Below are positions 1 to 64,000 of a stretch of DNA of 64,000 bases, one piece after another; the first letter of the stretch is position 1, and every line of letters starts with the position of its first letter. The stretch covers positions 12,223,621 through 12,287,620 of the forward strand of contig CAJINV010000002.1 in assembly GCA_905178155.1 (NCBI GenBank). The letters run 5' to 3'. A program made the translations under genes and the position numbers. The notes below the pieces were generated by a model. That model searched no databases. It had not been told where the DNA came from and saw only the letters and a program-made list of their open reading frames with translations. Source of the stretch: Amoebophrya sp. A120. Lineage: Eukaryota; Protista; Dinoflagellata.

Positions 1-232
1 ATTCTTGAGCAGTTTTATTTGCATTCTTGCTTTGTTATAATTTAAATTTTCAATATCTGTTGTATAAAAAGCGCGGGCACCGCACCTTGATTTCGCGTGT
101 TCTCTTTAATCTGCAAGTTTTATTGTAACTAAGACTAAGTAAAGAATCCACTTCGATGGAGTAAGTATGCAAATGCATCTTCATGACTGTATGTCAAGTC
201 CGCATCACAACAACTGCACCGTACTACGTAAA

Positions 233-3200
233 CTAGCCTTTTCGATGTGATAGACCGCTGTCGTCCTCGTCGCTGTCGTCGTCCGAATCTTCGTCCGAGT
301 CATCTTCGGATCCCGGCTTTTTGGCTTTGCTGGTCTTGCTCGCCGCTTGCGAGTTGTACTTGCTCTGCAACTGCGAAGCAATGGTGGATAGCGCCGACAC
401 AGAGGTTGGGTGGGCACTGTCGCCAGACCCAGACGAGCTGCTTCCCCCGGAAACGCCGCTTTTGCTTGCCCCCGATTTCGATTCGTAGCCGGACTCGTAG
501 TCTTCGTCCTCGTCCTCCTCCTCCTCGCTGTAGTACTCCGACGATTCCTATGCACAGAAAAAAACCCATCCACATCCATTTTTTGCATGACAAACACAGG
601 ATTTTACGTATGTTTTGCATGACAAATTGGATGTGGATGGGTGTTTTTTCCTGGATAATTCCTCCTCGTCTTCGTCCCGATAGACGCGGGACATGGCCAT
701 CAAGTCCTCCTCCTCGTGCTCCTGCGCCAGGGCGACGGTGAGGCCGGGGTTCAGCTTCACCTTCTCCAAGCCCTCCCGGATGGCCTTCTGCATGCCGCCC
801 TGGGGGTCCGCCCCGAACTCCCACAGCTGCTCGGTGTCCACGGCGTCCTTGTCCAGCTTATCGATCTCCGCCCGCCGGCTGGCCTGCAGTAAGGTTTCCA
901 GGTCCTTGATGCGGTGCTTCATAGCTTTCGAGAGCCAGGGCGCCAGTGGCATGGTCTCCAGCGGCTTGGCCAGTTTCTGCATCTCCGCCAACTCCTTCTC
1001 GATCAGCTTGGTCTCGCTCTTGTGCGGCAGGGGGCGCGAGAAGATCTCGCCCAGGACCTCGCGCTTGCCGTGCCAGTGCTCCAGCGGAATGCGGTTGGAT
1101 TTCCCGATCGCAAGCTTCATGTCGCGGTCGAACACATGGTCGGCGTCCGCGACGTAGCGCAGCCGCCCCTGGTTCGAGCTCCGCAAGTACTTCGTGATGG
1201 AATACCCGCGGTCCGGCTGCCGCTCCTGCACGGAGAGCGCGCCGTTCTGGCCCGTGATGATTTCCTCCCGGTCCATGTACTCGACGCGCACCGCGATCAC
1301 CTCCTCCAGCAGGTGAACGAGCATCATCAGCAGCTGCCCCTTTTTCACGAGCAGCGACACCTCCCGCTCGGTGTTGATGGCCACCTGGGTCTGCGGAATC
1401 AGCCCGGCGTACACGCAGCGCTCCAGGAAGAGCAGTGCGTGGCGGATCTCTAGCCGCGTCGCAGCTTCCGCGTTCAAGAAGGCGTGCCGCAGGTCCTGGT
1501 CCTTGTCCTTCAGTCCCTGCAGCCGGAACTTCATGCGGTCGCGAAAGTGCAGCAACTTGGAAAACTCCTGAGCCCGCTGCACGCACGCGGCGCTCCGCTT
1601 CTCGCCAAACACCTCCTCGTGCAGGCCGCGGATCAGCCACCGGTGGTCCCGCTCGATCTGCCGCAGGCGAACCTCCGCGAGGCACATCTGGCGGAGCAAA
1701 ACCGCGCGGTCCTCCAGGAGGTAGATCAGCGCGTTCTGGTGGATCCAGAAGGCGTGCACGGCGTGCGCCAGCGCGACAGACTGCTGGAACAGGGCGGGGG
1801 GGAGGCCCCGGTTCTCTTTCCCCATGAACTGGCTCACCACGGTGGGCAGGTACGGCAGTTGCGACGCGATGGCGCGGAGCACGCCCGTCAAATCGGCCAC
1901 CCCGTGGACCAGCACCTCGTTCTTCCGGGCCAGTTGCGCAAGCAAACCGTCCCGCTGCAGGTTGGCAAAATCGTTGTCCGGGAGCAGCTGCGCGGCGTGG
2001 TTCCGCGGGATCGCTGGGCGGTACATGTTTGGCGGAAGGGGCGCCTCCCTCTGCTGTTCCTGGTACGCGGCAGACGAGGGGTAGTAAAGATAATTCTTTG
2101 ATGTAGTTTTGCTGCTTCTAAAGTTTTGTTCAACGTCGTTCGACTTCGACTTCGACGACCTCTTCGAAGCAGTATTGCTGACATGATCATCCGACGGCGT
2201 GCAGGACGACACGGTCGGGAAGGCGCCGAGGATGGCGGATCTTCTTGTTTTCATCTCTGCATCATCTTGGACATAATCCAGCAGGCCACGGGATTTCGCA
2301 TGCATCAAATCCGCTCTCCTCATTTTTTCCTTTTTGCTTCTTTTTTTTCCGTGCCTCCTGCTTTCATCGAGAGGAGGGAGATGAAGATCAACGTGCAGCT
2401 GGTCGTCCAGAGATGCGACTACGTCGTCCCCCGTCTCGACGTCGTGATAAAAGGCCTTTTCGAAACGTCGCGAACTTTTGGATTTGCGAACCTTCTGACT
2501 TTCTGTCGGGCCTGATGCGTCTTCTGACGCAATTGAGGACGAATCAGAGTTCATGCGGCGATAGTACGACGCTGCGCGGTCATCGAGGGGCAAATTGTTC
2601 AGCATTTCTTCTAGTTTCTCGTCGGAAAGAAGCTGCAGTTCTTTACTACCGCCCGGAGTGTAATTTGTGTTATTTGTCGTGTTTCCCGCCCCGCCAGGCT
2701 GATGTTTGCGCTGGTATGCGTTGATGCTCTCCTTGCTACTCCCGAACTGAAAGTGCTCAAACATTGGAACTGCGTCACTCTGGCTCGGCGGCGACGAGCC
2801 AATCATGCCACCTATCTGCTCGCGCTGCTGTGATGTCGCTTCTGGGTAGAAGGAGAAATTCTGCTGGACCTCTTGTCTTCCAGAGCCGCCAGTTCTCACA
2901 CCTTGAGTTATTGTCTTGCTGGTGCTAATATTTGCGCCAACTCTGGGTACGGACGGGAAAGTGGAATGCGAAAGCAGGAGCTTCGCACTTCCAGCGAGCC
3001 GCGCGGCCGCTTCCGAAAGACTAGACGACCATTCATGGGCATTATGATCTTCATCCTGTTGATGTTTTTGTTCCTTCTGGTTCATCATGGAGCTCGTCCA
3101 CGGAAACCCCTCGTGGACAAAAAATGCACCACCTGCACGAGGATCTAGTGCTACGTCTACGTCGGGTCGTTCCTTCCCCTTCAACTTCATCTCGTCTGTA

Positions 3201-4750
3201 TTATTGCGAAGCTTTTGACGTTGTTGTGCGGATTCGTGACCAAGAAGGTGCTGGTGACGTTCCTGTTGCTGTTTAGCATTGTTCTTCTCGTCCTTGTTGT
3301 GCTTTTCCCCAACAAGCCGCTCCAAAACAGGACTTGCGATCAGCACGCTATTCTCGTCGTCTTCATCATGATGATCTTCTGGCTCTTCGCATTCTGTCCG
3401 CAACTCCGCAATTCCTTCCAGCTTGATGTTCCCCTCTGCAGCTTTCGGTATCGTCGGTCGTCGCAACTGGCTATGATATTGTTCTTCTCCCACGTGCGAT
3501 CCGTTTCTATGAACCTGAAGCGGATTGTCACAGGCAGAAGACGCACGGGAGCTAGTTGTCTTAGATGAGCGCTTGGAGGAAGAGCGCTTCTTTAAGACAA
3601 ATTTTGGAACTGGTTTGGGTTTGCTTGTTGTAGCTTTCTCCTTTTCATCGGTTTCACTTTCATCCACCAGCACAACAACTTTACCAGCTTCATCATCAAG
3701 AACTTCAGACAGGAGCGTAGTCTTCTGCATCGCGATGGAGCTCCTACTTGTTGGTGAAAAGTCTTCGTCCTGCTCCACGGCCACGTGGTCCTTGTTCTTT
3801 CCAACAAGGTGCAGCTGCAAGTGAGGTGGCAGCACTGTCAGCGGCGTGGTCACTGCTGCCTTTCCGGCTCGTGTTTTCATATGAACGGGTCCTCGAGACG
3901 GGGAGGGAGAGAGAAAGACGGTTTGCGGTGTCGTGTTGTTCACGTCTAGGAGCTGCGATGTACCAGAGTGCGGGTGCTCGAACATGCCCCCTGTTCGCGT
4001 TCTGCCCTCAGCAACAAGGTCCGAATCTCCTCTCGAGGAGCTGCCACTGCTCGCGGTCATCTGGGCCAGAGGTGTTCGTGTCACGCTCACGTCGCCTCGC
4101 ACCGGAGTAGTACTTGTATCGTCTTGCGGCGCAACTTGGTTCTGTTCTCTCATCATCTTCACCAAGGCGAAATCATTTCTGTAAATTTTATTCTCGTGCT
4201 GGCCCTTGTAACTTTTCTGCCGGTGGCCAGCACCAACAGAGCGTGCTTCAGACATGGTTCTTGTTTCTCGGCGCAGCTGCTCAAATTTTGCAGCGTTACC
4301 GAAACTACCGATACTCTGTAGTTCGTCCGGAATACCAGATGGGTGCCCGCTTTTCTCCTCGTCGGCCTCTGTTTTTCCCGACCGCTCCCACCAAAACAGC
4401 AGCTGCCGGAGGTCCATCGGGCGTTTCGATTTCACGGAAAATCGGCCCTTGCTCTCCGGATCGACAATGGCAGCATACTTGTCGTGCCAATACCTCCGGT
4501 TGACCGGACGGGGCAGAATTTCCGGAGCAGATGAAAAAGGACCACCCTCTTGCTCAACATAATGATCGCCGGCGCTGTCATTTATTCCGTGCTGATGAAG
4601 TTGCAGGTAGATGTCACTGTTTTCGGGCGGCAAAAAGCTATCGCTCAGTGGGGCACGGGCACGCGCAACAGAGGATGAGGACGAAGACGAGGACGACGCC
4701 CGTGCAGCTCCGTTGCCCGCCAAAAACGTAGTGGCGACGTGATCGATCAT
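233..4750 (-). CDS. Large protein of unknown function (~1467 aa): low-complexity N half, helical/coiled C-terminal domain, acidic tail; exons 4750-658 and 543-233
   Basis: The 1400-aa ORF runs into a TIR element. Removing 544-657 joins ...RDEDEEE to SSEYYSEEEEDEDEDYESG...DDSGLSHRKG* (stop 233-235). A phase-compatible upstream exon (ATG 5149, GT-AG intron 5039-4818) is possible. Confidence 0.8.
549..657. mobile_element. 109-bp TIR introner (family C), TSD ATTCC
   Basis: Inverted ends TATGCACAGAAAAAAACCCATCCACATCC / GGATGTGGATGGGTGTTTTTTCCTGGATA; ATTCC at 544-548 and 658-662; it contains an in-frame stop, and excision restores the ORF. Confidence 0.9.
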
Positions 4751-6408
4751 ATCATCTACGTGGACGTAGAATGTAAACGAGCCCGAATGGTGGTGGTGGA
4801 GCAGAACAACAAGAGCTCTGCTAATATAAGTATTGGTCGGACATTTTTATCGACCCGGCCTCCTTGTTAGTTTCCATCCTTTTGCTTTTTCCCTCAATTT
4901 GTTTATAAAAAACCGGATAAACCTTCACTAAAATAAAAACTTGCGTGGCTGGCTGCTCAGAGCTGCAAGGAAATGGATCAATTGAAGTTGTAAACAAACT
5001 AAGATCATGATGCTTTCGCTTGGATTCGTTGGCTCTTACCGACACGATCCTGAATAGGCTGACCACATGACGACACCCCCAAACACTGACGACGAAAGAC
5101 GACGACGACAACCCACGAAGATGAATTGATTCTCTACCTCTGATATCATGATTTATAAATATTCCAACAATTACAATTATATGCTGTAGTCAGGAGCAGA
5201 ACGAATTTCCGATGCATTATCATATCTGGAGCTGCGGTTATCGATTGCATTTTCAGGCATCACAACTATCACAAACGAAACCCAAACCACTACCACGATT
5301 AGGATTTCATTTTCAATATCGACTTTTCGACTTTCGATGGCGGGTGGCAAACTATCATCTTCCTATGGCACGACCCACGATTTTTCTTGATCTTGTCCAC
5401 GTCACTCGTCTGTAACGATTCTTGTGAGCCATCATGACATTCGCGACGCAATGCGAGTGAAACCTCTGCAAGAAGAAGAGTGACGTACTTGTGTTGGAAT
5501 CATGCACCAGATCCAGAACACCATCACATAGCCCCCTTCTTCGCAGGGGCAGGACCTCCGCCGGGGCTGAACAGTTCAATATTTTTTCGATTTTTACTGA
5601 TTCATAGATTTTGATAGGCATACGATCACGATTCTTGTTATTTCACATTTTCAAAATAAAGCAACGCCATGTCTTCTACATACTTCATCTACAACGACGT
5701 TTGTACGGCTTTGTAGGATGAGAATGCTTTTTCTGCTTGCTCTCCGTACTTCTACTTTGATTGTGTTTGTTTATTTTTACATAATAAAAACGATCCACAT
5801 GATGAAAAGACTTCTCTATATTTTTTTGAAAATGCTGTGCTTGAATTTGATGTAGGCGACCTCCACGACGAAGTAGAAGTCACCCGATCACTAGTTATTG
5901 CAAGTCCTTGTTGAAAATTACTTAGTATGTATTGTAGTAGTTGTCGTTGTGCAAACGTAAAAAAACAACCTGAAATAAAACGTCGAAAGCAATAATTTTG
6001 AATGACACAGCAAGACCACTTGTCTTACGATGCGAATGCGCCTCGACCTGCAGGCCCGTCTTGCTATCTCGGAGATAACATTTTTTGCTTACATTTCATC
6101 TCCTGAAGAGAACCTAAATTTCAATCGTAGGCTAAACGAACTAAAACTTCGCCAGAAAAGAGTCTGTCATGAGTGCGATTGCCTCCTCGTCGGACATGAC
6201 ACGTGAAAAATGCGCACAAAATTGTGAATGAGAATGAGGACAGGAGGACCAGCCGAAGCATCGCGTCACATATTTGAAGATGCTATAGAAGCTCTAGCTC
6301 GTTCCTCCATGATGAAGTCCACCGTCTTATTAAACCGACACAGCATGATCTTCATGCAGTTGTTCTTGTTTTAGTTTTCATTACCTTACCAACAGAAACA
6401 CGTTTCGG

Positions 6409-7440
6409 TCACCCATCAAAATCGTCGCCTGGGCGAAAGCTGCTTGCAACTGGATCCTGGTCGAAGTTTTGCGAGAGGAGAGAGGTAGCAAAGAAACTCG
6501 CATTCCCGCCTCCCTGGCTGGACTGCATTTTGCCAAACGATTGCTTCAAGGACGTTTCGCCCCGCGACGCATTGCCCTGGGACCGCTTCCGCCGCGTCTC
6601 CTCCATGTAGGCGACCTGTCGAAGACCAAGATTGATTCATCAAAGTGCAAGTTGTAGCAACTAATTGAATTATGGAACTGAAAGAAACCGCTAGAAGGAA
6701 GAAACTAGAGAAAGAGTACTTATCAAGTGGAAAAGATATTTACAACGACGAAGTCATCTTACTTCGTGACTACAGTGAAGACAACTACATTCATAGACAC
6801 AATAGTTCGCAATGCTACCGTTGGTACTTACCTGCGAAATCTCCTCTTCCAGATCTCCTGCCGCCAAGACGGTTGCGTTGGACCCTCGCGTCCGTCCGCT
6901 GGCTGCCGGTGTTTGCGGGCGCATGGTCGAGCCGCGCGCACCTGCGCCAGCGGTACTTCCGAAAGATTGCGTGTACAACGCCGGGGCGGACCGCGGGTTG
7001 ATGTAGGTCGTCTGGTCCGCGCCCTTGTACATGGTGCTTTGTCCACCGAGCATGGTACTTTGTACAGCGTCGTAGTTCACGGACTCCGTCCGGGCGCGCA
7101 CCTCCTCCTCGTAGTCTTCAAAGGAGTAGTTGCCATCCAGCGGGTCAAATATCTTCTTCAAACCCCGGCGGAAAGTGTGGATCACCCAGTTCAGCCAGCA
7201 CAGGAAGAACAAGGCGATCACAATGACCCACATGCTCCAGTACAGGGCCACCTGCCACGAAGCATAGCTCCACTCCAATACATTGTTGCCCCCAAGCGGC
7301 CCGCTGGGGATCATGTGTTGCGCCTTCTCGACCTGCTCATTGATGTGCGTCTTCAGGTGCTCGACAAAGGATGAAAATGTCGAGAACGGAGAGGAGTCAC
7401 CAACAGTCCCCGCACCCAGAAAATGATGGAAATTCACCAT
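6409..7440 (-). CDS. Single-pass membrane protein of unknown function; exons 7440-6832 and 6615-6409
   Basis: Hydrophobic segment VALYWSMWVIVIALFFLCWLNWVI; phase-0 GTAAGT...CAG intron 6831-6616 joins EEEISQ to VAYMEETRRK. Confidence 0.7.
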
Positions 7441-8604
7441 AATGTTAATTGCTTGTGCTTCTTTTCTGGCTTTGTTGTTGTTCAAGTAGTGGCGACTTCA
7501 AAGTATGTATTCTTCGATAGTTCGACAAGAAGATGATGAAATTTAGGAAAATATACGCGATTTTTCCTCTTGAGCAGTTCGCGGCGGCAGACTCGCCGGT
7601 GTCATTCAAAACAAAATAGAGCGCGAAAGTAAAAGATAGATGTCACCAACCCAAATGAAGGCTACTGCCTACGTGCTTGTTCACCGACGATGAATTTTGA
7701 ATTTCGATTTTTCATCATGAAGCAAGACGGTGAAAATGAAAATGTCAAAAAAGCGCGAGGAAAAATGACGTATGACCAATGATGGGAGGGACTGGAATTT
7801 TTGTTTGGATGCGAAAAGGTTTTAGATATCCTATCGCAAGAGAGGTATCGCAGCAATTATACCGAGGCATGCCAACTGCGCGTTCGGCAAGAGCTGTAGT
7901 TGCACGGCACGGTGACTGAGGCACGAAAACTACGAAAAGTAAATATATGCACAGCATCAAACCGACGGACGCAAGAATCAATGTAGTGATGGAGTGCGTC
8001 TCCCATCCTTGTTTGTTGTGAACGAGCCTGACGATGCAAACGACACGAAACATGTACATGATGGGTGTACGTAAACGTGTGTTGTAGGTGTACCGAAAAC
8101 AACATTTTCTGGCATTACAGAATCGTGGCACAGTACGACACGAGAGGAGCCTTTAATCACACCGAAAATTGCATTTCAACTGACACCGAAACCGATTTTC
8201 TGGGTGTAGTTTCTGTTTTTCTTTTTGCGGTTGCGCCTGTAGTACAAATAGTATTTTCACATACTTGGAAGAACCGAGCACCGTTGGTAAGCACGAAGGT
8301 GCCTTTGTCTGACCGAATAGGGTAGAAGTAGCTGCATGCGCAACCGCCCAACATGATATGCACAAACAAAGGTCAGGATGACTAATGGATGCCGAATCCG
8401 AAAAGAACCGACGTATAACCATGGTATAAAAGAAAGAATTTAATATTACAGTTTCCATTCGAGTATTTCATTGTACCTTGTTTCATCGTGCCCTGGTCGT
8501 GCATATGCAACACCTGAAGATCAAGATGGCACACAACTTTCTTTATAAAAATTCATCTGACATTCATTGTAAACAACGATGGGTTCTTGACCTCGGCATC
8601 ATGC

Positions 8605-11287
8605 TCACGTAGCGGCTTCTTTCTTCCTTTTTGTTTTCGCACTTTTTTTCATCGCGGCCATGGGCTTGAATCCAGAGTTCAGCTGCGCAGTTTCCGTACT
8701 ACCATCCTCAATCGCCCCGTAAAAATGATCATGATTGTCCGCGCGGACCTCGATCGAAACCGGAGCGGGGGGTGCCGAAGACAAAAGCGACTCCTCTACG
8801 ACGGATTGCAACGCCGAAAGGCCATCGTGCGGCTCCAAGCCCACCGCGTCCATTGCCTTTCTATCTTGGTCGGTGAGTCCCTCAGACGGAAGACCCTGGT
8901 TGTATTTTTGATTTCGAATTCGATCAACTTTATCTACTTCCATGGTCTACAAAATATGAAAGACACAAAAGAGTTGGCACGTCAACAGAGTAAGTAGAGA
9001 AAGTATGTGTGTGTCCAATTACAATTTCTATTTCATACAATCAGTATGAATATGAACATACCTGCTCTGCAGGATTCTTCAACATTGCCGCGGCCGCTTT
9101 TCTCGCATACCCTTTCGTGAAACCAGTGTCGACAAGGACTGTCTCGACCTGCCCCACATCTCGTAGTAGCTTCACGTCCTCGTGATTCTCGATGGAGTCA
9201 TGTAATCCGAGTTCATCATAGCTCTTCACTTCCGCGGTCTTCGTCGCTACTGCTGCTGTGCCAAAATTCTGTAAGGCCTGCACGCCTCCTTTCTTGCCGA
9301 TGACCTCGACACTGCCCAAGCCGATTTGCCGAAGTTTTTCTTCCTCCGCTTCGGCCAAAAGCGCAATATTCTTGTCGTCTGTGCCGTTGTAGTTATGCAA
9401 CCCACTCGAGAATGGTTCATCCGTTTCCGTTCCTCTATCCTTACTCTGGAGAGTGCTGCTTTTTCGTTTTTTCTTTTTTGGTTTGTTTGCCGCGGCAAAG
9501 TTCTCCACCCTCTCGACGCCTCCCTTGGCCCCTATCTCCTCCGTGCTGCCAAAGTCTATTGTGTGCCGGTCAGAGTCGTCCGCCCGAAGGAGGTCGTTTG
9601 TGCCAGTGCCCATGTTTCCGTCGGTGTAGCTCTGCAGCCCGCTCCCCAGTCCGCTGTGGTGCCCGCCGTGCGGCCCACTGGAAGCCATACCTGGGCTACC
9701 GAAAAAGGCACCAGCGTCCTGGTCTCCATCTGTCCCGTCAGATTCCGCATTTGCGTGCTGTTCTTGCAGCAAAGTGTCGTACTTATCATTCTCGTCGGTG
9801 TGGCTTTGCATTATGCTGCTCAACATGCCGCTAGCGCCAGCGTTGGCGTTCGACATCATGCCGCTTTGCATTGAGGCCGAAGCCGGGGCATTCTTGTTAT
9901 TTCCGTGTGAGAAGTCAACATGATCTGCAGCTGCTTGTTCGTTCTCAGTGTTCACCCGGCTCCAGCTTTCCGCCTCGTCTGCCCCGCTTTGCAGTTGTAG
10001 CCCATCAGCACTTGTGAGACCACTACCGCTGGCTATCCCATGACCCGGGCCGGCCCCCACGACGCCTACCGGATATGGATACGATTGGCCTGTGCCGTCA
10101 TGATCGCTAGCGCTTCGTCTACCTTGCGGCGACAGCATTCCTTGTTGCCGAGAAGGCCCTGCACGACGCAACGCATCGACCTGCCCGGAAGGAGGTAGCC
10201 CATCGGCGAGCAACCCGCCTCCTTTGTTATAATTGGTCGTGACCGGAGCGCGAGCGCTTCCCCCTACCAAGTCCCTCAAGCTCCTACTTTGCTGTTGCTT
10301 TTGCAATCCTGCGCCCGGCGCGCTGCCGCTGGTGACTGACTTGCTCTGCGCACTTTTACTTCTACCGTCATACGTGTAGAAATTTGACGGAACCTCCATC
10401 GGCACCAGGTGTCCGTGTTCCTGGGCGGCCCGGGCGTCCCAGCGGGCCTGGATCCTTTTCAAATTGCAGCGCTTACGGAAAACAATCACGCATGCGCAAC
10501 AGGCGAGTACGCATATAGGAAGAAGCGCACAGCCAAGAAGGTAGAGCAGTTTTTGAAAACAAACCCAACCCTCCCGCACGTTTTGCTTGTCGCCTTCCAC
10601 GTCCTCGGACGTGAACTGTGTGTCTGTGTCCTGCCCCTCGAGAAGCGACGAAAAGTTTCTCCGCAAGGTCGTCATCTTGCGGTGCAAGGTAGCGAAGCCG
10701 AAAGCGAGCTGCCTCTGCATATACGACGCTACAGACAACCGCACTGGTGCATCTTCTCCACCACTGCTATCCAGCACAGTTGTCGTCGCCTCGGTCGGCC
10801 CACCGCCAAGTGAGTTGCTTTTCGTTAGGTCGGGCCACGCATTTCTTGCGTCAGCGGCGTCGGCTAAGGATCCGCGGACATAAAGCCGACGTCGCTCCTC
10901 CACTGCTAGCGGTGAAATGTCGATGTCGATTCCACCGTCGGTCTCGAGTCGGCTTGCCTTTATTTGGCCTGTGCGGGAGGTGCCATGGCTTCGTCGTGAT
11001 ATGCGTTGCGCCCTCTGGGTGAGCCCTCTCATATTTCTACCCCCATAATTGTCCGCCACATCTTCATCCTGTGCCAGTCGTGACTCATCAAATCCTTTCA
11101 CTTTCTCCTTTCTCATAATGGCGAATGCTGTACCACTGGTGGGGGTATTCCAGCAAGCCCGTAAGAGGTACTGGCAAAAAAGTACGGAAAACATATTCAG
11201 AGCCGTGTTGTTGAAAATGAAGTGCCTGTAACAACAAGTGCAGCTTGATGGCCGCCGCTCTGTACTTTTACTGCCGCGCCACAGCAT
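8605..11287 (-). CDS. Predicted single-pass membrane protein with a long low-complexity tail; intron 9061-8947
   Basis: 748-aa ORF with TM LLYLLGCALLPICVLACCACVIVF followed by RKR; a GTATGT...TAG intron joins NPAEQ to TMEVDKV. The start may be ATG 11194. Confidence 0.75.
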
Positions 11288-11479
11288 CGTGCGCCCCCGG
11301 AGAGAGTGGACTTAGTTCTACTGATGGCGTCTGTGTTGATAACTAGAACAAGGAAGAGAAACCGATATCTAGAAATCAAAAATTCAAGTTGAGAAGGATG
11401 CCGGACGAGACAGATCTCATGGGACCACTCGTCTGACAATAATCTTCACGATTATAGATCTTAATTTCTGAGACTGAGA

Positions 11480-11502
11480 GGGGGCGGGGGTAGGGGTTGG
11501 GG
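11480..11502 (+). other. Potential G-quadruplex motif
   Basis: GGGGG-C-GGGGG-TA-GGGG-TT-GGGG upstream of the 8605-11287 gene. Confidence 0.4.
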
Positions 11503-13048
11503 TAACAGGGAGATTACTTCTAACAAACTCACACATCTTCATCTCCTGGGTTGTGCTGTTGGTCACAAGTTGTAGGAAGGGGAGTGTTGTTCGAGCACCG
11601 GGCCTGGACGTGAAAACGAAAAGAAAAAACAGACATTGGCGAGAATAGACACAAATATATAGTCCTAAAAACGCTCTAGAGACATTTACAGAAACGATTG
11701 CGCGGCTGCACGGAGGAACGATGAACCGAAGCAGAAGAATGAAAGCACGATGACCGAAATTTCTGGAGCAAGTGCAGTGGCTTGTCAATTGCCAGGTAAT
11801 TTGTGAAGTACTAGAAAAAGAGAACGATAACGAAAACGAAGTGGTGGATTAGAAATATAAAAAAACGAATTGCAACACGACACGAAGACGAGACCACAAG
11901 CGCAATGAAACCGAAACGAGGAGAGCGGCCGGCGTTTTGTACTATTTTAAACTTACACACGACCTCCAATTGCTGCAAGAATCATTGATTCGGCATGGTT
12001 CACGTTCAGTTCCTCACGACAGGAAACGAACACTGCAGCTATAATACTGACATACAGAAACACAAAAGGAGCCCAGCATCGCGCTAAGACTGCTGTTTAC
12101 GAGGAGTACTTATTTTCATTTTCAGGGGTACGTACCGTCCTCGTGGAAGCGCAAACTAACAACACATCATACCATCTCATGCAGAAGCAGACTCATCAAA
12201 GTTCAACGCCATGGCAACATAAGATGAACCTACTTTCGTCTCGAGCTCGACAGGTCGCAGCACAACAAAGACAATGCATCATGAGCCTTTTTTTTTTACG
12301 ATCACTGCTTGAGCTGGATTTCTTAAATACTTGTTGTTGGTGTAGTGCTCGTACTACAAATAGTAAACGGCACTTATTTCTCTGCTGCAGATGAAGCTCG
12401 CACTTCCAGCACTTCCTGCTCGTTGGTTTGGTATGGGGTTTTCGTTTTGTGAAAAAGAATAGGCACGATCACGGCTTAGATCGATTTTGTAAGAGAAGGA
12501 GATGGTGATGGAGGGGGTGGGATTGGCGGGGGAGGGGATTCGTTGGGGAAAAAAGCAAAGTATCTTTTTCTTTCGCCGAAAGATATACTTTGGTTTCGCT
12601 TCGGATACCACGTCCTAGAAGACATAGAGGCAACAATCAACCTCACACGTTTACTAGGTGTTGTACCCGCCTAGGATGTAGGCAAACAAGATTACATAAC
12701 CTTAACCGCTGTAGTACGCTGCACGCAGCATGGGGGGGCTGCGCTTTTTCCAAAACAAAAAAATGTACAGAAGAATGTGAAAGTGTCGCACACATAGTTC
12801 TTTGTGTCAACAAAAACTTTTTGAATGAGATGAATGCTTATGATTGAAATCGAATTTGAATGATAAACGTAAATGTGTATGATGAAAAAGAATGCGCCGC
12901 TTGAGAAAAAAATTGTAAACGTAAAAATTGCTTGCCCAAAAATCGGTGTGATTTTTGGTTCTTGCTCCAGCCAGAGCCAACATCTTCAAAACATATTAAA
13001 AACTTCGTCGACAGCGTGAGCGTCACCTTTTCAACATACTGCTCCGGA

Positions 13049-16000
13049 CTACACGACCTTGCCGTTTTCCCCCGTAGCGTCCTGCGACAGCTCCACGACG
13101 GTTCCCAAATCAGCGGCCTGTAGCTTCGTCCGCGAAACGCTTTCCTCCTTTTCCACCGCGAAGTTGCTTTTTCCGCTGAGGTCCATCATCCCGAAGGCAC
13201 CAAGCAGGAGAACGAAGCTGGCGGCCAGGCCACCGATCATGACGAGCGCTCGCATGTTGCCAACGAGGCTGTACAAGAAGGACGAAGAGTGAAAGACAAA
13301 CGAGAAGTGCGCGAGCATTCCGGCCGGGGAAGAAGTGCTTGTGGTGCCAGTGTTCATCTGGTGTGCGCTGCCCGCCATCAGTTTCTGACTTTCTCCAGCA
13401 CCCGGGTGCTGCGCCGCGCCGTCGTAGTAAGCCAGATCATCTTCCACCACGTTTGTTGTTGTTGTTCCAGAGGCGACGTCCGCCAGCTGGTTGTTGACGA
13501 CGTTCTTCGGTTCTTCAAATAGCTCGATGGGCGTGCACAAGTCGCGGCTGTACTCAAAGCAACTGGCGGCTTGCCCCGCGGTGCGGGGGTTCCCCTTGCT
13601 GAAGAACAGTGTATTGAACAGGCCGGCTGAGTTCGAGCCGTATCGTCCCTGGAGCTGCGTCGTGCGGCCGGACGAGGAGGACGAGGATGTGGGCCTACCT
13701 GCACCCCCTCCGTTCAAGTACGCGCCGTGGTGGCCGTATTTCAGGACGGGCAGGTCCGGGTTTGGCCTGATTTCCGGCAGCGCGTGCAACCGTTCCAGGT
13801 CCTGCGGCTGGAGGAGGTTCAGTTTGTAGTAATCCGAGTTCACAAGTTCCCGGAAATACGCAACCACCTCGTCATCCTCGTTCGCAACCTCCGCGATCTC
13901 TGCGTCGTTCAGGAACAGGTTGCTGTAGTCAAAGCGGCCGCGCAGCCCGTAGGAGTAGAAATCCTCCTGGGCGTACGGGGCAGTGATGGCGTCCCACATG
14001 TTGAGAAACCGCGAAGACTTGGTCATCACCTTCTGCCCGTTGGCCTGGATCACTTCGCTCTCTTGCCTCTCCATACCGGGGTAGGGCTTGATGTGGTCCA
14101 TGCGGTAAAGGGAGAGCTTCCCGCGGAGAAGGACGTTCGCTCGTTCATCCACTTCCGCGACGCAGTTCCCACCTGTCAGTGATTGATGTAAGTAGCATGT
14201 TGGTGCCAGGACCAGGAGACTGTCAGTACAGACAAATTGCGGGGGCTGTCGAGTAGATGCAATTAGGTGGGAGGAAGCAAGAATGGCCTATTGCTATCTT
14301 ATACCTACACCTAATGGTAATGGTTTTGGTTGTATCAAGAGGCGTGCTCCTCCTGCTACTGACCAGAGATCACGAACATGATTGACGATGACAGGTACCC
14401 TGGTAAACTAAGTCTACCAGGGTACCTGTCAGTTGTAGACTGTAGTGCTGTTCTTTTCATATATAAATCGAAATAACGAAGAAGAACCACGAAGAACAAG
14501 AAGTTGAGCATTAGAGAATAGCTACGTTTCTTTTTGTCCTGCGCCGCCTTCTCCTTCTTTGCTTCGGCATCTAGATACTCGAGGTGCTTGACCGTGCCGA
14601 TCATGCCTGCGAACCCGAGCTTGACCTCCGAGGGGAAGATTTCGTTGAAGTTGTATTACAGTGAAAAGTGCCCCCCACTCCTCAAATTGGAAAAATTTGT
14701 GATGCGAAGGTTGCAAATGAAAACTTTTTGTCATGCATGAAACGAGTATGAATCTTTCTGATGCAGAGTCTAGGCGTGCATCGCATCGCTTGCATGACAA
14801 GCGCCGCTCTTGCTGGGGTCTTTTGCAATACAAATTTTCGCTATTCACGAGTGGAAACCTGTGATGCTGAAAGGTGCAAGAGGGCGAATGTTTCATTTGG
14901 AAAGGTTTGCAATACAAATGCTTTCAAGTTCGGGGGTGGGGGCATTTTTCATTCTGATAAGTTGAGGTAAATCTTCTGCATTTGCTCCTTGCGCACGGCG
15001 TCCTCCAAGTTTTCCATGCGCTGCACCTCCCGAGTGAACAAGCCAATTTTGTTCGCTTCCAGCACGTGCTGAAAGCCCTTGAAGAAGACGCCGTCCTCGA
15101 TTCGATGCGGCTCGTTCGGAAATTTGACCCGGTCCATGTTGACCCGGGTGGCGCGCGCCTCGATGGCGGAAATAACACTGTCGACGAAGGCGGCGAGCGC
15201 CAGAGTGGCGGGAAACGTCGAAGCGATGTCTACCACCGAAATCGATCGGTACACATCGAGGATAGTGTGGACCAGGGTCTCGCGATCCAGGTTTTCCGCG
15301 ATGCTGGTGTCGCTGGTGTTGTCGATCCGGATCTGCATGAAAAGGGTGGAGTTGATGTTGAAGTCGGTCCAGTTGAAGGGCAAGCGGTCGAGCAGCTTCG
15401 AGTGTTCCGGCAAATGCAGCCGTTCGTGGGCCCACTCCCACATCTGCCGCCTCTTGTAGTTCTTGCCGCCACGGCGGCTCTTCGGGTCCCGTTGCGCCTC
15501 CGCGTTGGCCAAGTACTGCTTCGAGGCTTCGGGGGTGAGCAGGTACTTGGCCAGCGGGATCGACATGATCTGCGCGGCTTGGCCCAGCATGGTGTGCAGG
15601 TTAAACTCCGCTTTTGCGGCGGTCGACTGGTTTGTCAAAAACAGCAGGTCAATGTCCTCTGACTCCTCGATCTCGATCTGCACCAGCGCCTCCGGGTCAT
15701 TCGGATCCGCTATTTGTTCGCCAGTCGATGTTGACGTTGTTTGCGTTTGTTTATTTGCTGAGGACGACGGCGCGACGGTCGTGGAGGACACTGCGTCTGT
15801 GTCCACCATCCCGCCTTGCTGCTGCTGCTCTGTCCCCGCCACGTGCAGCCCCTCGAGAACGGAGGACTTTTCGACTTCGGACAAGTTTAAGGCGTTCAAC
15901 GCGTTCAGACTGGAGGTGACATTGGTGCTGTTCTCGATCCAGACACGCTGCGTGTGCCGGGAGTGCAGGTGGACCTCGTGCGTGTTCAGTGCCTGCTCGG

Positions 16001-17835
16001 ACTCTTGCAGCTTTTTCACCTCATCAGAAGAAAGCGTGTTAGCGATAGATTTGACCTCCTCCAGCAGCTCCTTGGTGGCCTCGCTGTTCTGGTCTGAATT
16101 TGGACTGCTGGAGGCACCGTCCGAATTCATGTCTGGAGACGGGTCCGAATTGATGTTGTCCTGCTCCGTGGGCGTGCTTGTTCTGCGACCCTTCTTTGAT
16201 GCCGAACGGGCCTCGGCCTTGTGGGTATCGACAAACTTCTCAAACTTGTTGCTCAGCGCGTCGTTGTTGGCCTTCTTGTTCACCCGCTTCACGTCAGTCT
16301 GCAGGGTGGCGCGCTCGGTGTCATTGAACGAAGTTCGTAGAAGCGAGGACTTGGAATCCGCGACGGTCTGTGGGGATTGATGTTGGTGCAGTTTTGGTTG
16401 GGGGATAATATATGGATAAATCCGGTTCCGTTACAGTCACTAAAGCCTCTACGTATGTAAAGTCATTCATCAACGCAGCACGGACAAGCAGATTCTACTG
16501 TTTGCTTTTCTTTTGCTAGAAGAAGCACAACGTCGAATCACGATGAGTATATGACTTTTTCTTTTAGTTTTATCTATGTTTTTTCATCATTTTCATACCT
16601 GCAGATGTCGCTCCAGCTTGGAGTTTAGGGACTGAATCAGGCGTCCGTGATCTTCCGCAACGAGGTTTTCCAAATCGAACGTCGCCAGAGGCGAGCGGAT
16701 GAAGTGCTCAAGAAAGGCCATCATCTGCAGGAGACTCGCCAAGGTCAACTGGTTCAGGTCTACGCCGAAGAGCTCCAACAACAGAACTCCTATGGGATCG
16801 GTGTCGGCGTTCAAGCGCGCCACTTGCGGCCTGGATCCGCGGCCGTTCTTGTTCGTGTGAGAAACGCGGGAACTCCAAACGCCGGTAGTAACGACGGGAA
16901 CCTTGACGGCGGCCTCGTCGCGAATGTCCTTCGCGAACTCCTTCACGATGGCGCGGGCCACGCGCTCGTGCGCGATCATGTCATTCTCGTAAGCATACTG
17001 CAGCTCCGAACTCTTGGCGTCCAGTTGCATCGGTGATCCTACTATGGATTGCAAAAATGTCTGGGTCTGGAAGATTGCTAGGTTTGTCAGGCAGGTTTTC
17101 CATGACCCACGCGCTCTGGCATGCACGGCCTAGCGTGACAGGTTCTGTGAAACCTCTATCATGCCTTTCCTGCATGAGAAACTGCCTCTAAAGTTGTTCA
17201 AAAGCGGAGCTCTTTTGGTAATCATGCAACACAAAACTTTCCACGATCCAGATTTAGCATGACAAGCTACATCCTTCCAGACCCAGACACTTTTGCATTT
17301 CATACCTACCATGGTGCCGTGGATTTCGACCGCCCGCTTCTGCTATCCTGTGCAAAAGTATCGCACTCGTATAAATGCAAGTCTTTCATTACAAATCTTG
17401 CCCCCAAGGCAAATCTGCATTACAAATCTTATGTCTCACGCTGAGGAAATTTGTAATGCATTTATACGAGTACGATACTTTAACTTTTGCAATTCATATC
17501 TGCATCCATTGCGGGATCTGCCCCTGAACTTTCTCGCTCCATTCGCTGATGTTTCCTGCCGACGTGGTGGTTAAGTTCTTGTAATAGTTTAGCGTACCGT
17601 TCGCGAAAAACTGCTCGTAGTCGTGCATCGAGGAAAGGAAATCCCCGTGCTCTACCTTGTCGAACGTAAACAGCTTCGAGAGTTTTTTGTGCACATCCTC
17701 TATGGAGGGTGCAGCCGCCGCGCTGCCCAGTGGTGCTGCCGTCGTGCTGGCGCTGGACAATGCCTGTGGCGTGGTAGCCAAGTAAATCAAAGCAAACAGT
17801 CGTGTCCGTAGCGCGTTCATATTAGGCATTGGCAT
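13049..17835 (-). CDS. Type I membrane/secretory protein (~1154 aa), 6 exons, 3 introners plus 2 canonical introns
   Basis: Exons 17835-17499, 17338-17305, 17037-16599, 16367-14960, 14648-14526 and 14172-13049 sum to 3465 nt and are open. Signal-like LFALIYLATTPQALS and C-terminal TM ALVMIGGLAASFVLLLGAFGMM. GT-AG introns 16598-16368 and 14525-14173. Confidence 0.8.
14654..14959. mobile_element. 306-bp TIR introner (family D), TSD AGTTG
   Basis: TATTACAGTGAAAAGTGCCCCCCAC / GTGGGGGCATTTTTCATTCTGATA; AGTTG at 14649-14653 and 14960-14964; excision gives KIYLN-FNEIFPSEVK. Confidence 0.9.
17043..17304. mobile_element. 262-bp TIR introner (family A), TSD CCTAC
   Basis: TATGGATTGCAAAAATGTCTGGGTCTGGAAG / CTTCCAGACCCAGACACTTTTGCATTTCATA; CCTAC at 17038-17042 and 17305-17309; readable as GT-AG using the TSD. 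Confidence 0.93.
17344..17498. mobile_element. 155-bp TIR introner (family B), TSD TCTGC
   Basis: TATCCTGTGCAAAAGTATCGCACTCGTATAAATGCA / TGCATTTATACGAGTACGATACTTT...TTGCAATTCATA; TCTGC at 17339-17343 and 17499-17503; excision gives PQWMQ-KRAVEIHG. Confidence 0.92.
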
Positions 17836-19036
17836 CACGAAGGTGGTTAATATAACAGTAATTCAAAGGTTAGGAGTTGCTTGCTTTCGAAAAAAAAGAA
17901 CCCTTTACGACCTCACTGAAGATAACCAACACCTGCTAAATGGGAAATCATAATAAACATGGTTAAAAAGGTCAAGCAGGAGACGAGGATTTCCTGTTTG
18001 AGTTTTTGATTTGACATGATGTTCGTAGAAGAAGTCACAACTGCAACTGATGCAAAATCTTGAAAATGTTGACGATGACGATCACCAGGAAGGTTCAAAA
18101 AGAAATTCACGAATCATGGTGCGAGTTGTCAGCTGGATTGCTGTATGTGGGTGGTAAACGACCACGACAACCTGAAAAGGTTGAGTTTGTAAGTACGATG
18201 GGGGCTGGCGGACGAAGACGATCCCACACAATACTGTATACATACTTTTCTGTAATCATGAAAATGAACGAGAGGAATACGCTGCACGAGATCATAATCT
18301 AGGTCGCAGAAACACTTCCTACTTCTTGTTCTTCTGCCTTTTGGTTATTATAATCGGCCATTCATACGATTTCATTTTCAACGATGAAACTAAGAAGGAA
18401 CCCTTAAATAATATCATATAATGAAAGATACCATACGTTGTACTTAATTCCGTTACCTCCGTGAACAAACAATTGGATGTCGTGAACGAATCCAATGAGA
18501 GACGAACAAAAATCCGCCCAACATCAAGACCAAAGTTAGTGGAGGTTCTGCAACATGTTATTGTGCGCGAATAAATGACGCATCGCACTACTAGGGGTAG
18601 AAGGGCTAGCCGTAGCCATCTCTTTTATCAGAGCAAGAATAACAAGGATGGATATCCGGCATTTGAGCAGCTGCCCATCGTGATATTGTTAGAGAAAGCG
18701 ACGCTGTGAAGCCTAGAAGTCAACGGATTCCGCTCGGGCAAGGTCGTTTAAGGTTTCCCGGGAAGCCTTCGGCTTCGCTCGTGCTAAAGTGTGTGTTGCA
18801 ATGCAACCGAAAACGCGGCGCGCGCATGGACTCCGCTGCTATTTGTGTACACAACCGCGCCGCGTCTCTCTGTGTTGGCGTCTCATGTGCTTAAATCGCC
18901 ACAGTCGGTTGCGGATTGCGAGCAACCTGGCGGCCCCGGCAAACCGGCGCACATTTCCCGCGGAATTTGCATCGCGGATTTTCTGCCCCAATTTGGTCCG
19001 CCTCGGAGGGCCTCCCTTCCCCCGATGCTGCGGCCC

Positions 19037-19425
19037 CGATTTCGGGAGAGGATTCCACACAGGATTCCGCAGAGGGTTCCAAAATCCTCTCCGGAATCCT
19101 CTGGCCCAAGTTGCGCCGTCTTTCGCGCCCTTTCCCCGACGGGACTACCTCGATTTCGGGGGAGGATTCCACAGAGGATTCCGGAGAGGATTCCAAAATC
19201 CTCTCCGGAATCCTCTGGCCCGGAATCCTCTGGCCCGGAATCCTCTCCGGAATATCCTCTCCGGAATCCTCTGACCGGATTCGCGCCGTCCTTCGCGGTC
19301 TTTCCCCGGCGGCACATCGTCGATTTCGGGAGGGGATTCCGGAGAGGATTCCTCCGGAGACTCCACAATCCTCTCCGGAATCCCCTGGCCCAATTTGTGT
19401 CGTCTTTCGTGCCCTTTCCCCCGTG
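19037..19425. repeat. Three higher-order repeat units built from AGAGGATTCC / GGAATCCTCT inverted motifs
   Basis: Units start with CGATTTCGGG at 19037, 19151 and 19321; each holds forward then reverse copies of the motif. Confidence 0.85.
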
Positions 19426-19439
19426 GTATGCACTACCTC

Positions 19440-19931
19440 AGCCGGGCGGATTTCCCCGGGAACAGGGCGGACCGACCCCCCGAAGCGAGGGCGGACCCCC
19501 CGGGGAGCGGGCGGATCCCCCGAAGAGCGGGCGGATCCCCCGGAGAGCGGGCGGATCCCCCGGGGAGCGGGTGGGTCCCCGGGGAGCGGGCGGATCCCCG
19601 GGGAGCGGGCGGATCCCCTGGGCGAAGGCGGAACCCCGGGGGACGGGCGGATCCCCTGGGCCAAGGCGGATCCCCTTGGCGAAGGCGGATCCCCGGGAAG
19701 CGGGCGGATCCCCTGGGCCAAGGCGGATCCCCGGGCGGGGAGCGGGCGGATCCTCGGGGAGCGGGCGGATGGATCCCCTGGGGGAAGGCGGATCCCCGGG
19801 AAGCGGGCGGACCCCCTGGGCGAAGGCGGATCCCCGAGGAGCGGGCGGATCCCCTGGGCGAAGGCGGATCCCCGGGGAGCGGGCGGATCCCCGGGCAACG
19901 GGCGGATCCCCGGGGAGCGGGCGGATCCCCC
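19440..19931. repeat. GC-rich ~20-bp minisatellite (GGGGAGCGGGCGGATCCCC and variants)
   Basis: More than 20 tandem degenerate copies with a GGCGGATCCCC core. Confidence 0.92.
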
Positions 19932-20443
19932 AAAAAAGTCCACAAATCGAAATCACGACGCTATGCTTATTTTTTTCCCGTCATTCTAAACACAAGAAAA
20001 CCACGCTGCCGTCGTGATTCGTTGGCTTAGGTCTCAGAGCGTCAGGGTCTCTATTGTTATTGCTTTATTCAATCAGTTCAAAAACACCACTAAACTCTCA
20101 CACGACAGGAGACCGAGACACCCACCGCCGGTCGACGTCTTGGCATACAATAGAGAATTTAGATTTACTTCACTTTTTCTATTTCTTGGAAAATCGGCTA
20201 TAAACTTAAACAAAACCATTCCGGACGATTTAAAAATCGAAATCCATCGACACTCAAAATGATGGGATTGGTTTCCCACCAGAATTACAGATAGCCAAGC
20301 TGGACGGAGGGACACCACCAGATCCAAAAATCATAGGCCTGGAACAGGCGTTCAACGCTGACACGAGCGAGTTTCACCACGCTCAATCACATCGTGATGT
20401 TAAGGACAAGGTGCTTGCTGTGTCTTCTGTCAGTGAGAAGCCC

Positions 20444-23400
20444 TCACCAGGAAGAGCCCCACTGGCACTGCCAGCCTCCACCACCGCGGCGTTGCCGCTT
20501 TTGCTTGCTGCCCTCTTCCTCACCGTGCCACGCGGCCCGGGACCATTTTTTGTTTTTGTCCTTGTTGCTCTTCCACCAATTTTGCTCTGTGGACTGTTGA
20601 TTTTGAACCTGTGCACCTCCACCAGCGCAGCTCCCGCCGTTGAACCACGAATATACACCGTCAAAATCTTTCCCGCCCGAAGACGGTCGGCCGTAGACGC
20701 CCGCCCCCGCAGGCAATTTGTAGCTATCGAGAGGTCCAAGATCCTCAAGCTTCTTCTTCAACGCCGGCGGATCGCGGTACCAGCCTAGTTTCCAATCCTC
20801 GGCACTCAGCGCGTCCACAGCCAAATGATGCTGAATCCAAAACAGCGTAAATGGCTCGACGTACGGCTCTAATTCCGGCTTCACCAGCTCATCCTTATGG
20901 TTCAGCACCTTGTCTGCCATGCGTCCCATATTTAGCCTGATGTGAAGTGAAGCGCATTAAAGTTGATGGATCACGTGCTGCTTTTTAATTTATTTGTTGG
21001 TTTATTTTTGCAGCGATGGGTGCACTATCGTGTCAATTCCAATTGCAATTCATTGTGCTGCGTATCAACTTCAACTAACATCATGAAAGAACGTGGCTAC
21101 CCTTCACCCTAACACGACGACAAGAGCAAGACCAAGTAGAGAGACTTTCGAAAAACTGCTGATTCCCCTCCTTTTACCATTGGAGCAGCATCAAAGAGGT
21201 AGCTACTTGCGGCCGTATCAAGATCAACCGCGGCTCGATAAAAGCAACAGAAATACCGCCTGAGCTCGTCCGGTTCCGCGGTCGCCAGCCAGGCAAGAAA
21301 ATTCACGTCTGCAGTGGCTGCGAAGTGTGCGGTGTCGCTATCGCCGCGTGAGTGGATAAAGTTCAAAAAGAGCCGCATGAACCGAGCGATATGCAATCCT
21401 TGCCGGACCTGTTTGGGCATGCTTCTCTTACACCAAAAATTGAGACGGTTGAAGATACTCGGTGAGATTGTCTTCGCCTCGCAGATTTCCGTGATTTTAG
21501 CGGCAATATATCGGTTCTCGTTGAAGTTGTAATTGTAGTGCGTTTCTGGAGTCTCCGGAAAAATCCCCTGCTTGCATTCATGCGGCCTGTAGATAACCTG
21601 TTGTGCATAATTATGTGGTCGCTTGATGCTAAAGCTAATCTGCAAAGCAAAAGCTGCTGTTTCTAAGAAACGCGAAGCACCCTTCCCCGACCGGAACCCA
21701 GTAAAAGAAAGCGATTCACCCCTGCATCTAAAATTAATAATTCGTTGTTGTACGCTAAAAAAAAACGATACATGTCGTGAAGATGTGCTACCTATGCAAG
21801 TAGCGATCTCCTTCAACTTAAGCTTAACGCTAACCATAACCAAGGAAGCAACTATAATGGTTCGGCCATACAACGCTTACGCATACCTGGTAAGACACAC
21901 TGAATTTGCGCCCTTGAAAAACCTTTGGAGGCTCGATACTTTTAAAGTTCTGCTCCTCAAGTGTGCACGGGACCCAGCTGATAGTGCGCGAATTTGTTTC
22001 GATCTTTTTGCCTCTGTTCGCTTCCCCGTAGATTCGATCGCAAAGAGCCACAAGCAAGTTTTCCCCACAGTTCTTGTCTGGCACCGTGACAAGCGAGTCG
22101 AAATCGCTGTCAGCGCAGCTATATTGCCCCCAGCGTGACCCCTGAAGCAACAGCCTCGGCTTTTCCAATGTCTCAAACACTTCACACACAGCAGCACACG
22201 CTGGTGTCTTCGTCTCCGCACCAAGCAAAAGCTGCCCGATTACGTAATCGCTTGCCTCCCTCTGCGCTCTGTGGCGATCATCCGGCTCATTCTGCCACTT
22301 GGCGCGCACCTCGCTGAATTTTTCGTCTTCTAGCTGTGTGTTTTCCTCTCCGGCAGCCTGAAGCTTCTTCTCGTAATGTTTAAAGCACTGCGTTGTAGTT
22401 GGAACGGCCAGCCGCAACTCGTCGAACATCAAGGGAGGCCGGACACGCCGCTCTTCTACGTTTACTTTGGCTCCGCAACTTTGCTCGCCAGCTGCAGTCG
22501 TTCTTGACGATGAAGAGCAGTGGTGTATTGCGAGACTCGCACCTTCATTGCCGATACCGTACGAGCCCCGGCAGGCCGACCCCGCTTCCTTTGCCTCAGC
22601 GTCGTCGTGGTCTATGCGGCCGAACGGATTGTGACAAGTTGCTGTGCGGCTGATTCCTGCTTCGTAGCATGGCGCGCCGTCAGTCTCTTCGCGCAGCTCG
22701 CCATCGCTCATTTTCCTGAACGCAAGTTTCAAGTGGTCCAAGTTCCCAAGATGATCTTACGCATGTAACCGATTTTAAAAATTTCGCGCCCCGGGTTCGC
22801 GCAAATGTGACAAAGCGCGTAGGCAGGTTCTAGCGCTGCTTTCCTCGCGCCTTGACATAGTGCGCCGAAGCGGATGCGTCCGTCGCAATGGTACAAGTGC
22901 GACACCCGGCCACTTTCTGTTGGCCACAGGTGCGCACGCAAATGCACAGGGGCCGGGCCCCCAGCAGCCCCACACAGTGCCACACCCGCGCCAGAAGCTC
23001 AGAAAACTTCTCGCGCAGCCGCAGCCAATCGGAACAACACTGGGCGCTCTCGGTCATGGTGCCCCCGAAGCCCGAAGTCGTGACCCAGCTTCGAACCCGC
23101 GCTCACTCAGAGCGCGGGCACAGATAAATAAGCTTGCAGGATCGGGGGCTCCCGATCTTACGAGCAAAAGCCCCCAACCTCGTCCCGGCAACATAGCGAG
23201 ATCCACGAAAGCGGCCTCCCGATCTCGCTGATCTCGTGCCGATCTCATCTCCGGCCGATCTCGCGGCGATCCCCGGCCGATCTCGCACCCCCTCCCGCCG
23301 ATCTCGCTGCGATATAACTCACGGCCGATATTGATCTTACTGGCCAGCGCCCGCAGGTCGGAAATTCCTTCCCATTTTCGCTGTAGAATGAATTTCCGCC

Positions 23401-25326
23401 CGCGAGATCAACGAGATCGGGCACGAGATCAACGAGATCGCGGGGGAGATCAGGCGGGAGATCATGAATTTCCGCCAGCGAGATCAGCGAGATTGGGCAC
23501 GAAATAAACGAGATCGCGGGGGAGATCAGGCGGAGATCATGCGATATCGATCGCTTTGATATCGACCGTTCTCGCGTCGTCCCAATGCGAGATCGTAGCA
23601 GGGCCCGCGGGGGGGCGCCGGCTTTCCCAGCCGTCGAGGCCGCCGGCGTTCACGACCGATATCGCCAATCCCGGGCTGCTACTTCTACGACGTCGCGCGG
23701 CGGCCGCTTCGAAAATTTTACGCAGCGCCCCTGGTTGCAGTTACAGAGCGCCGCTGCACCGGCGCGGTCAAGCCGAAAGGCTTCAGAGAGAACCGCGGGC
23801 AGGTCTTTGGCCGTGCCATCTCTCGCGAATTTCATGACGCTGAATCGACCAGCCGCTGCGGAGGCATGGCGCAGAACGGCCGAGGGGTTTACGCTATGCC
23901 GACGAATCCCCGGGCAGACAGACCAGGGCAACGATGGGCCTCGCGCGGTGCCCTCCAATGGGCGAAAATCTTGAAATTCCGTTATATCAGTTATATCATC
24001 ATGGGAATTGGACCACATAACAAGTTCTAGAGCCTGCTCATCCACAGATCGGTTTGTATTTTTGAGCGTACTATCTGCTGTCTCCTGCAGCTGTGTTCGC
24101 TTTTCATCTACTGCAGTGTGCTCACCTGCTAGTGCTACATGAGGATGTTGTCCACGCGCGCTCCTCTGCTCCGATAAGGCTTCCTCAGATTCGATTATCG
24201 CGTCTTCGCCTTCTTGTTGCTCTGGAAGGTAGTGCCACGGCAGGCCGTAGGGGGAGTTGTACAGCTCCGCCAGTAACTTGTCTTGCAAGTAATACCGCGC
24301 ATCGTCGAAGAACTCACGTTCGTATTCCTTGTAGCTGATGCAAAGGCCCGCCCTTCGAAAATACCTCTTCATCATGTCCACCGCCGTAGCATAAGCGTGC
24401 TTGTCATCGGAAACCTGCGCTGGGCAAATCACCATACAAATTTCCACCTTCGACGGCTGCAATCCATGATGAAGGCGTAGCACATTGTGGCAAAAGTTGG
24501 ATGCGTAGTCATTTTTTTTCCTCCCCCGCACCAAAATAGCGCTGTCCGCGCTGATCACGACCCGAAACGTGACATCTCGTGCGTCCCTGACGCTTGCCCC
24601 CGCCTCCGCGAGCCGCGGTTTGATTTCCTGCGGAAATTTTTCGTCCTCTAATTGCACCGCCCCGCCACGCTCGTCTTGATGCGCACAAATCTCTTTGTGT
24701 AGTGTGCGCCAGTAGACAGTTTGCGCGGCAAACATGTGCGCCTTGTTATTCACATAGTAGGCACTGACAGAGAGGTCCTCGAAAAATTTCAGACCGCGCT
24801 CCTGCAGATCCTCAAGTACGAACTGATCTTGTTCCGTCTCCTCGATAATACCATCGAGCTGACCCTTTTTCTTCATCCGCTTGTATGTTCGCCGCATCAA
24901 TGCCACGGTAGATTCACCGATGAGCACAGTCGCTTGATGTTGAGCTGCAGCCATGACCGGCGCAGACATTGACAAGGAGCTACAAGCCGACGGTGTCAAT
25001 GTGTGCGAGGAGGAGCTGAACCCAGAATTTTGTTTTGGGCTGGTAGTTGCATCTTCGAGGTGCTGATATTGACGAGCAGCCGCAGCCGCATCGTCCTCGT
25101 CCTGGTGAGTCTGACACGCTTCTGTGATGATGCCACTAGTGCAGGCCACTGAGGCTCCAGCGGGAGCCAAGACATGGTCTACAATGTCAGCAAAGAGAGC
25201 CTCTGCCTCGTCCCGATCATGCACTTCTTGCGCGTTGGCATTGTTTTGGAACGGGTTCGCGGGACCTGCGTCCACGGTTGTAGTCCCAGGGATTAGCCTG
25301 CTCTTCGAGAGCCCCGGGCTTGACAT
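20444..25326 (-). CDS. Multidomain protein with a divergent Pol-beta-superfamily nucleotidyltransferase domain (Cid1/TRF4/TUTase-like); 3' end uncertain
   Basis: Exons 25326-24021, 22722-21887 and 21639-~21178, with a possible last exon ~20935-20444 (phase unresolved). Motif LQGSRWGQYSCADSDFDSLV matches hGS-x-DxD; later LNFWCKRS...GLHIARFMRLFLNFI resembles the TUTase/PAP central helices. Confidence 0.65.
22728..24020. mobile_element. 1293-bp TIR element acting as a putative giant introner, TSD CAAGT
   Basis: ~60-bp imperfect TIR: GTGGTCCAAGTTCCCAAGATGATCTTACGCATGTAACCGATTTTAAAAATTTCGC versus reverse complement GTGGTCCAATTCCCATGATGATATAACTGATATAACGGAATTTCAAGATTTTCGC. CAAGT at 22723-22727 and 24021-24025; excision fuses DEQALEL to AFRKMSDG in frame. 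Confidence 0.82.
23219..23541. repeat. Opposed GATCTC and GAGATC motif arrays, including a 76-bp tandem duplication
   Basis: GATCTC copies at ~23219-23310; GAGATC copies at ~23401-23540; the duplicated unit starts ATGAATTTCCGCC at 23388 and 23464. Confidence 0.85.
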
Positions 25327-28005
25327 GTTTTTCAGCTATGCATATGTGGCAAAGACAATAAAGAGAAAGACGTCGGTCCTGGTCGTGGTCCCGATAATAA
25401 GGAGTTTTCCTTTTCAGATCTTCAACGTTCTACTTTCAAGTTCAACATATTTACCCATTCGAAAACGAATGAAACCTCGAAAGATGGCGCGACCCTTTAG
25501 CGACGCTGTGTCAACTACGCGAGCGTCTTCGTATTTTTAGATAAAGATGACAAGTTGTCGAGAATAAGTTCGTCCGCCTGAAAACGCGGCAAAGCAAGCT
25601 AGTACGAATCCAAAAACCCAAGTACCTCAAGCCATAGTGAAATACTTGTCCGCGGCCGTACGAGGATCTTTCGATTCGTTCTTGTGGACGCACAAAATAC
25701 TTGAAATCACGCGTACTAGCACGGCCGGCTTACTACTTGTCACACTATGTACAATCGCGGTCACGTACATATACTTGATCTTCTGCTTCTTGTGGTTGTG
25801 ATGCGCTCCTTCTGCAAACAAATCAACTCTGAATGCTTGACTTCTGCATTTGATCCTGCTTCGAAATCAGTCGTGCACGTACTGAAAAAACTCCAGATCA
25901 TCATCGGCACATGATCGAATGAATGACTTGCCTCGTCTCTCTCTGTCAGTCTTTGTTCCGTGGCGGAAGAATGAAAAGAAGGGCTAAAATCTACGATATG
26001 AACCTTTAATTGAAGATGATGATCATGAAGAACAGCAACGACAACTTGCCAAATCCTCATGCCAGACGGATTGCGGGGCGCCATCGGCATCGCGATGCCG
26101 GCAGCCTCCGCTTAGGCGTATCCGTATCCCACGGCAAGTGCGTGTGCCTGTGGTGTTCCTATAAACATTGGGGTGGTTCTTCTACCTCGCGCAAGCGGAA
26201 AATTGATCGATGGGAGTCCTCGTGGTCTGCAGCATGTATTTATTTTGTACATTGATCAGGTCGACTTCGACGGGCCTACAGTGACGTTGCAGATGCCGTG
26301 TCTGTGTCATAGTCAGGGCGTCAGGGCGGTATATACATAGAAGCACTCTACTGAATAATCGAAATGTTGCTTGGAGGTTCCACGCAACTTACCTACTCGT
26401 GGTCGTCAACAGCGCCTGAGTACGCGTTGAGCCGATCAGAAAAGCTCACGATGCTCCTGTGCAAAGATCGCTACAACTGCGTTGACTCTAAGCTGGACAG
26501 ACACAAGCGACGAGCTGCGACAAGAGACCAAAGTGTACGTGATTTCGAGCAACCATACACTGCATGTTGATTGACATTGCTTGAGCAGTGGTGACTCCGG
26601 ATGCGATGTTGAGCGATAGTGAACGGGATGCGCAAACACTCTCTTGAGCAAAATAGAAGGAACCAAAAACTACCTATCGGAGGGAGGGAGACGTATATCC
26701 TTGTGACCTGGAATAAATTCACTTTCACACTATTCTGAGCGAAGAAAATAGCCATACCCCGGGTGGGAGAAAGGTAAAGCGAACCGCTCGGATTGTCTTG
26801 TTCTACTGTGGAGCGAATGTCATACCCATTTTTTTAGCGCAAGCTAGCGTTTGCGTTGATGGCAACGCAGGACACAATAAATGTCCCTCGATAATATTGA
26901 TGTAAGCCTAAGCGTATTGATGATTGTCTGTGCGACGTCACCTACATAGTACAAGCCGTTCCGTAGCAGAGTAGCGGGGCTGCAGCGCTGCTTGGCCTCT
27001 TGAAAAAGGTGGCGTAACACATAACAAGAAATACGTTACAGGGGTGGTGTGAAATTATCGCTAATATCCACCGTGCCATATGAAATCTGAAGTTGCACCA
27101 TTGACACGACCTGCTTCGACTAAGCCCTTCGTTCCCTACAAAGTAACTGTAGCGTTGAGTTGGTAAAGTAATTATTGCGGCATTTCCTAGGAAAGCGCAA
27201 CACTTCTAGCTCTACCAGCTCCTCCGACAATAGTAATCGACCACAGGAGAGAAAACGAAAGCAAGCCTGTATGTCGAGTTTGGACAATTTCTTGACAAAA
27301 AAGTGGTAATGACAGAAACGCAAGAGCATAAAAAAGGAGGGTTGACATTTTCTGCCCCACAGCACCGTATTCTGCGATTTACTTTCAGGTCATAGAAACA
27401 TACCTTCTGGGAACGAGACGGATAGCCATAGGAGAACGATCTTACTTTGTAGACGAGGGCTATCAGAGATTGCTCTTCATGGACAGAAAAGTAAAAGTTA
27501 GCGTAAGTAGCATTAGGAAAATAGTTTACATATTGCAATAGATACACAAAGCGTGCGAAACTTGAGTTTTTCTCTGAGATAGAAAGCAACATGTTGAAAC
27601 CGCTGTAAAGAAAATATGACGTAGAATGTAGTGCGTTAAATACTAGGAGTCGGAGTGAAACAACAAAGAAACAGCTACTATTTTCTGCATCGGCCAAAAT
27701 GACCATAGTAGTTCTGGACGAAAACTACATACGTGTCATCTTTGCCGAATTTAGTTGCCAACTACTTTCAAATTGTTTCCGAAATCTGATGACTACTAGC
27801 TGCGCATAGATCTGTTTATGTATTTCGTCACGTCGTCTCAACTTGGTGCTGTGATTGTTATTTAGCGTTTTGAGTAAATTTCAGACTCTGAAGAAACAGA
27901 TACATCAAGGTGTCTTGATAATCATACAAACGAGGAAAGAATTATTTCGCCGCAATAATGTTTCCTAAACAGTTTTGCGAATTAAAAGAGGAAACATTTT
28001 CGATT

Positions 28006-30841
28006 TTAATCCTTGGTGGTCTTGGCAGCGGCAATCAGGTCGTAGGATGGGTCAGCCGGGCCCATGCCATCCAACAGGCGCTGCTTCTGCTTCTCGACGT
28101 TGCCCTTCGCGGCCTTCGCCAACCACCAATCCGGCTGGTTTTTAGTTTTTTGATGACATCTTCAGGTTGAAGCTCTACTTTCGTTGTCACTCACAACCAA
28201 CGTGACTATGAAAAGCATCATGTTCATGCCGGCAACTACTTAAAAATTCGATTTCATTTTTTTTTTTACGACCACGTCATTTGTAGAAGTTTATGAACAG
28301 AAAATAAAAAACTAAATGACGCCGGCACTTGCTTCAAGAGGATTTATTTCATTTTTCAGAAAAATGCATGTACCTGCTTGTCCCCCTGCGGGATTTTGTA
28401 GATTCGCTCGCGCAACGCGACCTCGTACGCGGCAGCCTCCTCGTGGGTCTTGCACTTGATGAAGATCTGCAGCAGAGTGCAGCCCGCACCGGAGGCAGCA
28501 TCGTCGGAGGTGATGGTGTAGTTGCGCTGTTTCACATGACGGACCAGCTCGACTTTACCTGTTGACGTTGATGAAATTATTTGTGCATGATGAAAAACGA
28601 AAAACCACATAAACTAAAGGGCAGCAGATCCACAACAAAAAAGGCAGTGGAAGTAAGTTGTAGTACTTAAAAACAAAAAACATCGGTGAAAATAACGCAA
28701 GAAGCAGTAAGAAAAAGAATAAGAAGCCTGCCTCGACGTACAGATTACAAAACAAGAACTCCAGAAATAGCAAAAACAAGCTACCAGTGCCCTCGATGTG
28801 GTCGACGAACTGGTAGTCCAGGATTTCGTTGGCCATCTTGCCTTCGCAGCCCATGACGTTGATCAGGGCCTGCAGAGACACGGCGTAGTCGTTGTCACGC
28901 CACTTGGTCCACGGGGTGACCTTCGGCGGCGTGTTGTCCAGGACCAGGTCGAAGTTATCCGCCCACAGGTTGGTCTTGTAGGCGATCTGGTACGGAATGT
29001 GGTAGGCGTGCGCGCACCGCGGGTTGATCTCGCAGAAGCAGAACTCGACCGGGCCGCCCTCCGGGGTTAACGCCCAGATTTCGACGTTGAAAAACTGCTG
29101 CAGGTAGCCTGATGGTGATGTTAAGGAGGTTTTCTTTCCTTTCTACGTGGTTCAAAGAACAGGACACTCGTCACGCGGCAAAGAAACTTACGTCGCCGGT
29201 GCCAGTATATCAAACAAAAAAGCAAAACAACTGCGAAAGCTGCATTGCAGCAACTGCGAAGGTTCAGGCACTGAAACTAAACATCAGCTCTGAGACAAAA
29301 ATAAGCCGCTAGGACCACGTAAGTGGTATAGCGGCAGACGCAGAGAGACCAACGGCAACGCAACAGCAGCTATGGTTGATTCTATTTGAATAAGTTTCAC
29401 ATCAAATACACACATCATCATCATCAACATCTTTCTGGATTACTACCCTTTTCGATGAGGCCGCCCATGTAGCCGCTGAGGTACTCTTCGAGTTCCGGGA
29501 TTTTGTTCCTCGGGTAGGACATGGGCGGGGTTATGTAGGCCAAGCCCGCGTGTTCGGTGGAGTACATTTCCTCGGTGAAGCCGTAGTGGTGGAGCGCGCC
29601 CTCCGCGGTGATGCAGCCTTCGTAGCAGTACTCGACCCAGCCCAGGTCCAGGTTGACGCAGTGCTCCGCCAGGAAGGGGGGCACGTCGCAGTCCAGCTTG
29701 GCGTGGTCAGCCTCGGTGAAGTACTCGAGGATGGAGTCGTTGGTCTTCTTGATGGCGGCCTGCAGCGGCGCGTTCGCCCGGTACTCGTCCAGGATCTGGG
29801 CCATGGCCTCCGGGGTCTTGCAGCGGAACACGCCGCGGCCCAGGGACAGGGAGGTGTTCTTCAGCATGCAGGGCCACTCGTCGGCGGGGATCTTCGCGAT
29901 GATCTCCTCGTTGGTCTCGTTCTCCGGGGTGACCGGCGCGAACCAGAAGGGCTTCTTCTCGATCGTGCGCTGCATGTACTTGTTCATGGCCACCAGGTAG
30001 GCCAGGGAGGAGATGGACACCGAGCCCATCTCGCGGTTGATCAGGGCGTGTTGCCAGGAGTCCTTCTGCTATCAAATGTAAAAATGTCCTCTGGGTCTGG
30101 AAGAATGCAAGTTTGTCATGCTTGTCTCACATGACTCTTAAATTTGTCATGCACATTACCCAAGAGCCCCACTTTTCTGTCATGCAGAAACGCTGTTTGT
30201 CATGCAGAATAGGCAATACCTAGAACAAGCTCAGAAACTTGTCATGCTGAGCCAGCACTTGTGGCCTCCTCGTGATACGCCACCCAGCATCACAAGTTTC
30301 CAGACCCAGACATTTTTACAATCCATATCTGCGCCAGCCCGACCACGCAGGGCAGGCCCTTGTCCCTGGCCTCGGCGGCCAGGGAGGCGATCATCGGCTT
30401 GGAGGAGTCGGTCTCGTCCGGGGTCATGATGTGGATGTCGTAGCGGGCGCGCAGCTGCTCGATGTACTTGCTCATGTAGGGCTGCGGGTTCAGCAGACCC
30501 AGGGAGCGGCGGGCGGTCACGACGTGCCTCACGCGGCGGTCGAACCGATCGGTGGCGTTGATCACCCGCTTGGTCAGCTCCGCGAGCTCCGGGGAGTTGT
30601 CGTTGGTGCGGTGGTAGTCCGAGGGCTGCTTCTCGAGGTACGCGGTCAGCGCGTCGAGGGCGGGCAGAAACTCCCCGTTCATCATTTCGTGGGCCTGGGC
30701 GCAGGCGTTGTAGGCACCGGACTTCGACTTGTTAGCGGCGTAGTTCTTACGCGTTGGCGCGGTCGGACCGGTCACGGGAGCCGGGGCGGGGGCTGCACCG
30801 CCCGCCGGGGCGTTGGCTGGAACACTGGCACCGCAACCCAT
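28006..30841 (-). CDS. ATP-grasp fold ligase (~589 aa) with an N-terminal myristoylation/palmitoylation motif
   Basis: Exons 30841-30328, 30064-29447, 29108-28785, 28558-28374 and 28134-28006 (1770 nt, open). Motifs MNKYMQR, WPCMLKNTSLSLGRGVFRC, FLAEHCV...EYCYEG, FNVEI, CEINPR; N-terminus MGCGAS. Confidence 0.85.
30070..30327. mobile_element. 258-bp TIR introner (family A), TSD TCTGC
   Basis: TATCAAATGTAAAAATGTCCTCTGGGTCTGGAA / TTCCAGACCCAGACATTTTTACAATCCATA; TCTGC at 30065-30069 and 30328-30332; excision gives VGLAQ-KDSWQHALINRE. Confidence 0.94.
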
Positions 30842-31978
30842 GGTTTTCAGGTGGAGGCGATGTTTCGGTTACTACGAACGGGAACAAAGCTTTAGCTTTA
30901 CGCGTTAAGTGGACGTCAATCTTCCCGAAGGAACAAAGGGCAAACAGCTCGACTACTGAAAGTTTGAGTGGATTCGTTAAGAATTAACGACGAGGTTGCT
31001 GTACTCTATTCAGTCAAAGACCGAAAAGAGGTTGTAGTGTACGAGTTTGACTTGGGAGTCGGGTTATTCCAACTAGAATAACCAGGAGGTTTTAGTGGCT
31101 GTTGTAGTGGTGTTTGCGGCATCACGATGAAAATGAAGTTCTTTGTCTTGCTTGCGAAGTTTTGCCTCTCTTTGGTCACGGTGAGGGTCACGATGTCCCC
31201 ATCCCTAACAACTACAAGAACGATTGATAATTCACGAGAGAGGTGGCGCGCACACTGGTCTGCACGTCACGATATTTACGAATGTGTACTTACGTTGGTC
31301 GTGCTTTTGATGAAGCGGCACGCGTATCGTCTTTTTCAGTCTCACGTAGTTCTACGGCCATGCTAGATACGTACCTCCTGCACAGACGTCGAAAAAAAAC
31401 CGAGACAAGTTCTTGCACTTTTACCTGCAGATCATGTGCGAGAGAAAACGAATGAAACCGATATAGTGGAAGGTCTTGCTTCTTTTCGCCTCTGCTACTG
31501 CTATGATAGCTGATAGATCATCAAGTCTCCAGGCATGTCTTCTCGTACTAGGCGAATTTCAAAAGCAAGTTCCGACGACGATGTGGATTTATCTTTCTAT
31601 TGCGTTTGCGCAGCAGCAGCTCGTCTCTCGCTATCAAGTACAATACTTAATCTTAAGTTTCAGTTTGTTTTTGAACCGAAGGAATGTCGATTTATTCAAT
31701 ACGTCGACTAAACCTCCTTACTTACAACCGACGATGCGTTCAGTTTGTGTTTATGTTTATCATCCTGCTCCTGGCATTTCGATATTACTATTGCATCTTC
31801 AAGGCGGGAACGTCGGTCGGCAGGCCGTGCTATTCGAGCGCGCACTTGGATTTTCATTTTTATAGTTTTGGTTTTTGTCTCATGATCAATTCCATTCTCA
31901 CTTCCTACCTGGTTTTTAGGGCTCTTGAAGCGCGCAAGAAAACTACAGCAGGTGGAAAATCCCCCGAGTGACGATACT

Positions 31979-33295
31979 TCACTCAACACTAAGTCCGGCG
32001 TGCGTAACGCTTTTGGGCGTAAGCGGATCTGCATCTCTACCTTGATTTGCTTTATTCCGCCCCGCCCCCGCTGCTGTCATCACCATTTTCTTGATTTCGT
32101 TCCGCATCCTCGCGACGGACCACGTGCTTTCCAGTTCCTTTTTGTGTCGCTTCTGTAGCTCTTTCGCCACGGCCTCAGCGGCCGTCGGTTCTTTGTGTGC
32201 GTGGCGCAAAAGTTTTGGCGGCGCCATGCCAAATCCTTCGTCTGACATGGCGAGCGTCTCATCCTCGTCGACGTCGTCGACGTGCACAGAAACTTGCGTT
32301 CCGTCGGCAAGCTCCTCCGTGTGATCAGCATGGTCGCGGTCATGGTGCTTGGCGCCTTCCACCTTTTCGTCATGCAGCGTCGTCGTCCTCGGATCGTCTG
32401 TTTCGATCGCAATGTGTGCGTGCGTGTCCCCCTCGCTGGGCGCTAATCCGGCGGACCTCACAACTTTGTGCTTCAATTTTGGTCCACGGTAGGGACGCAG
32501 ATCCAGCATCAGTGGGCCATCTTGTCTGTCCTCAGGCATAGCCCATTTTGCGACCACCGGCGGCTCGCTTGCTTCCACGACAAAATTTTCCTCTCCCTCA
32601 GTCAGTGCCGGCCCCAGTGCAGGTTCGTCGCCAGTCGGAAACGCGGGCGGCTTCCGCAGGTGGTTTTCCACCGCGCTTCCTCCGGTAGTTGTGCCATCAC
32701 CCCCGCCACCTCCACTGCCAGTGACTGGGATCGAAGGTGGAGTCTGCTGCAGGCCCTCTGCGGCCATTTGCTGCGAGACAGGGTCGTCGGGGTCTCCCAT
32801 CTGGTCTCCGGCCTTTTCGATTTTTTCGTCCATCTCGTCCAGTCTCTGCTGGTCAATGTTGCTCCATGTCCCGCTCTCCGACTGCTTCTCCATGGCGTGT
32901 TGATGCACAAGCTTCTCCCTGTGAGCATCTTGCAGAAAAAGCTCCGTCTCCGAATCCGGGTGGAACTCGAACGATGTTCTGGTGATCCTAGCGAAGCCAA
33001 TCCCATTCCGCGTGGTCCTCCTGTGTGCTGAAAATTTGCCCGACTGAAGCTCCCCATTCGGAAGCTGCTGGCTCGATACGCCGCCCAGATTGAAGATGAA
33101 GTTGTGGAAGTGGTGGTGGTCTGTATTATCCAGTCTGTAATGTGGAGTGCTGCTGCTGGACGAGCTAGCTCCGGTCGCTCCTGCCCATGATGCGTCAGCG
33201 GATCCACCGGTGGTGCAGTCAGAGTGGAAAAAACTGCTTGCGGCGAGATTCGGAGTACCATCTCCATCGGCCAAAAAGCTTCGCAGGAGACCCAT
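31979..33295 (-). CDS. Hypothetical acidic/low-complexity protein; terminal exons unresolved
   Basis: 438-aa ORF with plausible composition on the cluster strand; possible donor at NQG|GTAGAG and a possible upstream hydrophobic exon near 33640-33530. Confidence 0.55.
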   Translation of the reverse strand: MGLLRSFLADGDGTPNLAASSFFHSDCTTGGSADASWAGATGASSSSSSTPHYRLDNTDHHHFHNFIFNLGGVSSQQLPNGELQSGKFSAHRRTTRNGIGFARITRTSFEFHPDSETELFLQDAHREKLVHQHAMEKQSESGTWSNIDQQRLDEMDEKIEKAGDQMGDPDDPVSQQMAAEGLQQTPPSIPVTGSGGGGGDGTTTGGSAVENHLRKPPAFPTGDEPALGPALTEGEENFVVEASEPPVVAKWAMPEDRQDGPLMLDLRPYRGPKLKHKVVRSAGLAPSEGDTHAHIAIETDDPRTTTLHDEKVEGAKHHDRDHADHTEELADGTQVSVHVDDVDEDETLAMSDEGFGMAPPKLLRHAHKEPTAAEAVAKELQKRHKKELESTWSVARMRNEIKKMVMTAAGAGRNKANQGRDADPLTPKSVTHAGLSVE

Positions 33296-34555
33296 ACGTT
33301 CCAGAAAAACAAACTAAAACGATATAGGCTAAGCGCTACCTATTTTGCTTTCTTCCCTTGAACCTCCAGGTCGTGTGCCACTTCCCGTGATTTCCTTTCT
33401 TTATCTAGGTAGCCCTCGATCACGATCGACCACCAAGCAATACCATCCCGATTCTTCCTCGGTCGTGCACAATCTCTGGCGATATCTCGCTCTCGAGTAC
33501 TTGTCTTGCGGCCTGGAAAAAAAAAACTTCGGCAAGCAGGAGTACCATCGACGAATGACGAAAGAAAGTGCAAGAAAAGGACGACAGAAGTTGTGGTACG
33601 CAGAAAGCAAAAGTGCTGCGATGCGCCGGTGCGGATCACAGCTGCTTACTGCCAAGATAATACACACCGGTGCGGGGAGGCCTCAAACAACCACGGGAAG
33701 GTCTGCACCTTTATCAATATGTCTATTTGCTTGATTCCTGTTGTCGGCAAAACAATGCATCACTAGCGTCAGCCGCTTCTTGATTCATTGTTTGTAATGT
33801 GGCAAAAATCTGCAAAAATTTTGTGTGGTGTACACTCAACATCATCAAATTGACATTGACGAAACGCAATTAGTAGTTAATTTGAAATTTTTCATAAACA
33901 AAAAGAGTGCTGATCATGTATATACAACAACTCGCAAGCAGTTTGAACCTGCTGCTAGCTTGCTCAGCAACACAACATAATTCTACAGTGTAAGTTTGAC
34001 GAAAGCATGTGCTATACGTGGTCTTCTATTCTCGGAACTGTGGTCGAATCACGACAACTCAACTTCAGCACTACACGAAACAGCGTACAGAAAACGGTAA
34101 CAACATTAGTCAATGACAATGATCTAAAAAGGTTCCTGACAAAGACAAGTTTTGGCTTCATCCAGTTAAGGCAAATACTATTCTATCGTGCACCAGAAGA
34201 ATAAGCTACAGTGTTCGTAAAAGGCCAAAGCGAGCTCTACTAGGTTATGATTGTATCAACAACGTGTCTACAGTGAGTCATGGATGTGATGTGCCCAGCT
34301 TCGCACTTCGGCACCAACATCAAATAAAGGTCGCTAATGCTATTAAGTCAATTTCCAGAGCATTTTACAGGATTTTGTTGCTATTCAATTTTTATTTTCT
34401 TCTCTTCTATAATTCTCAAGAGACTTAATACCTACCAGCATCGATCTGTGTAATTCGTGCAGCGAAACAATCAAGAAGAATTCAATCGATTTTTTCTCAC
34501 ATTGAAAAAATTTTTGGCTTCCAAGTCAACCCGAGAATTCTTGTGCTGGATCTTC

Positions 34556-36807
34556 TCAGCGGCGGTGACTAAACACGCCACTGTTGAACGTGTTCTCCAT
34601 CGACGCGGCGTTCGTCTGCTTCCGGATGTTGCGGTAGGCCTGTAGGGAACGGGAACTTTGTGCGTGAAAATAGGGCGGTGCTTCAACATCAATATCTACG
34701 TACGGTCCTGGTAGGAAAAAGAAGCAAGTCAAACGAGCTGGCTTCGAGTAAAAGGAGTCTTTCAAATTTGAAAAAAAATTAGATGAACTGTACCCGCAGC
34801 CCCTTGTGCCAGAAGGATTCGTCGGCGTAGGGACCGTAGACCGCATCCGTCGGGGAGCCGAACCCAGTCCAGCGGTCCAAGCGGCGGCTGCCGGGCTGCC
34901 CCGGGTCCGAGTTCATGTAGTTGCTGTATTTGGAAGCGATTTCCGGGCGGTGGGGCAGCTTGATCACACCTGAAAGAGAAGTGAAATAGCAAGAATCTAC
35001 TTCTGCAGAGTCAATCGACCAATCGAATTTGAAAAGTCAACCCTGCGGTCGAACAGAAAACCATCACTCGTCGTCGTCACGTACAAAACTAGCAACTGAA
35101 GACAAAAGCGTTAAGCGTTAATATCGTGCACCTTCTAGCGAAAGTAGAAGAAGTAAAAGCGCAAATCCAGAAGCAAGTACCGGGCAGCAGGATGTTCCCC
35201 AAGCGATCGATGGTGACCTCGATGCGCGTGTCTTCGGAGGTGCGGACTTCGCTGCCACCCGTGGAAGCGGGACGACGGTTGTACTCCTCCTCTTCGACGG
35301 GGGCATCCGTGGACGAATCCTTCGTCACGAGCTGGTCCTGCGCGCCGGACATCGGAACCTGGTTGTGGACAGGTCGAAGATTCAGAAAACGCTATATCAA
35401 GCCCAAGCTGAAGGTGGCCCAGTTTGGGTCAATACAAAGAACAGTTCTGCAAGGATCGTCTGCTCTAGTATTAATGTCATTCCCAGCTGCAGTGCGGTGT
35501 AGTTCCTCTTCCTTCTTCTTCTTGTTCTTCTATAAAAACTACGAAAACTACTTTTCATCCAGAACATACCGATCCAGACTGCTCCGACGTTCCGGTGGCG
35601 AGGCGGTACGCGACTTCGTTCAGGTGCGAGTCGTACCGCACCTTCTCAAAGGCGACCCCCGGAGTACTGGTGAAGAATTCGCTCAACGTGTCACTGCTCG
35701 CCTGGTTCCGCGTCTGCGCCTGCGGACCGTCTTCAGCTGAGAGATTAATTGCAGGTTCAGATTGCCGTTGGTTGGAGCATTACAACAGGAACATATGCAT
35801 GCAGATACAGGGCACTCACACTCTTGCATTTGCATTTGATTTCATCGATCATATAACCACCAGTACTGCAGCAATTCATTTAATTTTGATTTTGAAATGA
35901 CCGGCAACATGCAGTCGAAAGCGTATCATATTCATTTTCGCACTCGAAAGTCCATCATCGCCAGAAGATCACAAGAAATAATTAACGGAGGGGAGTGGAC
36001 CCAGTAGGATGTAGTCCAACTATCTTGATCTTCACACAAACAAAATCAAAAAGCATCACATATACTTTCCATCCCGCTCGCCCACTCAAAGCCCATAGAA
36101 AGCTCGGAAAAGTCCTGCAATTCGATTTGGTTCATTTCCAAATCGGATCCCTCCGGCCCGCCATTTGCAGAGAGGACCGCATACAGAATACCTGAGGGTA
36201 GTGATGACAATCTTTTATTGTGCCGATCCCGATGGTCAATAAAATATTCATCAGAATGCATGTGGCATATATAAATTCATTGAGTCTGACATGACGAGCA
36301 TGACTTGAGTTGACGTGGCATCGCAATGTACATGACATCAAAAAGTCCTCGCCGGTTTTCAACTAATTCACTTTCACACAAACTCAACATACAAAAAAAA
36401 TGTGAATCAGGAAAAAACTGCAAAGTCGACCACGCACGGTGACAAAAACAAAAGCAAAACTCAAAAGAACCAGACATAATCATCTCAATACCGATCAATG
36501 CCAGGGTTGCGATGATTGCGAGTGCTGCGAGTTCCATCGCACTTGTGGCTCCGGCCTGTCCGCGTTTTTGCCCAGACGAGTTGAGAGTCTTCGTCGAATT
36601 CGGGCTTCCCGCCTTGGGTTTCCCCTTTGTGGCACATTTGTGGAAGCCCGTGTTGGTTTTTGTCGCCATGGTGCTGGATGTGGACTTGGAGTCGGCTCCG
36701 ATCGGCAACATGATCACGATTTTGGTATTGGCGAGTTGTATTTCTGCGGTCGTGATGCGATTGAAAAATTCGTGTCCGTCGACGCCCTCCTGTTTAGCGA
36801 GGTATGG
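34556..36807 (-). CDS. Multi-exon single-pass membrane protein of unknown function; first exon uncertain (possibly ATG 37317)
   Basis: Phase-consistent GT-AG chain 36807-36492, 36191-36066, 35736-35570, 35358-35181, 34969-34794, 34639-34556; the TM LAALAIIATLALI-GILYAVLSA is formed across a splice junction. Confidence 0.65.
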
Positions 36808-38377
36808 CTGGTAAGTTTCTCACCTCTTGAACGTCGCGCAGGCAGCTGTACTGGCACAGGGTGTTGCAGTGAGAAGAGAGACGAGTCAATGCTCTTATCC
36901 TCCTACGTTGGTTTTATTGCGCCGTCGAGTAAGTGTCTCGATCTCGAGGTCTACGATACGTATATACACAGTGTCAGTGTTGCAATTATTCGTTCTTGCT
37001 TCTACTTCTTCGAAGTCCGACTTTTCAGTATTGATTCGTACTTTTTTGTAGGCTAGCACGGTTACGTTTCCTCTACTAGCTTCCCCGAGGCCGCAAAGCA
37101 ACGAAAAAAGAAGTTTACTTACTTTGACTTTTTCTATGTTGTATTGAAGGGTCCTATAAAGTTAAAGAATAAGCCTTCACCACTACTTTACTGAGGGTTA
37201 CATGTATTGCTTTGGTATTACCTCCCAGATTACTTAGAAATTGAATACCAGGTGCGACTCGGTCGTGAGACGAGTGACGTCTTTCCCAGCACTACACGAC
37301 AACGACCCGAATATCATCGCTCTTCATGATAGACTTCTTGGTTCGATTGGTTGCACATATACCACGACGATTACGACATCCCGCGAAAACACGTCGATGG
37401 TGCGACTCTCCTTCTCACAATCCTGCACCACGACTAGGACTACGACGAGACGTAAGTTTCTTCTTGCCAGCGACACAGCGAATGGCCTGTCGAACAACTT
37501 TTTACGACTTTTCTGCATCTGCTCTCAGTGGTACACGAAGCGAGGAAGAGGATTCTCAAACTCAATGACGAATTGGAATTATATTGCGATCAAGTTAGTT
37601 AAATTAGAATTACTTCACCGGTGCATTCAGATTCGGAGATAAGAAATGCAAAAACAGATGACTTCAAAAAATCGATGGGTTGCCAGATAGCGTGCGAGGA
37701 GGAGTATGTAGAACAAGAAACCATCGGCACGCGATGGACCAGTAGCTTGGTTCTACGTGCAGAAAACAAGTAGGTAAGAAGCATATTTTTGATTTTGCAG
37801 CTCCAGCAGGTCCCAACTACATAAACCTTTTTCATTTTCGGGATAGCTCAACAGCAACAGGCACAAGGACACGTTGACAGAAGTTCTGCTATGCTGCTCT
37901 CAAAAATCTATCAATATCAGGAGGGGCATCTGTAGAAATTATCTTTATCGTTGTCTCTCTGTAAGTCGTTTGTTTTCCGAGATGGCACGAGAAGCCCCTT
38001 TTCTACAATAACGGTGTAAGCGAATCCGAATATTCAGAAAAAATCGCACATATCGCACCTCAAAACCGAGACAATCAGGAGAAGAAGAAGATAGTAATCT
38101 AGCTCGCAGAACATAACCTTCTTGAAGATATATCTAATGAAGAAGAACTGAGTTTAATGTACTTGGTACTACCCACCATATGCGTGAGTAGTTGTGAAGC
38201 TGTCACTGGAAGGACGCTACGGCTACAGAGTCGCTGTCGTTGTCGTCGAGCCATATTTTCCATTCATGACAGACAGTCGCGAATTATTGTTGAAAAAAAG
38301 CTCTACATCGAAGTTTTGTGAATTCTTTGACAGGCAGCGCAGTTCGTTGTGAATTACCTGCAAACTCACGACGTGCC

Positions 38378-40753
38378 TCACAACAGCGTTGCCTCGGCCG
38401 AGACCACGGCTTCGGCCTCCGCTTCTGCCTCCTCCTGTTGCGTTAGCAGATTTTGCATGGCATTGGCCCCCTGCTGTGCGGCGGACGCGGACGATGCGTC
38501 TTCCCCGGCGGCGGACGGGCCCGTATCCTGGTCGGCGACACTGCCGAAGAAGTCCGCCAGCGACTGGTCATTCGCGGAGGCGGTAGGCGTTGCGTCCATC
38601 TCCTGGACCGCCGCCGAGGTGGAATTATCCACAGCGAGGTCATGCTTGTCCATTTCCGTTTGCAGGAAGCTGTCGTCCACGGTGACAGGTGCTGTGGATC
38701 AGTTGTGAAGAAATGCAAAGCTGCAACATACCGAAGACACTGTCCTCACTGAGGCTATTTGCGGGTGGTAAAACAAAAACTACAGCAGTGTGACCGTTCC
38801 GGTTGTCTTTGGCTTTGACTACACTTTTACATTCCATTGCCATTGGAATGTAAATGTATGGAAATCAATTGAAACACAACCCCACTGAATCGACGGATTC
38901 TTTTTTGTCCCACAAAAGAAAAAGAATAACGCGATTCCTGACAAAACTAGAATGAAAAGAAAAAGCTCAACAATCGTTACCTGCCGTGTCCGCATCCAGT
39001 GCTTCCGTCGTTCCACCAGCTATGGCGTCCGCACTGTTTGCGACCGTCGTTGTGGTGAAAATGATCGGGTCCGGGTTCTCCACCACGACGGCTCCTGCGC
39101 TGTCGGTTGCAGCGCTTGCTCCCGCCAAGACGGGGGAAACGACTTCCGCGTCAGCCCCCGCGCCCGACACGAAGTCGGCCGCGTATCCTGTGCAAAAGTA
39201 TCGTACTCGTAGTAATCCCATTCATGCATTACAAGCTTCTTTCTCAAGTTAAATCCGCATTACAAATTTTCTTTCTCATGCTGAGGAAATTTGTATTGCA
39301 ATTCATACTAGTACGATACTTTTGCAATGCATACCGCGGCACCCGCAACAACACCGGGGATGGCGGAGGAGCCCGCCACGTCGGACAGCCCGATGGAGTC
39401 CCCCAGGCCGAGGGGAAAAGGAGGATGGTCGTCCTCAGTCATGACCGGACGGTCGAGTAACCGAACGGCCTCCTCCGCGTCGTCCTCAGAAATCCCCGTC
39501 ATCGGGTCGGTCTTGACGAAGTGATCCACCATGTGGCTGCCGTCCGTCTGCTTAAACAAGTCCCAATCGTCCAAAGCGATCCAATTGCCTGAAAAGTTAT
39601 AGGTCGTGTGGGTAGGTACAACTACAAGATCGATGCCCTTCGCCGCAAAACTCAAACTTCACTTGGAAGGGAAATCAATCTCCTGTCTACTTCTGAAAAC
39701 TTTTATTTCGTGGTGTTTAATGTCCACTAGAAGAGGCACGTGCTTTAGTCGTAGCGGACATCATCACTCTCCAATCAAGTACTATAATCAACACATTTTA
39801 GTCCTACCTTTGAACCCCGGATGCTCCTTGACCCAGTTGTAGATCTCTGTTGCGCGACATTCCACGCCCCGGCACAGGCTTGGCGTGGCCCCCACGATGC
39901 GGTCCGCCAAGTGGTTCTTTGTCATGGATAGGCGCGTGAAAAGCATGTCAACCAGTTGCGGCGACTTGCGCCAATGGGACGACAAAACGATCTGCGCGTC
40001 GCTGTCGCCAACAACTTGGTCCAGCCGGGAGATCAGCTTGTCGTTCAGCATCGCGTCCTCCGTTTCGTTATTCAACACTCCATCGACGTCCTGGAAAATC
40101 AGGGGTCGTGTGGGGTCGAGAAGATGCCGGGAAACGTCCCCGCCCGACGTTCTCGTCACGGCATTGCAGTCAATCTTGCGAATCGGGGTGGAGAGCTGGA
40201 GTTGGTGCTCGTCGTCGGGTGAAGCCACGGCCGACGTCGAGGAGGAAGAGGACGTGCTGGCACCACTACCAGTTGCCGGGGGCGTCTCGTGATCTTCAGC
40301 TCGTTCGTCGTCGGCAGCACCACTGCTGGTGTACTCGCGAGCCCCCTCGACGCTGTCCTGCAACTCCAATTTCTCGCATTTCTGCAGCGTTGTGTTGTGT
40401 GCTCGCACCTGCTCCTGGAAGTATGGCGCTTTTTCGATGCTCAAAAAGGACGAAGAAGAGGAAGATGCGCCTCTGGCAGGTCCAGTGATCGCTGCTCCGG
40501 AGTTAATCACAGGTGGCTCCTGGAGTGGTCGTGATGTCGCACCGTCTAAGAAGTTGCTGCGCAGAGATACATTTCTTGTCGGGTTCTTGGAGGTCAGCAG
40601 TGTTGCTGACGTTGCCCCAAAGCTGCTGTGGTCGTCGTGCGCAGTGGAAAGCAGTGATGGCTGAAGCTGATGCGCGGCGGCTGCAGCATCGTAATGACCA
40701 GCGCCGTCGGACCCAGCCGAAAGATGGTGCAACAGCTCGGACAAGATCGGCAT
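38378..40753 (-). CDS. HAD phosphatase of the 'Swiss Army Knife RNA repair' type (HAD_SAK_2-like) flanked by low-complexity regions (~570 aa)
   Basis: Exons 40753-39808, 39588-39334, 39178-38981 and 38691-38378 (1713 nt). Motifs IFQDVDGVLN, IVLSSHWR, GATP...RATEIYNWV, WIALDDWDL, FVKTDPMTGIS. Confidence 0.82.
39184..39333. mobile_element. 150-bp TIR introner (family B), TSD CCGCG
   Basis: TATCCTGTGCAAAAGTATCGTACTCGTA / TACTAGTACGATACTTTTGCAATGCATA; CCGCG at 39179-39183 and 39334-39338; excision gives VVAGAA-ADFVSGAG. Confidence 0.93.
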
Positions 40754-41582
40754 TTTTGAAGATATGAAAAAGAAAATGAAAATGTATCGCAAATAAGTAT
40801 CTCGATGCGATCGGCGCGCCTGAGGGTGAGCTTGAACGCTACGATTAACGTTGTTGTAGCCATATCCTTGTTTCGAAATACCGGTTGAATAATTTGTGAG
40901 CGTCCATTGCATCCTCGACCGAAGAATGAACTGAATCTCTCCGAAAGCTCGCGCTCGTTAAGCAACTGTCGAGCTCATCTTTATCAAAACCACGCTTCAC
41001 CAGTTTGAAGAAATTTACATGAAAAATCATACCGGCGTCGCTCGTCTCGCTGCGAACTTTGGTTCTTCAATTCCTGTTGCATTTGCGTTCATTGGTTGAT
41101 GTACGCGACTCAGTTATAAACTCAGAGACTTGGACTCCTACAATTGACTTCTCTTTCGTATTTTGCTCCTGCTCCTTCCCTCGAAGATCGAAAACTAGAT
41201 ACTCGACGATCACGATTGACGATAGCAGGCACTGAGAACTTCTAAAAAAATCAGAATGCAACAGAACGAGACAAAGCAAGGCCATATGACACTTAGCAAC
41301 GCACGATAAACGATGGCCTGGGTCCAAGAAAGTCAAAGTCAGCGACGCAATCGCGGCTGCAAAGAAGTTCCTTCACTCGAGCCCCGTGTTTGTGGCAGAA
41401 GTGCCTAATCAAACTCATTAATGTTTTGTCTTTTTCGTCATGATGCCACGTTGCAATTGAAGCAGGCTGCATCTCGTCAGGTGCACACGAATATTCGAAA
41501 GAACTAGCAGCATGGAACCAACGAGCACAGCGGTCTCGGAATCGGAGACAGTAGCTTCCCTTGCACCTGCTCACACTTTCGC

Positions 41583-42738
41583 TTACGCAGTGACAGTGTC
41601 CAGTAGTATGCTCCTACGCTCGAAGATGGCTTTTGCTCGATGGTCTGCTATGTCCTGCTTCATAATACCTGTTGGGTTTTTTCGCCCAAAAAAATAATGA
41701 CACACGATGTCAACACATACCCACAGCCAGACCTAAGGATTTCCTTCGCTGATGTTTATTTTCTTCCCACAAAACATGTATGACGAAGCTCAAACTTTTT
41801 GATCCAAAAGTTGTAACATAAAGCCGTACTCTTCTGCAGCGCCTCGTCTTGTCGTGCGATAAGGCCTTTGCGACAGGTATCGAAAGCAGCAAAGGCATCC
41901 GTGCATTTGGAATCCGACGCTTCTCCGCTGACCGCTGTGTCGCGTAGGCAGCGGAGGTAGGCAGAGCCTGAGAGATATTCATAATTTGATATTTCGTTGC
42001 ATACGTCGCAAAAAAACGTCTCTGTCAACATCTTCACATCGAAGATAATTCAGCTGCTGCAAAGAAACATGACATCGAAATTGCGTTGACCGTCATTATC
42101 TATCGTAGATCATGCAGCTTATACCAGGTATTCTGCACAAATGGTCCATGTCCGTGGCGTCGCGGAACGTTTTGAGGTACATCTCGGCCTTCATGACCTT
42201 TGCGCTCTGGGACAAACCGCTCTCCAGGACCGGCTTGCCAAATACCAAGTCTCCCCATATGACGCGCTGCGTCGGCGGGAGAGCAGAATTGTTCAGTGAA
42301 AGACCTGCAAAGATACAACACGCTGCGTACCCTTCTTGTTCTCGATGCAGCTGCGACAGCGTGCAAGGTTGAATTCTTCAGCTTGACGAGTTTCAATTTT
42401 TAGAACAGATAAAAACGCGGAAAGAGATCTTCAAACTCATGAAGTGAGCATACTTCGTCATAGAAACGCCTTGAAGATGGATGTAAAAAAAAATCAAGTG
42501 ATATTTCTACCAGTGAAGTTCTTTTCATCAAGAGCCTTCTTGATTGACAGACCGCGTTCCATCTCGATTCGGCGGCTGAGAAACCAGTCCTTGAGCTCGC
42601 CTGAGAGCCCATCCAGCTCCAGTTTCGTGTACGCATCATACTGGTCTTGGTTCTTCCCCATCTTCGTGATACTGCGCTCCCGCTCTACTGCCTCTGGTGG
42701 AATCAATGGAATACGTAAATCGTGATCTTTTCCACCCT
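41583..42738 (-). CDS. ATPTG7: Mitochondrial ATP synthase accessory CHCH subunit, similar to Toxoplasma ATPTG7
   Basis: GT-AG introns 42510-42305, 42124-41968 and 41829-41669 give KLEL...ELKDWFLSRRI...NFTGLSLNN...QRVIWGDLV.GKP...CRIPGSAYLRC...CTDAFAAFDTC...RAKAIFERRSILLD, with a twin CX9C. The name is from recalled similarity, not a search; the start is ATG 42661 or further upstream. Confidence 0.8.
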
Positions 42739-43647
42739 CTGTGTTGATGCACAGATGCACTATCGTCGATCGTTTACCGAAGGTCTGCAGCTGTTGGTCA
42801 ACCTACTTCTAAGCGCCGCAAGCAGAAAGAAAGCACTGCTCTTTCTAGTTCTAGTCTTGAAGCCGGAGCTGCTTAAAATTATTAACGGTAATCCTAACTA
42901 ATAGCATTTGCACGAAAAAAACGACAAAGACGTGCACAGATTGTTTGCGCGTATCAACATCTGCATGTAAAAGCACAAGCAGCTCTGGTCAGCACGCACA
43001 AAACCAGAAACTAGTCATCCGTCGCCATGGACCAGAAGACCGGAAGCGACACCTAACGACAACGAAGTCGGCAAAAAACCTGAGACCGAATAAATCTTGT
43101 ATATGTATAAGTTACTTCATCATAAAAATCATTGTCGGCCAGATATTCCTGAAGAACACCACGACGATTTTTGCCAACGACCAGAAACAAGATGCTTATG
43201 CAGGAGCAGGATGCACCAGCGGCCCAACTCGCGCGCATATTTTCGGAAGACCCGCGGACAGAGGCTGAGCAGAATTTGTTTCTAAACAAACTCGTTCAAC
43301 CTGCAATTTTAAAGCATCAAACCGTTTTCACTTGCCGCTTCCCCGGGAGCGACGGAACGTCTACATTTTTTGCGCTTTGAATTCATCGACTTCAGTGCGG
43401 TAGTGAGGCTAAGTTTGTCTTTATTGTAACTCATAGATTTTGATGAGAAGTAGGGTTTCTTGAAACAGAAACTGAAACATCAGTGCCGGTGCATTTCTTG
43501 GCGGTTCATTATCATTTTCATTGCGCGGCCGCGACAAGCAACTTGCATATGCTTCATTTATCAATCTTGTGCTACTTGTTCGAACTCAAGAAAGGTCTAA
43601 ACCAATAAACTAACGCCCTTCGCCGATCAACAACACCGCGGCCGCGA

Positions 43648-43998
43648 TCACGATGGTCTGGTGGACATGGAGAACGGCTTGCTGGAGGGATTCTGGTCAA
43701 TTGCGTCGCGGTTGAATTCCCGTTTCCTTTCTCGCTGCTCGCGGTCCTGCTCTTTTTTCCAGTACTCTTGCGCCATGCGGCCGACTGCGGACGTCGACTC
43801 GGACAAGGAGCCCACAACCGGCGATGCTCTCTTGGTTGCGGAAACGTAGGCGGGCTTCAAGGTCGGCCCGGGACCCAGGCCGCCGGCAGCGCCCGAAGGT
43901 GGACCGACCGGCGACAAGCGGGGCATTCCCGGTGGCACCGCAGTTGCCGCTCCGGACACCGGGATGCGGTGGGTGCTGGTGGTTGGCGTGACGACCAT
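43648..43998 (-). CDS. Small hypothetical protein (116 aa), Pro/Gly-rich with a charged helix
   Basis: GC-rich ORF MVVTPTTS...AQEYWKKEQDREQRERKREF on the cluster strand with AT-rich flanks. Confidence 0.55.
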   Translation of the reverse strand: MVVTPTTSTHRIPVSGAATAVPPGMPRLSPVGPPSGAAGGLGPGPTLKPAYVSATKRASPVVGSLSESTSAVGRMAQEYWKKEQDREQRERKREFNRDAIDQNPSSKPFSMSTRPS

Positions 43999-45123
43999 CG
44001 TGTATTCGTGGTTGTTTTTCTTGTTGCGCTCAGAAATTTTTGTGGCTAATCCGAATGTCAATGTATGTTTTCTTGTATTCGGCGACGGAAACAAAGAGAA
44101 TGACTGAACGAATTGTGAAAAGAAAAAAATAATTTTTACTCGAGGTGTTCGAGGACGTTCTTGCCACTGTGTAGTAAGTGATTCGAACAAGTTTTCGTAT
44201 CTTGTCTTCGTGGGTGTTCACATTCAGCAAGAATCAAAAAACGCAGAAACGAAGTGGCAAAGCGACACATATTGGTTCATGCGCTTGCTGCAAGAACATA
44301 CTGCTCGGGCGAGGACGACATCAAATATATGAACGTGCTGACTTCCGCTCGTCTCATTCTCTCCCCTCTGTGGGCCGTCCTCCCTCTCGCTCGAATATTA
44401 ATCAAGTTGTTCGGAGTTCCAAATCCAACTCACTGCGGGCTCTCCCTCTCGGGGAAGAAACCTTCGCATGATTCGCTCGATGTCGATCAAAAACTGTTAG
44501 TACTGCAACTGCATTTCAACTGTATGATCTATATGATTGTGATAACAGAGACAGAGAAAAATGATGTATGAACAAGGAGAGAAGCAAAGGCATCAAACAA
44601 GGGGTGACAGAATAATTCCACCCACAGCGACCTGCCTACACTCCAGAGGGTTCTCCGTGTGTGGCAGCTAGATCAGACGTATAGTTTTGCTTGGTGCAAC
44701 CACACACACACTGACTTTATTGATGGCGTTCAACATAATAATTTCTAAATCGGAAAAAAAAATTGTTGTGTGGCTTGATTGGTCTCGCAGAAAGTCTGGA
44801 AAAAAACAAGTGCAAGTCCATGCAGTAGATGAAGGTCCACCATCATAGCATCACCAGCATGGTAGATCGTGAAAAAAAAAACTTAAACTTACTAGTATCG
44901 ATTGGTCAATCGCAAGAAATAGAAAATCATACAAACGTAATCGAGCTCGTCCCACAGCTTCTCGTCCACTGTCTTAACCTGACATGGGTCCTCCATGATC
45001 TGGTACACTCACGACGTGCGGATTACAAGCGTAGCGCCTACTTTCTCCAAAGTCCTCCTTCTTCTTAGGCAGCCCTGCTCTTAATGAGGCAACTCGTCTA
45101 CACGGCTTGATAGGTTTTTCGGA

Positions 45124-48038
45124 TTACGCTCCCTCCAGGATCTTCAGGGCTTCCTGCAGACTCTGGATTTCCTCTTGCCTCTTGGCCACCCGATCTTCGA
45201 ACGACGACGCGTTGATGCAGGAGGGTTTCAGGGACTCCTCGTACTCCTTCATGGCCTGGTTGAGCAACTCCGTTTCCATTTCCAAATCCTCAGTCTCGGC
45301 CTGCTTCCGCGCGATTTGGTTCTGGATGGTGGATTTGTTGTGCTTGATGGTCTCCTTCGCCACCGCGATCGCAGATTTCAGGTCGGTCAGCGTCTTGTTG
45401 TACTCTTCGATAGCCGCCGTCTCGGCGCGCTTGCGCTCCGCCGTCTGCTTCTCCGTGTCCTCGCCGATCACTTCCAGCATGGCCACAATCGACCCAAACC
45501 CACCGACGTACCTGATAGATTGCGGTTCTGGTTTGCTCCAGTTCGCTTTTATTGCCTGGACGAAGAAATTTGAATCTATATCACGATATCAAGGACAGCG
45601 ATGTTGCTTCCCAACGAACCAAACTAGAGAGTGACAGCACGGCACGAACTTTCAATAACACATTATACTTATAGAAAGTCTTCGACTTGTTGCGCTTTCA
45701 AGAACGCTGGGGCAAAAGCAAATATTGGGCTGCATATATTATAACATCATCAAACCAGAGTGGTGTACTCATCATCCAACGCGGCCGGCTGCTTCTTCGC
45801 GTTTTCTTGCAGTTTGTCACTGGCCTTGGAGAAGACCGTGCGGACCTGCAACAGCATGGATTTCGTGTTGAAGGACTCCATGATCTGGATGGCGTACTCC
45901 ACCGCTTCCATGACCTCCTTGGCGTCCTTCACGGCCTCGTCGAAGGCTTTTTTTTCCTCCACCCGGTCCGCCTGCAGGCTGGCCACCTTGTCGCTCTGGT
46001 CCTTGATCTGCTGGTCCAGCTCCTTGTTTTCCTCCGTGCGCGTCTCCACGTCCGCGGTGACCGCCTCGATCACGGACTTGTGGCCGTCCACCTTGGCGGT
46101 GCGCTCCTCGCGCAGGGCCTTGTTTTTCGCCAGCTCGCTGTCGCACCAGGCCTTGTGCGTCTGCTCCTGCGCGGCCTCGGTTTCCAGCCGCTGGATCAGG
46201 TCCTGGATCAGCTTGAGCACCTTGTCGAAGGGCGAGTCCTTGGCGCTCAGCTTCTGCTCCACCTCGGTCCGCGTCTCCAGCTGGGCCAGCAGTCGGCTGT
46301 TCAGCTTCGCGGCCTGCTGCTGCAGAAACACCTGCATCTTGTGCAGCCGCTGCACGTTGATCGTCTTTTTGGTGGCGGTAGCGGCCGCGGTGGACGTGGC
46401 AGAAAAAACCTGGAGAAACGACGCGGCTTGCAGCAGCGCGTCCTTCTCGCCCTTGCTGATGTCGGATTCCACCTGCAAAAACAGGGCCTTGTGCTTCACG
46501 GCGTCCAGCGCCTCCACGCACTGCGCGATCGCATCCAGCTCCTCCTGCATGGCCTGCGCGCGCCGGGCCGCCAGCTCCGCCTTCTGCTTGCAAACGCGCT
46601 TAGTGTCCGAGAGGGACTTTTTGGTCTTCTTCAAATCCTCGGCCGCGGCATCGCGATCGGCGGCCGCTTGCGCGCTCTCCTGCCCGGCCTCCGCAGCATC
46701 CTGCTCTTTGGTAGCGGCTGTGTTTTTTGACATTGACTTGTACTTGGAAGAGCATATTTCCTCTTCAAAAAATCTACAACACGTTGGTTTCGGTTTCCTA
46801 GCCCCACTCTATTGTTTTGGCTTTCAACTACATCTTGACTGTTGAACTTTATTATGATTACCTTTGCCAGGTTGTCGCACACACACCACTACCACAAAAA
46901 CTGAAACGAGAGAAGAATGTAAGTAAAGCGCCAAAGTTACCGCATCAAGAAGTGGAGCTGGAGGCTTCCATTTATTACAGATAGCCCAATCCTACACCTA
47001 CTCCTAGCTATCGACATGTTGACTTACCCTCGTTATTCGCGGTTTCGATCTGGTGCTCCAGGTCCATGCGCTGTTGCGTGTAAGCGTGAATGGCGTTCTG
47101 TTCGGCGACTTCCGCGGCGTTCTTCTCGGACTGAAACTTGTCCTCCAGCTGCTGCAGCAGGCGGATGACATCCTTAAAAACCTTGCCCTGTTCGTACGCC
47201 ACGCCGGGCTCCTGCTGGTCCAGAGACGTGGTAGTCGTGGCGAGAAACGACGTCAGCGCCCGCATCTGGCGCGCCGGGGAGGCGGCACTTCCCGTGAGCA
47301 CCGCCGCGAGCTGGTCCTTCATCTGCAGCAGCGCCGTGGCGGGAATGGACTGCACCTTGCTCTGCATGGTCAGGATAGCACGGTCGATCGCGTCCAGCGA
47401 TTCGGCGTAGTCCGTAATAGTTGCCTTGGCCTCGGCAGCTTCTTTTTCCCGCACGGCGGTAATGTCGGCCAGCGTCTTCTGGTCTTCCGTCACCTTCGCC
47501 CGCAGGGCCTGGGCCTCCTCCGTGAACGCCTTCTGCTTAGCAGCTTCGGACTCTGACCGGGCACCATATTTGTCGACCTGAAGATAAAGTAACAGCAGAA
47601 ACTGAAACAGCTCCATTAATAGAGCATTTCAAGTGTAAGTTTGATGATAATCATGGTGGCGATGCTTACAAGTTCATTTTTTAAGTAAGTACTTATTTTC
47701 CTTTTCGCAGAAACAAGTTTAACGTTGCAGTCGTGCGATGGAAATTACGATTACATACACGCAGGCAACTCTTTTTCTACATCAACATCACTCATGGTCA
47801 CCTTCTTTACCTTTTCCTCCAAGTTCTCAATTTCCGCTTCGAGCGAAGTTTGTTCGCCGGTGCACCACTGGGAATAGGCAGCCGCAATCACGGCGTCTTC
47901 GTGCATCATTTTTTTCGTTTCATCCTCCTTTGAGCCCAGCAATTCGATCACTTTAAACATTCCCGTGGACTGGGCCCGGCAGCTACCGACGAGCAGTGCG
48001 GCACCGACGGCCGCAAGCTTCGACATGGATGGAGCCAT
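45124..48038 (-). CDS. Secreted coiled-coil protein, dinoflagellate trichocyst-matrix-like family, 4 exons
   Basis: Signal peptide KLAAVGAALLVGSCRA; two-fold repeat with KVIELL...QWC / PFDKVLKLIQDL...KAWCDSEL; ALLQ/SFLQ linkers; C-terminal RQEEIQSLQEALKILEG. Exons ~48038-47802, 47577-47029, ~46742-45756 and ~45555-45124. Confidence 0.75.
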
Positions 48039-48138
48039 CTTGGTCTACTTCACAACAACTGCAACGTGGTCGAGGTCTTGACACAGCTCGGAGAAGTGAA
48101 GCAATTGCTACGGCTAGTGGAAGAGACAGGAACGACGC

Positions 48139-48206
48139 TTCTTGGGACACTAGGGGTGACGTCGAAAAGGAAAAGACTTTTCTTGGGACACTAGGGGTGA
48201 CGTCGA
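48139..48206. repeat. Perfect 27-bp direct repeat upstream of the coiled-coil gene
   Basis: TTCTTGGGACACTAGGGGTGACGTCGA at 48139-48165 and 48180-48206. Confidence 0.85.
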
Positions 48207-49277
48207 CTTTATTGTTGTTGTTACGGAAGCCAGTCAGTACGTATCTTCTGTCGGACCAAATCAATGCCTAGACTAGACAGGGCGGAAGCTACAAGTCCAA
48301 TTGAATTCAAAACAATTACGGCCTTGACCATCAATGTTTTCGAGCACGAGCTGGTGGTCTAGACTTGCTTACATCAATCCTACCTCGCTTGAAATGCCAA
48401 TGGGTTTGGTGGACCTTGTGTACAGATGCATGCTTGTAGATCTTTACTCAAGCGTAACTTTCAGCGTGACCACGACGTCAACCACACCAATGTTGAAGGT
48501 ATCACTGGGACGAATGGAACCAATGAATTAGCAGACGCAAAAGACACAAACACAACTACGGAAAACATACACTTACGGCGCACAAGTGGATTTATTTTCT
48601 GAAGATGCGTTGACCTGCCTCCACGGCGAGGCGAGTGAGGTAAACTTTTTACTTCTTGTGAACACCCTTGCTGCAACATCACATTGTTGGAGCCGCATGC
48701 GATGAGAATGGCAATAGCCACGTCGCGTCTACTAATTGGTGGCGGACGTGGAGGTGCCAAAACTACACCTGCTCCACCCCCAGCAAGTACAACATCGGCA
48801 TACTCTAACTATGTTTCGCATCTTTCATTCACGGTGGCAACAAACCGGAAGTAAAAGCTGATAAAGCAAAACCAAAAACGAACAGAATTGAAGCATTTTG
48901 TCGTAGGAGCATTCATTTGTAAAGTCGAGGACCTTCACCTCGTGTTCCTAAGAGTCGCGCCCTTCTGCGGCGGTTATAGACGCACCCACTACCGCGGCCC
49001 AAAGGAGGGCATAATGACACAGAAGCTGGCCGAGGTGGTCAGTCTTCTTTGTAGCTGTGGCTGTCTGTTACTGTGTCGCTGTAGTAATGAGACCAGGGTT
49101 AGAGACCATGACCCAGAGGAGATAAGACATAGACTCAGATCATACACTTCTTGTTCATCGACGAGAGTCGGAAATCGAAAAAGACTCGAAGTCGGGCAGA
49201 GGGAGGCATTATTCATTTAGCAATGGATATGCACTCTATTCTCTCTTCAGCTGCAATAAGCAAATCTGACTGCTTAA

Positions 49278-52200
49278 CTAAAGACTTGTGCTTCTGGCAG
49301 CTTCGAAGATTTCTTTCAGGTTGAAGAGGTGGGCTTCTTTCCCACGCACAGATGCAACGACGTCCCCCTCGGCGGAGATGCTTCCTTTGAAAACAATTTT
49401 GTTGTCGTTTGGAATAGTTTCCTCGTGGTCCTCATATCTTGCGGGGACCGGCCCCTGTAGCGCGTCTTGGAAAAAGTTCGATTTCCCCGTCGACGTCGAG
49501 CACGCACGGTTGTCAGCTGCACCGTTCTCCGGTGGTGGTAACACCACGGTTTTTACGTGCACCGCATCCTGCTCGCTAATATCGGTTTCGGCAACAAAAA
49601 ATCCGAACGTGGACTGTCTGGAGTCCCATCGGCTAGGCACCGGGACGACGAATTCTTCGCCGAGTCTGGCACCGCGCGGGAGCAGAACTTCTAACACAGC
49701 TGCCTCCGGCCGTGCCCGTGTCGCGACCGCTGAGGACCTCGCAGTATTTTTCCTGCATGCTGAAGATGAAGATCCAGAGGCAGAAGCTGTCAACACTGTC
49801 TTGGGACGATGGTAAAAACAGTCTACCGTCTTTTCGTCCTCGAAAAAATCTTCCTGTTCATCATCCGGACTTGCTGCCTGGTGAAGTCCTTCCATGAATT
49901 TGGCCCTGCCGACGTCGACCCACGTGCTGCTCGCCCACCTGTCGTCACTCCTGTAGTTCTTACTGGAAGCTGCGGCAGATCGCACAACACGCTGAGGGAT
50001 GTCATCAAAAGAGGACGCTTCGAGTGTCGAATCTTGTTCACCATGTCGTGCTGCGACGGCGCTGGCCTTACTGTTTCGTTTAGCGGTAGCAGGAGGACCG
50101 CAAGTACTAGATACGGCTCCGGCAGGTGGTAAAAGTCGTGTTGTAGCCCGGTGGCTCGCAGGTCGGCTGCTCGTGCTGGGAGTGTGATACCACCGGCGCC
50201 GTTGCTCCTCGTATATGTTGCTTACTTCCGAAAGGGTTGCCGCTACTGTGTCCTTGTCGGTCTCGACCTCGAGGTCGTCCAGAGTGTCGGCGGCCACATA
50301 ATCAGGGCGTGCAAAATCCTCCTCTTGATCGGCTAATACACCTTGTTGGTCCTCGTCCTGTTCAAATCCGCGTGTAAATTCTGCGACGCTAACACCGCCA
50401 CTAATCGGTGTCGTGGTCGTCCCACCAGCAGGTGTCCCATCACAACTTGTCCTTTTCTTCTTCGTTCTTGTTGGCGAATGAAGTCTGCGCTCGAGGAGCA
50501 GATCGGTGCGCCTTCCCTTGTGGTTACCGTTACCTCTGTTCGTGGCAGCACCAGTGCCCGTAGGACGACGTTCTTCTATGACTATGTCGTCTTCCGGCCC
50601 ATTTCTCGAGGACGAGCTGCTGCAGTAGCTCTGCGAGGTCGCACTGGATGTCGAAGAGCTTCCGCCGCTGCTGGCACTGGAAGCTGGCGAGGAATATGGA
50701 CTCGCATCAGGCGAAGCACGGGAATAACTTCTGTTCCGCGAGGAGGACGAAGAATCGCGTCGACCACGACGAGCTGTGCTCCTTCTACAAGAAATCAATT
50801 CTCGCCCGCGGTGCTCATATCGATCTCGATGCAGAGAGGCAGTTCGATTTTCTGCAACCTGCCGCGTACTTCTGCGCTCGTGCGTTTTTCTTAGCGCGCC
50901 AGGCCTCCGGGCGTCGTGTTGATCGGCTGAAGAAGTGTTGTTTACACAACGCCGATTGCTAGTAGTACCCGATCGATCCTTTCCATAATCCCTTTTCGTG
51001 GAACTTGTGATGCTGGATAGCAATTGGCGCGCTCTGCGCACGGAGGAGCTGTTTCTAGTTCTACGATTTCCGTCTGCTGAATGCACAGCTGACCCGATCG
51101 TTGGATAGGTGGCGTCGCTTTTTTGTTGCCCTTGGGGCTGCTGCGGAGGTGCTCCTGGTAACGCTGACTCGTGCGCATCAGCCGCATGAATGTCGTTCCG
51201 GTCGTAAGATTGCAGTTGCCTTCCGCTTTCCTTCCCTATTCCTTGCACCTGCGAACCGCTGTCGGGCATTACACAAGACTGGACGACAGTTGGTGTCTTG
51301 CGCTTTGTCTGCGGCACAGAGATTGTCGACGAACACGGCTGCAGTCCTGATGGGTGTTGCTCGCTTCTATGCCGCTGTTTCCGTACGTGAAGATCGTCAG
51401 AGTTATGCTCTTGATGCGGTGTTTGATGTCCTTCTGCTGCCGGTTCTCCGCCGGCCTTGGAGTTGTCATGCTCCTGCGTATAACTCGTAAAACTGGAGTC
51501 GATTTCCGCAGTTCTTGTTCCGTCATTTGCGATTCCAATTTGCTTGCTGAGCAGCGGCGCTGACGATGTCGCGTGGTATTCACTCTGCTGTCGCAGAGGG
51601 ACCAACCTGCCACCCGCGTGCTGTTGTTCGAGGACGATAGGCGTGCTGGGAACCATTTCTGGTGCATGGTACGGTCGTCGGGAGGAACTCAAGGTAGTTG
51701 GTGCGCCGCTATCCTGATTAGCGGCCCACTGTTGATGAGAAAATGATGCTGCAGCACGGTGACGGTGAGGGTTACTTCGTTCAAGTACGCCTTCTTGGGA
51801 CGCTGAGCCACTGAGCACACTGTGTGAAGGACGGCTCAACATCTGCTCTCCACCGTGGTTGCCGTTCACCAACCGGACGGATGACGTCGAAGGCGCCGCT
51901 GTTCTTCTTGTTGTGCTGGTTTTGCTCATCACCACTTCGGGTTCGTGATAGAGCGAACAGGAAGACGAGTGAGCAGCGGGAAGGTCGTGTGGCGAATCAA
52001 GGATGAACAGTTTGATCCGCAACGTGAACGGCAGTCGCAGATCGTGTGGATTGAGGGCAAGCGCGGCTGGGTTCCGCAACAGAGGAAGCAGGTTCTGCAG
52101 CGTTGTTGCCGAACTGGAAGGTTCTTTTTCTTTTGACAGCATCACTGTCCCTAGCGCTGCGTCACTGCGAAGTTCATTGGTGTTTGTCGTCGTCACAAGT

Positions 52201-55200
52201 AGTGTTGATGAGGCAGTGGCCGATGTTTCCTTCACTCCTAGAGGAAGTTGGTGCTGCGTCGTTTGATCTTCAAAGTTGTTAGTTGCTTCCCGATGGTGTC
52301 GCGGTGAATTCAAATTCTGTGTGCGATGGTAGAATTCGCCTCGATGCTGGCGATCGAGTTGTTGAGAATCCCGTCCGACTTGCGGCGACAACGAGTCTGC
52401 TTCCAATAGCAAGAGATTGACCGACCGCGAGAGCTGGCTCGAGCAGTCAAGCCCTTCTTGTTCACGAGGAGACCAATCTCGCTCCCCCGCGGACTCCTCG
52501 GGAATTGGATCAGGTATGAAAATCGGTTCACCTCCTGCGGGCGGTGCACCACCAGGAACGCGAAGTGTAATGTTTTCTCCTGGCAGAAGCGAGGGCCCGT
52601 GGGCGATCAGCTGCTCGGTTTCCCTGCCGGCCTGACTGGTGCCTAGAGGTAGACGAGCAGGTAACATCATGTTAGAGTAGCTTTGAGATTGTCTTTTCTG
52701 CTGCTGCTGCTGCAAAGACAACGCAGCGAGGCGCGGCACGAGCGGCCGCTGATCGTGATCGTTTCCCTCTTGTTCAATTGCAGCATGCTTGAAGACATCT
52801 GCCGCCGAGTGGTATCCTTTACTGCTTGTGTTTGGGTTTGCGTCAGCAGGGTTCGATGGCGCGCGTGCTGTTGCGTCGTCCTCTTGCATGTTGTTCTTCA
52901 TTGCTGGATCGCTAGCTCTAGCATGGATCTTCTGTTGGCTTGTTGAGCCTTCCGCGCGCCCTCGCTCCACCGCGGCTTCACCAAGAAACTCCTGAATGAT
53001 GTCGGTACTCTGCTCCGCATCCTCGCTGCGCGCGCTCTCCGCCTGCACATGATGAGTGATTGTGCCCTGTTCTCGCGCTGAAGTTGGTGGCACTCGCAGA
53101 GTCGAGCGGAGAATTATGTTTTCGATGTAAAGCTTTGGGTCCAGGAGCGGCGAGCGTGGCGCTTTTGTCGTTCTGCTATTAATGTGGTCGTGGTCATAGT
53201 CGCCGAGCATGTGAGTCCTCTTAGCGTTGCTGGAGAACAAGGGCTTCCTGCTGATAGCCATACTACCGGGCGCAACACTCCCAGCGAGCTTACAACCCGG
53301 ACCACCCATTGTTCCAAGTGTTCCACACGAAACTTGCGGTCCGGGTGGAGCGACATTTTCGAGATATGGTTCCAGGTCATTTTCATGCCGCTTTAGCTCT
53401 CTCATCAGGGACTCCCAGCCGCCCTGTCCGCCTGCGCCTGCGTTTGCTGCGGAGACCTGGTGCAGCCCTTGTTGTTGGGGGCAAGCCTTCTTGAAGTACG
53501 TGTTCGTCCGTGACGAGTTGCGACCTGCTACATGACTTTCAACGGGCGACGCCGAAGGTGGTTCGCGGGAGGTGTTTCTTGTGCGATCGGTTTGGTCCTC
53601 TTCCTCGCGACACTCGTTCCGTGCTGCAAGTGCTACCCGCCCCGGAGATGGAGGAAAAAGTGTTGTTTGCGGAATTCTTGTGTTCTCACCGGCTGGAAGA
53701 TTTTGCGCCAGCGATCCACCTTCAAGTTGTACCGAGACCGTACCCGCAGGTAGGACGGAGCTACCAGACGAGCCAGAAGGACAAATACCTGCTGCGGTTG
53801 CCCCAGTGTTCGTCTTCGACGAAGCGTTTGAAGGTGGGTACTCGATCGTGTCTGAGCCAGCCGCTGCTCTCTCCTGTTCCTCTAGTGCACAGGCTGAGGC
53901 GGGGGCGGGCTGCGGCTGCTCTCTCTCTAGTCCCGCTTGTTGCGCACAGTTCCGTGTTGTACGCGATTCGCTACTAGATGGAGGCGCATCTTCCAGCGAA
54001 CCAGAAGCATGCCGCTCCGCCTGCTTCCGGTTCTTCATCTCCACTTCCGGTTGCTCTTTGCTATGTTTCCTCGACGTGACGCCAGTCACGTTTTCGTTTC
54101 GGTTTTCTTCGACTGAAAAATTTGTTGTCTGTCCAGAATCAACAGCAGCACACACAGCACCACGAGCAGGCACCTCGCTGTTGTTTTCGTTGGCGTCAAC
54201 ATTATCTTCTTCATGAACAGAGACCGTTCTCGCGACGCAGATTTCGCCTGGTGCCGTCGCCGTCGGTGCGGGTGCAGCGCATTGCTCTTTTACAACCACG
54301 TCTCCTGCGCCTTGCAAGTTGGAAGCCCCATCTTGAGCCACGATCTCCGCCTCTGCGTCTAGCCGGTGAGCGTAGCCATGCCCGCCTGGATCGACGTCCT
54401 CGGCGAAGCCGAAGCTTTCTTGCACGGGAATGGTGCTACAGAAGGACGACTGATCCGCGGCCGCCGGCGAGCGCATCGACGAAGAGGACGTGCCACTGTT
54501 TACCAAGCCGGGTGGGGAGCCGGAGTTCAGCGATGCGAGAGCATCCATTTCCAGTGTTTCTTTCAACGTCGGCACGTACAGGACTGGCCGAAAGAACGTC
54601 GCGGCAGTGGTTGTTGCAGCGCCGTGACTCTCCATGACTTGGCAGGATTCTATTTGGGGCGGCGCATGCAGTTCTGCCGAAGCAGATGATGAATCCACTT
54701 GTTCAGCGAGGGTCTCAGCTGCAGCTGGCGCAGCCGCCGATCCTGCTAAAGTCGTCGTCGCTACGGAGGGTGCGGAAGCACGCGTTGGACCCGAATATCC
54801 CGCGCCGGCGCTGGACCCCGTATCTGATCCAGCTCCTCCACCACCAGTAATTCTTGCGAGTGGCTGATCGTGTTCATGGGGATTATTTAGTACTGCAGCA
54901 AGAATTTCAGTGCCGGGGACGGTCGCCGTGCCTCGAGTTTGACGTTGATACTGCACAGATGGTTCTTTCGGTGGACCATAAAGAGCTCGCTGCTCGACGT
55001 GTTGTGGCGCACTAGTAATGTCAAGGAAAACACCAGTGCCTGCACTAGGCGCAGACGGCGCCAGACCTGGTGTCGGCTGGATCCCGGTATAAACCAGCGG
55101 GAGTGGCTGCGAAAACGCAGGAGGCATCAAGGTCGGCTGTTGCAAAAAGGGCGGCTGAATCATGCCAGGCCGAGACGAGAGGCACCGGGAGCCACTCCCA

Positions 55201-58200
55201 AAAGGACCCGGCGCCGACGATGCAACGGTCGAAGAACTGCCACCAGGGCCTGAATAAACTTGCTGCGTCTGCTGCATTGGAAACCGAAAGAAACCACTTC
55301 CACCCAGAGAGGCAAAGTTCGTAACTTGCTCTGGAACAGAAGGAGTGCTTGCATTCCCATTTACAAATCCTGCAGACGCATCAGAAGAATGAAGATGCGC
55401 TTGAACGTGCGATCCTGTTGCTGTCGCGCGTGCGTGTAGTCCATTATGCATTTGCAACGTATTGCGCCCTCGTGGTGCTCCGTGTGTCATGTGGGGCTCC
55501 TGTGCGCCGCCTGGGCGGTCGAGAGTCGTTGTACTAGTTGTCGTGCGCCTTAGTTCGTCGTCGTCGTGGTCCTGCTCCTGCGAGGTTGAACTTGAGGAGC
55601 TCGTGTTCGAGCTTGCAGCCAGACTCTGCGGACTTTTCCCGTGTCGGCCCTCTTGTTGCAGCGTTGTCCTCGTCGAAACGTCGTGTGCAGGGCTCTCACT
55701 TTCGGTCGTCGTATACCTATGCATTGATTATGATTTTTGTAGTAAAGCAAAATATGAACCCTAAACAAGATTTGAAACCCTAGACCCCTATCTGCGTCGG
55801 CCGCTGCTCTGTGCCAGTAGTATGGGAAGTTTTTCTATTTTTTCGAATCAATACATCAAATCTTCTTCAGTCCGACTCGTTCATCAATCTCACCTGATTG
55901 ACTCAGCAGGCTCGACGACCCTGACGCGACTCGACGATTTACTTCTTGATGATTTCGCTCCATTGCGATTATCGTCAATGGAAGACTTGAGTACGGAGCG
56001 CCGCGGCGTCGAAGTCACGACGAGCGGCTGCCTTTTCTTCAACGGCGGGGTCTTTAGAATTTGACTTTCCGATGGAGTACTTGCGACGCGAGCCTGTTCA
56101 GCAGCGTTTTGTATTTGTTCGTGGAGACCATAGCTACTCTTATTCGCATTCGTTCTATCTGCTCCTCGTACTTCTGTCACGGCCGAGTGCTGCCTTTTTG
56201 CCTCGGCATCCCCGTCGATCTCGATTTCGGTTGCGGTTCGGTGAGACAGCATGACCGGTGGTGGCAGGGTCGTAACGGAATCGCGCAGAGAACAAGAATT
56301 CGAGTGTGTGCGAGCCGAACCCGCGTCGCCGACGGACAACGGACCAGGAATGCGTGTGAAACGCGCAGGGATCGCATCGACAGTAGATCCGCTGGTTCTT
56401 CCCGTACTTGCAGCAGGGACCTCCACGATAGGTGTGAGGTGATTAGCAGGGCCATCAGCTGTGCGTGTTCCTGCAGGTCTTGTCTGACGAAAATTCCAAT
56501 GCGCGTCCATGCTTTCTTTGGAGCTTTCCGAGGATGCCAGCCCGGGGGGCCCGCCGGTGGATGACGAACTGCAACTGCTGGCAGCAGACACCGATTCTGG
56601 CACACTCCCAGAGGACCCAGCGGACGAGGAGTGACCTCGCGCGGGCGCTGACGCTCCACCGAAAAATGCTGAAGCAGTAGCAGAAGTACTACTAGCTGGC
56701 GTCGTTCGTGGTCGTGCGGCATGAGAAGGAAGTCCTCGTCGCTGGGGACCGGCGTTGTGCTGGATAGAAGTGCTGACGTGCTGGTCGTGTGCGGCCGCAC
56801 TATTGAGGTCGGCATCTATGCCCCCTCCGCGCGCCGAGGACCGGTTGGAGTAGTTGGAGTGCGCGAGGCCACCACTGCTCCCGAAATTCGTCATTTGGCT
56901 GTAGTTGACGAGCGAGTCGGTGTTGAGACTGGACGCGCCGGGCGGATTGCTGTCGACGGAAGAGACCTCGCTGTGCTCCTCTGAAATGCGGTCCATCACC
57001 ATCGAAAATCTGGCGATCGGGGAAAACACATTAGGCTGCTGATGCGCAGACGGAATCACGGAAGGAGGTGCAGCCGGCATGCCGTGATCATGTGGCAGTA
57101 ACGTCGTTGGCACCGGTCCGGTCGGCAGTTGGCAGCGTGGCTGAGAAGATTGACGAGCCCGTGGCGGGGAGAGAGTTTCATCTTGACCTTGGTCGCGCGA
57201 ACTAGCTGGCGGGGTCGAGAGCTGCGGGGAAGTCACGTTGCATTCCTCGATTGTAGCAGGCCGCCCCCGCAGCCGCAGGTCCTCGGGGGCACCTCCTGCA
57301 ACCTCAACGTGATCACCCTTGTTCGCTCGTCGGCCATTTTTAGCTGGCGGAAACGTAGGCAAACTCCGTGGCGTGACAGTCGTACCGACTCCGGGCACCA
57401 CTGCGGCTGCAGCGTCCTGCGGCTTTTTATTTGCCTTTTTGCTTCTACTTCTGCGACGAGAAGACGAGGAGGAGGATCTGTTGGCTTGCTTCCTCTCCCT
57501 CCGGCCTTCTGCTTTGGCTTTGGCGCCCACTTCCGCTCTTGGTGTAGCGTGCGAGTCCACCATTCGCCCTTGCTGCTGAACAACATCACGAAAAGTCGAG
57601 ATTGGCGGCGGTGGCGGGTGTTGGAGTTGGTGGGAAGATGCCGAGGCGGTTCTCCATCCGGTAGTTGTACCAGTGCCACCTAGTATACCTACATCAACAT
57701 CTCCCTCCACCGCCACATCTTCATAATTTACGCGACGGAGCTTCATCCTAGTGCTTTCGTTTCCGTCTTGTTTTGAGCTCGATGAGGAAGTCGACAGGGA
57801 AGGACTACTGGTATTTAAAATGTTAATGCTGGCAAAAGGAGCTGCTGGCCACGCCGGCCTCGGCCGCTCTACTTCTTGGAAATAACGGCTACTAGTAGAG
57901 TTTGAGTTCGTTGACCTCGACGCATGTCCTTGCTGCGCCGCCCCATCTGCGGCAAAATAGGATTCTCTGAGATCGTGCGCATACCTTGGAGGTCCACCTC
58001 GTGCACGTGCTGCCGCTGCTGCTTCAGCTTCGTCGTCTGATACCCGCAAGTCATCTTCTACTTGTTGAGTTCTTACTACTTCTTTCGTCACACACGCAGC
58101 TGCACCGCGAGAAGCGCTGCTGCTTTGGGTTCTTGCTGTTCGTGCGCTAGAGCCGCTCAATGTGAACATGAAATTTCGCAGATCACTAGCGATCGATCGA

Positions 58201-58943
58201 CGTGTTGGCTGCAACGGAGACGACCGCTGTGTACTGTCGAACTGGCCGAGCAGCTGGTCTCCCTCGAACTGTTTGCCGCCTCTTTCATGATTGCTGGTTC
58301 GGTCTCGCGCACCTCCCGCGCCTGCAGCTCCGACCAATAAAGCCGGTGTACTAGTAGAAGAAGTGGTTGCACTAGTAGAGGCAGTGCCAGTGGCAGTGCA
58401 GTTATAACCAAAATTACGAAGGTCTTCGAGCTCCTTGTAGTCTGCATGTGTTAGACGAGGCGGCGCCGGGACGGGACTTGGTTTTGCCTTGTTTGATGCG
58501 GTCTTGGTATGCGTACTATGCTGAAGAGATGCCAACGGTTTGCTACCTGCTGGTTCCAAATTCAACTGCCTCTTGTGCTGCAGTACCATCAAGTCTCGGA
58601 AGTATCTCTCGTGCTCGTCCTCTGCGTCACTCGCTGCTGGCGGCTCTGCTCCGTGCCTGCCTTCCTTGAGAACTACGGCGCCCGAGAGACAAGAAGAAAG
58701 CTCACGCGAGCCTTCATTTTCTGCTGTCAAGACGATCTTGCTCGCTGCGAGTTGCTTTCCACCATTCTCAAGAAACAATGTGTCCTTAGTCGCAGAAGAC
58801 GTGGAACTGATTTGAGTTTGAGTGCTGGGGATGTTTCCCGGTGTTTCAAAGTGACTTGCCGATATCAAACTATTTCTGACTCTGCCATTGCTAGTAGGTT
58901 TGGATTTTTCCATCTTCATTAGTGACGATGTTGGTGGATACAT
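49278..58943 (-). CDS. Giant intrinsically disordered Ser/Ala/Thr-rich protein (~3162 aa), 2 exons
   Basis: The 1017-aa and 2148-aa ORFs are joined in frame by the phase-2 GTGAGA...TAG intron 55893-55717; no recognisable domain. Confidence 0.72.
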
Positions 58944-61029
58944 CTTGAACTACTAAGAACTTCGACTGCTTCTTCAAATTATGCGTAAGTACTGGCTCAG
59001 TATGTTCCATATACAACACGCCTCCTTGTCCTTCTAGTTGTACAACTAGGGAATAGCGGCGGCCTTTCGTCACTTTCTTTCAACTTTCTACAACATCAAT
59101 CTTCAGCCACACTACATCAGCATTGCAATCAGAATCACCCTTGCGCTGCAGCCGCAGGATGTTGTGCCGCTGCAACAGCAGCACAGAGACAGAATCAATA
59201 AAACCATACATGCTCATAAGTCATTTCTTGGATCTGGTCTGTCTTCAGTTGCTTTGTCTCCAAAGCTGTGACACACATCTGAGTGACTCAGTGCGCACTA
59301 AACATCTATCTTCTACTTCAACCGCTTTCGCTTAGTGCTCATAGTATAATCTTCACGACCGCATCCTGGCATTGTACACGACAACGATCCCTGTCCGCAG
59401 CCGCACGATCATGTATGATCAAAGAATTACAACTGTTCCTCCATGTTTTCCTGAGCTTCACATGCTATACTACGTCACACTTTGCGCAAGCAACACCAAG
59501 CAAAAGTACGCACGAGAACGCCGGAGGTAAACTCCAGTCAATAACAATCCTTTCGCATTCATCGCTCGCCCTATCATGATCCACACACATGCACAAAATG
59601 ATCGCTTTGACAATGAAATCGATCCTTTTTCTTACTTTTGCAACATCTTTGATGTTTCACTTTCATGAAATCGCGACGAGAAGCGAGCTCCTTTTTACCC
59701 TTGCCTCCAGGCGCTGGCGCTGCCGCAGATCCCTCTTCATCAATGATCCACCGGCACTGCAACTTCTTGCAGACTACAACCACATGTTCATGTTCCTGTA
59801 CAAGCTCCAGAAAATAAGCGATATCGCATTTCAACACTTCATCATGCGGGGAGGGGAAACGCATACGCGGCAAGAACTGTGAATCATTGAGCCCGAAAGT
59901 GATCTTCTTCTTTATCTTCAAAGATGATCGTCAACACGACTGCAGACAGTACATATGATGTTTTGTCGAAGTGCATAATCTACGAGACGATTATCTTTCT
60001 CATCTTCTTGCCCTACAGCGTAAATTTCAAGAAGTAGATTCTCTGTCGACGTAAGTTGATGTACTACCGCATTTTATTGCCGCAAGCATCCGAGGAAGAG
60101 TTGGTAATCAGCTCAACACGATCAAGTTGGTGAGTCTTTTTCTGTCCACCGGCGACGTCTTCGTCGAACTGGGGAGAAAAGAAATGCCAGTTGCAGCAAA
60201 AGGCTTGTTTAAGAAAAATCGCCTACTGCTACTCTTGAGTCTTGGCAAACAGTTCCTAAATTGCATTTCAATTCCGCAACCCGGTGCCGGTGGCGTTGCT
60301 TCGATCTTTTTACAAGATGAAACGTCCCAGCGGAGTGTCTTTTGTCATAATTGGAAACTACTGAAACATTCACATTGAATAACGATAGCGAAGATCATCT
60401 CGCGGCGTGCGGTAGTGTTCGCGCAGGTAAAAAATGCGCTAAACCTAAATTAAACTGACTTTGCGCCAGTAAATAGTACCATCTTACCAATACCACTCTG
60501 TCTCAAATATTAATGTCCTCCCGAAATACTTAGAATCCGTACAGGTACACTCAATGTCAGTGTATCCATACGTAAGAAGCAAAGTGTTGGAGAGGACTCC
60601 TCTGCTGGTGTCGCATTTGCATACGACTTCACATCATCATATGTTTAAACTTGCTTTCAACATCAACGCTACTTTACTATGTTGTAGCTGGAAACTTTTT
60701 TATGCCATCTCGATCACGATAGCATCTTCTTATTGTGCTAACACTGGAACTGGTATACAGGAGCAGGACAACTCCAAAAGTTCTTACTTTTTCAAAAAAA
60801 CGGCTACCACTGCACTAGATGACTGTGATGAGCTTGTTGTATGAAGACGATGTAGAAGTAGTAGTAGACGACTACGACGTATTACTTAAAATAATTGTTT
60901 GGTCTGCAGGATGAGTGCGTCATGCACCAGGGGCAGCAAGCTGTTGCTCCTTTTACCCGACTCGCTTCTTGGCCGTTGACTTCGCTTCCTGCATTCGATC
61001 AACCGGTCGTGGTGGATTCTTATTTTCCT

Positions 61030-63851
61030 TTATCCACCAGGTCCAGGCCCTAAACTCCCTATCGCTCCGGACATCACGGCCCCCCCGCCTGCTGTTGGCA
61101 CTACTCCATTTCCTCCGGCGCCATCCTCAGTTGTAGAATTTGGGCTTCGATTTCTACCGGAGGCACTGGAGAGCACCTTTTTCAGCTGCAGACCGATCTT
61201 CTCCGACACGCGCGTGACTCCGTCGACGGCCCCAGTAAAGCTGCGACTGCTGCCGGAAAACTGCATCTGCTCCTGCTGTTCTTGCGAAGACTGCATTTGC
61301 TGGTGGCGCAAGAAGTCGCTGGTCGAATACAGGTCGCTGGACCCCCGAATGTGGCTCTCCGAAAGCAGGTTCTGCAGCACGATCTGCTCGTGCGGAGGCG
61401 GCGAAGAAGGTCCTCCCGCTGGTGTCGTGCCACGATCTCCTGACGCAGTGGCAGTCCCTGCAGCACTCGACGAGGATGATGCGACGACGAGTCCCGCAGC
61501 ACTAGCTGCACTTCCTACGATATCAAATGTAAAAACGTCTGGGTCTGGAAAAATGCAAGTTTGTCATGCTTGTCTGGCATGACTCTTAAATCTGTCATGC
61601 ACATTACCAAAGAGTCCCACTTTTCTGTCATGCAGAAACGTAGTTTGTCATGCAGAATAGGCAACACCTAGAAGCTCAGAAACTTATCATGCTGAGCCAG
61701 CAATTGTGGCCTCCTCATGATATGCCACACAGCATCACAAATTTCCAGACCCAGACATTTTTACATTTGATATACGAAGGAGCTTGAGGGCCGCAGCGGC
61801 CCGGCGAAGGACCCGGACCTGGGCTGGTGCGCGTCGCTGCCCCCGACAAGCGACGTATCAAATGTAAAAATGTCTGGGTCCGGAAGAATGCAACTTGTGA
61901 TGCGCATTTCACATCACACAAAAATCTGTCATGCATGTACGCCAAAAGGTGCACATTTTCCGGTCACCGAAAGAAGGGCTTTGTCATGCGGATGACGCAT
62001 TAGGAGACCTTCTCAAAACCTGTCATGCTAGGGCGTGCATGGTATACCTTCTGGATCATGCCAAAGCTGCATCACAAACCTCTGCATTTTTCCAGACCCA
62101 GACATTTTTACACTTGATACGACGAGGCCGGCGGCAGTGGTTGCGCAGAAGACGCAGATGCCCCGGAGCCACTACCACTCGCTGCTGCTTGCGCAAATGG
62201 TGCACTGCTCGACGAGGAAGAACTCGAAAGCGTTCCTTGTCCTTGCTGCAGCGCGCTGTTGCTGTTCACGAGCAGGTGAGCAGGTGTTGCAGAGTGCACT
62301 ACGGTTCCTGCAGATGATATCATGCCACCGACAACCCCAGCTCCACCATCGTCAAAGGTAGACCCCGCCACACTGGTGCCTGTTGAGGATCGACCACTTG
62401 GAACCATTCCTCCGCCGAGCGTTGCCGATTGGTGGGAAACAGACGCCGGTATGGCGGGAAAATTCACGTTACTTGCTGACGAGCTCACACCTCCCAATGG
62501 CCCTCCACCGACCGTGGTGTTCACCGTCGTGCGAATGCCCTGAGAGGCGAGCGCTGGCGCAGCAAACGGGTCGACCGAATGCCGCAAAGCCATGCTCTGG
62601 AGAGGACCGCCACTGGTAGTGATTTATTTTTCTTTTTGTGAATATCAATTTTTTTGAAAATTTATCACAGATCACAGATACATTCGTTGCTGGAGTAGTG
62701 AACTCTTGTGGTACCGTGCGGTTGCCAGCGATGCTCGTATCATGGCGTCCTCTGCGTCACGCGTGGATCTTCGCAGTGGCTCCGATTGAACCATAAATGA
62801 AGCGGAGTTATCGAGGACCGTGCTGCCCAAGTTGTCTCCACCCCCATGCTCCATGACCCCGTCGAGCATTGTAGCGGAACCCCCTGCGAGGGGTCCCCCG
62901 CCAACTCCCCCCGGTTGCCCCGCCCCGGGTCCTCGCTGCGGCAAGCCGAGTCCGAGTTGCTGCTGGTGCATGGTATTCAACACCTCGGGTTCGGGTGTGG
63001 GGGCAATCTGGTGAAACTGTGAAATTCGGTACACGATCTGATTGTACGCGTCTGGATATTTTTTCTTGACAATGTTGTTCAACGCGTCCGCGGTCAACTT
63101 CTCGGCAACCGTGTAGGTCTGTGCGCGGACGTACGCCGTCCGCTTCTGCCCCTTCTGGACCAGCGCAGTCTCGCCAAAGTAATCACCTAGGTTTGTTCGT
63201 TCATGACTTGTTTTTCTGCTCACTGGTGGCGGGTTGGACAATCCTTCTGTATCGGTCCATACACACATTTCAAGTTAGGTTTATTGTAGGTTCTGTTTCA
63301 TATATTGTGCGTCGTGCGCAGCTGTGGCGGGAAAAATAGGTGTACGTGTATCTATAAACAGGGAATACTACACCACGCAAGTTCGTGCGATAAACATCGT
63401 ACGGTGGAGACAAGGAGTAACTTCTACTCTAACACCAACTCTTGGAAGGAATATTTTTAGCACAAGACCACGACCAGAAGCACCTTCTCTTTTCTGTGCG
63501 ACGACGAGCTTATTTCGTGCGGTGGGAATGCCATTGGGTCCCGGCATGGAGTTTCGCCGGATGACGACGACGTCACAGAGACCGCGCAGAATGAAGTACA
63601 TTTCGAAGCCCTCCTGCCCGAACCGAATGATGTAGTCCCCCGGGGAAAACACCTCCTCGGCAAAGTTGTCGAGAATTTCAGCGACTCCGGCGGGGTGCAA
63701 GTCGCGAAAAAAGGGCGCTTTTTCAATCAGCGAGGCGAAGAGGCAAATCTTGATTTCCAGCACCAGTGCCTTCGAACTCGTGTTGTAGAGCAGATCGCAG
63801 GCCTGTTTGTCGTGCTGGACCTCTAGAAACTGGTGGTACATATTGATCCGC
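61030..63851 (-). CDS. 3' part of a cyclic-nucleotide-binding-domain ion channel (HCN/CNG/EAG-like C-linker plus CNBD)
   Basis: APFFRDL...EEVFSPGDYIIRFGQEGFEMYFILRGLCDV...GDYFGETALV...KRTAYVRAQTY. Canonical introns 63483-63187 and 62681-62613 plus two introners; continues beyond the window. The transmembrane part is not visible here. Confidence 0.82.
61521..61772. mobile_element. 252-bp TIR introner (family A), TSD TACGA
   Basis: TATCAAATGTAAAAACGTCTGGGTCTGGAAA / TTTCCAGACCCAGACATTTTTACATTTGATA; TACGA at 61516-61520 and 61773-61777; interior closely similar to 30070-30327. Confidence 0.94.
61856..62119. mobile_element. 264-bp TIR introner (family A), TSD CGACG
   Basis: TATCAAATGTAAAAATGTCTGGGTCCGGAA / TTCCAGACCCAGACATTTTTACACTTGATA; CGACG at 61851-61855 and 62120-62124; excision gives PPASS-LVGGSDAH. 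Confidence 0.94.
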
Positions 63852-64000
63852 TATCAAATGTAAAAATGTCTGAGTCTGGAAGATTGCCAGGTTTGTCATG
63901 CACATTTTGCATGACTCCTGATGTCTATGATGCATGCCCTAGCGTCACAGATTTTCTGAAGGCTTCCTAATGCCTATTCCGCATGACAAATGCTCTTTCC
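63852..64000. mobile_element. Family A TIR introner, truncated by the window end; predicted TSD TCCGC
   Basis: Begins TATCAAATGTAAAAATGTCTGAGTCTGGAAG directly against the channel exon; interior homologous to 17043-17304. Confidence 0.85.

Follow-up and report, generated by a model that had tools for sequence, protein, structure and literature searches.

Our analysis indicates that transposon-like elements interrupting genes in a 64-kb stretch of Amoebophrya sp. A120 DNA (the whole stretch analyzed, hereafter the window) are removed at the RNA level, each together with one copy of its target-site duplication (TSD). Their removal is likely guided by the terminal inverted repeats (TIRs) of the elements. 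As for the mechanism as a whole, our confidence is evenly divided on a scenario in which TIR transposons stay in the DNA and leave the transcripts with one TSD, the paired ends marking the element and a modified major spliceosome making the cuts. They correspond to the A120-type introner elements that Farhat et al. 2021 described, a system already published, and an earlier note on this DNA overstated their novelty: the element type, the TAT-N7-AAA motif, and RNA-seq validation, with RNA-supported removal outside GT-AG, are in that paper (PMC7789003). To this system we add that copies of one family occur in exons in both orientations.

Elements and the genes they interrupt

The earlier note had described nine TIR elements with 5-bp TSDs in six genes, and its positions and lengths held for all nine. 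The six host genes are all on the minus strand. Together with one TSD, the elements measure 114, 311, 267, 160, 1298, 263, 155, 257, and 269 nt, and seven of these nine lengths are not multiples of 3. The elements, and a short exon between two of them, are as follows.

549..657, minus strand: TIR element, 109 nt; TSD 544-548 / 658-662
14654..14959, minus strand: TIR element, 306 nt; TSD 14649-14653 / 14960-14964
17043..17304, minus strand: TIR element, 262 nt (~263-nt family); TSD 17038-17042 / 17305-17309
17310..17338, minus strand: exon core between elements 17043 and 17344, 29 nt (34 nt with one TSD)
17344..17498, minus strand: TIR element, 155 nt (~150-nt family); TSD 17339-17343 / 17499-17503
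22728..24020, minus strand: GC-rich element from a different family, 1,293 nt, sense ends TTA...GAA; TSD 22723-22727 / 24021-24025
30070..30327, minus strand: TIR element, 258 nt (~252-nt family); TSD 30065-30069 / 30328-30332
39184..39333, minus strand: TIR element, 150 nt; TSD 39179-39183 / 39334-39338
61521..61772, minus strand: TIR element, 252 nt; TSD 61516-61520 / 61773-61777
61856..62119, minus strand: TIR element, 264 nt; TSD 61851-61855 / 62120-62124
63852..64000, minus strand: tenth element, incomplete at the window end, directly upstream of a cNMP-binding exon

All nine complete elements have TIRs and exact 5-bp TSDs. Eight end in TAT...ATA and eight carry inverted repeats made of TAT, seven variable nucleotides, and at least AAA; the exception to the TAT...ATA termini, 22728, has different and imperfect TIRs, and its predicted fold pairs the two ends. 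The hairpin predicted for element 17344 has a z of -6.1. Elements 61856, 17043, and 63852 belong to the same family, with 61856, a member of the inverted pair I1 in the window, facing the opposite way. An Rfam search of the 64-kb window and a search for the TIR pattern in viral contigs gave no match.

Three of the hosts could be delimited with their ordinary introns.

12109..17995, minus strand: host transcript with three elements and two GT-AG introns (14173-14525, 16368-16598), from transcript-like contigs
20447..25326, minus strand: host gene of 991 aa with the 1.3-kb element (22728) and two GT-AG introns; no Pfam match
28009..30841, minus strand: ATP-grasp-related host gene with one element (30070) and three GT-AG introns, from protein P0001 and homologues

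A long ORF of ~1,500 codons, which has no Pfam match, contains element 549 close to its 3' end. Element 61521 lies downstream of the cNMP-binding exons, within an ORF of low complexity, and the 61521/61856 region as such is of low complexity. According to the earlier note, the hosts keep intact motifs. Element 30070 interrupts a conserved motif of the ATP-grasp-related gene, where homologues align without a gap. Element 39184 is in the tail of the HAD_SAK_2 gene, and the intact HAD motif is no test of this element because the domain ends upstream of it. The ordinary donors of the host genes all begin with GTA (9/9), three of the nine with GTATG, and the ordinary acceptors lack a pyrimidine tract.

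Removal from transcripts and presence in DNA

Transcript-like contigs of runs X1 and X4 cover positions 200-18800; that runs X1-X4 are RNA is a guess. The letters that these contigs skip were deduced from piece lengths, among the contig pieces listed. Elements 14654, 17043, and 17344, with one TSD each, are absent from these contigs to the exact length. For 14654, which is skipped in both X1 and X4, the 124 letters between pieces correspond to exon 14524-14647; for the exon between 17043 and 17344 there are 34, in X1 and X4 alike. For element 549, an X4 piece begins exactly at 658, the edge of the TSD, a partial support among the pieces listed. Two samples have the skipped form as their main contig. 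The GT-AG introns are removed in the same transcript as the elements, in agreement with the coexistence described earlier, and contigs lacking the elements also lack these introns. Two proteins labeled Amoebophrya sp. A120 and 100% identical to the window exons have the one-TSD junction, P0001 at 30070 and P0072 at 22728. Hence, the claim that elements leave with exactly one TSD is borne out by three exact contig cases, a partial one, and two proteins.

Reading frames point the same way. As claimed before, deleting the element and one TSD leaves an open minus-strand frame at 9/9 sites, the longest one at most of them; at 549, deleting the element only also leaves an open frame, a different one. 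The support for 39184, 61521, and 61856 is this reading frame only. Among elements whose flank frames were called independently, 34/37 require the 5 retained nt, 61856 being one of the three exceptions. Two related copies interrupt motifs of RPB1, which presumably are conserved, and these motifs are correct only if one TSD is kept; Pfam positions run on across the first of these insertions.

Could the skipped forms be artefacts? Reverse transcriptase may switch templates between the TSD copies across a hairpin, or the assembly may be wrong, leaving genes that are in reality disrupted. Short direct repeats around a strong hairpin favor template switching, and the transcript evidence comes from cDNA-derived contigs. 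We nevertheless give this explanation very little credit, since the skipped form is the main one, frameshifting copies occur in RPB1 and other conserved genes, and flanks are in frame only with the 5 nt retained. Furthermore, PMC7789003 reports such introns by the tens of thousands.

The DNA-like contigs of run X5 keep elements 549, 14654, 17043, and 17344. The contigs at 200-582, 629-14677, 14933-17068, and 17469-18754 run from flank into element without a break at the TSD (4/4 elements), and depth is flat (~42-56) over exons and ordinary introns. In element bins contig depth is 16,000-309,000 vs ~45 in flanks, which is not a copy number. In the raw-read run X9, five reads matched, all within elements.

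In ciliates, internal eliminated sequences (IES) are transposon-like coding inserts lost precisely from DNA with one flanking repeat, and transposase-type excision can in general produce a precise loss of element plus one TSD. The earlier note had left room for such a route, by which the elements would be lost, at one life stage, from the DNA copy that is transcribed. This branch fared badly. Unlike in ciliates, the DNA-like contigs retain the elements: the four sites are all filled, unbroken and at flank depth, in the one run checked (X5). Moreover, contigs missing elements also miss GT-AG introns. In favor of the route, X5 may represent another life stage and contigs drop rare variants. DNA-level excision is unlikely, and we find the stage-specific IES-like version very improbable.

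Signals at the ends of related copies

To the window elements we added a set of 199 related copies with 206 TIR pairs in nine families. The direct repeat at the boundary is an exact 5-bp TSD in 164/206 TIR pairs, as against 1.0/206 on average after shuffling of the flank pairs, and the base composition of these TSDs is near random. In exons, the four largest families show orientations of 18:18, 11:9, 3:3, and 2:2; in the largest family, hosts with Pfam matches give 6 vs 4. The strand-call control gave 53 right, 0 wrong, and 11 without call in 64 windows, a figure that is partly circular because the same codon model first picked those exons. Non-coding sequence (0/84) and Pfam-confirmed hosts served as independent controls. 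Since both orientations occur and no flanking bases are preferred, paired ends, rather than GT-AG, likely direct removal, and the earlier suggestion of structure guidance by the TIRs gains from these orientation-independent copies.

When every equivalent junction is enumerated, 17043 alone among the nine can be read as GT-AG, as the earlier note had it; 549 can be read as GA-AG, and 17344 and 30070 as AT-AG. Among the 68 oriented copies, four allow GT-AG in any register and 56 allow none of GT-AG, GA-AG, GC-AG, and AT-AC. The GT/GC...AG ends of canonical U2 introns are found in 1/9 window elements and 4/68 oriented copies, and strand-specific signals are lacking, the two orientations being equally common. 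Neither GT nor AG is required in the TSD. AG at TSD positions 3-4 occurs in 11/68 vs 5.4 expected (p 0.019, uncorrected, one of four tests). In the oriented copies, neither G at TSD position 5 (18/68 vs 20 expected) nor AG at an alternative register (22 vs 20) is enriched. The terminal TAT is intact at 54/54 5' ends and 53/54 3' ends of confidently exonic copies, in which it was not required. The intron phase is biased (38/16/14, p 0.0004). We rejected this as proof of spliceosomal selection, since the central target base is AT-rich (0.54 vs ~0.41) and could cause the bias.

An attempt to fix the exact register of the cut from the 23 copies with a one-base mismatch between the two TSDs did not succeed, many of these differences being silent. 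At L037, no homologue was found among longer proteins. At L141, homologues continue in frame across the junction and the residue is not conserved. At L027, a glycine that we take to be conserved would put the cut after TSD base 1.

Possible mechanisms and related systems

The elements are probably non-autonomous TIR transposons with 5-bp target duplications. A TIR stem of ~30 nt would join both ends in the pre-mRNA, and since TAT is read inward from either end, the signal would be independent of orientation. In the most likely register, the cut would lie one base before the 5' TIR and yield N-TAT(C/G), similar to a host donor (GTA..., frequently GTATG) in which G+1 is relaxed. The join would fall four bases past the 3' TIR, set by distance instead of AG. 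That any base occurs at +1, -2, and -1 is hard to reconcile with spliceosomal exon ligation. These genomes are reported to encode a near-complete spliceosome, including U1 proteins, which counts for a spliceosomal cut, while U1 snRNA was not detected in them, which counts against it. The GTA starts of the ordinary donors, their acceptors without a pyrimidine tract, and the excess of AG at TSD positions 3-4 also speak for the spliceosome; the lack of enrichment of G at TSD position 5 and of AG at the alternative register speaks against it. An additional clue in its favor comes from Table S4 of PMC7789003, where T occupies +2 in each of the nine most frequent non-canonical motifs of A120, a result that depends on the aligner. 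PMC11282704 also describes a tunicate precedent for spliceosomal removal without GT-AG.

Alternatively, in line with the second route that the earlier note had inferred, a separate RNA pathway could operate outside the spliceosome, a structure-specific endonuclease cutting beside the TIR stem inside the TSDs and a ligase joining the exons, a scheme already put forward for the nonconventional introns of euglenids. We regard this as possible, with distinctly less than even confidence. It would accommodate the indifference to orientation, the symmetric ends, the near-random TSD bases, the range of lengths of the removed elements (109 to 1,293 nt), and the fact that the one-TSD rule also holds for a 1.3-kb family that is unrelated and ends differently. 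TIR stems are predicted in 152/152 copies, a pairing that follows from how copies were selected. Euglenid introns, reported as circular, non-lariat products (PMC11282704), offer a parallel. On the other hand, no candidate enzyme was identified, the beginning of the TIR looks like a host donor, and valid introns of the GT-AG type exist among the copies. The near-complete retention of TAT may reflect sequence reading or just recent transposition. In its most general form, a non-spliceosomal, structure-reading system would cut out any insert that has TIRs at its ends and a 5-bp duplication, using no splice-site bases and no strand signal; we hold this tentatively, as the weaker expectation. A modified spliceosome is somewhat more probable than a separate pathway. 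A literature search on intron lariats of Amoebophrya A120 found no paper.

Our results narrow the signal to one that is strand-symmetric, lies within the ~30-nt ends, and tolerates any 5-bp target. If the spliceosome is responsible, it is one that ignores +1, -2, and -1. If there is a second nuclear splicing pathway, transposons could insert in exons at little cost, and a non-spliceosomal route, if true, would make insertions scarless in mRNA whatever their site or orientation.

The likeness to Amoebophrya introners suspected earlier is confirmed: the window elements share with those of Farhat et al. 2021 (PMC7789003) the TAT, 7 nt, and AAA, the direct repeats, the hairpin, a size of ~250 nt, and mixed genes. 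They likewise form repeated families removed non-canonically. The same paper describes repeats of 3-5 nt at varying positions, whereas here a 5-bp TSD lies directly outside the TIR, and the TAT motif is absent from the 22728 family. We found no mention of orientation independence in the text and supplement legends of PMC7789003, nor in the other literature searched.

Other lineages offer partial parallels. The introner-like elements of Polarella glacialis, Aureococcus, and Micromonas (bioRxiv 10.1101/2020.10.14.339549; PMC9860276) share a TIR/TSD DNA-transposon origin and a phase bias, and some classes also form introns in either orientation. They differ in that TSD or element sequence supplies them with a donor (GT, GC, or GA) and an AG acceptor, which most copies here do not allow, and in the bias of classes 6, 8, and 10 to one orientation. 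The nonconventional introns of euglenids (PMC11282704; PMC12501133) share the terminal pairing of ends, TSD-like repeats, lack of GT-AG, and ordinary introns alongside, and their excised forms are reported as circles. Yet they belong to another lineage and have CAG/CTG pairing at fixed spacing and a purine at the exon start, whereas the elements here end in TAT/ATA. The introns of Fritillaria borealis (PMC11282704; PMC13326754) are also MITE-derived, with TIRs and TSDs, and escape GT-AG, but retain a constant AG-AN pattern and are ascribed to the U2 spliceosome. The elements studied here have no dinucleotide pair that is constant at the two ends.

With TIRs, a TSD of fixed length, and no coding capacity, the elements resemble MITEs: the four long related copies scanned contain no stop-free stretch above 118 aa. 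Two exon searches from the assembly that holds the L loci returned no identical full-length annotated protein. Elements of the window and of this assembly are up to 96% identical, matching the spread within the assembly. Mobilization would likely depend on an integrase-type transposase encoded elsewhere, none having been found here, and a reported A120 TIR family with Copia-like ORFs (PMC12130899) provides a lead.

Window elements and the published introners

All nine elements proposed for this stretch in the earlier note were found, each between identical 5-bp flanks, the target site duplication (TSD). The proposed lengths for removal with one of the two TSD copies (the one-TSD rule) were confirmed, including that seven of the nine are not multiples of 3.

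Elements of the window by start coordinate (host genes on the minus strand), with the length of element plus one TSD
549: 114 nt
14654: 311 nt
17043: 267 nt
17344: 160 nt
22728 (22728-24020): 1298 nt
30070: 263 nt
39184: 155 nt
61521: 257 nt
61856: 269 nt
63852: tenth element copy

When every equivalent junction of the nine elements was enumerated with the minus strand as sense, a GT-AG reading was possible only at 17043, as had been claimed. Deleting the element and one TSD, with the other elements also removed, gives the expected open minus-strand frame at 9/9 sites, and keeping the element cuts that frame short. Eight of the nine begin with TAT, seven variable bases and AAA and end with the complement; the ends of 22728 are unlike those of the other eight. 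A scan blind to the proposed coordinates picked up six of these nine again, along with two weak pairs attributable to chance. The 1.3-kb element at 22728-24020, which starts with TTA on the sense strand and holds internal 76-nt repeats, had no match among the 150 related loci listed and is a distinct family under the same one-TSD rule.

The available part of Farhat et al. 2021 (PMC7789003) describes A120 introner elements that have RNA-seq support and direct repeats of 3-5 nt; their inverted repeats open with TAT, followed by seven variable bases and three or more As. The same source puts non-canonical introns at 65%. The exons adjoining 30070 and 22728 are 100% identical to proteins labelled Amoebophrya sp. 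A120 by their source. The window elements belong to this introner system; the feature is real, well supported and previously described. What we add is the constant 5-bp length of the TSD, its near-random base content and the independence of orientation, which sharpen the mechanistic question and make it testable.

Coding sequence apparently hosts 10/10 window elements (1-64000), and much of the window is non-coding. The protein encoded at 28009-30841 has bacterial ATP-grasp proteins as distant relatives (43-50% identity) and eukaryote-like relatives at 55-85%; gene transfer is possible. At 18710-19950 lies a GC-rich intergenic block of 19-nt tandem units and inverted and direct units of ~114-170 nt. 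No clear TIR (terminal inverted repeat)/TSD pair was found in it; contig depth is raised where the block begins on the left, which points to a repeated element.

Target duplication and frame in related copies

Scanning metagenome contigs for the TIR pattern gave at least 150 loci, every one of them in a single assembly. TIR pairs identified without TSD information number at least 206 (at least 199 from the loci, 7 from the window). Among the matches listed, an exact 5-bp duplication flanks 164 of 206 pairs, against an average of 1.0 with shuffled flanks; a 6-bp duplication occurs at none and an 8-bp one at a single pair, and in 23 further pairs the TSD copies differ by one base. The element at L063:1822-2101, on one such contig, is flanked by an 8-bp repeat, not a 5-bp one.

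Frame was assessed in the 172 listed copies with usable flanks. Both flanks scored as coding in 48 exact-TSD copies and the strands agreed in 37, of which 34 require five retained bases (31/33 without the window copies). The exceptions are L083, L129 and window element 61856. Conserved genes interrupted by copies include RPB1, 3-hydroxyacyl-CoA dehydrogenase and acyl-CoA dehydrogenase. On contig L071, elements at 471-733 and 1494-2465, the latter with ~700 nt of additional internal sequence, lie within highly conserved motifs of the RNA polymerase II largest subunit, and another at the contig end, its TSD decayed, sits inside an ordinary intron. Short exons are common between neighbouring elements in these loci and the window (many of 40-100 nt, minimum 13 nt).

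For mobilisation, Copia-like ORFs would fit a 5-bp TSD. No long ORF was present in the four long related copies examined; the available part of PMC12130899 reports Copia-like ORFs in one TIR family of A120.

Elements in transcripts, proteins and DNA

Four runs were compared over 200-18800, which covers four of the nine elements. Runs X1 and X4 are presumed to be RNA; their depth is uneven, and their contigs lack GT-AG introns and cover 12109-17995 piecewise. In both, 34 letters separate 17037 from 17499, equal to a 29-nt exon core and one TSD, so that 17043 and 17344 were each lost with one TSD; likewise, the 124 letters between 14170 and 14959 equal exon 14524-14647 and imply the same loss of 14654, these three losses being read from piece lengths rather than from displayed letters. 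For 549, an X4 contig among the pieces listed parts from the genome precisely at position 658 in the TSD (right-hand side only). The one-TSD translation of 30070 is present in annotated protein P0001, with 13 homologues aligned across the junction without a gap, and that of 22728 in P0072; both proteins are only partly independent of RNA-seq because annotations are transcript-guided. For 39184, 61521 and 61856 the support consists of the reading frame. The X1/X4 spacing and these two translations bear out removal with one TSD, and we consider a cDNA artefact very improbable.

The earlier note also allowed an IES-like excision from DNA. Depth in X5, one DNA-like run, is flat (~42-56) across exons and ordinary introns, and among the joints and pieces listed its contigs show no break at the TSD, the flank running into the element at 4/4 sites. 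For the life stage sampled in X5, this is evidence against a frequent empty allele in the DNA, and it speaks against DNA excision, which we regard as highly unlikely.

From X9, a raw RNA read run with the same species label, five reads were placed, all within 16967-17587. In the transcript-like runs, element-like sequence from this region is plentiful, with contig depth reaching ~3,000; its source could be pre-mRNA, excised elements that are stable, or carried-over DNA.

Orientation and the removal signal

Of the 163 exact-TSD copies listed, 68 (3 of them in the window) had a strict host-strand call and were examined for splice signals. Among these matches, TSD base composition tracks that of the flanks, and at any register GT-AG can be read in 4/68, GA-AG in 5/68, AT-AC in 3/68 and none of them in 56/68. 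The strand-call rule was triggered on 0/84 non-coding windows; its other control, which used Pfam exons, involves some circularity. Copies oriented by internal sequence alone face either way relative to the host. Among the matches listed, the four largest families split 18:18, 11:9, 3:3 and 2:2, the strictest set gives 10:7 and 5:5, and the split beside exons with Pfam hits is 6 vs 4. Elements 17043, which is lost from RNA contigs, and 63852 share one orientation; 61856 has the opposite one. Both 61856 and 63852 lie in one cNMP-binding gene, whose Pfam scores fall short of the curated cut-off. Among the oriented copies listed, composition did not differ between the 5' and 3' element ends.

Introners in either orientation are known from Polarella and Aureococcus (available parts of 10.1101/2020.10.14.339549 and PMC9860276). 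Those recruit canonical-like sites, whereas most copies examined here lack a GT-AG, GA-AG or AT-AC reading. For Amoebophrya, no discussion of element orientation was found in PMC7789003 (text and supplement legends), whose figures S19-S25 may bear on the question, nor in the available parts of PMC12130899, PMC9860276, PMC11282704 and PMC11453091; the datasets of two PNAS papers may also be relevant.

The removal signal has to be strand-symmetric and outside the TSD bases, which leaves the TIRs, by stem, sequence or both, and supports the proposed guidance by TIRs. Stems are predicted on the two strands in 152/152 and 151/152 copies, a pairing that the selection of copies itself entails.

A modified spliceosome directed by the TIR ends may remove the elements; we favour this reading, at about even confidence, over a separate endonuclease-ligase route like the one suggested for euglenids, which is possible and to our mind less probable. 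Either of two registers would yield ends that are in part familiar. A cut after TSD base 4 would give a donor N-TAT(C/G), close to ordinary host donors (GTA in 9/9, GTATG in 3/9), and AG at the matching acceptor is in weak excess (11/68 vs 5.4 expected, p 0.019 uncorrected, among the matches listed); G at +1 is not enriched (18 vs 20 expected). A cut after base 1 would give an acceptor TA-N; in the 68 listed copies, G shows no excess there (22 vs 20 expected). The available part of PMC7789003 reports a near-complete A120 spliceosome with U1 snRNA undetected, and T at +2 in all of the commonest motifs, which are aligner-dependent.

Ordinary GT-AG introns (e.g., 6616-6831, 14173-14525, 16368-16598 and 28559-28784) start with GTA in 9/9 and have A/C-rich tails without a pyrimidine tract in 9/9 examined. 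In several, ATCAA or ATCAC lies 11-21 nt before the intron end and may be an atypical branch motif.
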